DNA of 64,000 bases from a virus (IMGVR_UViG_649989924_000003), one strand, 5' to 3'. Counted from the stretch's first letter, positions 1 to 64,000 are shown. Program-made: numbers and translations. The notes: generated by a model not told the origin, from the sequence alone.

Positions 1-10536: not shown

Positions 10537-11580
10537 ATGGCAAATTTAAAATTAAGTGATGATACTTTTGGGATTTTACTTCCATTTGTGACAGATAGAC
10601 AGATTACAGATATTCGATGGGATGGAAATAATCTGTGGATAGATGATTTAGCAAAAGGAAGGTATTTATCAGAAGTTAAATTAGATGATTCTTTCATAAA
10701 GAAGTTTACACAAAGGGTGTCAGATTTAGCAAATACGAATTTTAACAACTCAAGCCCAGTTTTAGAAGGTGAGACAGACAATCTTCGTATTGCAGCTCTA
10801 CATGAGTCTGTGACAAACACAGGGACAACTATTACAATTCGTAAGACAGAGCCTGAGTGTCGGCTTGATGAAGAGAATATTATTTCAGAAGGATATTGTT
10901 CTTTACAAACCTTGGAAGTGTTAAAAGCACTTATAAAAGCAAGATGTTCATTGATTGTTACAGGTGATACAGGAGTAGGGAAAACAGAGTTGATAAAGTT
11001 TCTAATGAATTATATCTCGGATTCAATAACAACTTTAACAGTTGAAGATAACTATGAGTTACGTGCAAAAGCCTTAAGACCTGGCTTTGACTGTACAGAA
11101 ATCAAGGTCACAGACAGATTTACACCATCACAGGCTATTAAAGCAGCACTAAGGCAGGATACTAAATGGTTAATCTTGTCTGAAGCTCGTGGAACGGAGG
11201 CATCTGCCCTACTAGAGTCCGCATCAACAGGGTGTTCTATTGCAACATCTGTACATTCTTTTGATGTAAGAAATTTACCAGACCGATTTGAGGAAATGAT
11301 ATCTAATGCTCAAAACGATATCAAAAACAAAGTCTATTCTTATTTTGATGTAGGTATTCTCATTGTAAAAGAAGAAACACCTTCAGGAATAAAAAGATAT
11401 ATAAACCAATTATGTTTCTTTGATAGAAAGAACGGTAAAAATCAATGCAGTATGATTATTGATAATAGAGAATGGGTTGGAAACATTTTGCCTTATAAAC
11501 TTGAAAAGAAATTTAATTTATATAATGTTTCTATTCCTAATTGCCTCCAGAAGGAGTCGGCAGGTGAAGAAGATGTTTAA
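10537..11580 (+). CDS. cpaF: CpaF/TadA/VirB11-family pilus assembly ATPase
   Basis: Walker A GDTGVGKT, Asp box VEDNYEL, Walker B LILSEARG, His box TSVHS. Confidence 0.9.
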   Translation: MANLKLSDDTFGILLPFVTDRQITDIRWDGNNLWIDDLAKGRYLSEVKLDDSFIKKFTQRVSDLANTNFNNSSPVLEGETDNLRIAALHESVTNTGTTITIRKTEPECRLDEENIISEGYCSLQTLEVLKALIKARCSLIVTGDTGVGKTELIKFLMNYISDSITTLTVEDNYELRAKALRPGFDCTEIKVTDRFTPSQAIKAALRQDTKWLILSEARGTEASALLESASTGCSIATSVHSFDVRNLPDRFEEMISNAQNDIKNKVYSYFDVGILIVKEETPSGIKRYINQLCFFDRKNGKNQCSMIIDNREWVGNILPYKLEKKFNLYNVSIPNCLQKESAGEEDV

Positions 11581-13171
11581 TTATAAGAGCCCAGTTCAGA
11601 AAAAGAAAGTCACTAAAACAAAGACTGAATACTTAGGAAATAAGAAAAGGCAGAAGAAATTCACTATTCAGAGAGTCAAAAGGTATTTAAAACTTATAAG
11701 TTTTAAGAACTTAAACTATCGTATACAAAGTTTTGGATATGATTATTCTTTAGCAAAGTATATTACGTCAATAGTTCTTTTAATGAGTATTATTGTTATT
11801 TCAGGGAAAATATTTCATCTCAAGTATGAATATATAATTCCTTTAGCACTCTTTGCACTCATATTATTGCCTATCATTGTATTGTCTCAGATAAAATTCT
11901 TATACAATAATTTTCGCTTTGAGCAAATAACAACTTATCTGCAGGAAATGATAACAATCTTTAAAATGAATCCTAAGATACTTTATGCTTTAAAAGAGGT
12001 TCAGGACTTATTCGAGACTAAGCAGGGAATTAATCAGAAGATTGATGAAGCTATCTATCATATAGAGTATGGAAAAAGTGAAGACAATTCATTGGTTTAT
12101 GCTGAAGCTTTATCTATTTTGGAGGAAGCATATCCTTGTTCACGAATAAAGAGCCTTCATAGCTTATTACTATCAGTAGAAAATCAGAATTCTGTTGACT
12201 ATGAAGCTTCACTTAATGATTTATATGATGACATTCGATGCTGGATAGCAAGAACGTATGATTATCAAATTCAACTGAAGAATACCAAATTTCAATTTTC
12301 TCTCATTCTACTGCTAACTATCTTTGTATCTTCAGCTATGACAAATATCCTACCATCGAGTATGACAGGATTTATCAATTCATCTACATATCAGATAACT
12401 TCAACATTGCTACTAGGAATATTTTTAGCTATGTTTAGTTTTGTACAATCAAAATTAAATGGTCAGTGGCTTGTCAACGACATTGAGAAGGATGATAATC
12501 GGATTTTAAAGAGCATCCAATATATAGAAGCATTTGATAAAAAGAAAAACTTCAAGGACTCATGTATAAAAGCTGCTTTAGCAAGTATTCTTCCTTTTAT
12601 TGGTGTTATGCAGAAAAATTCAAATATGATATTTATTGGACTTCTGATAACAGTTTTCATGTATTTCTGGGGTGAATTGCAATACAAGAGTCATTTTAAA
12701 ATCGTAGAGAGAGAAATCAAAAAAACATTTCCCATCTGGCTTCGTGACATTACCATAAATATGCATAATCTCATTGTCACCAATGCAATACGTCAATCCT
12801 ATACAAATGCTCCCACAGTCTTAAAATACTATCTTACAGGATTTCTAGATGAAATAGAAAAAGACCCAATAACTATAAGGCCATACAATAACTTCCTCAA
12901 AAAATTCTATATAACGGATATTTCATCAGCAATGAAATCCCTATACTCCATTAAACAGCAGTCACCAGAAGATTCTTCTAGACAAATTTCAGATATTATT
13001 ATAAGGAATCAAGGGCTAATGGAAACATCTGAAAGAATTAAGAATGAAAATCAGATTGCTGGAATGAGTCTTATAGGAGGGGTTCCAATGATAGCCGGAT
13101 GTATTAAACTCACAATAGATATGGTTCTGATGCTAGGAAGCTTTATGAGTTCTATTCAAATGCCAGTTTAG
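11573..13171 (+). CDS. Fused TadB/TadC-like inner-membrane platform protein
   Basis: About 530 aa with two TM clusters separated by soluble helical regions; follows the ATPase; ATG 11573 chosen from its RBS. Confidence 0.7.
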   Translation: MFNYKSPVQKKKVTKTKTEYLGNKKRQKKFTIQRVKRYLKLISFKNLNYRIQSFGYDYSLAKYITSIVLLMSIIVISGKIFHLKYEYIIPLALFALILLPIIVLSQIKFLYNNFRFEQITTYLQEMITIFKMNPKILYALKEVQDLFETKQGINQKIDEAIYHIEYGKSEDNSLVYAEALSILEEAYPCSRIKSLHSLLLSVENQNSVDYEASLNDLYDDIRCWIARTYDYQIQLKNTKFQFSLILLLTIFVSSAMTNILPSSMTGFINSSTYQITSTLLLGIFLAMFSFVQSKLNGQWLVNDIEKDDNRILKSIQYIEAFDKKKNFKDSCIKAALASILPFIGVMQKNSNMIFIGLLITVFMYFWGELQYKSHFKIVEREIKKTFPIWLRDITINMHNLIVTNAIRQSYTNAPTVLKYYLTGFLDEIEKDPITIRPYNNFLKKFYITDISSAMKSLYSIKQQSPEDSSRQISDIIIRNQGLMETSERIKNENQIAGMSLIGGVPMIAGCIKLTIDMVLMLGSFMSSIQMPV

Positions 13172-13181
13172 AGGTGAGGTA

Positions 13182-13280
13182 ATGAAAATTATTATAGAAA
13201 CTTATTGTGGTGTTTTTATTCGTTTTGTTTTCCTATCAGCATTAATAGGAGCTTATTGGGAGATTTTAAGAATGTTCTAG
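13182..13280 (+). CDS. Small hydrophobic pilin-like protein (32 aa; not in the ORF track)
   Basis: RBS GAGGTGAGG; MKIIIETYCGVFIRFVFLSALIGAYWEILRMF. Confidence 0.55.
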   Translation: MKIIIETYCGVFIRFVFLSALIGAYWEILRMF

Positions 13281-13291
13281 GAGGTGGATGA

Positions 13292-13459
13292 ATGAGGATT
13301 ATTTTTGATGAAATGGTATCAGATTGTATAGAATGTTTTGGTGCTGTCTCAGTATTATTTATTATTTCTCTTTTCTTTGCTTTTACAGAGGGTATTTCTT
13401 CTACAGATAGTAATGTCTATAAAATGATATGGGAATTTTTAACAACATTGGTAGGTTAG
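13292..13459 (+). CDS. Small hydrophobic pilin-like protein (55 aa; not in the ORF track)
   Basis: RBS GGAGGTGG; MRIIFDEMVSDCIECFGAVSVLFIISLFFAF... Confidence 0.6.
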   Translation: MRIIFDEMVSDCIECFGAVSVLFIISLFFAFTEGISSTDSNVYKMIWEFLTTLVG

Positions 13460-13460
13460 A

Positions 13461-13859
13461 ATGAAAAAATTCTTTGAAGAGAATATAGGCGTTATCATAA
13501 CTATTTTTGTTATATCTCTTACATTAAGTGCCTTTTTTATTGATATATATCCATCAATTACAGAAGTTTCTGAAATAAACGCAGGTAATGTTGAGGCAGG
13601 AGACAACCAAGCTCTTCATGAAACAGCAAAGCCTGTGCTTGTTGCAAAAAGTGCCACATTAAATGTTGGAGATACATTTGATATGTTTAAATATGTGAAA
13701 GCATACGATGTTAATGGCAGGGATATTTCGTCTTTTATTACCATTATTGGGAAAAGGGTAGATACTACTAAGGCAGGAACGTATACAATTACCTATAAAT
13801 GTCTTTACAATAATGTGGCAGCTTATACACAAGCAACGTATATAGTAGAAGATATATAG
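13461..13859 (+). CDS. Minor pilin with a C-terminal DUF5011 Ig-like domain
   Basis: MKKFFEENIG-hydrophobic N-terminus; VDTTKAGTYTITY. Confidence 0.7.
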   Translation: MKKFFEENIGVIITIFVISLTLSAFFIDIYPSITEVSEINAGNVEAGDNQALHETAKPVLVAKSATLNVGDTFDMFKYVKAYDVNGRDISSFITIIGKRVDTTKAGTYTITYKCLYNNVAAYTQATYIVEDI

Positions 13860-13874
13860 TGCAAAGGAGGGATA

Positions 13875-14213
13875 ATGAAGCAAGTATTTGAAGATATGAT
13901 ATTGATTATATTACTTACTATGATAGCTGTTGTTGGAAGCTGTATGATTTCAGCTAATTTAGAAATTACACAGGCTCGTGAATTTCATGCAAATGCAATA
14001 GAAAGAATTCAAGCTTCTCATTTTGATGAGTCAGTTATTAATGAACTTATTGAATCAGCACCAAATCAGCATCCAGAATGGATATTAGAGGTCAAAACTG
14101 TATCTGTCTATGATGATAGAAAGGATATGAAAGTAGTTTTAAAGTATAAGATAACTCCACTGCCTTTAATAGAAGATAGAGATTATAGAACTATCACTGG
14201 TTTTGCTAGATAA
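13875..14213 (+). CDS. TadE-like minor pilin
   Basis: MKQVFED-hydrophobic N-terminus; Tad context. Confidence 0.55.
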   Translation: MKQVFEDMILIILLTMIAVVGSCMISANLEITQAREFHANAIERIQASHFDESVINELIESAPNQHPEWILEVKTVSVYDDRKDMKVVLKYKITPLPLIEDRDYRTITGFAR

Positions 14214-14335
14214 GGTAAAAAAGTGATATAATTACATATGAAAAGTTATATATAAATATAGTTGTGCATCTATCAAAATGCAAAAGGTTTATCAAATGAC
14301 AATATAAGAATGGAATACAAACTTATGAGGATTTA

Positions 14336-14509
14336 ATGAAACAGTTTTTTGAAGAGAATATTGGAATTATTTTGGTTATTGCATGTGCTGCAATACTATT
14401 TGTGTTCTTAGGCAATCAGGATTCAGGTATTGTCAAAACAGTTTTAGATACTATTAAAGAATGGATAGGCAATTTTAGTAACTTTATTCCATCATTACCT
14501 GGAGCATAG
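14336..14509 (+). CDS. Flp-type major pilin candidate (57 aa; not in the ORF track)
   Basis: MKQFFEENIG-IILVIACAAILFVFLG followed by an amphipathic helix; N-terminus nearly identical to 13461; followed by a terminator. Confidence 0.7.
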   Translation: MKQFFEENIGIILVIACAAILFVFLGNQDSGIVKTVLDTIKEWIGNFSNFIPSLPGA

Positions 14510-14598
14510 CAAATAAAAGTGAGGCAATAAGCCTCTTTTTATTTGGTTTTACAATTGGCAAGGTACTAAAGAAATTTGTGGTATAATTAAAAAAAGAG

Positions 14599-15210
14599 AT
14601 GTTAATGATTACACATTTTTCACATAACGCATATTATACGAAGTTATATATGTTATGTCTATGCTATAGGGTACTTACTATCCTAGGAGGTATTTTAGTG
14701 AGTTTTGATTTATGTAATCCAATGGTTTTATCTAATGCTATCATATTCCATAATTCTATTGAGAATCAGATAAATACCTATTATAACAATGATTGCTACA
14801 ATTCACCTGCTTTCTATTATTATGAGAATGATGAAATTATACGAAAAAAGAGTGCAGTTTTAGAGTATCAAAGGCCAATTCCAATAAAAGACACTCTCAA
14901 TACTCCCTTAACAATTGAAAATATCCTAACAGGAAAAGAATATGTTAAAATTGTCATGGGGTTAATGGAATCTGATAAAACGCTAATTGTGTCAGTCTTG
15001 TTAAAAAATCCCTCACAATCTGAGATTGCTAAAATCAATCTATTTATTGATGAACAAATTCAAGATGTGAAAATAACAAATTCTGATATTCATAAAGTGA
15101 TTACAATATTTTCTGGACACTATTCTTCACAGATTGAACAGATTATATTAAGATGCAAAAAGAATTGTATGAAGCATGAAAATAAGATAGTTATCCAGGA
15201 ATGGACTTAA
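14599..15210 (+). CDS. Hypothetical protein (start probably GTG 14698)
   Basis: ORF; AGGAGG precedes the GTG. Confidence 0.5.
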   Translation: MLMITHFSHNAYYTKLYMLCLCYRVLTILGGILVSFDLCNPMVLSNAIIFHNSIENQINTYYNNDCYNSPAFYYYENDEIIRKKSAVLEYQRPIPIKDTLNTPLTIENILTGKEYVKIVMGLMESDKTLIVSVLLKNPSQSEIAKINLFIDEQIQDVKITNSDIHKVITIFSGHYSSQIEQIILRCKKNCMKHENKIVIQEWT

Positions 15211-15256
15211 TCTATATAATCTATAAATTGAAAAGACTGCTATGAGCAGTCTTTTT

Positions 15257-15490
15257 CTATAGGAATGGATATATAATATTATCGATTTTCTGCAAAAATA
15301 GGCAATCAATCTTTTGTGAAGATATAAGAAGATTATAAATAGTTTCAGCCAAGATATCATCTCCATATTTGATACGAATAATATGTCTTACGCCTTTGGG
15401 TGTCTTTGTTTTTGGAAATATGTTTTGAAAGAGAGAAAGGGAATTTGAATAGCTGTATTCCCCATTGTGAATAAGTGTTTCAATGCTCAT
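15257..15490 (-). CDS. Hypothetical protein
   Basis: ORF; the frame stays open upstream towards a GGAGGG RBS. Confidence 0.4.
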   Translation of the reverse strand: MSIETLIHNGEYSYSNSLSLFQNIFPKTKTPKGVRHIIRIKYGDDILAETIYNLLISSQKIDCLFLQKIDNIIYPFL

Positions 15491-15756
15491 AAAAAATTGA
15501 GAGAGTGTTGGTGGGTTTTGTAAAGAATTAAGAAACTGTTCATGGCTTTGATAGATGCAATTGGTTGTATTTATGATAAAAATCCCTCCTTGTTTTAATA
15601 TATAAATATGAGAAAAAGCATTTGAGAGGTAAAAAAAGAGGTAAATCCATGAAGAAGTTCACCTGCTTTTTTATCTTTTCTTTATATATTAAGTATATCA
15701 TATTTCATATTTAAACTCATTACTCTTGTGATATAAATAGTTTCAAATTTTGGAAA

Positions 15757-17412
15757 CTACATAGTAAATCTCAAGAGTATAAACTTTATCAAAAATGTGA
15801 GAATCAATGACACAGCGATATGTGGAATAAATCCTCCAAAAAGAAAATATTCTCTCTTAACCTCATAACATTCACCTTTATCTCTGCCCTCTTTCCATGA
15901 TAAGAGATTGTGATATTCATATAGACCAGCACTAATAAAGACAAGCATAAGAAACATCCATAGAGTTGGAGTTGTATAGGATTCAGCAAAATATGGGTTT
16001 ATAATATTTCCTATTAAAATTCTTAAGAGACACGCAACAGAACCCAATGAGAAAATAAAAGTTGTTATTTTTCTATATCTGATTTGTGAAGAATAGTAAT
16101 CTGCTTTTTTTATCTCCCAGAGCATGTCCGTTATTCTCGAAAGAATATACAAATGGTCATAATATATCTCTTGGTAGACCGAATATATACTTTTAAGTTC
16201 CTGTGTATAAAATGGCAAAGAAATCTTTTCTGGCGATATCTCAAATTTAACAATTTCATTTGCAATATCTTGTAGTTGCTGAGGTTCTATTGATTTTATT
16301 TTACTTTCCAATGCTGCATAAATATCCCCACCCCTAATAATATTATGATTTGTATCGTTTTGGACGCAAACCTCATCATTAGCAATCAGAATAAGTGGAT
16401 AAATCTGAAAATTATCTGAAAGTGAGTGAAATGCATTTCTTAATATTTGCTTGATAGCAATACAATTCAGAGCACAATCTTCAATAATAGATGTTTCTAT
16501 GGCCAAGTCTGATTCTTGAGGATTATTCTTATCATTATCAAGTAAAATCCACTTTCCGTCGCTTGTAATATGTAAGGTTTGTCCCTTTTTTCCATAATTC
16601 ATAAGACTGCAAACAAAAATGCCATTTTTAGTTAAGATGAGTCTATCAATGATAAAATCACTTCGATTGAAATAACTTCCCTTAAAACGCTGATTTTTAA
16701 TAATGAGGTACTCGTTCTCCAGCTTGTTTAACTTGGAATCCGCATAATTTTGAGAATCAATATATCTCTTGACTTCAATATAATTGCGATATGCATGACT
16801 AGCCATTTCAAAATAATCATTTTGGAGTTTCCCTTCTAAGCAATCCTCCAATAATCTATCATAGGATTTATCCTCTTCATCTCCCCCACCTCTGATATAT
16901 CCAGCAGCCATAAGAACTTCTATATCTATCATGCGAGTTATATTTGCTCTAAGAAAGTTCTCATTTACCTTAAAGATTCTTTGAGGATACTCATAGATAT
17001 TTGTAAAGTTTGTGTATGAGTTCAAATCATATGGTGAATCAGGAGTATCGTTAAAGACCAAAGTATATTCATCAATAGGATATTCCATTTCATCTATAAA
17101 TTTGGGAGTTGAAAAAGAATGAGAAGAATTGGATATTCTTATACCAAAATAGATATCCTTGAACCAGTAAAAAACAGATTTAAATAACTGACACTGCTCA
17201 TCCAATTCTTTTAACAGTGAAATATCAACAAACCGCTCTTTTATCTGTGGTTCGAAATGAATACCTCTTAATTCACAGCGATTAACCAAAGTCTTATATC
17301 TCTCCTCTAAATCCGCATTAGAAAAAACTCCAAAAATATTCTGAGATTCCTCATAATTGAGAATACATAGTCTTTTTGGAGTTGAGTTTATCCTTATATT
17401 CTTTTTCTGCAT
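15757..17412 (-). CDS. NERD (nuclease-related domain)-like protein with C-terminal TM helices
   Basis: IIDRLILTKNGIFVCSLMNYG resembles the NERD core; three C-terminal hydrophobic segments. Confidence 0.6.
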   Translation of the reverse strand: MQKKNIRINSTPKRLCILNYEESQNIFGVFSNADLEERYKTLVNRCELRGIHFEPQIKERFVDISLLKELDEQCQLFKSVFYWFKDIYFGIRISNSSHSFSTPKFIDEMEYPIDEYTLVFNDTPDSPYDLNSYTNFTNIYEYPQRIFKVNENFLRANITRMIDIEVLMAAGYIRGGGDEEDKSYDRLLEDCLEGKLQNDYFEMASHAYRNYIEVKRYIDSQNYADSKLNKLENEYLIIKNQRFKGSYFNRSDFIIDRLILTKNGIFVCSLMNYGKKGQTLHITSDGKWILLDNDKNNPQESDLAIETSIIEDCALNCIAIKQILRNAFHSLSDNFQIYPLILIANDEVCVQNDTNHNIIRGGDIYAALESKIKSIEPQQLQDIANEIVKFEISPEKISLPFYTQELKSIYSVYQEIYYDHLYILSRITDMLWEIKKADYYSSQIRYRKITTFIFSLGSVACLLRILIGNIINPYFAESYTTPTLWMFLMLVFISAGLYEYHNLLSWKEGRDKGECYEVKREYFLFGGFIPHIAVSLILTFLIKFILLRFTM

Positions 17413-17451
17413 TATTACCTCCTCCTATGAAAAGATAATAAATTATGATAA

Positions 17452-17775
17452 TTACCCTTGAATTCTTTTTCGTTTGTATTCAATAAGGTGCATAACTTCC
17501 TTTATGTCTTCATTAGGAAGCTCTGTCAACAAACGAGCAATATTTGCAATATTGTAATAATCATATTTCTTGCCATTGATAATTTCTTCAATATTTCTTC
17601 CATATAATTGTGAAAGCAAACTCAGTTCACTTACTGTGATTTCTCTTTTTCCATTTTCAAAATCTGAAACTGCAGAGTGCGGAATGTGAAGTATATTTGC
17701 GACTTCTTTTTGTGTGAGATGTTTGAAGTTTCGATACTCTTTTAATCGTCTTGATATATCTGTATCAATTGGCAT
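17452..17775 (-). CDS. XRE-family HTH regulator
   Basis: LTQKEVANILHIPHSAVSDFENGKRE. Confidence 0.9.
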   Translation of the reverse strand: MPIDTDISRRLKEYRNFKHLTQKEVANILHIPHSAVSDFENGKREITVSELSLLSQLYGRNIEEIINGKKYDYYNIANIARLLTELPNEDIKEVMHLIEYKRKRIQG

Positions 17776-17921
17776 AATATCATCCTTTCTATTTTATAAA
17801 TGTAGTCATTGTCAGTTAAGACACAGTGATATTATATCATATTATTTAGCAATATAACATAATAAATTAAGTATTTTACTAAATTAAGATGTTTTTATTT
17901 AGAATTATGGTATAATGAATT

Positions 17922-18287
17922 ATGCAAAATATGCGGAGGGATAGATTGTCAAATCAACTGAGATTAATTCATACAAAAATGATTGAAGATAGTCATATAT
18001 GTCTTATGTTGTCATTATACTTACATAAATTTAGTAATGGTCAAGTTGCTTTTAGTTTTTATTCGGAATATTTAGGGTTTGGTATCCAGGACTTTAATGA
18101 ATATGAAAACATTGAAAATGCTGAGCCTAAATCACTAAATATCTTATCAGGAAAGAAGCATATATTTACATTAAGTGACGAAGACATAGAAGACAGAAAA
18201 AAGGAACTGATACAGAAGATGGATAAAATGACATTCAAGGAGACTTTTGATATCATTGTCAATTATCAGAATCAAATATTTGTTTAG
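17922..18287 (+). CDS. Hypothetical protein
   Basis: ORF with an upstream TGGTATAAT promoter and a downstream terminator. Confidence 0.55.
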   Translation: MQNMRRDRLSNQLRLIHTKMIEDSHICLMLSLYLHKFSNGQVAFSFYSEYLGFGIQDFNEYENIENAEPKSLNILSGKKHIFTLSDEDIEDRKKELIQKMDKMTFKETFDIIVNYQNQIFV

Positions 18288-18362
18288 AGCAATAAAAGAG
18301 ACCTTAAGTCTCTTTTTTCGTATATATTCTTTGGGAATGCTCCATATAATTATGAAAATGCA

Positions 18363-18635
18363 TTAATTTAAATATCCATCTTTTCTTAACAGTTCTTCCT
18401 TAATTGAGTAATAGTCTTCAATAGTTGGTAAAAGCAGCTTTATTCTTCTGGCTTTTAGCTTTTTTACATAAATGTATTTTTCTCTTTCCCAGCTAGGGGT
18501 AGCAACCCATTCTCTTAAGGACATAAGCATTTCTTTATCAGTTGAGCATATATTTACAACTATGAATTCTTTTTTTTGGAATAATTGATTGAGTTTCAAG
18601 ATTTTCCTCCTCCCCATTTCATTAAGAGATAACAA
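18363..18635 (-). CDS. Hypothetical protein (likely TTG start near 18600)
   Basis: GGAGGAGG RBS before TTG-AAA-CTC. Confidence 0.5.
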   Translation of the reverse strand: MLSLNEMGRRKILKLNQLFQKKEFIVVNICSTDKEMLMSLREWVATPSWEREKYIYVKKLKARRIKLLLPTIEDYYSIKEELLRKDGYLN

Positions 18636-18698
18636 AAGGGCTACATCCTCATAAAGATAGCCCTGCCTCGTATATAATTACATATCTATTTTATCATA
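18631..18698 (-). promoter_or_regulatory. Promoter-ACGA-terminator leader, copy 1
   Basis: TGATAAAAT-16 nt-ACGAG-GGGCTATC/GTAGCCC-TTTTG. Confidence 0.75.
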
Positions 18699-18757
18699 TA
18701 TTTATATATATGTGCTTATCATTGACGAAAAAAAGACTGAAACAAATTTTCAGTCTT

Positions 18758-19345
18758 CTATAAATTAAAATTCACTGTAAATTTATGCCCTTTTTGAACA
18801 CCAAATCCTGTCACAATTTCTCCACTTGCTATAACACTATATGTTCTGTTTGAGTTCTTAAATGAACCTGTATAACTTCTCATAAGAAAGAAGACACTGG
18901 AATTTAATCGCTGCACAGTAGCAGATGGCTTGTAGCTTGTATCAAAGGTTCTTCCGTTGTATTTATATGAAAGTGTCATTCTATTTTTATTTTCATAGAA
19001 ATTAACAGATTTTGTTCCAAAAGTTGACCTTGCATTTGTGTTGATTTGTACTTCGGCATTGTCATTATAAGAAATAGCTTTAATAAATTCACTCTTAAAG
19101 ATTTCAACATCAGTATCTAAGATATTTTGAATATATTCATCATATGTTTTTTTATATATAGACTGGTAATTCTCAGTCTTATACTGTTCTTCCGTTAAAA
19201 TCATAAAATGAGTATGATATTCTTTATTGATTTCTGCTAAAGCATTTTCATAGTTGCTCAAGTTTGGAGTCTCCAAAGCTTTTACATTAAATGTAAATAA
19301 GCAAACAATCAAAAAACTAGTCAGCAATACGCAAATCTTTTTCAT
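18758..19345 (-). CDS. Secreted hypothetical protein
   Basis: Signal peptide ending VKA. Confidence 0.6.
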   Translation of the reverse strand: MKKICVLLTSFLIVCLFTFNVKALETPNLSNYENALAEINKEYHTHFMILTEEQYKTENYQSIYKKTYDEYIQNILDTDVEIFKSEFIKAISYNDNAEVQINTNARSTFGTKSVNFYENKNRMTLSYKYNGRTFDTSYKPSATVQRLNSSVFFLMRSYTGSFKNSNRTYSVIASGEIVTGFGVQKGHKFTVNFNL

Positions 19346-19718
19346 AATTCTTTTCTCCCTTTTCCTGCATTTCTGTAATCTGTTGCTTGTTATATTCCTT
19401 AAGTATCAAATTAATAAAATTTTTATACTCTTGCAACCCTAAATCTGTGATTTCATAGAAAGTTCTAGGAATTATTTTACTACCACTTAAAATCCTAGCT
19501 GCATCTCTATTTTCTTTACTAACATGAAATTTCACATCAATAATGTATCCTTCTTCTTTTAATTTCTTTGTATTATGACTCATAGTCCCATCAGAACACT
19601 GACAGACCTTCTTAAGATTAGCATAACTCATTGGTGAGACCGATAAACTAGCTAGCATTTGAATACGTATAGCAGAGTTAAAAACATCAGGGACACTTGC
19701 AATATTTTTTTCAACCAT
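19317..19718 (-). CDS. Winged-helix transcriptional regulator (ArsR/HTH_34-like)
   Basis: AIRIQMLASL...SDGTMSHNTKKLKEEGYI...RTFYEITDLG. Confidence 0.75.
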   Translation of the reverse strand: MVEKNIASVPDVFNSAIRIQMLASLSVSPMSYANLKKVCQCSDGTMSHNTKKLKEEGYIIDVKFHVSKENRDAARILSGSKIIPRTFYEITDLGLQEYKNFINLILKEYNKQQITEMQEKGEKNYEKDLRIAD

Positions 19719-20401
19719 TATATCTCCACCTTTCTATGTTTCATTGATAAAATAATAGTAAATAAAGAAACAATTATAATAATCCCATTATCTCTTAGTA
19801 CTACTAACATATCATTTAAAGATAATAATGTACCTGATAATTCAGAACTGTTCATTATTATGCTAAAAACATATGTCATAAGTGCAACAAAAATAATATT
19901 CATCCCTATACTTATAAAAGCAGTCTTATCCTTAAGATAATTAAATAGAAAAATAAGTGCAATCATATTTATAACAATATCAAATGGGAAAGTATTGTAT
20001 AGCTGTAAAAGAACAGTAAAATTCATATAATATGATAGAGGAAACAGCATTCTTAATAATGAGAAAAGAACTATAAAAATAGAAAATACTTTTAAGAAAT
20101 CCTTTTCCTTCATTGTCATACTTGTTCTTAGTAAGCATATATAATAAATTGCAATAACAACTGTGAATAAAGCCAATGTTATCAGTCGAGTTATTTCAAA
20201 TCCATCAAAACCATCTGTTATGTAAAGTGACATAAAATACTGAGTTGAAAAATAAATAATAAGACTTGCTATAATATAACTTATTAGCCATACCCCCAGA
20301 ACTCTTTTTACCCCTCTTACAGGAACTTCACCATCTAAAACATATCTTGTATCTATTTTGGCCTGCTGTATTTTATTTATGATATCCTCAGGGTTTTTCA
20401 T
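19718..20401 (-). CDS. Multi-pass membrane protein
   Basis: About six hydrophobic segments; coupled to the wHTH gene. Confidence 0.65.
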   Translation of the reverse strand: MKNPEDIINKIQQAKIDTRYVLDGEVPVRGVKRVLGVWLISYIIASLIIYFSTQYFMSLYITDGFDGFEITRLITLALFTVVIAIYYICLLRTSMTMKEKDFLKVFSIFIVLFSLLRMLFPLSYYMNFTVLLQLYNTFPFDIVINMIALIFLFNYLKDKTAFISIGMNIIFVALMTYVFSIIMNSSELSGTLLSLNDMLVVLRDNGIIIIVSLFTIILSMKHRKVEI

Positions 20402-20420
20402 CCAATATCACGCCCCCTTT

Positions 20421-20437
20421 ACTCTTATTATAAGAGT
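20421..20437. promoter_or_regulatory. Palindromic operator-like site, copy 2; overlaps a minus-strand TATAAT
   Basis: ACTCTT ATTAT AAGAGT. Confidence 0.55.
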
Positions 20438-20515
20438 TTATTACAAAATAATCAATTGAAAATTATCTTTCGACAAAAAATACTTAAGCATCCACCAAAA
20501 AAAAGTTAAATAAAA

Positions 20516-21382
20516 CTATTCATTGATAAAACTCCAAACGGCCTTATCTTCTATTATCCATCCTTCTTTCATTTCGTCTAGAGTATTCTTGTATCTTATT
20601 TTTAACCACCCGCTATGGTATTCAATCACCTCAAAAGGTAACCCATATTTAATATAACCACATATATCTGCATTATTTGAGGAATAAGAATAAACCTCTG
20701 TATCTTTTGTTATGTAGCCATTTGCTGTTATATTTGAATTATCATTATGAATGATACCATAAAGCTGATTGATAATAGGAACCTCTTTTGTAAGATAATT
20801 CATTGTATCTGAATCAAGAAAACCAAAAATGCATTGAAGTACAGTAACAAATACCCATAATGAGTGAAGCTTATGAGTGATTTTCTTTTTATTATCATCC
20901 GATAATCTATTAATCTTTTCCTGATTCAGTACAAATTCCTCAGATAAATATTCTTCTTCAATCAATTCCTGAATATCAGAAAATGAGACTTGATTATAAA
21001 GTTCTTTCAATTCAGCATTTAAAGATAATGAATTCACTATATTTATTAACTGCTCTATTTGCCCACTCATCGTATTATTTTCTAGTTGTGATGATATAGA
21101 AGTTAATTGAGGAATTAAACTTGAAATTCCTGTTATGAGAAAGTCATGAGTTGTCTGCAGTATTCTTTCTCTTACAGACTGCGTTTCCATTAGCTGAAAA
21201 GCACTTTGAGTTACTTGTGAAATAGAAGAACTAAATAAGTTTGCAGTACCTATACGAATATCATCAGCAAACGAATTAACATAGTTGTTTAACATACACT
21301 GATACGGTTTCATCATATTTTCAATTATTTTGTTTTGTGTTTCTATCGCACCGACTGCTGTATATTTTTTCATAATTCGCAC
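20516..21382 (-). CDS. Hypothetical protein with a C-terminal bacterial SH3-like domain
   Basis: FEVIEYHSGWLKIRY...EGWI. Confidence 0.55.
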   Translation of the reverse strand: MRIMKKYTAVGAIETQNKIIENMMKPYQCMLNNYVNSFADDIRIGTANLFSSSISQVTQSAFQLMETQSVRERILQTTHDFLITGISSLIPQLTSISSQLENNTMSGQIEQLINIVNSLSLNAELKELYNQVSFSDIQELIEEEYLSEEFVLNQEKINRLSDDNKKKITHKLHSLWVFVTVLQCIFGFLDSDTMNYLTKEVPIINQLYGIIHNDNSNITANGYITKDTEVYSYSSNNADICGYIKYGLPFEVIEYHSGWLKIRYKNTLDEMKEGWIIEDKAVWSFINE

Positions 21383-21537
21383 CTATTCTCTATTTTTCAT
21401 TCCTTGGGGAAAATCTTCAAATCCTGGAATTTTAAGAGCCTCTTCATAGTATTTTGTATTCACTAAAGCATTATATATGACCATTCCTTCTTCATCATGC
21501 ATATAGAAATGATTATAATAGCAAGGCTATTTCATGA

Positions 21538-22320
21538 TTAAAAGTTGGTATTTATTCCATTAATATAAGTTTCAATGTTCCCATTTTTATCCAGTACAAT
21601 TGAATATATATCTCCACCAACAACTGGAAAACCAAATTTTAATATTTGTGTGTCTATTTGAATGATGTCACTAATATAATTTTCTGCTCTTTGTAGCAGG
21701 ATGGATTTATTATCAGCTTCAGATGGATTATCTATCATTAACTTTGTCTGGTCAGCATATGAGCCGATAGATAATGATAATGGAAAATCATAAAGAAATA
21801 CTGTCTGATTAAATTTCATATCAGAATTTGATGAACATGTTATTAAGCAATTATATATTTGATTGTTAATTGAAAGACTTAATAATATTTTTACATCTAA
21901 AAAATCATTGCACCACTGAGCTTCTTGTAAGTATCTGGAGATATATTTCTGTAATTCTTTCAGCTCTTTCTCCAGTCGTTCCAGATTATTAACAGTAAGA
22001 TTTTTAATTCTTATATTAATTTCATCATATATGTCAAATCCTGTAATGCACCAAATCATTTTCTTTGCTTTATCATAAAAGACTTTCTGATGAAAGAATA
22101 AATCTACACTTATCCATTTATCATTTATAGAATCATATTTTAGTTTTTGCATTAAACTTTCTGAAGATAAGATACTATATTTTTTATTCTTTATAAGAAT
22201 TCCCTGTGACACTGGATTATCAGTCCTTCCTAAATATTTAAAAATATTATTATAATCAGTTATTGGATAAGGATTATTTATGGATGATTTCATTATGTTT
22301 GTTTCATCTCCAGCAGACAA
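21538..22320 (-). CDS. Ntn hydrolase paralog D (upstream ATG 22293; core GTG 22212, Ser1)
   Basis: V/M-SQGILIK...SSES...HQKVFY...WCITG; C-terminal VVGGDIYSIVLDKNG. Confidence 0.6.
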   Translation of the reverse strand: MSAGDETNIMKSSINNPYPITDYNNIFKYLGRTDNPVSQGILIKNKKYSILSSESLMQKLKYDSINDKWISVDLFFHQKVFYDKAKKMIWCITGFDIYDEINIRIKNLTVNNLERLEKELKELQKYISRYLQEAQWCNDFLDVKILLSLSINNQIYNCLITCSSNSDMKFNQTVFLYDFPLSLSIGSYADQTKLMIDNPSEADNKSILLQRAENYISDIIQIDTQILKFGFPVVGGDIYSIVLDKNGNIETYINGINTNF

Positions 22321-22325
22321 CTGCT
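22308..22325 (-). promoter_or_regulatory. 5' hairpin-GGAG leader of Ntn paralog D
   Basis: AGCAG-TTGT-CTGCT-GGAG after TATAAT. Confidence 0.75.
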
Positions 22326-22355
22326 ATACATATATTATAATATTATATATGAAAA

Positions 22356-22712
22356 TCATTTCCCCTCAACAATTCTATAAGCTTCCGTTGCTTTTACTCT
22401 ATTGCCCACATCATACCCCTTATACTTCAGTTGAAATTCCTGTAACTCCTCAATAGAAAATAAATACCTTTGCCCAACTTTAATTGCTTTAAGTATACCA
22501 ACCTCCCTAAGCATTGAAATATTTTGTCTTGAGGTCTTTAAAAGAGTAGCAACCTCCTCTTGAGTAAGCATCTCGAGTTTTTTAAATGCATCTACTTTAT
22601 CCTCTATTCTCAGTGATTCAATCTGCAAAGCAATTTTATCCTGCTTTTTCACAAACTTAATAGTTCCACTAAATTCTACATCATAATCCTCTAAAATATC
22701 TTCCAAATTCAT
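22356..22712 (-). CDS. Excisionase/MerR-like HTH_17 DNA-binding protein
   Basis: LTQEEVATLLKTSRQNISMLREVGILKAIKVGQRYLFS. Confidence 0.75.
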   Translation of the reverse strand: MNLEDILEDYDVEFSGTIKFVKKQDKIALQIESLRIEDKVDAFKKLEMLTQEEVATLLKTSRQNISMLREVGILKAIKVGQRYLFSIEELQEFQLKYKGYDVGNRVKATEAYRIVEGK

Positions 22713-22756
22713 ATTGCTCTCCTTTCATGTGAATCAATAACTAATGTATTAATATT

Positions 22757-23455
22757 TTATAAACTATCTTCTGAAATTCCATTAACATGCATTTTTACTT
22801 CTCCCTCTTTGTCCATTTTAACTGAATAGACACTACCGCCTATAGTAGTTAGAGTTTCATCATGAATAGCGCTCTGTATTCCTGCTGTCACAAAATCTAT
22901 TGGTTCAATATTATATATTTCACTGACTATAATATCTGGATTTTTAATACCTTCTCCAGTTTGTAAAAAATGATTATTAAATATATACAGATGTTTATTT
23001 GCTTGCATAACTTTTCCAAATGGATAATGTCTTCCCCTAAAATTCACTTCTACTGTATTAAGATAAAAATATCCTTCTTCTTGCCAAAATATTAAAATAT
23101 CTGTATTGCTATCAGTTAATCTTAACTTTGCATATACTTCCTCGATTTTCTTTAGAAGATTCTCTGTAACACTGAAAATATCATTAGTCTTATACTCATT
23201 TATAGCATCCAAAATATAATCCGTTAACATGATATTACCGCCAGATGTCAATATCTCTATCGTTCCCAATATACAAATAACAATATTCTTGTCATAGAAA
23301 ATCTTCTTGCTATCAAATTGTTTTGTATGATTATATGAATTTGTTAATTGTGTATCTGCACCAACAACCAGTACGTCATTCCTTGCTGCTGCCATAATTC
23401 TCGACATTCTATTCACTTCTTTCTGTATACTGAGGTTATTTAAATTGCTTTTCAC
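22757..23455 (-). CDS. Ntn hydrolase paralog C (upstream GTG 23455; core ATG 23407, Ser1)
   Basis: M-SRIMAA...VGADT...KKIF...ILG; TIGGSVY. Confidence 0.7.
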   Translation of the reverse strand: MKSNLNNLSIQKEVNRMSRIMAAARNDVLVVGADTQLTNSYNHTKQFDSKKIFYDKNIVICILGTIEILTSGGNIMLTDYILDAINEYKTNDIFSVTENLLKKIEEVYAKLRLTDSNTDILIFWQEEGYFYLNTVEVNFRGRHYPFGKVMQANKHLYIFNNHFLQTGEGIKNPDIIVSEIYNIEPIDFVTAGIQSAIHDETLTTIGGSVYSVKMDKEGEVKMHVNGISEDSL

Positions 23456-24225
23456 TTTATCATCTCCAGCAGTTGACTGCTATTAAAAGAGTTTTTTCTT
23501 CCATTTACATATGTTTCTATAATTCCATGTTTATCGAGTGTGACAGTAAAAACATCTCCTCCTACTGTTTGAAAGTCAGTATTATTTATAGCATTTCTAA
23601 CAGTTTGTATAGAGAAGTCTAGAGGATTTGTGTTAAGAAAACCTAACAAATGATTTCCTGCTCCTTCTCCTGTATCAAAATAATAATGATTCATAACCTT
23701 AATAACATTATCTTTTGTTTTATAATCATATCCAAAAGCATAATTTAAAAAAGGCATAATTTTATAATCTCCATTCAATTGAAAGGCACGTAGCAAAAAG
23801 TGCTGATTCTCTCTCCAGAATAAACAAACTTGTAAAAAGTTTTTATTATAGTATTTTGAAAAATATTTTTCTACTGTTTGAATTATTTGATTTTCTACAA
23901 GATATGGATTAATTTCCTGTTTTATGATATTCTCTATAACTTTATCAAATTCAATAATTCCATTAGAGGTTATCAATTCTATTTGTCCAAGTAATGCAAT
24001 AATTATTTTCTTGTTGTGTAGAATTTTTTTCTTATATGTTTTGTTATTTGTTATATTATTAGTCAGTAATGAATCTGCGGATACAACTAAAATTTCATCA
24101 TTTGCTGCTGACGTTACTCTTGTCATTGTTTTTTCCTTCCTAAAAATAAGTTGACTCCAGTCTAAAAATGGTTCCACTTTTCTCATCTCCAGCAGTTGAC
24201 TGCTATATGTCATATTATAAATCAC
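23452..24225 (-). CDS. Ntn hydrolase paralog B (upstream GTG 24177; core ATG 24126, Thr1)
   Basis: M-TRVTS...VSADS...KKIL...LLG; TVGGDVF. Confidence 0.7.
   Translation of the reverse strand: MIYNMTYSSQLLEMRKVEPFLDWSQLIFRKEKTMTRVTSAANDEILVVSADSLLTNNITNNKTYKKKILHNKKIIIALLGQIELITSNGIIEFDKVIENIIKQEINPYLVENQIIQTVEKYFSKYYNKNFLQVCLFWRENQHFLLRAFQLNGDYKIMPFLNYAFGYDYKTKDNVIKVMNHYYFDTGEGAGNHLLGFLNTNPLDFSIQTVRNAINNTDFQTVGGDVFTVTLDKHGIIETYVNGRKNSFNSSQLLEMIK
23464..23481 (-). promoter_or_regulatory. Hairpin-GGAG leader of paralog C, embedded in the 3' end of paralog B
   Basis: AGCAG-TCAA-CTGCT-GGAG, identical to the copy at 24187. Confidence 0.75.
24187..24204 (-). promoter_or_regulatory. 5' hairpin-GGAG leader of paralog B
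   Basis: AGCAG-TCAA-CTGCT-GGAG after TATAAT. Confidence 0.75.
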
Positions 24226-24243
24226 ATTTTTATATTTGTATTA

Positions 24244-24960
24244 TTATCGCCTACTAATAACTTGATATTGGCATTTACCTCCAACAGTTTGAAGTTCTTT
24301 ATCAGAGATGGCTGAATGAATATTGCATTTCACTTCATCAACTGGATTCTCATAATGGCCCTGAATAATTGCATAGTTATTATAAACACCTTGACCTAAT
24401 GTCAGCATATGATGATTGAATTTAAAGTTTTCTTTATTTGCATCATAAATATTTCCAAAAGGAGAAGAACATTCATATGAATTCAACCCAGATGATATCT
24501 GAAAATAATATATATAGAACTTTTCGTTAACTAAGCCAAAAACAGCAAACTGTGTAAAATAATGAAAGAAATTATGACAATAAATCTGCCCTACTTCTTT
24601 TTTTAATGAATCTATAAGACTTAAAAAATCAGAATTCATTTTTAAGCATTTTTCAACAACTTTCTGAATATGAAAATCTCCTATACTGCTCTGTAAATCC
24701 AAAGTGCCTAATACTGCCACAATAATATTATTGTTTGAAAAAACCTTCTTTCCATAACATGATGAGGCTCTCGTCTTATCGTGTATATATAAAGTATCAC
24801 TACCAACACACAAGATATTATCATTTGCTGCTGCACATACTCTTGTCATAATAGTTCCTTTCATGAGCATTTTTGTGGAATCTCCAAAGGTTATTCCTTG
24901 AATTGCATAGTCTCCTATTGAATTGAAAACAGTCAATCTATCCCTCCAGTGAGTTATCAC
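24244..24960 (-). CDS. Ntn hydrolase paralog E (upstream TTG 24936; core ATG 24849, Thr1)
   Basis: M-TRVCAA...VGSDT...KKVF...VLG; TVGGK. Confidence 0.7.
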   Translation of the reverse strand: MITHWRDRLTVFNSIGDYAIQGITFGDSTKMLMKGTIMTRVCAAANDNILCVGSDTLYIHDKTRASSCYGKKVFSNNNIIVAVLGTLDLQSSIGDFHIQKVVEKCLKMNSDFLSLIDSLKKEVGQIYCHNFFHYFTQFAVFGLVNEKFYIYYFQISSGLNSYECSSPFGNIYDANKENFKFNHHMLTLGQGVYNNYAIIQGHYENPVDEVKCNIHSAISDKELQTVGGKCQYQVISRR

Positions 24961-24961
24961 T
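24944..24961 (-). promoter_or_regulatory. 5' hairpin-GGAG leader of paralog E (compensatory stem)
   Basis: AGTGA-TAAC-TCACT-GGAG after TG-ATATACT. Confidence 0.75.
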
Positions 24962-24980
24962 TATTAAAGTATATCATAGT

Positions 24981-27011
24981 TTATTCTTGGAATGATTCTA
25001 GTTTTTCAAAAGGTATACCAGCATAATGGTTTAAATCATTTATGAGATAGTTAAGTTGCATTTTAATAATTAAATCATCTGGTCTTAACTCATCCGGTAA
25101 TTTATCAATATCAATTCTACTAAGAATATCATATAATTTAAGTAGTAGACAGACATGATTATACTCATGATATACCTCTTTCCATTCACTAAAAAATCTT
25201 CTTAAATCAAATAAGTTTTTGGATGTTGACACTATAATTTTAGATACTAAAAAGTGAATATCTACATATTCAAAAATATTAATAACACTATAAGGTGCAT
25301 AGTAAACACTGTTTTTATCTTGAGATAATTTATATATCTTATATGCCCAATCCTCATTATGAGAAATAATGTAATGTATATCATTTTCTTTATTATTATT
25401 GATTGTTTCGTCCATCGTGTTCTGCAAAGTTTTAATTATATCTTTAAATCTCATCTTAATATTTTTGTTATCGATTATTGACGCATAAGCTTCATCAAAG
25501 CGATAATAATTTTTTGATTTTTTTATATTAGTTAACATATGTTTTTTCATAGTTTCCAAAAAATTTGGGTCAATACCAATATTATCTGTTTTTAAAAATA
25601 AATGTATTATTTTATGATAGTCATCCTTGTTATATAAATCCTCTTGAAGATATTGATTTATTCTATTTAAAGAATCTTCTACTTTATTTTGGGTATAACA
25701 GAACCATCCATAATCCATATCAACCAGTAACTGACTACTTTCTGCCACATTTTTACCATAATTCCTATTATACTCTTTTATGATATTTGAAATTACTGAT
25801 TGATTATAATGAGAATAAATAACATAATCATCAACAAACTTTATTCTGAATGAAAATTTTTGATATGTTGAATTAATAGTTACCTGTTCATGCTCATAAC
25901 TAATCAGTCCTTTTCCCCACTTATAATCTATCTCTCCACTTTTAAATCTACAACAAATTTCAAAGCAATATCCAACCATATAATCTAAAAACCCCTCTGA
26001 CTTTTTATCTAAATTTTTTATTTCTGAATATAAGAAGTTTATCTTAGAAAGATAAAACTGAAATGTTCTCATATTATAATGTCTCAATAGGTTAATTATT
26101 TCTATATAATCAGGTGTTTTTTCTTTAATAATTTTCTTTAATTCATTATCAATGTTAGAATTTTCAATTATATTTTTAAATGTTTTATATAAATCAGGTT
26201 GATAATAGATAGATATACCAATTAATTTCTCTCTCATTCTTTCATAGTCTGTTTTATGTTCAAATAGTTTCTCTGCTCGTTCCTTTAACTCAGATTCATT
26301 AAATATACAATTGTTTTGAGTAGAATTATCATTAGATTTTTGTATAAAACCTGGTAATGATTCTTTATCGGAATTTTCTGCATCACTAGAAATCTGCAAA
26401 TTATTATTTAATACCACCATATATTTCAATTCAATATTATTATCATCAAAACCTAACAATAACTCTTTCTGATTCGCAACAATAATAACTTTCATAGCTT
26501 GATGCTCTACAAATCCATTAATATACCCTAAAACTTCATTGACTGGTATATTGCATCTCTCCAAGTCGTCAAAAATAAGAATGCTGCTTTCTAATGACAT
26601 AAATTGACTAAGCAGGTCTTTAATAGCCTCCCTATCTAAATCAATACCTTTATTTTTTAATATATCAAACCCTAATGACACTGCTGATGAGCCAAAAGAA
26701 TACCCTTTTTTCTTTTTATCACTGTCTAAATAATTCTCCATATAAATGGATTTGCTTATATCTTCTACCCTTTTCACTCCATATAAAGAGATATAAATGA
26801 TTTTTTTGGGTTTATAATCGTCTTGATTATTACTTTTTTCTTTTTCCCAATCTTTTAATTTTGGAATCAAGATTTCCTTCACAAAATAAGTTTTCCCACT
26901 ACCCCACTCTCCATCAATCATAACTGCATAATTATATAATTTCTCAGCAATGTAGGATTTTATAACTTCTATGATTTCGGTATCTGATAAATATTGCTTA
27001 TGATTATCCAT
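24981..27011 (-). CDS. KAP-family P-loop NTPase
   Basis: GEWGSGKT, IYISLYG, LIFDDLERC, EKLIG. Confidence 0.85.
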   Translation of the reverse strand: MDNHKQYLSDTEIIEVIKSYIAEKLYNYAVMIDGEWGSGKTYFVKEILIPKLKDWEKEKSNNQDDYKPKKIIYISLYGVKRVEDISKSIYMENYLDSDKKKKGYSFGSSAVSLGFDILKNKGIDLDREAIKDLLSQFMSLESSILIFDDLERCNIPVNEVLGYINGFVEHQAMKVIIVANQKELLLGFDDNNIELKYMVVLNNNLQISSDAENSDKESLPGFIQKSNDNSTQNNCIFNESELKERAEKLFEHKTDYERMREKLIGISIYYQPDLYKTFKNIIENSNIDNELKKIIKEKTPDYIEIINLLRHYNMRTFQFYLSKINFLYSEIKNLDKKSEGFLDYMVGYCFEICCRFKSGEIDYKWGKGLISYEHEQVTINSTYQKFSFRIKFVDDYVIYSHYNQSVISNIIKEYNRNYGKNVAESSQLLVDMDYGWFCYTQNKVEDSLNRINQYLQEDLYNKDDYHKIIHLFLKTDNIGIDPNFLETMKKHMLTNIKKSKNYYRFDEAYASIIDNKNIKMRFKDIIKTLQNTMDETINNNKENDIHYIISHNEDWAYKIYKLSQDKNSVYYAPYSVINIFEYVDIHFLVSKIIVSTSKNLFDLRRFFSEWKEVYHEYNHVCLLLKLYDILSRIDIDKLPDELRPDDLIIKMQLNYLINDLNHYAGIPFEKLESFQE

Positions 27012-27095
27012 TGTTAATTATCCTTTCTCATTTTATTTATAGGAATATTTTAACATTTTTTAGTATAAGCTGCTACCCACTCTTGGTTTACTCTA

Positions 27096-27437
27096 TCAAG
27101 TTATACTTTCTTCTTCCTTTAGATACTGAAGCATAGCTGTTGTTTCTAAACCATATTCCTTTGCTAGAACTGTTGCAGGAATAATAGCTTCTTTATACTT
27201 TAAGTTATATTTATATTTTAATCTTTTAATAATTTGAGAAGCTGTTTTTATGCGAAGTATTTTCTGTACATCCTTTAACCTTAGCATACAATCTACCTCT
27301 TTTGGTTCATTGATTCCAAATAATTTCATTACGTCTTCATTTAATGGAACATCTCCATATTTTTCAAATAAATCTTTAATTGTTAACATATTGTATCCTT
27401 TCCTCTGCATTACGCAAAAAAGATTGCAAGGCTGCAA
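27096..27437 (-). CDS. Hypothetical, possibly a DNA-binding protein
   Basis: ORF; LRLKDVQKILRI is HTH-like. Confidence 0.45.
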   Translation of the reverse strand: MQPCNLFCVMQRKGYNMLTIKDLFEKYGDVPLNEDVMKLFGINEPKEVDCMLRLKDVQKILRIKTASQIIKRLKYKYNLKYKEAIIPATVLAKEYGLETTAMLQYLKEEESIT

Positions 27438-27453
27438 TCTCTGTTGTTTCTCT

Positions 27454-28296
27454 TTACTTTTCTTTTATATCAAGGTCCGCATTATCTAACTGGTAATCAG
27501 TTTTATAGAGAAGATTTGAGAAGAATTTAATAAGATACTCATCATTCTCATTAATTTTCTTAGGAATATTGATATAGTTTGCACGAACAAGAGCATTTCT
27601 AAAATACTTCGAATTATCCTTAAATAATTCATTGTTCATATCCTTTAATCCTAGATATGTGATATATTTCTGAATAAACAATGCAGTTGTTCTTGTATTC
27701 CCTTCTCCAAAGGGATGAACTTGCCAAATTCGAGAAGTGAAAGTTGCTAATCTTTTTAAGATATCCTCTTTTGACATTTCTGTATAATCCTGATTCTTTT
27801 CTTCTTCAAAATCATATCTTAATGTATCCTCAATCATTGAAAAATCTGAATAGAGTACAGTATCTCCATCTAATATTGGCTCACTCTTTGTTATATTGTA
27901 ATCTCTGAAGTTTCCAATATATTTCTGAGAAACTAAAATATCCACTCCATCGAATAAATGCTTATGATAGAGTTTTAAAGTATTGTAATCAAATCTAAAT
28001 GTTGGACTGCTCAACATTTGAACAATCCTAGCAGATACAATATCTGCTTCCCTTTCATCAGAGTTTATATGAGTTGATTCCTTATAATAAGAATCAATCT
28101 GTTTATAAACTTCTGTATAGGTTTTCTTGCCTTCAACATTTTCCTTTGCCAGTTGCAACATATATTCTGAAGGCTTGATATTATCTACGTCTTGGAGTCC
28201 AAAAGCAATATTCCAATATAGTTGTTTTGTTTTTCCATCCTTGGTTTCTGATATGACTTTATACTTGAATTCATTATATTTTTCCATCAAAATCAA
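27454..28296 (-). CDS. Fic-domain protein with an N-terminal VbhA-like segment
   Basis: HPFGEGNTRT; N-terminal AFGLQDVDNIKPS. Confidence 0.9.
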   Translation of the reverse strand: MILMEKYNEFKYKVISETKDGKTKQLYWNIAFGLQDVDNIKPSEYMLQLAKENVEGKKTYTEVYKQIDSYYKESTHINSDEREADIVSARIVQMLSSPTFRFDYNTLKLYHKHLFDGVDILVSQKYIGNFRDYNITKSEPILDGDTVLYSDFSMIEDTLRYDFEEEKNQDYTEMSKEDILKRLATFTSRIWQVHPFGEGNTRTTALFIQKYITYLGLKDMNNELFKDNSKYFRNALVRANYINIPKKINENDEYLIKFFSNLLYKTDYQLDNADLDIKEK

Positions 28297-28405
28297 CTCC
28301 TTTCTCTATCTATCTTATTCTACCACCTTTTGTCCAATTCACCAAATATTATTGTATGTATGTGTAGAGGGTTCCTTTATCAGCTAATGCTTCTCATATA
28401 GAATA

Positions 28406-28846
28406 TTAATCACCTCTTAACATCTCTCTCACTTCCATTAAAATCTTTCCTAAGTGATTCTCTCCAATACCATTACAGATACCCCAATAAGTATCATTCC
28501 ATGTATTTCTCTCTATAAGCTCTGCATCTTTGGTATTTAAAAGTGCTGACTTTAGTTTTGGGTTTGTAAACTTTAGAATAATTAACTCCTTCATAATATA
28601 TAACTTAATATCATCCCAGTTATCTCTAAGCGTAACCTTTCTGCCTGCACATTTTGCTTGGCCAGGCGTTTTTTTGTTTGCTATTATGATACGCTGAATA
28701 AATACTGTGGTTTTAGCTGCCTGAAAAGCATGCTCAACAGTAGGATAGAGTATGCCATCATAAAATATTGGTGAATCGTAATAATTGCTCAGGAATGCAT
28801 ATTCCCCATGAAAACTATCAATTATCTTTACATTATTCTCTTTCAT
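28406..28846 (-). CDS. NADAR (YbiA-like) family protein
   Basis: FLSNYY, YPTVEHAFQAAK, NDTYWG, GENHLGKILMEVR. Confidence 0.9.
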   Translation of the reverse strand: MKENNVKIIDSFHGEYAFLSNYYDSPIFYDGILYPTVEHAFQAAKTTVFIQRIIIANKKTPGQAKCAGRKVTLRDNWDDIKLYIMKELIILKFTNPKLKSALLNTKDAELIERNTWNDTYWGICNGIGENHLGKILMEVREMLRGD

Positions 28847-29163
28847 TATTCTTCCTCCATAAACTCATCTGATAATGACCTCTGTTTTAAATACATTTGA
28901 ACATTTTCATTATCTACAAACGTTAAATCATCTGCAATCATAATTCCATACATCATTTCAAAAGCTTTTGTATCACAAAGAGTCTCACTGACTTCCATTC
29001 CCTTTGGCACAGCTTTGGCAATTGTTAATTCTTTTTCCATTTCATCAGGAAATAATTCAGCTTCATAAAATTCATAGATATTATGACCTACCTGAATGAA
29101 GAAAGTCATCATATACGAAGAATAATTGAAATAACCTTGTGATGAAATTATTTTATACTCCAT
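28846..29163 (-). CDS. Hypothetical protein
   Basis: ORF with RBS. Confidence 0.55.
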   Translation of the reverse strand: MEYKIISSQGYFNYSSYMMTFFIQVGHNIYEFYEAELFPDEMEKELTIAKAVPKGMEVSETLCDTKAFEMMYGIMIADDLTFVDNENVQMYLKQRSLSDEFMEEE

Positions 29164-29231
29164 AGTTTTTTCTCCTTTCTATAATTCCAAAAAAGAAAGG
29201 ACTTGTAACCTTTCAATAGTGAAAAGACTAT

Positions 29232-29747
29232 CTACTCGTTAAGTCCTGGTTCTTGTACAGAATCTTCCAGTTCATCTAAGACACTGCTCATCTCATCGTG
29301 CACATAGCGAATAGTCTCTTGTGTTTCTTTAATTTCTTTTTCTATTTCTTTTGACTTTTGCTGTACAGAAGATGTTGACGCCTTCTGCTTAGCTATCTCA
29401 TTTTCAATTTCTTGTCTTCTGGTGTCTATTTCTGCTTTTGTGGCTGAAAATTCAGCATTTCTTTTTTCAACTTCATTTTTCATATCCTGATAATTTTTCT
29501 GGAAATCATCAAAAGTTGGTATAGTTGGCTCTACTTTCTGCTGGGTCAAAGCATTTGCTATTGTTTGATTAATACCCCAATAAGCAAAACCCAAGAATAA
29601 AATCAGAACACAAAACCCCATAACAATAGCTATACGTTTCTTAGTTTTCTTAGACTGGTGATTCTTTTGCTCAGTAATAATAGTATTTTCTTGTAGTTCT
29701 TTATTTAATTGATTTTGTTCCATAAATAAATCTCCCTTCTGCCTCAA
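29232..29747 (-). CDS. Membrane-anchored coiled-coil protein
   Basis: One TM segment followed by a long heptad-rich region. Confidence 0.6.
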   Translation of the reverse strand: MRQKGDLFMEQNQLNKELQENTIITEQKNHQSKKTKKRIAIVMGFCVLILFLGFAYWGINQTIANALTQQKVEPTIPTFDDFQKNYQDMKNEVEKRNAEFSATKAEIDTRRQEIENEIAKQKASTSSVQQKSKEIEKEIKETQETIRYVHDEMSSVLDELEDSVQEPGLNE

Positions 29748-29820
29748 CTTATGGAATGTTAAGGACTCATTTTTTTAAATCTAATCATAATATACTGAAA
29801 TGAATGATATGACTATTGCT

Positions 29821-30846
29821 TCATGATATTTTACATGTTTGTATTTTCTTAATCATTTTATAGATTCTAAATTTCATCGCTTTTGGATGACTTTCCAAAA
29901 ACTGATTGCAATCCTTGTAAGGAACTACACTAAAATTCATGAATTCTATATTTTCCTTGGCAAAGTCTCTTTCTATTTTTAAAACATATTCTTTACCAGC
30001 AGTATCATTATCAAGTGCAAAGATAAAGGTTTTTTCCTTTAATTCAGGATTATTCCTAATCAATCTGAGCAATTGCTTATATTTTTTGACTCCTGGAAGT
30101 GCAATACATCCTACCTCAGATTCTTGACATACTTCCTTTATAGATAAGGCATCATACACGCCTTCCGTGACAAATATAATATTCTTTTCTTTATCAAAAG
30201 CATCTTTAATATTCCATATTTCCAGACCTTTTTTGATAAGCATGACTTGAATTTCTTTTTTATACTTCTTCTTAGCATTAGTATCTTGATGAAAAGTACT
30301 TCTCAGTAGAAGTCTTTCAGGATAACCCTCAAGATTCATTATAGGGATAATAATATCTCTATCTAGATAATTCCGTCCCCTATATTTATTTCCAAAATGA
30401 TGCTTTGTCTTTTCTTGATTAATAAGATGCTGAAAAGTTTTATCATTATAAATGATGCCATTTTCTTTCAATATATCATTAGAAATACCACGTATGTCAA
30501 AATTAAAATGATGAGTATTTCCTTTCACAGAAAAAGTAATATAATGGCAATAAGTCTGAAGAAGTTCCACCCCCTGAGGTGTCATTTGAATATTGCTTTT
30601 TTCTTTGATTTTCAAATTCTTTGTTTTTTTGATATCTTTTAAATAATCATTCAGATAAGATGTTTCCCCACATTTGTTTAATCGATTGCATCGAATTGGA
30701 ATTCTGTAGGATGAATCCTCTAGCCAGTGATTAATATCTTCTATGTAACAGTAGGCCTCTTTTCTTCCACATTGAGGACAGTATAAAATATAATAATCCC
30801 CACTTTGTGTTGCCTTAAATTCTTTCAAAACATCATTAATATCCAC
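29821..30846 (-). CDS. TOPRIM-domain DNA primase with an N-terminal zinc finger
   Basis: CPQC...CNRLNKC; VTEGVYDALS; LDND. Confidence 0.85.
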   Translation of the reverse strand: MDINDVLKEFKATQSGDYYILYCPQCGRKEAYCYIEDINHWLEDSSYRIPIRCNRLNKCGETSYLNDYLKDIKKTKNLKIKEKSNIQMTPQGVELLQTYCHYITFSVKGNTHHFNFDIRGISNDILKENGIIYNDKTFQHLINQEKTKHHFGNKYRGRNYLDRDIIIPIMNLEGYPERLLLRSTFHQDTNAKKKYKKEIQVMLIKKGLEIWNIKDAFDKEKNIIFVTEGVYDALSIKEVCQESEVGCIALPGVKKYKQLLRLIRNNPELKEKTFIFALDNDTAGKEYVLKIERDFAKENIEFMNFSVVPYKDCNQFLESHPKAMKFRIYKMIKKIQTCKIS

Positions 30847-30868
30847 AATTTCACTCCTCTCTCTGATT

Positions 30869-31279
30869 TTATTGACAATCCACTGATTCTATGAGGTCTT
30901 CGGAAATAATAGATTTTAAGGATTTATCTATATCTGTTGTATAGAATGCTTGCGCTGTTCCATCCTCCTTAGATATATCAAACAGATATTCTGGAGCCAT
31001 ATTTGCATGATAGAGACTTAAAGCATGATTGACCATATCCTTTCTTTCAGTTTCTTCCTGAATCATCTCTTTATTAATTATTTCATTTTGATATTCTAAT
31101 TCATGGACCTTCTGATTGAGTTTAATAATTTGTTTTTCTAGATTTCTAGATGCCAAGACCTTATTGAGAAACAGCTTTCCCATTTCTGTTTCAAAGAATT
31201 TTTTTGCAATCGTCTTCTCTTCACATTTGTCCATAGACAGTCCTCCTTTTACTAATTCATATGTTCCCACGTTGCCCAC
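30869..31279 (-). CDS. Hypothetical protein
   Basis: ORF; probable start MDKCEE after AGGAGG. Confidence 0.55.
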   Translation of the reverse strand: MGNVGTYELVKGGLSMDKCEEKTIAKKFFETEMGKLFLNKVLASRNLEKQIIKLNQKVHELEYQNEIINKEMIQEETERKDMVNHALSLYHANMAPEYLFDISKEDGTAQAFYTTDIDKSLKSIISEDLIESVDCQ

Positions 31280-31476
31280 TTCTCAACATTTTCCCTAACC
31301 CATGATTGACATTGAATGGAATTAGGCTTGTATGCAAATGGAAATCCAAAAGGCTTATTCTTAACTTTTGGTTTCAAGCAGATGCACATTTTCTTCTTAT
31401 AATAATTGCATGTTAAACAACTCTGTCTTAATTGATTCGGTTTTTTATTTTCTAATGTGTTTCCATCAGAACTCAT
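31252..31476 (-). CDS. Small Cys-rich hypothetical protein
   Basis: CLTC...C.C...C; strong RBS. Confidence 0.55.
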   Translation of the reverse strand: MSSDGNTLENKKPNQLRQSCLTCNYYKKKMCICLKPKVKNKPFGFPFAYKPNSIQCQSWVRENVEKWATWEHMN

Positions 31477-31480
31477 AATT

Positions 31481-31566
31481 CTCCTCCTTTATAGACACAA
31501 AAAAAGACAAATCAATAACTTTGTCTTTTGTAGGTCTCGTATATACTTACATATATATTTTACCAC
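31481..31566 (-). promoter_or_regulatory. Promoter-ACGA-terminator leader, copy 2
   Basis: TGGTAAAAT-16 nt-ACGAG...AAAGACAAA/TTTGTCTTT-TTTTG-AGGAGG. Confidence 0.75.
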
Positions 31567-31695
31567 ATATCTTTAAAGATGTGCTGTCCTGTTTACATAT
31601 TTATCAGTGTCTTGATAACAGTCTTGCGTTTCAACCAAAAAACAGAGGAATGTGTTATAATAGACCAGTACATAAATTTATCGGAGGTGAATACA

Positions 31696-32397
31696 TTGTC
31701 AAATATCTATGCAACATGGAAGCAAAAAATTTGGCTTGTAGGATTACTTATCGTATGTTTTATGCTATGCACTGGTTTTCAAATTAAAACGGTTTATGCA
31801 GTAGACTCCACAGCAATTTCATCAACACAAGATATCACATTAAATGATGAAGATTTGATGAAAAATGCTGAGGAAAAAGTCTCTGTAGATGATATTGCTG
31901 ATTCATATAAAAAACTTGCAAATAAGCTACATTCAAATGAATCTAAACAGGAAGCCGCTATTGTGAAACATGAAAAAGAGGTACAGGCAAAAAAGGCTGA
32001 AAAGGAAAGAAAGCGTAAAAGAAAATTGTGCAAAAACATTATTCAAACAGCACTTTCTAAGAAAGGAAGTCATTATGTTTGGGGTGCAACTGGACCAAAC
32101 GTTTTTGATTGTTCTGGTTTAACACAGTGGGCATACAGACAAAATGGAATTTATATTCCAAGAGTTGCTGCAAGTCAAGCTCAGTATGGGCAAAAGGTTT
32201 CAAAAAGAAATTTACAACCTGGTGACTTATTATTTTTTAGAACAGACAAAAGTTCAAATAGAATTAGTCATGTAGGAATGTATATAGGAGATGGAAAAAT
32301 GGTTCATGCTCCAACAACAGGTGATGTTGTAAAAGTCTCAAGTATTTATTCAGCGTTTTGGTCACGTACATATGCCTGGTCATGTCGCTATATTTAG
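31696..32397 (+). CDS. Secreted NlpC/P60 cell-wall endopeptidase
   Basis: YVWGATGPNVFDCSGL, LQPGDLLFF, HVGMYIGDG; TTG start after GGAGGTG. Confidence 0.92.
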   Translation: MSNIYATWKQKIWLVGLLIVCFMLCTGFQIKTVYAVDSTAISSTQDITLNDEDLMKNAEEKVSVDDIADSYKKLANKLHSNESKQEAAIVKHEKEVQAKKAEKERKRKRKLCKNIIQTALSKKGSHYVWGATGPNVFDCSGLTQWAYRQNGIYIPRVAASQAQYGQKVSKRNLQPGDLLFFRTDKSSNRISHVGMYIGDGKMVHAPTTGDVVKVSSIYSAFWSRTYAWSCRYI

Positions 32398-32405
32398 GAG
32401 GTATA

Positions 32406-32669
32406 ATGGATAAAAAAATTACAATAAGCTATTCTTTAGATGATAAAAAGAATTTCAATTGCCAAGTGGATACAACAGCTCCATTTAGCTATGAAGAACT
32501 TCTTTATGGGATATCAAATATGATTCAATTATTTAGTCAGAATACAGGTGTTCATCCAATTCAGGTTGCTTCGTCTTTACAGAACTTTATAGTTGAAGAA
32601 TCCTTTAAAAAAATAAACAATATGCCAGAAGATGATAAAACTGAAGACATTCAAACAAGTGCTAATTAA
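32406..32669 (+). CDS. Hypothetical protein
   Basis: AGGAGG RBS. Confidence 0.55.
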   Translation: MDKKITISYSLDDKKNFNCQVDTTAPFSYEELLYGISNMIQLFSQNTGVHPIQVASSLQNFIVEESFKKINNMPEDDKTEDIQTSAN

Positions 32670-32820
32670 TATAGCACTTTTTTATTTGCTATAAGTATAC
32701 TAACAAAAGAAATTAGCGATTAGTGGTATAATTAAAGAGTATATATACGATTAAAATGAGAATTATCTCAATTGGATTCATCATCGAATACCAATGTAGA
32801 AATTATGAAAGGACTATAAT

Positions 32821-33201
32821 ATGGATTTAACAAGTAAAGTGAAGGAAATTAGAAAATTTGCAAAGTTTGGATTGGTGCAATTTTCTAAACACTGTCACGA
32901 GAGAGGTCTCGAAAGAGGACTTTCTCAGCTTATGATTTTAGATATGCTAACTGATAATAACAATACAATAGCTCAATATAAGGAACATTATAAAGGGGCA
33001 AATCATCCATCATATGTCATTTTGGCCAAATGTCATCAAAACAAGAAATATTATCATATTGTTATCTATGAAGAAGTTTCTGCATTAGGAGGTCGTAAAT
33101 TCTCTGTATCAACAGTTTATCAACCTTCTCAAAACTATTTTTCACATAATGGAAGATATCTAAAAAAGAAAAAAGACAGACTTACGACAGCTCACCATTA
33201 G
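32821..33201 (+). CDS. DUF4258-like (RelE-fold) protein
   Basis: FSKHCHERGLERGLS...YHIVI...VSTVYQP. Confidence 0.55.
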   Translation: MDLTSKVKEIRKFAKFGLVQFSKHCHERGLERGLSQLMILDMLTDNNNTIAQYKEHYKGANHPSYVILAKCHQNKKYYHIVIYEEVSALGGRKFSVSTVYQPSQNYFSHNGRYLKKKKDRLTTAHH

Positions 33202-33254
33202 GTGAGCTTACTTGTTGTCTGATAGCAAAAAAAGAGGCTCTTGTCCTCTTTCGT

Positions 33255-33776
33255 TTATAATTCTAAGAGTTTATGAATTTGCTCTTTGTTATCCACAATG
33301 TGAATCTGACAGCCTTTTTTCACGAGTTCTCTTGCTTTAACCTCTTTACTTCCTGCATCCTCTCCTATCAATAATAATTCTGGATTCTCATAAATATTTC
33401 CCAATACTTCTAACATTAATCCCTTATGAAAATGTCTCTTACTTCCAAGCATAAAAGAGCATTCTTCATCATTCCATTCAACAATATCAGTATTTTCTAT
33501 ATAGTTATCATTATAGGGATACCAACTTTTGACAATATCGCCTTCATAGATATCTTTGTTATTCCTATCTTTGAGTCCAATGAATTGCATTAATTCTATA
33601 TGGCTAAAAGGAATACTTATATTTCCTCCTACTTTGTCACCATCATATATTTTTTTATATCCAATCTGAACTTTTTCTTTTCCCAAATGAATAGTGTTAA
33701 CTTTTACAATTTTCCCATCACTATATGAGTCTGTAAGCGTAGGAATTATCCATGCTCTCATTTTCATGTCTTTCAT
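33255..33776 (-). CDS. YopX-family protein with a BRCT-like C-terminal tail
   Basis: MQFIGLKDRNNKDIYEGDIV, EVLGNIYENPELL, then GEDAGSK..KAREL. Confidence 0.8.
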   Translation of the reverse strand: MKDMKMRAWIIPTLTDSYSDGKIVKVNTIHLGKEKVQIGYKKIYDGDKVGGNISIPFSHIELMQFIGLKDRNNKDIYEGDIVKSWYPYNDNYIENTDIVEWNDEECSFMLGSKRHFHKGLMLEVLGNIYENPELLLIGEDAGSKEVKARELVKKGCQIHIVDNKEQIHKLLEL

Positions 33777-33813
33777 TTTTCAATTTCCTCCTTTTTTGTC
33801 TTTGAACTGTAAT

Positions 33814-34158
33814 TTAATAATTCAAAATTGTCTTTTTCAAATTCATTATGTCTTCTAGACACTTGATAAGACCTTTGCAGTTTCCAAAAGACTCAAAATT
33901 CTCTGTTTGATTATCATAATCTTCTTTATTTAAATAGACATCTGTAACAACTTCTTCATTATTTACTTCATAAGTGACAGCATATCCTTGCCACCCTTTC
34001 TGTTTGGCTTCGTCTAATATTCTGCTTTGTAATAAATACATCATTTTTAAATCTTCTTTTGAAGTTTGCCATAATTCATCCTGTTTTCTCATTTCTTTTG
34101 TATAAGCAAGTTTTATACCTTTATGTCTCAAAACTAATTTCATTATTTTTTTAAACAT
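33814..34158 (-). CDS. Hypothetical protein
   Basis: ORF with RBS. Confidence 0.6.
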   Translation of the reverse strand: MFKKIMKLVLRHKGIKLAYTKEMRKQDELWQTSKEDLKMMYLLQSRILDEAKQKGWQGYAVTYEVNNEEVVTDVYLNKEDYDNQTENFESFGNCKGLIKCLEDIMNLKKTILNY

Positions 34159-34164
34159 TTTAAT

Positions 34165-34246
34165 TCCTCCTTATTTTTGTTAAACAAAAAAGGTCTATTC
34201 AAAAGAATAGACTTACTCGTTTATGTTTACATCTCTATTTTATCAT
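34165..34246 (-). promoter_or_regulatory. Promoter-ACGA-terminator leader, copy 3
   Basis: TGATAAAAT-16 nt-ACGAG-GTCTATTC/GAATAGAC-T6G-AGGAGG. Confidence 0.8.
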
Positions 34247-34332
34247 AATTTAGCCTGACACATATTTTAATTCTTTTCAGTTTTTCTTAAGTTATCTAGA
34301 ACAATACCAGAATTTTTTGTAATGCTTACCGC

Positions 34333-34536
34333 TTAATCATCACTCAATCTTTGCCAACTAATAATCTCACCCATATGATGACAAGGTGCAAGATATATAT
34401 TTTTACTTATTTCTTCTCTTAATTTTTCTATATCTAGTTCAGATTTAATTTCTTTAGGATATTCAAGAATTATTGTATGAATATAATTATCCTTAAAAGA
34501 TTTTCCATTTTCAATATAAGCTACATAATATTTCAT
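34333..34536 (-). CDS. Hypothetical protein
   Basis: ORF with RBS. Confidence 0.5.
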   Translation of the reverse strand: MKYYVAYIENGKSFKDNYIHTIILEYPKEIKSELDIEKLREEISKNIYLAPCHHMGEIISWQRLSDD

Positions 34537-34650
34537 ATTTTCTTCTCCTTTATGCGCGCACGTTCTTGCGCTTAATATCTATTTCTTCTAAAATCACCAC
34601 TCCTACATTGCGATGTTAACAGATTAGTTTTTCACTTTTGTCATTTTACT

Positions 34651-34727
34651 TCCTCCTTTTGTACAAAAAAACGAGGCATCTCGAAGATACATCGTTCTCG
34701 TTTTAACTGACATATATAGTATATCAT
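34651..34727 (-). promoter_or_regulatory. Promoter-ACGA-terminator leader, copy 4
   Basis: TGATATACT-16 nt-ACGAG, hairpin, T-run, AGGAGG. Confidence 0.75.
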
Positions 34728-34777
34728 ATATCTATAAGTATGTAATATCCTGCTTCACATTACCATATATTTATCAA

Positions 34778-35431
34778 TTATAAGTGACCATAATCCAATA
34801 TCATATATTGAATTGGTCCACCAACAACCCTTTTATTCTCTTCAAAAAGCTTTGCTTCTTCATGAATAGCATTTTCAATCGTCTGTATACATTTATTTAA
34901 TGAATCCTTTAATGATAAATTTAAATCAGCCTGATGAAACTGACTTCTTGCAATAATTTTATGGTATTCTTCTCCCATAAATAATATGTCACTTTCGTTA
35001 TCATTCCATATTTTCAAGTAATATCCTTTTCCATGTAATACATCCAAACTTGTCATCATCTTTTTGTATATGAATACACATGAAATATCTTTACATTCAT
35101 TATCACAAGTTGGTTTTACATAATAAGCAAATTGATTAATTTGTAGCTGCAGTTCCTCAAATGATGTAATATCACTAAAGAAATGAGGAAGAATATCATT
35201 TATATCATCTGCTTGACTGTTATCTTCTATCTTAATTACTTGATTGAGTCCTACGATTCCAATATATAGTTCATTTTCTTTCATACAATGAATTTTCTTA
35301 TAGTTTCCATCTTTCAACCCTCTGCTTGGATAAGTGCTATAAGAATCTGATGCAATTATAACACCATTATTTGTTTTCATTGCAACCATAAAAGACATAT
35401 AATTTCGTCTCCTTTCTAATTCCTGATACAT
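34778..35431 (-). CDS. Ntn hydrolase paralog F (upstream ATG 35431; core ATG 35398, Ser1)
   Basis: M-SFMVAMK...IASDS...KKIH...IVG; VVGGPIQ. Confidence 0.75.
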   Translation of the reverse strand: MYQELERRRNYMSFMVAMKTNNGVIIASDSYSTYPSRGLKDGNYKKIHCMKENELYIGIVGLNQVIKIEDNSQADDINDILPHFFSDITSFEELQLQINQFAYYVKPTCDNECKDISCVFIYKKMMTSLDVLHGKGYYLKIWNDNESDILFMGEEYHKIIARSQFHQADLNLSLKDSLNKCIQTIENAIHEEAKLFEENKRVVGGPIQYMILDYGHL

Positions 35432-35440
35432 TACCTATAC

Positions 35441-35458
35441 CTCCAGCAATGTCCTGCT
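35441..35458 (-). promoter_or_regulatory. 5' hairpin-GGAG leader of paralog F
   Basis: AGCA-GGACAT-TGCT-GGAG after TG-TTATACT. Confidence 0.75.
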
Positions 35459-35816
35459 ATATAAAAGTATAACATATTCTATAATAGAATAACAAAAACG
35501 CTCCTTGTTTGATGAGTGTTTCATCGATTATTAGAAACTTATTTAAGCTCATTTAATTTCTGAACATTTTTTTACTTAATTCTTTTTTATCTATTAATTT
35601 TATATTTTCTAGGGATTTACAAAGGTGATTGAGAGTTTCTGTTTTGGGACAAGCAACCTCAGTCAGCTCATCATTGCTAAATTTAATCAACCAAGATGTG
35701 GTTAGTCTATCTCTTCTTAAATCAACTAATTTAATCTCTGGATTTCTTTCATAAAATAAAGAAAATCTAATTTCAACAGAACCAAAAAGGTTCGAGCTTA
35801 ATGTAGCAACACAGCA

Positions 35817-35834
35817 AACTCTTATTTCAAGAGT
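35817..35834. promoter_or_regulatory. Palindromic operator-like site, copy 3
   Basis: AACTCTT ATTTC AAGAGT. Confidence 0.55.
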
Positions 35835-35927
35835 AAATATATATTTTTTTCAATTTTATTAAATAGTTTTCCTTAAAAATTATATTTAAAACTCTATTTT
35901 AGGCGAATATAATCGAAAATATACTAA

Positions 35928-35946
35928 AACTCTTATTTCAAGAGTT
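35928..35946. promoter_or_regulatory. Palindromic operator-like site, copy 4, 6 nt upstream of a TTGACA -35
   Basis: AACTCTT ATTTC AAGAGTT gttatg TTGACA. Confidence 0.6.
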
Positions 35947-36089
35947 GTTATGTTGACATTTACATCTTTATATGATAAATTTTAATTAAGATATAAAAGC
36001 GCTTTTATATAAAAATTATAATAAACTGATAGTTAGAAAACAAGTTCATAAATATTAGATTATTATAAATATGAAATGGAGGGAAAAGT

Positions 36090-36293
36090 GTGAATAATAA
36101 AGTTCTATTATTATGTAAGTTTATATTATTTATTTTCATCTCAATTTCTTACTTTTATTTAGTTAAAGTCATTTCAAATTCATTTTCAATTACAGTTCAA
36201 CAAGGGAATATATTAGGTATTATCAGTTTCATTATTTATATAGGTATAATACTCCCCCTAACTTTTGTTTTACTCAAGCAATTAAACAAGTAA
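36090..36293 (+). CDS. Small two-TM membrane protein
   Basis: GGAGG RBS; two hydrophobic segments. Confidence 0.55.
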   Translation: MNNKVLLLCKFILFIFISISYFYLVKVISNSFSITVQQGNILGIISFIIYIGIILPLTFVLLKQLNK

Positions 36294-36313
36294 CAAGAAA
36301 GGATGAAAATATT

Positions 36314-37339
36314 ATGAAAAAAATAAAAAAAGGGATATTATTTATAACGCTTGCATCATTAGTCACTACTTTCTCCATGAGTATGAGACCTGTAAACGCT
36401 ATTGATTATTTAGGAATTGCTCAATCGGTTGCATGGCAAATTGCAAAAAAAGCTAGTAGTGCTTTTTTCAATAGAAAACCTACTATCAAAAAGGGACCAA
36501 ACTATATAACAAGTGGAACAGGCTCTCTAAAATTTAATACTGATATTGGAGCTAGTGTTAAAGTAAATATTAATCTAGGAAAGTCAAGGTTGGAAGTTGA
36601 CGCATTTGCTCAAACTGATTTCCTAAATTGGCTTGATAAAATCGCAGTTACACTTACTGCACCAAATAATGGGAAAGATGTTATTAATAGGTCTGTAACA
36701 CATAATCAGCACTCTTATTATAAATCTGCAAGCCCATATGGTATATATAATCTACGATTTACTGATACTGATAAATGTAAATGGGATTGCTACTATACAC
36801 TAGTTGACTATGCAAAATCAGCATCTAGGTCAGTAGATATGTATCAGAACATTTATAATACGGAAGGCTTGGAGATAAACAGTGTTTATAATGCTTCTAA
36901 TCAAAAAAGCTATATCCTTCCTACTAAGGATTTAAGTTCAAAGCCATTTTCTTTAAGCAAAGAGAGCATATCATTGAGTGCTGGGGAATTAAATAATCAA
37001 TTCTATGATGAAAACAGAAAAGTATTTGTCAATGCACTTAGGGATTATGATGTTGATGATAAGATTTTATTCAGTGATATTATTTCTGATATTCAGTACA
37101 ATAAAGAAGACAATTATACATTATTTTCTTTTGATACTGATGATTCTACTATCCATTGGCCATTTGCTGGCAACTTAACAACTCAATATAAAAAAGGTGA
37201 TACTTTAAAACTTAAGTTGAAAGTTGTTGAAGAATACAGATACGATAACAACGTTTTTGAAAATCTAGACTATTGCTTAAATGGTATGAAATTACAAGAA
37301 AAAAACGAATATCCAAATATTAATGATTATCTTAAATAA
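36314..37339 (+). CDS. Secreted hypothetical protein
   Basis: Signal peptide ending VNA. Confidence 0.65.
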   Translation: MKKIKKGILFITLASLVTTFSMSMRPVNAIDYLGIAQSVAWQIAKKASSAFFNRKPTIKKGPNYITSGTGSLKFNTDIGASVKVNINLGKSRLEVDAFAQTDFLNWLDKIAVTLTAPNNGKDVINRSVTHNQHSYYKSASPYGIYNLRFTDTDKCKWDCYYTLVDYAKSASRSVDMYQNIYNTEGLEINSVYNASNQKSYILPTKDLSSKPFSLSKESISLSAGELNNQFYDENRKVFVNALRDYDVDDKILFSDIISDIQYNKEDNYTLFSFDTDDSTIHWPFAGNLTTQYKKGDTLKLKLKVVEEYRYDNNVFENLDYCLNGMKLQEKNEYPNINDYLK

Positions 37340-37405
37340 TTATTATAAAAAATCATGCCTATATAAAATTCAAAAGAGACCAATGGTCTCTTTTTTGTTA
37401 TTTAT

Positions 37406-37783
37406 CTATATTAATTTCAATTTAATATCAATTCTTTCCAAAATCCCCTCTTTAGTCATTCTATAAATAATATCCATCATCATTTCTAAATCATCCATTC
37501 CCACATGATAAGTACAATATGGAATTGCATCAAACCATAAAATGCCATATTCTCCTGGTCTTGTATCAACCCAGCCTTCTAAAAGAGGATTCCCTGAATC
37601 TTCTACAGCAATTTTGGAAGGATTCTCACCATCCATAAGATATATATAGTAACAGCCATCCATCATGCAATATTCATTTACATTTGTACCCTCCAAAGCC
37701 CCACTTGCAAGCCATTCTTCAGGCAACTTAAACCCATATTCTTTTAATCTATGAAAATTCTTCTTATTTATGATAAATTCCAT
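37406..37783 (-). CDS. Hypothetical protein
   Basis: ORF with RBS. Confidence 0.6.
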   Translation of the reverse strand: MEFIINKKNFHRLKEYGFKLPEEWLASGALEGTNVNEYCMMDGCYYIYLMDGENPSKIAVEDSGNPLLEGWVDTRPGEYGILWFDAIPYCTYHVGMDDLEMMMDIIYRMTKEGILERIDIKLKLI

Positions 37784-37787
37784 TTTT

Positions 37788-37868
37788 CTCCTCCTTGTTA
37801 AATAAAAAAGAATCTACAAAATTGCAGATTCCTTCTTCTCGTATAATATTACATTTCAATTATACCAT
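37788..37868 (-). promoter_or_regulatory. Promoter-ACGA-terminator leader, copy 5
   Basis: TGGTATAAT-16 nt-ACGAG-GAATCTGC/GTAGATTC-T-run-AGGAGG. Confidence 0.8.
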
Positions 37869-37975
37869 AGATTTTCTATTATAAATTCACTCATAATATA
37901 TTCCCTATTGAGACAATATATGGTAAAATAAATCACATTATACTGATAAATGTAACTACATATATAAATGAAAGG

Positions 37976-38959
37976 GTGATATTAATGAAAAATTATATAA
38001 CATTAGATGAACTTGTTATACAGCATGAAAACATTATGAAAAACACTCTTAAGCTCGCTTCATTAACTGCTTATAAAAGAAGATATATTCAATATATTCA
38101 GCCATATTTTGGAACATCAGCTATCAGTTCAATCAACTTAGATAGGCTGCTTCAATGGTGGAGTGATATGACCAGTCTTAAATCCCGAAACAATAAAAAT
38201 TATAGCACGAATACATTAAACTGCTCTATTAGAGGAACTTTCAATGCATATATGAATTTTGCAGTCAATATGGGGTATATTGCACAAAATCCATTGTCTC
38301 TTATTCCTCAATATAAGAACCCCAATGAAGTTCATATGAATAAAAATAATTATTGGACCTCTAATGAATTTAATAATTTTTTATCTACTGTTGATAACTT
38401 GTTATATTATTCATTATTCTATATCCTCTTTTTTACTGGGATGCGAATAGGTGAAGTATTATCATTGCAATGGAATGATATTGATTTCAGTCGCAATAAA
38501 CTGTATATAAATAAAACCTTGAGATATATTTCTAAACAGAAAGGATATATAATTAGTCCTCCAAAATCATGGAGAAGTCAACGGTGTATAGAATTAACAG
38601 ATGGATGCATAAATTTATTGGATGAACTTTTTTGTACATATGAAACATATCCAAACTTTAAAATGAGCAATTTTGTTTTTGGAAATAGTTGCTTTCTAAA
38701 ATACCCTACTATACGTGTTAATTTCATGAAATATATTTCCAAATCACATGTAAAAAGTATCACAATTCACGGATTAAGGCATTCTCATGCATCTATGTTA
38801 ATTAATGCAAATGTCCCAGATTATCTCATTGCAGACCATTTAGGTCATTCAGTCAACGAATTATATAAAACATATGCCCACATCTATATCAGTTCAAAAG
38901 AAGAATTCTTTCCTATACTTAACCATTTGGAGTGTGAATTTCAAAATATAAAGTCGTGA
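37976..38959 (+). CDS. Tyrosine recombinase/phage integrase family protein
   Basis: TGMRIGE (R), HGLRHSH (HxxR), LGH, TYAH (Y). Confidence 0.92.
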   Translation: MILMKNYITLDELVIQHENIMKNTLKLASLTAYKRRYIQYIQPYFGTSAISSINLDRLLQWWSDMTSLKSRNNKNYSTNTLNCSIRGTFNAYMNFAVNMGYIAQNPLSLIPQYKNPNEVHMNKNNYWTSNEFNNFLSTVDNLLYYSLFYILFFTGMRIGEVLSLQWNDIDFSRNKLYINKTLRYISKQKGYIISPPKSWRSQRCIELTDGCINLLDELFCTYETYPNFKMSNFVFGNSCFLKYPTIRVNFMKYISKSHVKSITIHGLRHSHASMLINANVPDYLIADHLGHSVNELYKTYAHIYISSKEEFFPILNHLECEFQNIKS

Positions 38960-39065
38960 ATAATTCTAAATCAAAGAAAAAACCACTTGTACTAACCAAG
39001 TGGTTTTTATGAAATCTTCATTATACAATCTGCTAAATGCTAATTCTGCTTCTGTTATAAAGCAT

Positions 39066-39572
39066 TTAAATAAATTGATAATTCCAATCTAAAAAACTGC
39101 TAATATGATAACTGCATATACCATTTCTTTCTGCTTCTTTTAAAAAACTCAAAACATCATCAACATAGATAATATTTTTTAAATCAATGTTTTTCTCTTT
39201 ACAGTATTCTAAAATTGTTAAATATTTCGGTTTATTTTGAAATGTGAGTATAATATCTGACATATTTGGATAATGTTTTTCTAACCAAATAAATTTATCC
39301 TTCCTTTCTTTTTCATTGAAACAGTGCCCCATAATAATGTTTTGTTTTGCCTGACATTCATTTAAAACTTTTTGCATAAATCTAGAGGGATTCCTTTTCA
39401 AAAAAATTCCATCTTCGACTTCATCTAAAGAATAGCCATTTTCACTTCCCTTTGGGTCCCCTACATGATTATTAAACCTGTAACTGGCCAAAGTTCCATC
39501 AATATCCCAAAATACAATTTTATTTCTAGTATCATTCATTGTAATCATTCCCAAATTTAAATACACCTCCAT
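39066..39572 (-). CDS. HAD-superfamily hydrolase
   Basis: FWDIDGTL; YVDD. Confidence 0.75.
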   Translation of the reverse strand: MEVYLNLGMITMNDTRNKIVFWDIDGTLASYRFNNHVGDPKGSENGYSLDEVEDGIFLKRNPSRFMQKVLNECQAKQNIIMGHCFNEKERKDKFIWLEKHYPNMSDIILTFQNKPKYLTILEYCKEKNIDLKNIIYVDDVLSFLKEAERNGICSYHISSFLDWNYQFI

Positions 39573-39580
39573 ATTCTAAT

Positions 39581-39660
39581 TCTTTTCTGTAAAACAAAAA
39601 AGAATCTGCTCTTTAGAAACAGATTCTTCTCGTTTAACTTTACTATTCCATTATATCATA
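39581..39660 (-). promoter_or_regulatory. Promoter-ACGA-terminator leader, copy 6
   Basis: TGATATAAT-16 nt-ACGAG-AGAATCTG/CAGATTCT-T-run. Confidence 0.8.
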
Positions 39661-39692
39661 TTTAGACTTGTTATGGCGCAGATTATCATCCT

Positions 39693-40004
39693 TTATAAAT
39701 ACTCTGATATATCTCTTTTGTTATATAGAAAACGTCTGACTTCCATTACATTTCCTATAACAACATAAAAAATAACATAATTTCTAATATAGATTCTATA
39801 GTAAGAATGTTTTCTTTTATGTTTTGAACGAAATGGTTCAAAACTAAGAGGATTTTGACTTCTTTTTAGAATGACTTTCTCAACATCATCAACTAATTTT
39901 AAAGCAGCATCAGGATTTTCTAATATATTACTGATATAATAAACTGTTTTCATTAAATCATCCTGAAAGAGAGGAAGATAATGAATTTCATAATCTTTAT
40001 TCAT
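39693..40004 (-). CDS. RelE/ParE-family toxin
   Basis: YEIHYLPLFQDDL...YYRIYIRNYVIFYVV...EVRRFLY. Confidence 0.9.
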   Translation of the reverse strand: MNKDYEIHYLPLFQDDLMKTVYYISNILENPDAALKLVDDVEKVILKRSQNPLSFEPFRSKHKRKHSYYRIYIRNYVIFYVVIGNVMEVRRFLYNKRDISEYL

Positions 40005-40287
40005 CTTTATTTCCTTTAAGCCCCTCTCTTACATTGTCAAAAAGTTCTTGATGGGATATACGTTTCTTTGTTAATGAAGCCATTTTATCAGCTTCGTCTA
40101 GTTTCACTTCAATATCCTCTGTTAAGCGAGAGTATTCTTCTAAGCTCAGGACAACCATAGAGCCATAGCCATTTTTAGTCAAATATACTGGCTGTCCTTC
40201 CTTAACAACATCTTCAATTTCTGTAAATTTATTCCTTAAATCTGATATTGGTCTTATTTCCATAATATCAACTCCTTTATTTATCAT
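39997..40287 (-). CDS. Phd/YefM-family antitoxin
   Basis: IRPISDLRNKF...PVYLTKNGYGSMVVLSLEEY. Confidence 0.92.
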   Translation of the reverse strand: MINKGVDIMEIRPISDLRNKFTEIEDVVKEGQPVYLTKNGYGSMVVLSLEEYSRLTEDIEVKLDEADKMASLTKKRISHQELFDNVREGLKGNKDE

Positions 40288-40566
40288 AATTTTATCATAA
40301 TTTTATCATAATTCAATATTTTTAATAAACATATCCTATTAATGATACCTTACCAGAGTGATTATATACGTCCTTAAATGGGTACTCCTCTATTGGAAGT
40401 TTATCATCAATTGATTTTATATCAAATAAGCTACCTTCAACATACTCAATCGATATTTTTCTTGCTACCCATCTATTATTCTTTTTAAGAACCATAACAT
40501 CAAAAGTATTGAGATAGTTTCCTGATTTATTTTTAGATTGTCTATATTGCTCATCATGATTTTTCT

Positions 40567-40965
40567 TTATTTTTCATCTACAATAATTGTTCCAGTTGTA
40601 TAGTAGATGGTATGACGTTCGCCATTTTCATCTTCAAACAAAATATAATTCTGTTCATTTGTCTCAATATCAAATTTTCCTTCATAAGTTTGAATCACCT
40701 GTCCATTGATATCATAAACAGTAACGACTCTTTCAATACCACCAGAAGTTTCTGATATCCAATCTTTTTGAGCACGCTTTCCAGATTCTGTTCCATATAG
40801 CCAGTAACCACTGCCAATAGAGATACTTATGCTCAAAAGAATTCCTATGACTATACAAATTGTACCAACCCTTTTTTCTCCATCTTTTATATTCAAAATT
40901 CCAAAACCAACTCCAATGATTAATACAATAATACCTGTAATAATCCCTAACCAACCAATAAGCAT
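40567..40965 (-). CDS. Membrane protein with two N-terminal TMs, phage-like
   Basis: Hydrophobicity pattern; RBS. Confidence 0.6.
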   Translation of the reverse strand: MLIGWLGIITGIIVLIIGVGFGILNIKDGEKRVGTICIVIGILLSISISIGSGYWLYGTESGKRAQKDWISETSGGIERVVTVYDINGQVIQTYEGKFDIETNEQNYILFEDENGERHTIYYTTGTIIVDEK

Positions 40966-40971
40966 TTATTC

Positions 40972-41058
40972 TTCCTCCTTCTTTTGTGTAAAACAAAAAA
41001 GAACCCGCTTCTTAGAAACAGATTCTTCTCGTTTAACTTTACTATTCCATTATATCAT
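40972..41058 (-). promoter_or_regulatory. Promoter-ACGA-terminator leader, copy 7
   Basis: TGATATAAT-16 nt-ACGAG-AGAATCTG/CGGGTTCT (G-U pairs)-T-run-AGGAGG. Confidence 0.8.
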
Positions 41059-41139
41059 ATATTGATAGTTTTATAATGCCTTCCAATTTAATAAAATGAT
41101 TTGAAATAACAAAGAATAGTTAAATAAATTGAATAATAT

Positions 41140-41787
41140 TTAATCCTCTTTTAAAATAGCAATAACATTACAAACTCGTTCTTTGTGATATAAATCTTTA
41201 TACGATTTTTCTTTAATAACAAACCATCCATTAATCGTTCCATCATCTTCAATATCATCATCTATTTCCATAATAAATTGTTTACCATCATTTTCACAAA
41301 CTATTTTTGTATCTATTATTCCACTATCTTTTTCAATAACTAAAACAATATCACCAACAAATAGTTGTTGTCCTCTATTATCTTTCATTTTTGTAGGAGT
41401 CCCAATAATTCCAAATAAATAATGAACCCATAATAGATGAGGTTTGAAGTCTTCTTTAAACAATCTCTCAAAAGCCAGCTTAGCCTCAGCTTCAAAATCA
41501 AACTCATCCTTTAAATGACATTTATTAGTAGCAGATTTTACAACCTTACCATCTTCCTTCAAAAAGGACTGTACTTCATCATCTTGAACAGTGATATAAA
41601 TTTCCTTTTTTGGTATATATGGTCTTAACTGTCTTTCATTAAAAACCTTATATCCTTTAGCAGGGCTATTTTTAAGATGTGGAAAATAAACGAAATAGAG
41701 AGGAATTTGCTGAGAATCATCTATGGCCTCTATAGTCCCCTTTCCTTCACTTTCTGTCATAACTTCTTGTCCAATTTTATACTTCAT
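41140..41787 (-). CDS. Phage-like hypothetical protein (N-terminal SH3/KOW-like MKYKIG)
   Basis: ORF with RBS. Confidence 0.55.
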   Translation of the reverse strand: MKYKIGQEVMTESEGKGTIEAIDDSQQIPLYFVYFPHLKNSPAKGYKVFNERQLRPYIPKKEIYITVQDDEVQSFLKEDGKVVKSATNKCHLKDEFDFEAEAKLAFERLFKEDFKPHLLWVHYLFGIIGTPTKMKDNRGQQLFVGDIVLVIEKDSGIIDTKIVCENDGKQFIMEIDDDIEDDGTINGWFVIKEKSYKDLYHKERVCNVIAILKED

Positions 41788-41793
41788 ATGTTT

Positions 41794-41875
41794 TCCTCCT
41801 TTTCATGACATAGAAAAGAATCTACAAAAATGCAGATTCCTTTGTTTCGTATATATTACATCTCAATTATATCAT
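41794..41875 (-). promoter_or_regulatory. Promoter-ACGA-terminator leader, copy 8
   Basis: TGATATAAT-15 nt-ACGAA; hairpin nearly identical to copy 5. Confidence 0.8.
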
Positions 41876-41883
41876 AATATTCA

Positions 41884-42486
41884 TCACAATCTAACAGGCG
41901 AATGAATAAGAATAATTCTCACAGTTTTTTTTATTAATAACTCTGATTGAAGTCTGCTTAAAACAATCCAGTTCACTTCTGTATGCCATTTCGTATATTT
42001 CACAATTGTGTTTAAACATTCAAAAAGAAAACAACATTCCTGCTTATAATTATCCTTTTTGTCTTCAATATAATCTAATATATCTAAAATACTCTCGTCC
42101 TGGACATCCTCCAAAGAATGAAAGCTGTTATATGTCTTAAATTTATTCCAAGTTAATAGTATATAATGATTGGGATTGATTGGATACTTGTCCTGAGAAA
42201 AATAGATTCTTTCCTTAACTGTTGTATCATATATATTTCCAGACTTAACTTGTATGCCATAATCATTATGTTTCTTTGTTGTACATATAATATATGCATC
42301 TAAATTAGGACTTTTTTCCTGGCACATACTTATTTCATAATAATTATTTTCTCCAATTTCCTTGTCTCTCATCAATAACTCAATCATCTTTATGTAAGTA
42401 CAGGCAACTTCAAAGTTTTTATTTGCATAATTGTCCTTATTTATTTTCTTTCTTATATAATCTAATTGTTCTGTTAGTCTATACAT
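41884..42486 (-). CDS. Hypothetical protein, possible PD-(D/E)xK nuclease
   Basis: PNLDAYII...YGIQVKS resembles D...(Q)xK. Confidence 0.4.
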   Translation of the reverse strand: MYRLTEQLDYIRKKINKDNYANKNFEVACTYIKMIELLMRDKEIGENNYYEISMCQEKSPNLDAYIICTTKKHNDYGIQVKSGNIYDTTVKERIYFSQDKYPINPNHYILLTWNKFKTYNSFHSLEDVQDESILDILDYIEDKKDNYKQECCFLFECLNTIVKYTKWHTEVNWIVLSRLQSELLIKKTVRIILIHSPVRL

Positions 42487-42515
42487 TTTATCACCATCCT
42501 TGTTTTCTGAATATT

Positions 42516-43952
42516 TTAATTATTGATTTTAATGCTATCCATGAAAATGATTGTAAATTCTTCTATTGTCATTTGCTGTTGGATATTCCCTATATTATAG
42601 ATTGAATGAATATTTTTCATTAGATTAGGATTTTTCTGTATCATCACTTGGATATTATGACTTAAATAGTCCTTGTATGTCTCCACCATCATCGAAACTA
42701 ATTCATGTAGCTTAATTCGCACAAGATAAACAGGAAGTTGCTCATTGACAATCTCATCTTTTAATGTGTGATTTTCTCTAAGTTTCTGTTTACATAAAGT
42801 ATCAATTTTAGTTAATCTATCTCTTGCAGATTGGCCTTCAGTATCTTTTAGAAGCTCTAAAGATAAATTCTGGTAGTTGACCATAGCCTTAAAGACTTCA
42901 TTAAGACAGTCTAATACATAATCCAAATTCAAATGATTAGAATTCTTTGTAATAATTCCTTCAATAATAGTCCTAAAAATCTTAATATTGTACGTTGTAT
43001 CCTGTAATTGAGAATAAGAGTCTTCATTTTCATTTTTAAATAATGAAACAAAAGTCATAAAATCCATTCTCTTTGACTGCTGAAATAATATAGGCTTTTT
43101 ATGTGGCAATATAAGATATTTGATGGCTTGCATTGTCACAAATAAATCATTAGCTGTAAGACTGAATCCCTGCTTACATACAATTGCAAACAGTAACCGA
43201 TTTAATCTTTGATAGAATAGTTTAATATCCTCATTATCCCATGAATATGTGTTCTTTTCTAATGCCAGTGATAAGAGCTGAAGCATCTGAATGTCTCTTT
43301 CATAGCCAGACGGATAAAGAATATCTTTAGTATACCCCTTTCCTTTTGAAGATTTTTGAGCATAGAACCTTGCCCAGTATTTTACATCTAATGTTTCAGA
43401 CTCTTTTTTTATACTTCTTTCCGTCAAATAAATTTGATGAATTGTTGAAAAATAGCTATTTCCATCAATAACTAGCCACTCTTTATCAATACTTGGAAAA
43501 ATCTTTTTAAATTCCACAATATCATCTTCAAGCTTTCCATATTTTAAATGACTGCTAAATGCTAAAAAGCTATCCAACCAGGAACGAATCGATTCTACCA
43601 ACGCTTTATGAAAGACTATATACTGTGAGTCTCCAATAAAATCTTTATTTGCATTATTGACAATCTGCATAAGCCTAGAAAAATTCTTATTAGCTTTATT
43701 ACAAATAAGATTATATCGGCTATCATCTTTGTAGATTTCATCTTTATGCTTTGTATATCTTGGATTAAGATTCCTTTCATACTCTACATCTTTACCTTTT
43801 AGGTTAACTTCAATAACATGGTTATATATTGTCATAGAATTAAAGTCTGTAAGGTTAGCAATTTCCTTTGCTTTTTCTCTACATTGACTTATTTTTAATG
43901 CTTTCAGTTTATTCTCTTTGATAATATCTTTATTCTTTTGTTTTTCCTTCAC
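42516..43952 (-). CDS. Large helical hypothetical protein
   Basis: 478-aa ORF; GGAG 8 nt before GTG. Confidence 0.6.
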   Translation of the reverse strand: MKEKQKNKDIIKENKLKALKISQCREKAKEIANLTDFNSMTIYNHVIEVNLKGKDVEYERNLNPRYTKHKDEIYKDDSRYNLICNKANKNFSRLMQIVNNANKDFIGDSQYIVFHKALVESIRSWLDSFLAFSSHLKYGKLEDDIVEFKKIFPSIDKEWLVIDGNSYFSTIHQIYLTERSIKKESETLDVKYWARFYAQKSSKGKGYTKDILYPSGYERDIQMLQLLSLALEKNTYSWDNEDIKLFYQRLNRLLFAIVCKQGFSLTANDLFVTMQAIKYLILPHKKPILFQQSKRMDFMTFVSLFKNENEDSYSQLQDTTYNIKIFRTIIEGIITKNSNHLNLDYVLDCLNEVFKAMVNYQNLSLELLKDTEGQSARDRLTKIDTLCKQKLRENHTLKDEIVNEQLPVYLVRIKLHELVSMMVETYKDYLSHNIQVMIQKNPNLMKNIHSIYNIGNIQQQMTIEEFTIIFMDSIKINN

Positions 43953-44110
43953 AATTATTTCTCCAGCTTTTTGTGGAGCCCGCCTCCTTTTTTGTAAAAT
44001 AAAAAACTACACTAGAAATATAAAATCCTCCTATATATAGTTTTTCTCTTTTGATAGATTTTTCTAATTTTTTGGATAAACACTCATAATTCTTATGAAA
44101 ATAATACTTT

Positions 44111-44193
44111 CCTCCTTTTTTGTAAAACAAAAAATGGAACCCAAAAAAATATGAGTTCCATAATCGTTATAGTTTACTACTATATTATATCAT
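44111..44193 (-). promoter_or_regulatory. Promoter-ACGA-terminator leader, copy 9 (its RBS tail is repeated at about 43982-44005)
   Basis: TGATATAAT-16 nt-ACGAT-GGAACTC/GGGTTCC-T6G-AGGAGG. Confidence 0.75.
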
Positions 44194-44333
44194 AACTAAA
44201 GGATTTCGCGTTTTTACCAACTTATTAGCCAATTCATTTTTGCTAATTGAGTTATGTTGAAAAAAGTTGAATAAAGTCATATAATTATTTATATATACTC
44301 AATTAAAATAAGAGATTAAAGGGCAAATATAAA

Positions 44334-44714
44334 ATGGTATCAGTAACAAAGAGAATAAAAATGATTAAACAACCCTATGGAGGATATATCGGTCCTATAG
44401 TTTTGAAGGGTTTTACTTTTGAAAATGGTTATACTGATTATATTCATTCTGGCGATGGAGATTTCTTAACAGAAACAACTCTTTGGGATTTTAAAGTATC
44501 TATTCATCATCCAAGCAAAGACCATACACTTCAAATTCTGATTTATTATCTTATGGGAATACATTCAGATAACTCAATTTATTTTGAATCTATACAGAAT
44601 CTTGGAATTTATAATCCACGATTACAAAAAATTTACTTAATTAGTATAGCTGAAATACCAGAAACAATTCTTAAAGATGTTTGCGAAAGCGTTATTGGAT
44701 ACAATTTTCATTAA
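44334..44714 (+). CDS. PD-(D/E)xK-like hypothetical protein, possibly internally deleted
   Basis: GDGDFLTETTLWDFKVS. Confidence 0.45.
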   Translation: MVSVTKRIKMIKQPYGGYIGPIVLKGFTFENGYTDYIHSGDGDFLTETTLWDFKVSIHHPSKDHTLQILIYYLMGIHSDNSIYFESIQNLGIYNPRLQKIYLISIAEIPETILKDVCESVIGYNFH

Positions 44715-45360
44715 ATTTTGAATAATCCATCACTGCATACTGAACCTTTCCTCCAACTGCAAGATAGCCTTGAGAGTAAAGGTTTTTTTCTAGTTTTATT
44801 TCAGTTTCCACAGACTGAATCCCTTTCTCCAAGACTATATCAAGTGAATTAAACATATCTGAGCGAGTGAAACTATTTAAGCCATTTATCATATGCTCCT
44901 CTTCGCCAGAAGTGATAATATCCAATTCATTATCATTGTAAAATTCAATAGATGGAATCTTATGGTGAATGATATCTACTCTATACAATGTCTTTTTGTA
45001 GGCAACCATCAGGCGCATATCCTTGCATTCTCTATCACAGGTAATTTTGAGGAATTCAGAGTATTTTTTCACAATATCAGCAATATTTTTATCTGATACA
45101 GCCCTAAAATATTCCAATAATGTCCCATTAATATCCACCAATTCTTTCCCTACATATACCTGATTGATTCCTGTGATTCCAACGCATAAAACATTTGGTA
45201 TTAAACAGTGGATTTTTTTGTAATTGGAGTCTTTTAGGGTTCTATCAGGATATGTACTATATGAATCTGAAGCCATGACAATTCCATTCACATTCTTAAT
45301 AACAACCATATATGACATAAAGTTTCTTCTATCCCCTTTCTTGTTTGTCATTTCTAACAT
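44692..45360 (-). CDS. Ntn hydrolase paralog G (upstream ATG 45360; core ATG 45318, Ser1)
   Basis: M-SYMVVIK...MASDS...KKIH...ITG; AVGGKVQ; closest to paralog F. Confidence 0.75.
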   Translation of the reverse strand: MLEMTNKKGDRRNFMSYMVVIKNVNGIVMASDSYSTYPDRTLKDSNYKKIHCLIPNVLCVGITGINQVYVGKELVDINGTLLEYFRAVSDKNIADIVKKYSEFLKITCDRECKDMRLMVAYKKTLYRVDIIHHKIPSIEFYNDNELDIITSGEEEHMINGLNSFTRSDMFNSLDIVLEKGIQSVETEIKLEKNLYSQGYLAVGGKVQYAVMDYSKFNENCIQ

Positions 45361-45368
45361 ACAACACC

Positions 45369-45385
45369 CTCCAGCTGTATAAGCT
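45369..45385 (-). promoter_or_regulatory. 5' hairpin-GGAG leader of paralog G
   Basis: AGCT-TATAC-AGCT-GGAG after TG-ATATACT. Confidence 0.7.
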
Positions 45386-45473
45386 AATATCAGTATATCA
45401 CAATAAAAAAATAGTGCACATGATGTATGTACACTATCTATATTTTATCTTTCTCGTATATTAAAGGTTTTTC

Positions 45474-45971
45474 TTAGTCATAATAAAATCCTTCAACAAA
45501 CCCTAAATGAGATTCCCACTCGAAATCATTCGGCAATGCATATGCGTATTTATTTTTTATCTCATTAATCATTTCTGATTCATTAATATAGCCAAAAGAT
45601 AGATTTTTGTAGTTAATTTTATTTTCATATAATAAAAATAATGAAAAATAATAATGTTCATTATCTTCTTCTCCATTCATGGCTGTAAAGACTACCTCAT
45701 CTCTATCTCCATATAGAGAAAATTGTCCCTCATAAACAACAATATCTGAATCATATAAAGAATTTCCAATATTATTTAAAAAATCATCAATACTGTATTC
45801 TTGTTCATCTTTTCCAATAAATATTTTTTTATTCATATTCTCAAATTCTTTTAAATCAATATATGGAAATAATTCTTTTGAATATTTCACATGTAGTAAA
45901 AAATACCTCATTTCTTCTTTGTTTAATGCTATCCCGTATTGTGGGTTTATATAATTTACATCTACAGACAT
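45474..45971 (-). CDS. Hypothetical protein
   Basis: ORF with RBS. Confidence 0.6.
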   Translation of the reverse strand: MSVDVNYINPQYGIALNKEEMRYFLLHVKYSKELFPYIDLKEFENMNKKIFIGKDEQEYSIDDFLNNIGNSLYDSDIVVYEGQFSLYGDRDEVVFTAMNGEEDNEHYYFSLFLLYENKINYKNLSFGYINESEMINEIKNKYAYALPNDFEWESHLGFVEGFYYD

Positions 45972-46261
45972 TAAAAGTCCTCCTTATCTAATATAAGTGT
46001 TTGATAATAAGTATATTTATCGCCAACAATATGACTTCGAACTTCATTTAAAAGTTTTTTACATTGACTACTTTCTTGGGTTGAATCATGAAGAGATTCT
46101 AAACATATATCAATTGTATCTAATATTGTTGGTTCGAAATTATTGTTGATATCATAAGAAACAATTTGAACGTCATTATATAATTCTTCAATTTGATTAT
46201 CAAGAATATATTGTTTTATTTTTTCCCAAGATTGAATTGAAGAGGTTTCTCTTGCAATCAT
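45971..46261 (-). CDS. Hypothetical protein
   Basis: ORF, translationally coupled. Confidence 0.55.
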   Translation of the reverse strand: MIARETSSIQSWEKIKQYILDNQIEELYNDVQIVSYDINNNFEPTILDTIDICLESLHDSTQESSQCKKLLNEVRSHIVGDKYTYYQTLILDKEDF

Positions 46262-46431
46262 ACATTCACATCCTTTTTGTATTTGTTTTTTCTTATATAT
46301 TTCTTTTTATTCTTTTGTGGAGAAGGGATTCTATGTTTCCCTTCCACAAATAAAGCATACTTTTCCTCATCAGTATATTTTGTTAATTGTTTTTGACGAG
46401 GTTTTATATGGATATTTTTATTATCCTTCAT
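46258..46431 (-). CDS. Small basic protein (57 aa; not in the ORF track)
   Basis: MKDNKNIHIKPRQKQ...HRIPSPQKNKKKYIRKNKYKKDVNV; ATGA overlap with the next gene. Confidence 0.55.
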   Translation of the reverse strand: MKDNKNIHIKPRQKQLTKYTDEEKYALFVEGKHRIPSPQKNKKKYIRKNKYKKDVNV

Positions 46432-46437
46432 ATTTCA

Positions 46438-47142
46438 TCAACCCTTTCGTGACCTTGAATCTAATTCCTGACAGAATCTTTTATATTCTTCTTTAAGTTC
46501 TAAATATTTTTTAGCTTTTTCAAGTGTCTTTTTGAAATTGGATATAGATTCTTCATCTACTGATTCAGATTCCTCATACTTTTTAAGATTTTTCTCAAAT
46601 TCCTCTAAATCCCAAAATGTATGGAAAGAACAATTACCTGAAATGAGATAATTTAAACCTTGCAATATCCTTAATTGAGATTTTTTAGCTCCATTTTTTA
46701 CTAAATATGAACCACTTGGATATTTCCATTCAAATCCTAAATAGATATTGTTTATTTTATCAGCATCTTCATATTCCACATAGTCCCTTTTGGACACCTC
46801 ATGATAATCCTCAAGATTTCCCAAGAATGTAAATAAATGGAAATTACTCTCAGCAAGTACAGGTGATGTATTATAGTAATATTCACTGTATGCCTTACTA
46901 ATTGTATAAGCCCCACTTTCTGAGAATTGTTTGAGTTTTTTAATCGCATTTTCATAGTTGCAATACATGTCTATCTTATATGTATCTACCATATGAACTT
47001 TGCCTGTCTTTTGATTAAATACAGGTACAAAAAGTCCATAATGCTGGTCATATCCATTAATTCTATCTGTTGATGAACAGATTTTACTCGGATTGGCTTC
47101 ATAAATCCCTCCAAAAATCACTTTATTTCTCATATCTTCCAT
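46438..47142 (-). CDS. Hypothetical protein
   Basis: 234-aa ORF with RBS. Confidence 0.6.
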   Translation of the reverse strand: MEDMRNKVIFGGIYEANPSKICSSTDRINGYDQHYGLFVPVFNQKTGKVHMVDTYKIDMYCNYENAIKKLKQFSESGAYTISKAYSEYYYNTSPVLAESNFHLFTFLGNLEDYHEVSKRDYVEYEDADKINNIYLGFEWKYPSGSYLVKNGAKKSQLRILQGLNYLISGNCSFHTFWDLEEFEKNLKKYEESESVDEESISNFKKTLEKAKKYLELKEEYKRFCQELDSRSRKG

Positions 47143-47145
47143 TCC

Positions 47146-47403
47146 TTATTCCTCCTTCTCATAAACGACATAAATATATGCATCATCATTATCATATGTC
47201 ATAGCAATAATATTGTTACCAAAGTCAATCTCTTGCTGGATAACATCAACAAAATAATTTGGTCTCATATCATCCTTTTTATATTGCTTTATATATTGTT
47301 TTGTCTTTTTAACCGACTTTTCTTTAACTAGTTTAGGTAATGTTACTATTAGTACATCTGCTAACTGTTGGCCTTTGACTGTATCCCAAAAACTATTATT
47401 CAT
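47146..47403 (-). CDS. Hypothetical protein
   Basis: AAGGAG RBS before MNNSFWD. Confidence 0.55.
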   Translation of the reverse strand: MNNSFWDTVKGQQLADVLIVTLPKLVKEKSVKKTKQYIKQYKKDDMRPNYFVDVIQQEIDFGNNIIAMTYDNDDAYIYVVYEKEE

Positions 47404-47416
47404 TGTTTTTTCTCCT

Positions 47417-47857
47417 TTATAGTAATGATTTATTTTGAAATGATAAAATATTGTTATCTCCAACAATACAAAAATCAAGCAATTCAATCTGTAACATTTC
47501 ACCATATTTTTGAAGTTCCTTTGCTAATTGTTTGTCTTCCGCACTAGGACAAGTATCACCGTTCAGATGATTATGAACGCATATGAAACGATATGCATTA
47601 CATAAAACTAGACTTTTAAACATTTTCCTAGGAGTAACAATTTTAATATCTGATTCTCCTCCAAATACTTCAAACACCTCAATAATTCTATTTCTTGTAT
47701 CTAAGGCGAAAAGCATCATTACTTCTTTATGCTCTTCATTCATTTTTAATTTCTTTAAAAATACATCCTTAACATCATCTACTTCGTTAATCATTTTAGG
47801 ACCATATTTTTTGGCATCTTCTTTATAAACTTGATTCATAATACACCTCTTTTTCAT
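47417..47857 (-). CDS. Stand-alone RadC-like JAB domain protein
   Basis: KEVMMLFALD, CVHNHLNGDTCPSAED, IELLDFCIVG. Confidence 0.85.
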   Translation of the reverse strand: MKKRCIMNQVYKEDAKKYGPKMINEVDDVKDVFLKKLKMNEEHKEVMMLFALDTRNRIIEVFEVFGGESDIKIVTPRKMFKSLVLCNAYRFICVHNHLNGDTCPSAEDKQLAKELQKYGEMLQIELLDFCIVGDNNILSFQNKSLL

Positions 47858-47963
47858 GTTTCTTATGGAGCCTTTTTATCAAAAAACGACTTAGTGTTTC
47901 TATATTACCTTCCAGAAAGATATAATTTACAACCTTCCTTTAATTGAATCTCTCTTCCAAAAC

Positions 47964-48371
47964 TCAACCCATATACACGCATTCTCCTTTTCTTTTTCCA
48001 TTCACAAAAGATATATACTGTCCTCCAATATAATGAATCTCGTTGCAAGCATACTCATCTAAAATTCTCTCAATTTCTGGAAACTTAGATTTATCATCAG
48101 TTATTATTGTCAAACTATTTGTTGGAAATCTATCATATTTAAGACGATTTTGACAATTTTTACACCTACAATGTTTAATAAATTCATAGTGTGGAATGGA
48201 ATAGTCCATTTTCCCCTCTTTTGTTAATCCATAACAAATCCTATAAGTGTAACGATTGTACGTCCCAAATTCTGCTCCTGTATTTACCCTATTCATATAG
48301 TTTTCACCTTTCTCGTGATTGTTTTTTAATTGAATAATCATATTCCTTATAAGTAATAAAGGTTGGTTCAT
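47964..48371 (-). CDS. Hypothetical protein
   Basis: ORF; probable start MNRVNTG. Confidence 0.5.
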   Translation of the reverse strand: MNQPLLLIRNMIIQLKNNHEKGENYMNRVNTGAEFGTYNRYTYRICYGLTKEGKMDYSIPHYEFIKHCRCKNCQNRLKYDRFPTNSLTIITDDKSKFPEIERILDEYACNEIHYIGGQYISFVNGKRKGECVYMG

Positions 48372-48741
48372 AGCCTGTATAATAGCAATAATCCACTTTA
48401 CATAGTGTTTTAATGGATTCTTGAGGGATATCTAAAAACTCAGAAAACAACTTCTGATACTCATCAAATTCCTCATCTGCAAGTTTTTCAGTAGAACACC
48501 ATTCCTCACATTTTTTCCCATAAGATTCTTCCAATACAAAATCAATATAATCATTGTCTCTATCAAATCCTAGCATAAACTGCTTATATATTGGATTTTC
48601 TGAGTATTCTGGATGTGATTCCATAATATAATCAATCAAATCCTGATAGTTATTTTCTCCATAAATATAATTTGGCAATAACTCTCCTAGCAATAATGGG
48701 TTTCTGTATCTTATTGCTTTTACATATTTATAATCTGACAT
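48304..48741 (-). CDS. Hypothetical protein
   Basis: AGGAGG RBS before MSDYKY. Confidence 0.55.
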   Translation of the reverse strand: MSDYKYVKAIRYRNPLLLGELLPNYIYGENNYQDLIDYIMESHPEYSENPIYKQFMLGFDRDNDYIDFVLEESYGKKCEEWCSTEKLADEEFDEYQKLFSEFLDIPQESIKTLCKVDYCYYTGYEPTFITYKEYDYSIKKQSRER

Positions 48742-48746
48742 TTCTT

Positions 48747-48831
48747 TCCTCCTTCTTTTGTTGAAAACAAAAAAGAATCTGCCCCTTGTGAACAGATTCA
48801 TCTCGTTTATATTACTCTTTAATTGTACCAT
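48747..48831 (-). promoter_or_regulatory. Promoter-ACGA-terminator leader, copy 10
   Basis: TGGTACAAT-15 nt-ACGAG-GAATCTG/CAGATTC-T-run-AGGAGG. Confidence 0.8.
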
Positions 48832-48877
48832 ATTCTCTTTAAATAATGAGAAATATTTCCGACTATACTATATAAAG

Positions 48878-49348
48878 TTAACCCTTGTTGTACCAATGAT
48901 AGAATTCCTGCAAATGTATTGGATATATATTATCAGTCTTAAACAACTCCTGATAAATTCTCTCTATTTGATTACAGACAACTTCAGGAACAGGAATTTG
49001 TTTCAGGTATTGATTAAGAATCTTATTATCATCATTATCACCTACAAATAAATCCTCATAATTTCTTGTTAACTCCACTATATAAATCAGTTTAATATAC
49101 GCATTATTGCTATCAATCAGCAAGGTAATCTGATTATCACCATCTTTATCATAATCATAAAGATAATCACTGCCAATGAATCCACTCTCTAACAGTACTT
49201 TTGCAGAACTATCCTTGCACCAGACATAGAATTCACTTAATGAAGTTAAATTACAATATTTTTTATAATACTCTCTGATATTCTGATTATACAATCCTAT
49301 AGGAACATCTATCATCCATCCAAAAAATCTGTCACATTGAACATTCAT
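48878..49348 (-). CDS. Hypothetical protein
   Basis: ORF with RBS. Confidence 0.6.
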   Translation of the reverse strand: MNVQCDRFFGWMIDVPIGLYNQNIREYYKKYCNLTSLSEFYVWCKDSSAKVLLESGFIGSDYLYDYDKDGDNQITLLIDSNNAYIKLIYIVELTRNYEDLFVGDNDDNKILNQYLKQIPVPEVVCNQIERIYQELFKTDNIYPIHLQEFYHWYNKG

Positions 49349-49354
49349 TTTATT

Positions 49355-49430
49355 TCCTCCTTCACAACAAAAAAGAAGACCAATAGATAGTCTTCTTCAC
49401 TCGTATAATTTCATAGTTTTATTGTAACAT
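49355..49430 (-). promoter_or_regulatory. Promoter-ACGA-terminator leader, copy 11
   Basis: TGTTACAAT-16 nt-ACGAG-AAGAAGAC/GTCTTCTT-T-run-AGGAGG. Confidence 0.8.
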
Positions 49431-49570
49431 ATTTTTCCATTATGCATAAAAGACTCGCATAAAGCAAAAATATAAGTGTGCATTCTTCCTTTGTCATAAA
49501 TATCATTTGTTGTTATCAACATACTCTCTTTATCTCTTCATGAAAACTAAGAGTATTCATCATCTATCTC

Positions 49571-50314
49571 CTAATCAAATATATCTTGCTGACATCTTCT
49601 CAGTTTCATAACAACCTCTTTATCAGTTGTATTTCTAATGAGATTATCAATGATTTCATTTCGATAAAGTCTTGCATTCAAAAAAGTATAATACTCATAA
49701 TTGCCTTCTTTTAAAGTTTCATATATAAAATCAATCTTATGCAGAATACTTTGCTGGGCATCACAGCTGCTTTCCAAAGGCATTATTGTATAGTTTTCAA
49801 ATTCTTGTTTAACTTCAGTTGGATAGCCTCCATAGACTTCTACCATTGCATATTTTTCTTTATCATAATAGAAAGTATTTCCAAGAATCGTTTTATCATA
49901 GAATACTTTTTTTGTATCTAATAATGGAAACTTCTTTATCCACTGCTCTGCTGTACATATTACGTTGTATCCTTTTGTTCTTGAGTCAGCAATATCGTTA
50001 TCACTATGGATATCATCCAAACATAGCAATTCATCTATATAGTAACGATATCCTGAAATGCCCAAACTGTTTCTCATCTTTTCTCTTAGCCAGTCTGAAG
50101 AACTATCATAATTATAAGCTTCAATCTCTTCATTAAGTTCTTTTACATCATCTACATTATTAAGAATGATTCCAAACTGTTTTTTAGCACATGATTTGAT
50201 ATATCCTGTAAAGTCTGTCATTTCAAATTCATTAAGAAACTGTTCATAAAATCTTCTGTTAATATATGCAAAGTGCTGATTAAATAATAATATCTTTTTT
50301 CTTGATTCACTCAT
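49571..50314 (-). CDS. Hypothetical protein
   Basis: AGGAGG RBS before MSESRK. Confidence 0.6.
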   Translation of the reverse strand: MSESRKKILLFNQHFAYINRRFYEQFLNEFEMTDFTGYIKSCAKKQFGIILNNVDDVKELNEEIEAYNYDSSSDWLREKMRNSLGISGYRYYIDELLCLDDIHSDNDIADSRTKGYNVICTAEQWIKKFPLLDTKKVFYDKTILGNTFYYDKEKYAMVEVYGGYPTEVKQEFENYTIMPLESSCDAQQSILHKIDFIYETLKEGNYEYYTFLNARLYRNEIIDNLIRNTTDKEVVMKLRRCQQDIFD

Positions 50315-50624
50315 AATAAATCCTCCTACAAACATTTTATCATACCCAATTGAGTATGTAAATACATTTCTACTCAATTGGGTATGTTGTTTTAAGTAAT
50401 ATAAAAAAAGCTGAAACAAATCAAATTCTAGATAAATCTGTTTTCTCTAATAACTACTGATAGTCCTGATAAAGTATCTATAACATAGTCTGCATTGCTT
50501 CGCTTTTTGAAAAGTGAAACTCCTCAATTTATGATATATTCCTATGCTTTCCAGAAATAAAAAATAAATATTTTTTTTATGTGTACACTCAAGTCATGCT
50601 TGAATTTACACCTGATTTATGACA

Positions 50625-50894
50625 AAATAAAACTACGCAGAAAAGTCATTACTCTGCGTAGAGGTGAATTAGCCTTTGGCTTGCAGGATAAAACCTGCCT
50701 TAAAGAAAATGTTACCAAGTATTCTATTCATTGTTTTTGTAGATGTACTTGAATGCTTGGCAACAGAAAATACGTCACTTATTACTACAATTGTTTTCAC
50801 AAGCATTGTGGATGTGACTATCAAAGTTGTCTCATATTTTTGGAGACATGAGCCATAATAGGCATGGGAGCGAAAGCTCCTTTTTTCATGCTCT
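50625..50894 (-). ncRNA. Putative antisense antitoxin RNA
   Basis: TGATATAAT at 50901-50909 pointing left; CTACGCAG/CTGCGTAG-TTTTATTTT terminator at about 50661-50624. Confidence 0.5.
50676..50858 (+). CDS. Small hydrophobic peptide, putative type I toxin
   Basis: Own promoter (TTGAAT-17-TG.CAAAAT), a 5' hairpin next to the SD GAGGTG, two hydrophobic stretches, and a terminator at 50867-50886. Confidence 0.55.
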   Translation: MACRIKPALKKMLPSILFIVFVDVLECLATENTSLITTIVFTSIVDVTIKVVSYFWRHEP

Positions 50895-50931
50895 ATAACT
50901 ATTATATCATAATTTAAATAATATATGATTC

Positions 50932-51447
50932 TTATAAAATACCTTCCAATTCTATCACATCATCATACATAACATGGAAATTAGATATATGTCTATCTAT
51001 ATGATAGTGTCCCAGAAACCACTCCCTGTATTCCACATTATCCTGTATATATTGAAGGAATTTTGAGAGATTCTGATACTGTCCGTCATATGGCATCATG
51101 TTTTCCCAATCATATCCCAATAAGTCCTGTAATTCCCTTGAAGCATCATGTGTAATAATAAAATCAACCTTATTGTGGTGTTTTGTGAGATTATTCAGGG
51201 CATTATCTATTTCATCTTGTACAGGTAATTCACTCTGCCACCAGGAAACGCCTTCTTTTCTTCTATATATATCATGAGAAAATACTCCACCAAAAGTGAA
51301 GAATGAATATCCACCTATATTAAAGATTTCTCCTCGCATCAGATGAAAAATACTCTCATTAATCTTATGAATTCTTCCACCATTCCATTCTTCAACTGGA
51401 TATGAATTCAGTAAATCAAAATTCTCATGATTTCCATCAACAAACAA
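50932..51447 (-). pseudogene. Calcineurin-like metallophosphoesterase lacking its N-terminal part
   Basis: DGNHE, ITHD, GHYH present; DxH and GD motifs absent; frame closed upstream at the 51510 gene end. Confidence 0.65.
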
Positions 51448-51509
51448 TGTTGTCCATGACTGTTCATCTAACCATTTTTGCCACCATTTATCTTCGCGTG
51501 ATATCTTAA

Positions 51510-52241
51510 CTATTTTTCATTGATATCTAAAAATTCTTCTAAACTCTCATAATACATATCATCAATAATGTATCCATTCTTTATCTTTTTAATAGCAGCA
51601 CCTTTATCTAATGACTGGATAAGTACATTAAGAACCCCTGAAGATTCCTTCAATCTCTCATATTCTTCCTTATCTACTATTGTAATGGAATCAAAATCGA
51701 CTTCGCCATGAGTAGAGAAATGAATTGAATCTATTTCAATTGTATTCTCCATAAAATCCACTCTCATTTCTACATATTCCCCATTGCTTGTTTCAAATGT
51801 TTTAGCAAGTTTATATGTAGAGTCATATGTGAGTGGTTGGAGTGAAGCCTGATATTTCTCATATAATTCTTTTCCCTTTTCTAATGCGTTTTCATATGAG
51901 TCAGAAACTTGGTTAAGCATTGTACCAAAATAATCTGATTCTTTAAAAGAAGATAATGAAAATATTTCAGGTGGATTCATTTCAATTTTAATAGGATTAT
52001 AGCTGCATGACATTTCTCCTGTTACCTCCAAATTTTTAGTTTGAATTCCAATATGTGAAATGATAATATTACTATCCTGTATGGATATGCTATCATATGT
52101 GTTAATAATAGGAATTTCCATAATTTCTAAAAGGTAATAGTTGTTGCATAAATTTTTATAATTGACTATAAACTCTTTATTTGCATAACCTTGTCCTAGC
52201 CAATCAAGATACATTGCTAAATATTTTAATTCATTTTCCAT
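51510..52241 (-). CDS. Hypothetical protein
   Basis: 243-aa ORF with RBS. Confidence 0.6.
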   Translation of the reverse strand: MENELKYLAMYLDWLGQGYANKEFIVNYKNLCNNYYLLEIMEIPIINTYDSISIQDSNIIISHIGIQTKNLEVTGEMSCSYNPIKIEMNPPEIFSLSSFKESDYFGTMLNQVSDSYENALEKGKELYEKYQASLQPLTYDSTYKLAKTFETSNGEYVEMRVDFMENTIEIDSIHFSTHGEVDFDSITIVDKEEYERLKESSGVLNVLIQSLDKGAAIKKIKNGYIIDDMYYESLEEFLDINEK

Positions 52242-52257
52242 GTTTTTCTCCTTTCTA

Positions 52258-52446
52258 TCATTTTTTAATTCCTTTTAAATCAAAGTCCTTATAATAACCA
52301 TTCGGTACATAACATTTTGTAATACCTCTTTTATAACATCCCTTATTATTGCTATCTCCATGTCGGCATAAATCACAAACACATTTCACTTTCATTACTT
52401 TTTGTTCTCCTGACACATAACTTTTGCAAGCGTATTCTTTTTCCAT
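52258..52446 (-). CDS. Small Cys-rich hypothetical protein
   Basis: CVCDLC...C...C; RBS. Confidence 0.55.
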   Translation of the reverse strand: MEKEYACKSYVSGEQKVMKVKCVCDLCRHGDSNNKGCYKRGITKCYVPNGYYKDFDLKGIKK

Positions 52447-52452
52447 TTTTAG

Positions 52453-52534
52453 TCTCCTTTCAACAAAAAAAACTGTACTTCTGAATGAAATACAGTTTTT
52501 TTCTTCGTATATATTTACATTTATATTATATCAT
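52453..52534 (-). promoter_or_regulatory. Promoter-ACGA-terminator leader, copy 12
   Basis: TGATATAAT-16 nt-ACGAA-ACTGTA/TACAGT-T-run-AAGGAG. Confidence 0.8.
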
Positions 52535-52551
52535 ACCTTACAATTAAAATA

Positions 52552-53229
52552 TCAATTTAATTCTTTTTCAGTTTCCTCTAAAACCCCCATAAATTCCTCA
52601 TCATCCTTTTCAGGATAAAGAATCATAAAAGCTTCCTTAAGGTTTCTTTGAAGAATCAATTCATAAAAATTGAGTGCAGCATGGATAATAGAATCAATCT
52701 TTTTAGCATCTCTTAATACCTTCAAGGTTTGCTTATCATCATCAAATTCTATAACGACTAATGGACACTCCCATCCTCTTTGCATCCCACTAGGATAATA
52801 ATCAGGATAATGATAGGGTTCAATGAGTTTATTAAGGGTTTCAATTGTTGGTTTTCTAATATTCCATTCCCCATGAATAAATGGTGAATTGAAATTGACA
52901 GTATTTCCACCCTCTGGATAATCATGATAAGCTTTTTGATAACGTAAAATCTGATAGATATCATAGGCTCTTTTTGCAATAAATGGAGTATCTATATTCC
53001 AAATGCCTAAAGAAATGTTAAAATCACTTCTAGCTAAGTGTGGAATACAAATATCTCTTAGCTTCTTCAAGTTTTTTATAAGATATGAGCATCGAAGGTC
53101 ATAGAATGAATACTGGTATCCATAAATTTTTATTGTTTCTTCATATTGCCCACATAAAACTCTTGAATATAAGTCCAAAGCATTTAATATGTGATTTAAT
53201 TCATCATAACTATATGTTTTTTCTCTCAT
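52552..53229 (-). CDS. Hypothetical protein
   Basis: ORF with RBS. Confidence 0.6.
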   Translation of the reverse strand: MREKTYSYDELNHILNALDLYSRVLCGQYEETIKIYGYQYSFYDLRCSYLIKNLKKLRDICIPHLARSDFNISLGIWNIDTPFIAKRAYDIYQILRYQKAYHDYPEGGNTVNFNSPFIHGEWNIRKPTIETLNKLIEPYHYPDYYPSGMQRGWECPLVVIEFDDDKQTLKVLRDAKKIDSIIHAALNFYELILQRNLKEAFMILYPEKDDEEFMGVLEETEKELN

Positions 53230-53315
53230 AAATCCTCCTATATTTGTGCTTGCAGTTCATTGAATTGAGTAAAAATATAATTCTTTCCAATACCACCAAA
53301 TTTTATAGTTATATT

Positions 53316-53621
53316 TTAATCTCCATTTCTATTTTTGCCAACAACAGCAAATGAAGTGGCTGCTGTCTTATATTTATATCCATTGCTATATGCAACTTCT
53401 CTAAGTTTCTGAAAACTAGATAACTCCGCCTTTTTCATATTGAGTCCATCAATATCTGCTTCTAATAAATGTATATCATCTTCTAGCTTTTGTTTATGTA
53501 TATTGCTTGAAGCCAGATATGAATTTGTTATAGTCATGCCAAAAACAAATAATATAGATGAAACTATGAATATCTTTTTTGTAAATCTTGTAAATCTGCA
53601 CCCTTTCTTCTTTCTTTTCAT
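53316..53621 (-). CDS. FtsL-like cell-division protein homolog
   Basis: Basic cytoplasmic tail, one TM segment, leucine heptads, KLREVAYSNGY. Confidence 0.55.
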   Translation of the reverse strand: MKRKKKGCRFTRFTKKIFIVSSILFVFGMTITNSYLASSNIHKQKLEDDIHLLEADIDGLNMKKAELSSFQKLREVAYSNGYKYKTAATSFAVVGKNRNGD

Positions 53622-53629
53622 ATTCTATT

Positions 53630-53697
53630 CTCCATAAAGAAAAAAAGCCTAGCAACAGCTAGCCTTCATTTCGTTTCATATATATTTATTTTATCAT
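53630..53697 (-). promoter_or_regulatory. Promoter-ACGA-terminator leader, copy 13
   Basis: TGATAAAAT-13 nt-ACGAA-AAGGCTAGC/GCTAGGCTT-T-run. Confidence 0.75.
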
Positions 53698-53775
53698 ACA
53701 ATTAACTTATTGTATGGATTTCTTTTTTTAGATTCTATTTCTTGTTCTTATTTAATAACCTTTCCAGTTTTCCAT

Positions 53776-54063
53776 CTATTCTTTTTTTCTTTCTACAGTT
53801 TCATCTTGAAGTTTTGTGTAGCGTCCTTGATAGATAAGAATGACATCATTTTCTTGAACATCTGGCATAAATGACTGCTTATAATATTCAAATTCTCCAT
53901 GTTCATCCTCACATTTTAAATAGCCATCTTCAATAGCTTCAACAATATATTTTTGTGGATGTTCACGAACCTTGAAATCCTCTAAATTTCTCTGACAATT
54001 CTGGAATTCCCTTAATGGCCATGCTATATCAGGATTCTCTTCATACATCTTTTCTTTGCTCAT
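53776..54063 (-). CDS. Hypothetical protein, C-terminal half DUF3006-like
   Basis: YIVEAIEDGYLKCED...DVQENDVI; adjacent to the ComEC-like gene. Confidence 0.5.
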   Translation of the reverse strand: MSKEKMYEENPDIAWPLREFQNCQRNLEDFKVREHPQKYIVEAIEDGYLKCEDEHGEFEYYKQSFMPDVQENDVILIYQGRYTKLQDETVERKKE

Positions 54064-54075
54064 AATATCCTCCTT

Positions 54076-54971
54076 CTACTTCTTATATAAATTCCCTGAA
54101 TATTCTTTTTCAGTTTGAATAGTATAATGATTTCCATCATCAGTTAAAATAACTGTACCCTGCTTATCTGTTCGATATAACTGGATATTCAATGATTTAA
54201 GTAAATCCAAAGTCTCTATATGTGGGTGTCCATAACGTGGAGCATCCTCCTTATTGCTTGAAATAATCACTGTCTGTGGAGAGATTTTCTTTAGAAATTG
54301 GGAAGAGTTACTTGTTGATGACCCATGATGTCCTGCCTGATAGACTGTTGACTTCAGTTGGTTTCCCCACTTCTTAATTAACTCCTTTTCAACTCCAGAC
54401 TCAGCATCCCCAGTAAAAAGATATGAATTATTTCCATGAGTAAGTTTTAAAATGATTGAAGAATCATTTAAATCCTTATACTTTTTCAAAGGACCATAAA
54501 ACTTGATATTAATATCTCCCAATGTTAATTCTTCACCTACATCAGGAATCCTTACACTAATATTCCTATCATCTAAGACATCCAATAAGCTTTCATATAT
54601 CTTCGAAGAGGAAGTTGTATTGCTTATATAAAAAGTATCACATTCAAAAGCTTTTAATATCTCTGGAAATCCTCCAACATGGTCTTCATGGGCATGTGTC
54701 CCAACAGCGATATCTATTTTATTTACATTTTTCTTTTGTAGAAAATCAATCATAAGCTGACTATCTGCCTTATTCCCAGCATCAATGAGAATATTAAAGT
54801 CATTGCCTTGAATAAGTGTTGCATCCGCCTGCCCCACATCAATATAGGAAATTTGAATATTGCCTGTTGCTAATGATTCCTGTTTTCCCATCTGTTTTTC
54901 GCAGCCAAATAGTGAAGTTGCTATGAAACAAATAACAACTAACAACGTTACTTTTTTTATTACCTTTCTCA
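54076..54971 (-). CDS. ComEC/Rec2-like metallo-beta-lactamase-fold lipoprotein
   Basis: Lipobox LFG-C; IDVGQADA, THAHEDHVGG, LNDSS, FTGDAE, GHHGS, YGHPH. Confidence 0.9.
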
Positions 54972-55051
54972 TAAAATTCTCCTTATTTGGAAATATTCTT
55001 TGTCTGTTAACTTCATCATACATAAAATAGTCAGATATTTCAATTGTCAAA

Positions 55052-55276
55052 TTATGAAAGTGTATCATAATCATGTTCTTCAAAAATAGAGTAGTGAATC
55101 GTAAGTCCATCATCATATAAAAGAGTGGTTCCCTTGATAGTACACTGCCCCCAAGATTTTAGTCTTTTATTATGAAGCTGCTTTTTAACATATCGTTCTG
55201 CTTCATTCATTGTTGAATATGGCTTACTTTTTTCTGATTCTCCTCTATTTGAAGTCTTTATCACATAATATTTCAT
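55052..55276 (-). CDS. Hypothetical protein
   Basis: ORF with RBS. Confidence 0.55.
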   Translation of the reverse strand: MKYYVIKTSNRGESEKSKPYSTMNEAERYVKKQLHNKRLKSWGQCTIKGTTLLYDDGLTIHYSIFEEHDYDTLS

Positions 55277-55283
55277 AATATTT

Positions 55284-55363
55284 TCCTCCTTCTACAACAA
55301 AAAACTACTTCCTTTTGGAAATAGTCTTCTTATCGTTATAATATTACACTTATATTGTAGCAT
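55284..55363 (-). promoter_or_regulatory. Promoter-ACGA-terminator leader, copy 14
   Basis: TGCTACAAT-17 nt-ACGAT, hairpin, T6G, AGGAGG. Confidence 0.75.
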
Positions 55364-55396
55364 AATTTGTTTATATTCACTGGAATAAGTCTATCT

Positions 55397-56236
55397 TCAT
55401 TCTCTTTTTTTCAATATGATTTTTATATGTGTGAAACAGTCTAATTCTATATCAAATTCATTCTTCACATATTCTTTAATATAGGGTAAAAGATAACTAT
55501 TTTCATATACAATATCATAACAATCGGGAATAACTCTCTTCAACTCATCTACACTTAAGGGGAAATAATTTTCTTTTGATTCTCTATCCCAATTTTCAAT
55601 ATAATGATATTTCATTAGGAAATGTGTAATAATTTGATAAGAGATGTTTCCAGAGTAAATCTTCCTATAATCTTTCCATAACTTTTCAAGATTGTTAGCT
55701 ACAATCCCCCTCATGAATTTCTCCTCAAATTCCTGAAAACTCTCAAATTGAAACGGATATTCTCTGTCTGTTGCAAAACACATATTCCTGATAGCAATTT
55801 TGTCAAAGCCTATACCAAAAACATTCTTCCAAAATTCCTCAATATCCTCTTTGCTTCCATAGGAATAAACTTCATGGATGACTGAGGATAAGTTCAGGAT
55901 TTCATCATGTGTTTGATATTCTTGAGTATATGGGTAGATGTTAAAAGCATTATCTTTAATCAATTTTAATATTTCAAACACTCTTGAATGAGACAAATAA
56001 ACATTATTATTTCCTAATTTTTGTTTTGCTAATTCTAGCATGTTTTCATCAATATCATAGCCATAGATAACTGCATCAGGATAAATGTCTTTAATATATT
56101 TAGCTAAAGTACCATCTGCACAGCCATAATCAATAAGCAATGTAGATTTTTTAAGAAAGGGAAGAAAAAACAATTTATCTTCCATACCTGCTGACATTCT
56201 TGAATTATATACTGCCATATCTTTAATATTTTCCAT
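55397..56236 (-). CDS. Class I SAM-dependent methyltransferase
   Basis: LIDYGCADG, GYDID, LSSVIHE. Confidence 0.8.
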   Translation of the reverse strand: MENIKDMAVYNSRMSAGMEDKLFFLPFLKKSTLLIDYGCADGTLAKYIKDIYPDAVIYGYDIDENMLELAKQKLGNNNVYLSHSRVFEILKLIKDNAFNIYPYTQEYQTHDEILNLSSVIHEVYSYGSKEDIEEFWKNVFGIGFDKIAIRNMCFATDREYPFQFESFQEFEEKFMRGIVANNLEKLWKDYRKIYSGNISYQIITHFLMKYHYIENWDRESKENYFPLSVDELKRVIPDCYDIVYENSYLLPYIKEYVKNEFDIELDCFTHIKIILKKRE

Positions 56237-56240
56237 TTTG

Positions 56241-56320
56241 TCCTCCTTCTGCAACAAAAAAGACCACATTTCCATGTAGTCTCTCATTGCTCGTATATAT
56301 TTACATTTCTATTTTACCAT
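56241..56320 (-). promoter_or_regulatory. Promoter-ACGA-terminator leader, copy 15
   Basis: TGGTAAAAT-16 nt-ACGAG, AGAC/GTCT stem, T-run, AGGAGG. Confidence 0.8.
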
Positions 56321-56399
56321 AGATTTAGGTATTTAGAACTCCTTCTATCATTCATATTCCTAAAAAAGACATATCATTTAAGACATGTCTTTAATCGTT

Positions 56400-56816
56400 C
56401 TATAAAATTTTCTTTTCTAAATAACATTCCCTAATATAACTTCTTGGCTGCCAGTATATAGGCAGCTCTGTATTATCAAGATAGTCACAAATCCAGGAAT
56501 GATAGACTTCTATTAGCTTATCAAACCAGTTGGAATCATCAGAAATATCAATAATCAGTCTCTGATAAACCTTCCCATTATCCCACACGGATACGGTTTG
56601 AGAAGTCCCAATTTCTTTTACAGGAAGATGATTACTTTCTATAACTTCTTCAGTTACCTGTAAAATAGGCAAGCAATGATTGACATCAGCGTAATTATAC
56701 AGATGTTTAAGTTGCTTTAAGCCAATTTTATCAATGATTTCCTTTTTCTTGAGACCAGTTTTTCTAGATATGGATTCGAGTAAACTACAAATGTAAAAAA
56801 GATTGTTTCTATTCAT
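56400..56816 (-). CDS. Conserved partner of DUF3990 proteins
   Basis: LFYICSLLESISRKT...YQRLI; overlaps the DUF3990 stop. Confidence 0.55.
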   Translation of the reverse strand: MNRNNLFYICSLLESISRKTGLKKKEIIDKIGLKQLKHLYNYADVNHCLPILQVTEEVIESNHLPVKEIGTSQTVSVWDNGKVYQRLIIDISDDSNWFDKLIEVYHSWICDYLDNTELPIYWQPRSYIRECYLEKKIL

Positions 56817-57300
56817 CTCTTGTCACCTCTTTTGATTCCAGATATGTTAGACAAGACAACGCTTTAATTGTATGAAAACTTATTTGATGAGTTGGTTTCT
56901 TAAATTTTGCTAATTCCATAAAAGCTTCCTTACTAATTGTTCCATCAAGATAATCTTCTACATAGTTATAGATTGTATCATCAGCCATTGGCCCTTCTAT
57001 AATATCATAATTATGAGTTTTCCCACTTCTACAATCAGCTATAAAATCAAGCCATTCATAGGAAATTTCATCAAATCTCTTAATATTCAAATCATCTCGG
57101 GGAACATACTCAAAGCAGTTGAGGTATCCCATACCGTCTATTCTTGTTGCCCAAATAATTGCCTGTTCATCTAAAATAGTACAGTAGAATCCCCATGAAA
57201 AATCCTTGGTAAATCTTGTTTTTCTAATCTCTGGTTCAGAGACTTTTTCTTTACTGCCATGATAAACTATCATTTTATCCATTGTACCAGCTCCTTTCAC
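56809..57300 (-). CDS. DUF3990-family protein (ART-like fold)
   Basis: VYHGS, KDFSWGFY, WLDFIADCR, YDIIEGPMADD, HQISFHT. Confidence 0.8.
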   Translation of the reverse strand: MKGAGTMDKMIVYHGSKEKVSEPEIRKTRFTKDFSWGFYCTILDEQAIIWATRIDGMGYLNCFEYVPRDDLNIKRFDEISYEWLDFIADCRSGKTHNYDIIEGPMADDTIYNYVEDYLDGTISKEAFMELAKFKKPTHQISFHTIKALSCLTYLESKEVTRDE

Positions 57301-57568
57301 TATATTTATATATAACTAGCATTCAATACTTATTCTAACTCCTTTTTCAACTTCTTTTTTATAGTATATCATTTTTATTTCTGTATATCCAATTTTATAA
57401 ACAAAAAGCCTCATAAACAGAGACTTTTAATTTCTATTTAACTTCCTTCCTTTAAGAACGCTTTTAATATCCTTTCCAATAATCTCAAAATCCTTTGCTA
57501 AAGCTTTTTTGTCAATTTCTGAGGCTTTCAATGACAGACAATTCCTCTTAAACTCCCATAATATCTCT

Positions 57569-57871
57569 TTATAATCCATCATATGTAACTCCAGCACTCT
57601 TCAAATAATCCTTTAACATCTTTTCTTCTTCTAATGTCATCTCAGACTTATCATTTTCTTTTGCTAACTCCACAAACTGCATAATCGCTGCCTTGTTTGT
57701 AAAGATATCACCATCTGGCCCATTTCTTAAGGAATATTTTCTATGATGAGTATTTTTATGGATTCGTAAGAGATGATATTTTTCAGTTTGATAAAGGGAG
57801 TAGGGAGTATTTTGAAGGTGTTTATTGCCTAACTTCATAAAATCACTTGTTGATATATTTTTGTTTTCCAT
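57569..57871 (-). CDS. Hypothetical protein
   Basis: ORF with RBS. Confidence 0.55.
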   Translation of the reverse strand: MENKNISTSDFMKLGNKHLQNTPYSLYQTEKYHLLRIHKNTHHRKYSLRNGPDGDIFTNKAAIMQFVELAKENDKSEMTLEEEKMLKDYLKSAGVTYDGL

Positions 57872-57945
57872 AATTTTTCTCCTTATATTTCATTATTTTA
57901 TTTCCAGTCTAATACGTCTAATAGCCAAACTATCATAAAGTTTCA

Positions 57946-58149
57946 TCACTTATCTTTATCCTCACTGTTCTTTACAAGAATTGCGACATAAATATCATTT
58001 GTTACCAGATAACAGCCACTTGCTGATTTTCCAGCAACTTGAATGGCACTGCTTGTAGAAGAAACTGTCCATCCATCTGCTAAGTACTTATTGACTTTAT
58101 TCTCAAAATGATATTCATTATTGTCTTTAATAACTTTAATTTTTTCCAC
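57946..58149 (-). CDS. Hypothetical protein
   Basis: ORF with RBS. Confidence 0.55.
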   Translation of the reverse strand: MEKIKVIKDNNEYHFENKVNKYLADGWTVSSTSSAIQVAGKSASGCYLVTNDIYVAILVKNSEDKDK

Positions 58150-58170
58150 TGTTTGTCTCCTTTTATTGTT

Positions 58171-58512
58171 TTAAATAATAATATTTTTTATTCCATCATC
58201 TTTAGCCAATGGTTTTTTCGCTTTATAATTTTGAATAATTTCTTTTTCAAAACATAATTCTTTGAAACCATTAACTTTAACATCTCTAAATGGGCTTGCC
58301 CATACATTAAATTCAACTTCTTGAATAGACGTTAATTTTTTATCATTGACATAAAGACATTTATCTTTAATTGTAAATCCATTTTCAATAGAGTGTAAAT
58401 ATTTTATGTCTACTAAAGAATATTTATATTCATCTCCTGAATAGCTTATTGCATCCAATAATATATAAACCTTCCCATTTTTTTCTACAAATGATATAGA
58501 TATATTTTTCAT
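58171..58512 (-). CDS. Hypothetical protein
   Basis: ORF with RBS. Confidence 0.55.
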   Translation of the reverse strand: MKNISISFVEKNGKVYILLDAISYSGDEYKYSLVDIKYLHSIENGFTIKDKCLYVNDKKLTSIQEVEFNVWASPFRDVKVNGFKELCFEKEIIQNYKAKKPLAKDDGIKNIII

Positions 58513-58573
58513 AATTTTCCCCTTTTCTTATTTCTTTGATATTAAATCGTTTTTCTTCAATATTGTCCATTGA

Positions 58574-59038
58574 TTATAAATATATATCAACACGACACAC
58601 AATTTTATCCCCATAGCAATTCTTTCCAACCTTAATATGAACTGCTGGTTTGTTTTTATTTTCCAGTGGATAATGAATAATATATGGAGAATCAATAATA
58701 TATTTGATATCCCCAATTTGAAATATAATATTTTGTCCATTTATACTGATTTTTTCAACAATAAAACAACAGCATTCTTTATCCTCAATATAGGAAACAA
58801 TTTTATTGATTTTGTAGCTATCGTACAGACTATAAAAAAGATAAATAGATATCCCTACAAGAAATCCCAAGAAAGAATATACCTCCATACTTTTGTTAAC
58901 AAGGGTTAAAAGTGTTAATAGTATCATATAAATAATAACCACAAAACCCACAAAACTACTTTTGGCTATATGATTTTCTTTTCTTTGTTTATATGCTTCA
59001 TAAAAATTTATTTCTTTCATATTTTCAATTCCTCCCAT
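58574..59038 (-). CDS. Membrane protein with two TMs
   Basis: Hydrophobicity pattern. Confidence 0.55.
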   Translation of the reverse strand: MGGIENMKEINFYEAYKQRKENHIAKSSFVGFVVIIYMILLTLLTLVNKSMEVYSFLGFLVGISIYLFYSLYDSYKINKIVSYIEDKECCCFIVEKISINGQNIIFQIGDIKYIIDSPYIIHYPLENKNKPAVHIKVGKNCYGDKIVCRVDIYL

Positions 59039-59265
59039 TCAAAACATGGTAAGATATTTCCTACAATTCTTAATGTAGAATCAATTTGATTGCCTTTATT
59101 ATCCTTAACAATAATATAAGATGCTGTACGTCCTGAAAATGCACCTCCTTCCTTGCATAACTCTTTAATAATCTCAATTTCATCACCTACTTTTAAGTCT
59201 TTAAAGAGTTTTGCTTGAGTTTTTCTGAGTATCTTCTTGATTTTAAACTTTCCTTTTAATTCCAT
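59017..59265 (-). CDS. Phage-like hypothetical protein
   Basis: FKDLKVGDEIEI; RBS. Confidence 0.55.
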   Translation of the reverse strand: MELKGKFKIKKILRKTQAKLFKDLKVGDEIEIIKELCKEGGAFSGRTASYIIVKDNKGNQIDSTLRIVGNILPCFEWEELKI

Positions 59266-59390
59266 CTTTTGTCTCTCCTTTTTTAAAAAACTTTAAATAA
59301 TCCACCTTTTCCTTCCCATAAAAAATTTTGTTTTTAATTCCACGGTCTCTTGTGGAGTTTTTATAGTATTTATTTGGTTTTGGCATAAAT

Positions 59391-59466
59391 CCTCCTTCTT
59401 ATCAAAAAAGCGTACCTCATCTGAGATACACTTTTTTCGTTTATATTTACTCTTTTATTCTATCAC
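59391..59466 (-). promoter_or_regulatory. Promoter-ACGA-terminator leader, copy 16
   Basis: TGATAGAAT-16 nt-ACGAA; 12-bp stem with G-U pairs; AGGAGG. Confidence 0.8.
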
Positions 59467-59479
59467 AGATTTTTTATTT

Positions 59480-60136
59480 CTACTCAAGATTAGAAAAATA
59501 ATGAATAGCATGTTCTGCTGCTTCTGGATACATCTCTAAATAATTTTCTACTTTATTCCATCGAAAACTTAGGCAGGCTCTCTCTTGAGATTCAATTGCA
59601 TCAAGAAGATAATTGTCAATCAACAAATATTCTTGCTTGTTTTCTATTTCTTCTAAGAATATTTTTTTATCAAATCCTATATCTAAATCACATTTAATAA
59701 CTAAAACTTTACCATTTGGTTTTAATGCCAATGGAATAATAATATTATTTAATGGACAATTTATAATTGAATTTCCCTCATCATTATGGTAGTTGTAAAT
59801 AGGTTGCCCTATCAAATCCATAGGTTTGCTATATTTTTCATAGTTGTCTATATCAGAAAGTCTTAGTTCATCAATATTCTTTTCAATTTCCTTCAAGTGA
59901 TTCCATTGTTTCATTGTTTTCTCTAATGAACCTGGAGACAATTTATTAGCGTTTTGTTCAAGATAAGCTGCCAAATCTTCATTAGATGTTATGACTCCTA
60001 ATGCCATTACACCTTTATCGTTCAGTTCATCATTACTTAACTCTACTTTTTCTGTAAAAATATCTTCTTTTCCTTCATATATATATAAACATTTTTTCAT
60101 TTTCTTTTCTCCTTCATTCTTATTTTTATAGCTCAA
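59480..60136 (-). CDS. Hypothetical protein
   Basis: ORF; probable start MKKCLY. Confidence 0.6.
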   Translation of the reverse strand: MSYKNKNEGEKKMKKCLYIYEGKEDIFTEKVELSNDELNDKGVMALGVITSNEDLAAYLEQNANKLSPGSLEKTMKQWNHLKEIEKNIDELRLSDIDNYEKYSKPMDLIGQPIYNYHNDEGNSIINCPLNNIIIPLALKPNGKVLVIKCDLDIGFDKKIFLEEIENKQEYLLIDNYLLDAIESQERACLSFRWNKVENYLEMYPEAAEHAIHYFSNLE

Positions 60137-60259
60137 ATGACCTCACTACTATTATAAAACAAACTCTCTCCACACTCTGCATAGCATTCATAATGGCATG
60201 TTGAACCAATTTTATCCTCATTAAGTGTTTTACTTTATTTTTCAAGCAAAATTTAAACT

Positions 60260-60547
60260 CTAAGAAACTGATGCTAATTCCTCTATCATTTCTTCTGTCC
60301 AAGCCCAACCTCTTCCATAGTTTTCTTTTTCATCTTCTTCCATGTTATAAATTTTACAATCTAAAATAGAAGTAACTCCTTTTATAGTCATGATTTTTCC
60401 TAGATATTTATCCATATCCTGATTCCAAGCTGAATTAATTATATCTTCTTCCAAGGCATCTTCTTTTGCTTCTTTCTTTATGATTCTTACTTTATCTCCA
60501 ATTTTATATTTCATAATCTTTCTCTCCTTAAGCTTTATATTTTTCAA
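60260..60547 (-). CDS. Phage-like SH3/KOW-type protein
   Basis: MKYKIGDKVRI...WAWTEEMIE. Confidence 0.6.
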   Translation of the reverse strand: MKNIKLKERKIMKYKIGDKVRIIKKEAKEDALEEDIINSAWNQDMDKYLGKIMTIKGVTSILDCKIYNMEEDEKENYGRGWAWTEEMIEELASVS

Positions 60548-60561
60548 TTTTAATGGCTTTT

Positions 60562-60927
60562 TTAATAGACTTCATCACCAATAATGACATCGACGTCTGA
60601 AGCTAAAACACTAATTTTCATATCGACAATTTCATTTATAAGACTCAAAATATTATCATGAATTTTATATCCAAAAACTTCACTTGTTTTTGGCCAAGAA
60701 AAAGCATTAACAAGACTTCTCAGATTCTCATTATGAAAATCTTTTTGAAATTTTGCTTTAATAGCTGGAATCTCTGATTCATAGTCAGCAAAACATTCTG
60801 CCAATTGTCTAAGAATATCTTCTTTAAAGACTCTTCCAGTTATAAAATTATAAATGCTCTCATCTACTAAGAAATATGCATTTTCACACGCTGTAATAAA
60901 ATGTGCTCCAATAATATATTTTTTCAT
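60562..60927 (-). CDS. Hypothetical protein
   Basis: ORF with RBS. Confidence 0.55.
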   Translation of the reverse strand: MKKYIIGAHFITACENAYFLVDESIYNFITGRVFKEDILRQLAECFADYESEIPAIKAKFQKDFHNENLRSLVNAFSWPKTSEVFGYKIHDNILSLINEIVDMKISVLASDVDVIIGDEVY

Positions 60928-60930
60928 CTT

Positions 60931-61080
60931 TTAATCCCTTCTTTCACATTTTTCTGTTTCATCAAGAATTGCATTAGCCACTAGATTAGCTGTTTTTCTA
61001 TCACAGCCAGTAATGTTCATAATTATAAATTCACATTTTGTCATTAATGGCAAATCTTTAAAATTTAGTTCTTTTTTCAT
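60931..61080 (-). CDS. Small hypothetical protein (49 aa; not in the ORF track)
   Basis: MKKELNFKDLPLMTKCEF...; GGAGG upstream. Confidence 0.4.
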   Translation of the reverse strand: MKKELNFKDLPLMTKCEFIIMNITGCDRKTANLVANAILDETEKCERRD

Positions 61081-61095
61081 ACTTATAAAATCCTC

Positions 61096-61314
61096 CTAAA
61101 TTTCAATAATTCTAAGACTTTTCATTGCTGTTTTGTACTTTAAGCCTTGATATCCCTTTTTGATTTCATTTTTAAGACATTTTTTAGCCTCTGTCTTTTT
61201 TGTAGATTCTAAAATCCCTGTAATTGTACCTTCAACTTCTGGCGTAAATGTGTAAATAAATTGTTTCATTCTTATCACCAAATTTCCTTTCTGTTTTATT
61301 TTTCTCCTCAACAA
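61096..61314 (-). CDS. Hypothetical protein
   Basis: ORF; probable start MKQFIY. Confidence 0.5.
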   Translation of the reverse strand: MLRRKIKQKGNLVIRMKQFIYTFTPEVEGTITGILESTKKTEAKKCLKNEIKKGYQGLKYKTAMKSLRIIEI

Positions 61315-61378
61315 AAAAACTATTTTCTCTTTAGAAAATAGTCTCTTCTTCGGTTAATATACATTTATATTATATCAT
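61303..61378 (-). promoter_or_regulatory. Promoter-ACGA-terminator leader, copy 17 (CCGAA variant)
   Basis: TGATATAAT-15 nt-CCGAA-ACTATTTTC/GAAAATAGT-T-run. Confidence 0.75.
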
Positions 61379-61418
61379 ATATCTAAAGCCATGTACGCTC
61401 TTGTGTCATTATAGAAAA

Positions 61419-62258
61419 CTATTTATATGGATTTTGTGACACTGTGACTTCACACATATCCGTCAACTTCCCCATAGCTGCAGTAATTGTTGCACGGCCT
61501 GCCTTTCTTGCTATTAATCTTCCCCTTGAATCTATAGAGACAATATCTTCATCAGATGAAGAATATTCTATCTTTTCTGCTTTTCCTTTAACTTCTGGAC
61601 GAAATGTTGTTGTTGCTGTCTCCAATACATGTAGTTTATGAAGTCTTAAGTTTAATTCCTTTGCTTTTACCCTTACCTGATATTCTTTTCTGCTTTCGTT
61701 TTGATATATATCTTTTGCTATAATCAATAATTGATATATACCTGCGTTGTCATAATCGATATTGTTTTCATCTAATTTCAATTCTGATTCAGATAAATCT
61801 TGACTGATAAACATACCCTCATAGTTGATTTTTTCTCCTTCATAGGACTCTATTTCATCTTGATAATAGGAAATAATTTCTGGAGCAGTTGAATCTTTCA
61901 CGATAATCTTAAAAGATATCTTATCTTCAGTATCATATTGTATTGTTGCATTATATTCTCCTACTGGAGGATAACCATTTTCCTCATCTAAGGATATATT
62001 CAACTTTAATTTGGTCTTTTTTAAGGGTGGTCCTTTTTTCTTTTCTTTATATTCATTAATCTTTACATAATCCAGTGGATTCTGAGAAATAGGGTGTCCA
62101 TATTCTACCTCGAAAACATCTTTTTTTAGGACAAGCATTGGTTGACAGTTGTGATATCCTCTTATAATTATCATTACGAAAAGAAATAAAAATATTATCA
62201 ATATAAACAAAGATAAATATTTATGTTTTTTAATAGTCTGTATCATTTTTGTTTTCAT
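61419..62258 (-). CDS. Membrane-anchored protein with Ig-like (DUF5011/Big_2-type) domains
   Basis: N-terminal TM; VKDSTAPEI; YSSSDEDIVSID..G...A.KAGRATIT. Confidence 0.7.
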   Translation of the reverse strand: MKTKMIQTIKKHKYLSLFILIIFLFLFVMIIIRGYHNCQPMLVLKKDVFEVEYGHPISQNPLDYVKINEYKEKKKGPPLKKTKLKLNISLDEENGYPPVGEYNATIQYDTEDKISFKIIVKDSTAPEIISYYQDEIESYEGEKINYEGMFISQDLSESELKLDENNIDYDNAGIYQLLIIAKDIYQNESRKEYQVRVKAKELNLRLHKLHVLETATTTFRPEVKGKAEKIEYSSSDEDIVSIDSRGRLIARKAGRATITAAMGKLTDMCEVTVSQNPYK

Positions 62259-62401
62259 TATCCCTCCTTAAATATTTAATAATAAAAAGCCTATATCCTC
62301 ATCACTTCTGGATATAGACTAAAAACTTCTATGAAGATATTATATCATAATAGAGCTAGAATTGCTTATGATAGTTGTTGTTTGTAGTGAACTAAAACAT
62401 T

Positions 62402-63271
62402 CTATTTGTATTTTCCTTTCATAAGATGTACAGCAGTAATCCCACATGACGGATAATTTGAGCACACAATTACATCTCCATAGTTTGCCTTCATAGCACA
62501 TATTGAAGCACCACAAACAGGACATTTTTTTTGATAGTATTTAACAATTTCTGTTGGTTTTTTCATAGGAATATCAAGCATTTCTTCTAAGGTGATGGTT
62601 TTGCTTTCTTCTTTAATTTCCTCGTCTATTGGTTTGTTTAAAATGTCAGGTTGTACTGGTTGTACCTTCAGTAAACTTTTATTATACTCTTCTAAAACCA
62701 TATCTGTTATTTGTTCTGATATCTTTTCAAGAACTTTTTCTTTTGTTGTGAATATATCTTGAATATTTTTTGTTTTTGCTAAATCTATAACTAATATATC
62801 CTTATTAATATGTTTATTTTTATCCTTGAAGACTAGTTTAATCTTATATTCTTTATCCTTAATATAAATTGAAAAAGTTTTATTTTCCTTATTTACATTA
62901 CAGATTTTCATACAAGTTTTGGAATCAGTTATAGACTCTTTTTTTATTCTATCTGTTATATTTGGTAAAATGGTGAAAAACCTTATGTCATCCTGCATTA
63001 TTTCCAGACCCTCTACAACCCCTAATTCTTCCAATATATACCATGCAAGTTCAAGAATTTGCTCATTAGTCTCAAAATGACAGTGGTTATAGCTACTTTG
63101 ATGCCTAAAATAACTTCTTTCTTTTCCTTTAACTGCTTCTAAAGGACATTTACAGTAATCACAAATACAATTGCAATTTCTTTGAAATTCATTCTCTTTC
63201 AAATCACTTATAAATATATACTTATCACCTCTTCTACCATAGGCTATAGACTCTTTTTTCATTTCAATCAT
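62402..63271 (-). CDS. CoiA-like N-terminal zinc domain plus a C-terminal topoisomerase-type C4 zinc finger
   Basis: CDYCKCPL...YFRH; CPVCG...CSNYPSC. Confidence 0.6.
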   Translation of the reverse strand: MIEMKKESIAYGRRGDKYIFISDLKENEFQRNCNCICDYCKCPLEAVKGKERSYFRHQSSYNHCHFETNEQILELAWYILEELGVVEGLEIMQDDIRFFTILPNITDRIKKESITDSKTCMKICNVNKENKTFSIYIKDKEYKIKLVFKDKNKHINKDILVIDLAKTKNIQDIFTTKEKVLEKISEQITDMVLEEYNKSLLKVQPVQPDILNKPIDEEIKEESKTITLEEMLDIPMKKPTEIVKYYQKKCPVCGASICAMKANYGDVIVCSNYPSCGITAVHLMKGKYK

Positions 63272-63379
63272 CCTTTCAAACTTATTACCTTAATATAATC
63301 TTACATGAAAGCGCTTTTTTTATCAATATCCTAAGTGTAATAAAAAAAGACTCATTATGAGTCTTCGTTCGTAATCAGA

Positions 63380-63898
63380 TTAAAATAATAACTCACAATA
63401 AATTTCTTGTAATTCTCCTAAAGTCTTTTTATTCCTTAACAAATAAAGTTCTTCATCAATAAGGTTTTCTGTATTCAAATAATCTAAATTTAATCCCGCT
63501 AAATACACTAAGCCTAGACTAGGGATATACACATCCTCGACAACTTCTGATTGAATAATTGTCTTGTTGACAATATCAACAGGTATTTCTAGTGCTATAC
63601 CAGACATATTCTCACTGGAATAATCCAGAAATTCCTCAATATCTCCCTCATCTACCTCAATAGAAAACAGATAGATGTGTGGTGATGTTGAATGATTTAT
63701 AGCTGATGAGATTCTAGCACTGTCTATGGCTCTTCGTCTTGCATCCTGCTCATCTTCATACTTACTATCTGGCAATACATAATGAAAATAAACACTATCA
63801 TTATCAGATACGTACCATATCTTCTTTTCACATTTAAATCCCTCATCTAAAATTCTTAAACCATTCTCATAACTTGTTCCATGATAAACTCTTAACAT
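63380..63898 (-). CDS. Putative ADP-ribosyltransferase-fold protein
   Basis: N-terminal VYHGTS...ILDEGF typical of His-type ART folds. Confidence 0.45.
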   Translation of the reverse strand: MLRVYHGTSYENGLRILDEGFKCEKKIWYVSDNDSVYFHYVLPDSKYEDEQDARRRAIDSARISSAINHSTSPHIYLFSIEVDEGDIEEFLDYSSENMSGIALEIPVDIVNKTIIQSEVVEDVYIPSLGLVYLAGLNLDYLNTENLIDEELYLLRNKKTLGELQEIYCELLF

Positions 63899-63906
63899 TC
63901 CTTTCA

Positions 63907-63991
63907 CTCCTCCTCTTTTTGTAAGCAAAAAAAAGACATATCTGTTTGAGATATGTCTTCACTCGTATAAATTACATCTTTATTTTATCAT
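63907..63991 (-). promoter_or_regulatory. Promoter-ACGA-terminator leader, copy 18
   Basis: TGATAAAAT-15 nt-ACGAG-AGACATATC/GATATGTCT-T-run-GAGGAGG. Confidence 0.8.
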
Positions 63992-64000
63992 ATTATTTAT

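Follow-up and report, generated by a model that had tools for sequence, protein, structure and literature searches.

In the window, a stretch of 64,000 nucleotides (IMGVR_UViG_649989924_000003), 18 operons of a large gut-bacterial mobile element open with one common unit. The unit is about 70 nt long and comprises a strong extended -10 promoter, an ACGA box, a terminator and a ribosome binding site (RBS). All 18 copies originally predicted on the minus strand were located, and each had the order promoter, box, terminator, RBS. The copy at 63924..63993, with GTAA, ACGAG, a hairpin and a run of eight U, heads a 175-aa gene (63380-63907). It is followed by a copy with a CCGA variant box (61310..61380), a copy with a TGTG -16 motif before an operon of ~8 ORFs (59401..59468), a copy heading a methyltransferase gene (56253..56322), a copy with ACGAT heading a 74-aa ORF and an MBL-fold gene (55296..55365) and a short-spaced copy in which 13 nt separate the -10 from the box (53637..53699). 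The promoter of the copy at 52462..52536 is abutted by a 788-bp cassette indel of other strains (52535/53324), and the copy at 49366..49432 lies within the span of a 151-nt metatranscriptome contig (49318-49468). The copy at 48766..48833 is a synteny breakpoint and directly heads the conserved 478-aa gene in relative L054. A copy with ACGAT (44126..44195) lies upstream of the conserved 478-aa gene and is followed by a second terminator-like hairpin (~43996-44043) and then an SD-adjacent hairpin. Next come a copy with an interrupted U-run, TTTTCTAT (41809..41877), a near paralogue of copies 39658 and 48830 (40992..41060), a copy heading a PNK-like gene (39593..39661) and a copy at which L054 has 2 kb of inserted DNA with a leader at either end (37801..37870). 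The copy at 34662..34729 has TATACT as its -10 and then a 6-codon mini-ORF, that at 34183..34248 heads a 114-aa ORF and a YopX gene, and that at 31496..31568 heads a long operon running from 31476 to ~18758 (Toprim, NADAR, Fic, KAP NTPase and HTH genes). The last copy lies at 18631..18699.

The leader promoter was a TRTG extended -10 without a -35. Upstream of it, no position between -40 and -6, counted from the TG, reached an information content of 0.35 bit, and nothing ahead of the -16 motif was conserved. Searching the whole window with the pattern TGNTANAAT-N13-18-[AC]CGA returned 17 minus-strand matches and 1 plus-strand match, and the same pattern gave 0.25 +/- 0.54 matches in dinucleotide shuffles; the 18th leader, outside the pattern, is the copy with the TATACT -10. 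G-T was found 7-8 nt beyond the -10 in leader copies, the distance from the -10 to GTAA was 6 nt in 14/18 copies, and the GT was phased to the -10 in 34-36 of 39 units. Barring the one short-spaced copy, [A/C]CGA lay 15-17 nt beyond the -10 (about +10 to +13); if the RNA starts at the conserved G, the first base of the box would fall at +8 to +12. Both exceptions named in the original prediction, the 13-nt spacing from -10 to box in copy 53696 and the CCGA in copy 61377, proved correct. A GT-N8-AC DNA site over +1 had also been proposed; the GT is indeed phased, but the spacing ranged from N7 to N9 and the site is not a dyad.

Behind the box every leader formed a hairpin of 8-11 bp that began at +13 or later, with core stems of 6-11 pairs (dG -4.4 to -12.1; whole-leader dG -9.4 to -17.6, z -1.8 to -6.2 vs shuffles) and, on the transcribed strand, a U-run of 4-8 as expected of an intrinsic terminator. 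Folded in the coding sense, the hairpins were more stable than their antisense counterparts (mean -9.3 vs -7.1 kcal/mol; 62/86 units, Wilcoxon 3e-9), G-U made up 12% of the pairs, and the leader terminators matched operon-end terminators in strength. In agreement with the proposal of a hairpin with variable sequence and conserved pairing, the hairpin sequences were mutually unrelated across copies yet the pairing was always kept, and the leader hairpins of L051 and L073 differed by pair-preserving substitutions. The T5-7-G said to follow the hairpin held in part, as the G was frequent behind the T-run (~60% of units) but not invariant and was mostly gone in relative L056. The U-run ended at +42 to +54 (mean 48), counted from the predicted start G, and an SD followed at a distance of 30 nt or less in 89/96 units (median 7 nt). 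Because the promoter precedes the terminator and the terminator precedes the RBS, a terminated RNA of ~48 nt is the expected default, close to the ~50 nt first suggested. The ~12-19 nt available between the predicted start and the hairpin base contained no alternative antiterminator fold or sensing domain (riboswitch, T-box or leader-peptide attenuator), and Rfam 15 gave 0 matches at the gathering threshold in the whole window. With only about 12 nt before the hairpin, an antiterminator could not fold in cis, and therefore relief of termination would have to come in trans.

The box itself was strongly phased. ACGA occurred at an offset of 15-17 in 36 of 303 extended -10 matches, compared to ~0.5 per offset elsewhere, and the bases separating GTAA from the box varied freely. 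A 2x2 table of box against terminator (73 / 12 / 7 / 54; Fisher 2e-20) demonstrated a tight association, and promoters without the box mostly had no terminator. Among diverged relatives, [A/C]CGA was present in 29/33 promoter and terminator units that had not been chosen for the box. At promoter-less terminators the box was found directly 5' in 25% of cases vs 6% in controls, and here, as in leaders, its distance to the stem was 0-15 nt. After subtracting ~25 box copies, minus-strand ACGA numbered ~65 vs 61 expected, with no avoidance in coding sequence. The initial transcribed region of the leaders held no second conserved -10-like hexamer. The offset counts, the 2x2 table and the units of diverged relatives support selection on the box, its phasing to the promoter and its statistical link to the terminator.

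Variant units that were box-less, terminator-less or promoter-less, absent from the original list, were also present. Promoter-less ACGA boxes with a terminator were found on the minus strand straight after the stop of the gene at 63380-63907 (63342..63372), at 56362..56398, where the hairpin was like that of copy 63990, and at once after the YopX stop codon (33227..33254). On the same strand, a promoter-less ACGAG had a terminator ~20 nt downstream and then a plain box-less promoter (45405..45457), and in a weaker case ACGAG at a gene end was followed by a terminator (29189..29239). Box-less units were an extended -10 promoter with terminator and RBS at 62285..62349 (minus strand) and a promoter with terminator and RBS at 7525..7577 (plus strand). 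A promoter with a correctly spaced ACGA box and no terminator lay upstream of a DUF4258 gene (32721..32752, plus strand). At two sites a first terminator was followed by promoter, box and second terminator: 56398/56319, where the promoter-less unit at 56362-56398 lies upstream of the methyltransferase leader, and 18758/18696, where a separate terminator (~18725-18758) lies upstream of the last leader. The arrangement at these sites indicates that the leader terminator acts on the transcripts of its own promoter and does not merely stop those of the upstream gene.

The leader unit was conserved in relatives with 43-54% protein identity and was present on many human-gut metagenome contigs. In 8/8 relatives a terminator lay immediately upstream of the RBS of the conserved 478-aa gene; in most of them it sat between the visible promoter and the RBS, and its position held whether the promoter was 15 or 130 nt upstream. 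In some relatives (L049 at 3080 and 20073) promoter and box were followed directly by the RBS without a hairpin. The related host MAG G001 gave 9 pattern matches vs 12 in the reversed control, and the full leader anatomy was seen in only 3 matches, all on element contigs. The leader unit is thus element-specific and no general promoter feature of the related host genome. Differences between strains and relatives (indels and replacements) ended at leaders, with breaks between the window and L054 at 37781-98, 40980, 44067/48746 and 53626/37 and joints in the DNA runs X7 and X9 at 52535/53324 and 56248/56400.

Pfam scans of ~70 proteins from the 64-kb window, one part of the element, detected no member of the Q, AlpA, NusG-paralogue, ANTAR or CAT_RBD families and returned generic HTH proteins only as candidate regulators, several small HTH proteins being encoded in the window and in relatives. 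NusG/KOW had no match among the window proteins, MAG G001 carried a single NusG on a non-element contig, and the AlpA family PF05930 was absent from this MAG. RNA-repair-type genes (PNK-like, RtcB, RNA ligase, RlaP, NADAR) were plentiful in the elements. Most cassette genes were without a family match, and the host-takeover or anti-defence roles suggested for them remain putative.

From their sequence the leaders look gated at the level of transcription read-through, a form of control that appears to be described nowhere before. The reading we consider best, and put forward tentatively, is that they are promoter-proximal terminators opened by a trans factor; it builds on the computed anatomy, statistics, conservation, box-terminator coupling and breakpoints. 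A host sigma-A-type promoter, the -35-less TRTG extended -10, would start the RNA at the conserved G, and this RNA would carry WWW-[A/C]CGA-R at about +10 to +13. Polymerase would then run into the intrinsic terminator, giving a ~48-nt RNA and leaving the operon largely off, as judged from the anatomy. A putative trans factor would use the box as its address, recognising it as nascent RNA immediately before the stem or as non-template DNA during early elongation, after which polymerase would pass the terminator. One such factor could open at least 18 operons (~60 ORFs) together, for example upon entry into a new host or upon induction. The leader unit also marks cassette junctions, and recombination between copies would reshuffle the genes. 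What we infer in this scheme is where the RNA starts, that termination occurs in vivo, and that a factor exists, what it is and when it acts.

A wider version, possible but doubtful, is a plasmid-wide antitermination regulon in which a factor, either element-encoded or host-induced, reads WWW-[A/C]CGA-R 5' of terminators both in leaders and internally and opens at least 18 silent units together. If true, no shorter antitermination address would be known, and the box would switch on accessory and establishment genes generally in a widespread family of mobile elements of human-gut Firmicutes. Against the reading we favour, the protein scans turned up no factor, an address of four invariant bases is short for recognition by one specific factor, and if antitermination were processive, a few loading sites would do in place of 18. 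For accessory genes, constitutive read-through of 5-30% from strong promoters might be enough. Furthermore, since boxes occur with an RBS and no terminator, and without a promoter, the role of the box may differ from antitermination.

The main rival, which we regard as rather unlikely, is a constitutive attenuator or insulator without a dedicated factor. Here the hairpin would halt incoming upstream transcripts and shield the 3' end of the upstream mRNA, a fixed fraction of transcripts from the strong local promoter would read through, possibly aided by the early-transcribed box or by sigma still bound at ~+48, and the hairpin ~7 nt before the SD would stabilise the 5' region of the read-through mRNA. 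Like PeSLs, the unit would persist because cassettes that carry it move and recombine readily. Consistent with this, the leader terminator was the only one behind the upstream gene at 14/18 leaders, strain and relative breakpoints fell at leaders, the median gap from U-run to SD was 7 nt, and no factor was found among the ~70 window proteins or in the related MAG. PeSLs also provide a precedent for composite promoter/terminator junctions (PMC2839356). However, a terminator placed ahead of the promoter would give insulation and leave the unit's own promoter unthrottled, and this order does occur in the window (45439/45400 and 57427/57371), whereas at box-bearing promoters the terminator was always downstream. 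The second terminator at the two doubly terminated sites would be redundant for insulation, the terminators look strong, and an invariant phased ACGA tied to the terminator is left unexplained.

It is quite improbable that a repressor encoded by the element has GTAA...WWWACGA (+1 to +13) as its operator, which would produce zygotic induction (a burst on entry and then shut-off) in the manner of Reg576 of p576, with the terminator as an independent damper. The phasing of GT (34-36/39) and box to the -10 would fit a DNA site read with the promoter, the small HTH proteins would supply candidates, and a single repressor over several establishment promoters has precedent (PMC6294495). The site nevertheless has no dyad or direct repeat, the GT-to-AC spacing varies by 2 nt, and the Reg576 heptamer TTATCCC was not enriched, with 4 plus-strand and 2 minus-strand occurrences in the window and none at leaders. 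Such an operator would account neither for boxes directly 5' of promoter-less terminators nor for the box-terminator coupling.

Even less probable is an RNA processing or stability signal, in which a host RNase Y-like or an element endoribonuclease would cut ACG/A 5' of the hairpins, separating cassettes, stripping the hairpin from the upstream 3' end and leaving a protective 5' hairpin downstream. RNase Y prefers G upstream of structure in an AU-rich context. The location of the box 0-15 nt 5' of the stem, with or without a promoter, and the wealth of RNA-repair-type genes would suit this idea, but a cleavage site needs no tight phasing to the -10, ACGA was not avoided in coding sequence, and hairpin-less units of promoter, box and RBS exist. 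That the terminated ~48-nt RNAs are themselves the product, as decoys or sponges, with the genes expressed by other routes, is very hard to credit: their predicted length is near-constant (42-54 nt) with a common 5' end and U-tail, but with unrelated hairpins they share, past 4 nt, neither a target nor a surface for a protein to bind, an SD and ORF lie ~7 nt behind each unit, and most of the downstream genes have no other visible promoter in the window.

Gated leaders of the kind we favour resemble several known systems in part. With BglG/SacY/LicT-RAT, HutP, GlpP, PyrR, conAn, RfaH-ops and LoaP they would share a factor that overrides a terminator between promoter and gene by recognising a short cis element adjacent to or ahead of that terminator, and ops-type elements, like the box, occur in many operon leaders. 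RAT and HutP sites, unlike the box, are at least 25 nt long or repeated and overlap the stem, and conAn is one large RNA that with ConAn1 heads a single operon. RfaH and LoaP need a NusG paralogue, none of which was found among the ~70 window proteins scanned or in MAG G001 with its single NusG, and the ops core was not present in the window.

The pLS20-family regulons likewise place one repeated regulatory sequence before variable accessory operons on a Firmicutes conjugative plasmid, and coordinated transient expression has been proposed for them (PMC8708921, PMC6294495). EGeRS1 is a conserved structured region of ~325-500 nt that lies upstream of the RBS and has no constitutive promoter (PMC8708921), compared to a leader of ~70 nt, and in p576 the Reg576 repressor binds dual TTATCCC heptamers (PMC6294495) that are missing from the leaders. 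The attenuation attributed to these plasmids in the original prediction found no support, as EGeRS1 is described without terminators or attenuation (PMC8708921) and p576 uses a repressor.

T4-type PeSL (promoter-early stem-loop) cassettes are, like the leaders, present as dozens of ~70-100 bp units of strong promoter, stem-loop terminator and SD; they separate small genes, most of them orphans, in hyperplastic regions, and close relatives differ by indels and replacements whose ends fall at such units (PMC2839356, PMC4122927). The suggested analogy to PeSLs thus stands for cassette shuffling but fails for position: their stem-loop mostly lies upstream of, between the boxes of, or overlapping the promoter and stops incoming transcription only, whereas that of the leaders is always downstream of the start. 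PeSLs also have no phased ACGA-type box, and their host and element type differ.

The lambda analogy proved nearer, with promoter-proximal antitermination being the closest working analogy, although AlpA fits better than lambda. The lambdoid PR'/6S RNA/tR'/Q arrangement matches our proposal in its constitutive promoter, short terminated RNA and antiterminator loaded in the initial transcribed region. The lambda pause element is AACGAT. Lambda has one site per phage and its processive Q needs a QBE and a sigma-dependent pause, whereas the leaders have none of these defining cis elements. In P. aeruginosa, AlpA loads at the promoter (PalpB and PPA0807) and bypasses an intrinsic terminator 26-54 nt downstream, while promoter-loaded lambda Q bypasses one ~190 nt downstream (PMC7969949, PMC9371919). 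As with AlpA, an intrinsic terminator lies between promoter and first gene (18/18 leaders) and more than one operon is addressed; for AlpA the default is off until a small protein of the element type has been loaded at the promoter, and its pause element CACGAT has the ACGA core in common with the leader box. AlpA, however, depends on a binding element in the -35 to -10 interval, where the leaders have nothing conserved, and the Q/AlpA pause element, which is -10-like and sigma-dependent, has A at position 2 and T at position 6, whereas the leaders read WACGAR with T next after the box in only 13/88 units. AlpA has 2 targets, compared to at least 18 leaders in Gram-positive hosts.

All 18 leader copies reported on the minus strand of the window were found. 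The pattern TGNTANAAT-N13-18-[AC]CGA gave 17 minus-strand matches in the window against 0.25 expected. Unit anatomy was derived from an alignment of 39 units, taken from both the window and relatives, and units were analysed by regular expression and folding, as MAFFT was unable to register hairpins of unrelated sequence. There was no conservation upstream of the -16 motif in the aligned units, indicating that a -35 element is absent. The extended -10 (TRTGnTAnAAT) was followed after 6 nt by G (34/39) and T (36/39), and the invariant CGA of the box was preceded by T-A-W. From GTAA to the box the bases varied freely. Taking the G as +1 puts the first base of the box at +8 to +12 and the last base of the terminator U-run at +42 to +54 (mean 48), and the default product predicted from this anatomy would be an RNA of ~48 nt. 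The Shine-Dalgarno sequence (SD) followed the U-run at a median distance of 7 nt. The leader hairpins had 6-11 pairs and were unrelated to one another in sequence. The coding-sense hairpins were significantly more stable than their antisense counterparts, with G-U making up 12% of pairs, which points to selection acting on the transcript.

Several other explanations of the leader structure were rejected. Only ~12-19 nt lie between the predicted start and the hairpin, which excludes a riboswitch, a T-box, a leader peptide or any alternative fold, and an Rfam search across the whole window returned zero matches. An extended stem, in which the box C would pair with the G that follows the U-run, was rejected because this pairing was in register in only ~5 of 18 folds and the G was not conserved in L056, the contig of a relative in which ACGA was conserved. 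Neither a second -10 at TATACG nor an ECF-like motif nor a T7-like TATACGA had conserved partner elements that would support it as an alternative promoter.

The position of the box is phased to that of the promoter. Among 303 extended -10 matches in the window and relatives, ACGA started at offsets 15, 16 and 17 in 8, 22 and 6 cases respectively and at any other offset in 0-3 cases. The box is also coupled to the terminator. For promoters with a plausible downstream gene, 73 had box and terminator, 12 box only, 7 terminator only and 54 neither (Fisher 2e-20), a count in which motif-seeded loci inflate the first cell and about half of the box-only class have 4-T terminators that fall below the terminator filter. 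As seeding inflated this cell, the count was repeated on units that did not match the seed pattern, at loci without DNA similarity to the window, and [A/C]CGA was correctly placed in 29 of 33 promoter and terminator units. The plain promoters of the region (45400, 57371, the TA operon and 35474) had neither a box nor a downstream terminator, demonstrating two promoter classes in the element with the box marking the terminator-followed class.

The leader terminator is not simply that of the upstream gene. At 56398/56319 and 18758/18696 a separate terminator closes the upstream gene and is followed by promoter, box and a second terminator. A terminator was located directly upstream of the RBS of the conserved 478-aa gene (42516-43952) in all eight relatives examined, and in most of these a promoter was visible upstream, placing the terminator between promoter and RBS. 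This arrangement was kept in two relatives (L049 and L055) despite a 130-nt leader.

To obtain relatives we used homologues of the 478-aa protein (43-91% identity) and strict DNA patterns. Contigs reached through these homologues shared the leader design. L056, with 46% identity in the 478-aa protein, carried eight units within 15 kb, and three further contigs (L051, L073 and L065) carried several units each. Differences between orthologous hairpins of L051 and L073 were pair-preserving changes. The strict pattern detected 18 stretches in species-representative genomes. A Massilimicrobiota MAG was the only one of these genomes with several, and there they were on element contigs. Among metagenome contigs the pattern detected 84 stretches, many of which were from assemblies of the human gut, and a single 137-kb contig had up to ~10 strict matches. 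Roughly half of the 84 had no DNA similarity to the window. Protein-seeded locus searches of genome and viral contigs found nothing, and 48 single matches from a loose motif scan of viral contigs were without terminators and were therefore taken as chance promoters. In the 2.2-Mb MAG the loose motif occurred 9 times as compared to 12 in the reversed control, and the full anatomy was restricted to the three matches on element contigs. These counts rule out the box as a general host promoter feature; the unit is a property of the element family and not of host promoters in general.

Comparison of the window with L054, a relative with 91% identity in the 478-aa protein, demonstrated that synteny breaks at leaders. 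L054 has a 2-kb insertion at 37781-37798 bounded by two similar leaders, a replacement at 40980 and a 720-bp insertion at 53626/53637. It is missing the 4.7-kb segment 44067-48746, which puts its 478-aa gene behind leader 48830. The joints 52535/53324 and 56248/56400 were present in contigs of two independent DNA runs. At the strain level, whole cassettes were present or missing among gut metagenome samples and L054, as seen for a 788-bp deletion (52536-53323), the 4.7-kb block and a 653-bp insertion (57943-57966). An integron-like or site-specific crossover at ACGA was not supported. The breakpoints were unit ends, which fits homologous exchange between similar leaders.

The window has a G+C content of 29-30% and resembles an accessory region from a large plasmid of conjugative or phage-like type. 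From ~17 kb to the window end nearly all genes are on the minus strand. The first 17 kb encode a T2SSE/Tad-type ATPase and a split anaerobic ribonucleotide reductase NrdD, the latter as two plus-strand ORFs (1-2515) with a weak intein-splicing-domain match ending the first. Recognisable genes include a KAP NTPase, Fic, NADAR, a Toprim protein, NlpC/P60, YopX, RadC, DUF3990, a Phd/ParE pair, a tyrosine recombinase, two proteasome-like Ntn hydrolases, a methyltransferase and an MBL-fold protein, and the majority of cassette genes had no family match in Pfam scans of the window proteins. Relatives encode PcfJ, a topoisomerase with DUF3945, RtcB, an RNA ligase and toxin-antitoxin pairs. A related element was present in a Massilimicrobiota merdigallinarum MAG, and a 20-kb megablast query matched nothing in phage and plasmid collections. 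The tyrosine recombinase gene (37976-38959, plus strand) is embedded midway in the cassette array in the opposite orientation, between leader 37867 and a bidirectional terminator (38980-39006), and its presence is conserved in L054. The two Ntn-hydrolase paralogues (34778-35431 and 44692-45360, minus strand; marginal PF00227 matches) have plain promoters without box or terminator and belong to the other promoter class. A 512-bp stretch (50420-50931) has no minus-strand gene; within it, at 50909, an extended -10 promoter points toward a small ORF on the plus strand and a terminator (50866-50881). After leader 34726 an SD precedes a 6-codon minus-strand ORF (34624-34644, MTKVKN*), ~85 nt from the next gene (34333-34536), that could be a mini leader peptide or a gene remnant.

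The 478-aa gene and its 200-aa partner (41884-42486, minus strand) had no Pfam match and formed the only block common to all relatives fetched through it. The AF2 model of the 478-aa protein had a pLDDT of 77, and a fold search gave no match at E <= 0.001, with only weak ParB-N/Noc-like rows at E ~1. A short hairpin separates the SD of this gene from its start codon (43953-43995, minus strand), and is at the same position in L049 and L053-L057. Its arms co-vary across relatives (GGGCTCCA/TGGAG, GGGTCA/TGACC, GGTCCA/TGGAC, GGCTCAC/GTGAG, GGTCAC/GTGAC and GGGCCCA/TGGGC). The hairpin is distinct from the ACGA leader and may act in the control of translation.

The original prediction, an element-wide switch in which one factor reading the box unlocks many genes, stood in part. 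The leader is a genuine feature that is conserved and strongly non-random, and the mechanism is one that we infer. We tentatively favor factor-gated read-through of the leader terminators, a possible reading under which, as the anatomy requires, relief of termination would come in trans. Boxes directly 5' of a terminator but without a promoter were found at 19 of 77 promoter-less terminators as compared to 8 of 139 control windows; those in the window are at 63372, 56398, 45457, 33254 and 29239. These units argue for sigma-independent recognition of the box, in RNA or in non-template DNA. Alternatively they would be relics of truncated leaders, as the hairpin at 56398 is similar to that of copy 63990. 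For the factor itself, Pfam scans and other searches covering part of the element did not find a Q, AlpA or NusG-paralogue protein. An HTH_17 protein (22356-22712) gave a single-sequence AF2 model with a pLDDT of 37, too low to be of use, and nothing below E 0.1 in a PDB sequence search.

Constitutive attenuation or insulation combined with cassette portability is the strongest rival, though rather unlikely; even under this mundane reading the unit explains cassette shuffling in these elements. The terminator-then-promoter order, which insulates without throttling, was present in the window only with box-less promoters. A repressor operator across +1 to +13 is improbable, and we consider an RNA-processing signal less probable still. 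Functional short RNAs are the least probable of all.

Transcript libraries were also searched. A 10-kb window query listed no run, and a 1.2-kb query detected small shares in only two wastewater metatranscriptome runs. Exact-match contigs from these libraries, one of 151 nt (49318-49468) covering promoter, terminator and gene start of a leader and one of 137 nt (63276-63412) covering the promoter-less unit at 63372, are indistinguishable from DNA carry-over, do not show ends or strand and were excluded as evidence.

If read-through is truly gated, the leader would be a compact portable switch of ~70 bp placing dozens of unrelated accessory genes under single control in a common human-gut mobile element. 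This would bear on how large-plasmid cargo is silenced and switched on after transfer, and would point to a new antiterminator and a minimal synthetic-biology part. Gated promoter-terminator designs are documented at one or two loci, as for lambda Q and AlpA, and are not known as a whole-element regulon.

Such leaders were not described in the literature covered by targeted searches, which included papers on leading regions and anti-defence. The proposed analogy to attenuation in pLS20-family plasmids was not supported, as the paper cited for it describes long EGeRS1 regions with no mention of terminators. Control in p576 is repressor-based, and conAn uses one large RNA and a protein at a single operon. 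Shuffling at leader junctions matches the modular shuffling of the promoter-early stem-loop cassettes (PeSLs) of T4-type phages (PMC2839356), but the PeSL stem-loop is upstream of or within the promoter and the window hairpin is downstream of it. No promoter-internal binding element was conserved in the 39 aligned units. The lambda pause element is AACGAT and that of AlpA is CACGAT; both contain ACGA, as does the window box, a resemblance that we treat as a lead and not a match. The final T, essential in the pause element, follows the box in only 13 of 88 units, and membership of the box among sigma-dependent pause elements was therefore rejected. AlpA and lambdoid Q offer the nearest documented logic for the leader design: an intrinsic terminator lies close behind the promoter, beginning 26 or 54 nt after the start site for AlpA, and is bypassed by a factor that loads in the initial transcribed region (PMC7969949, PMC9371919).
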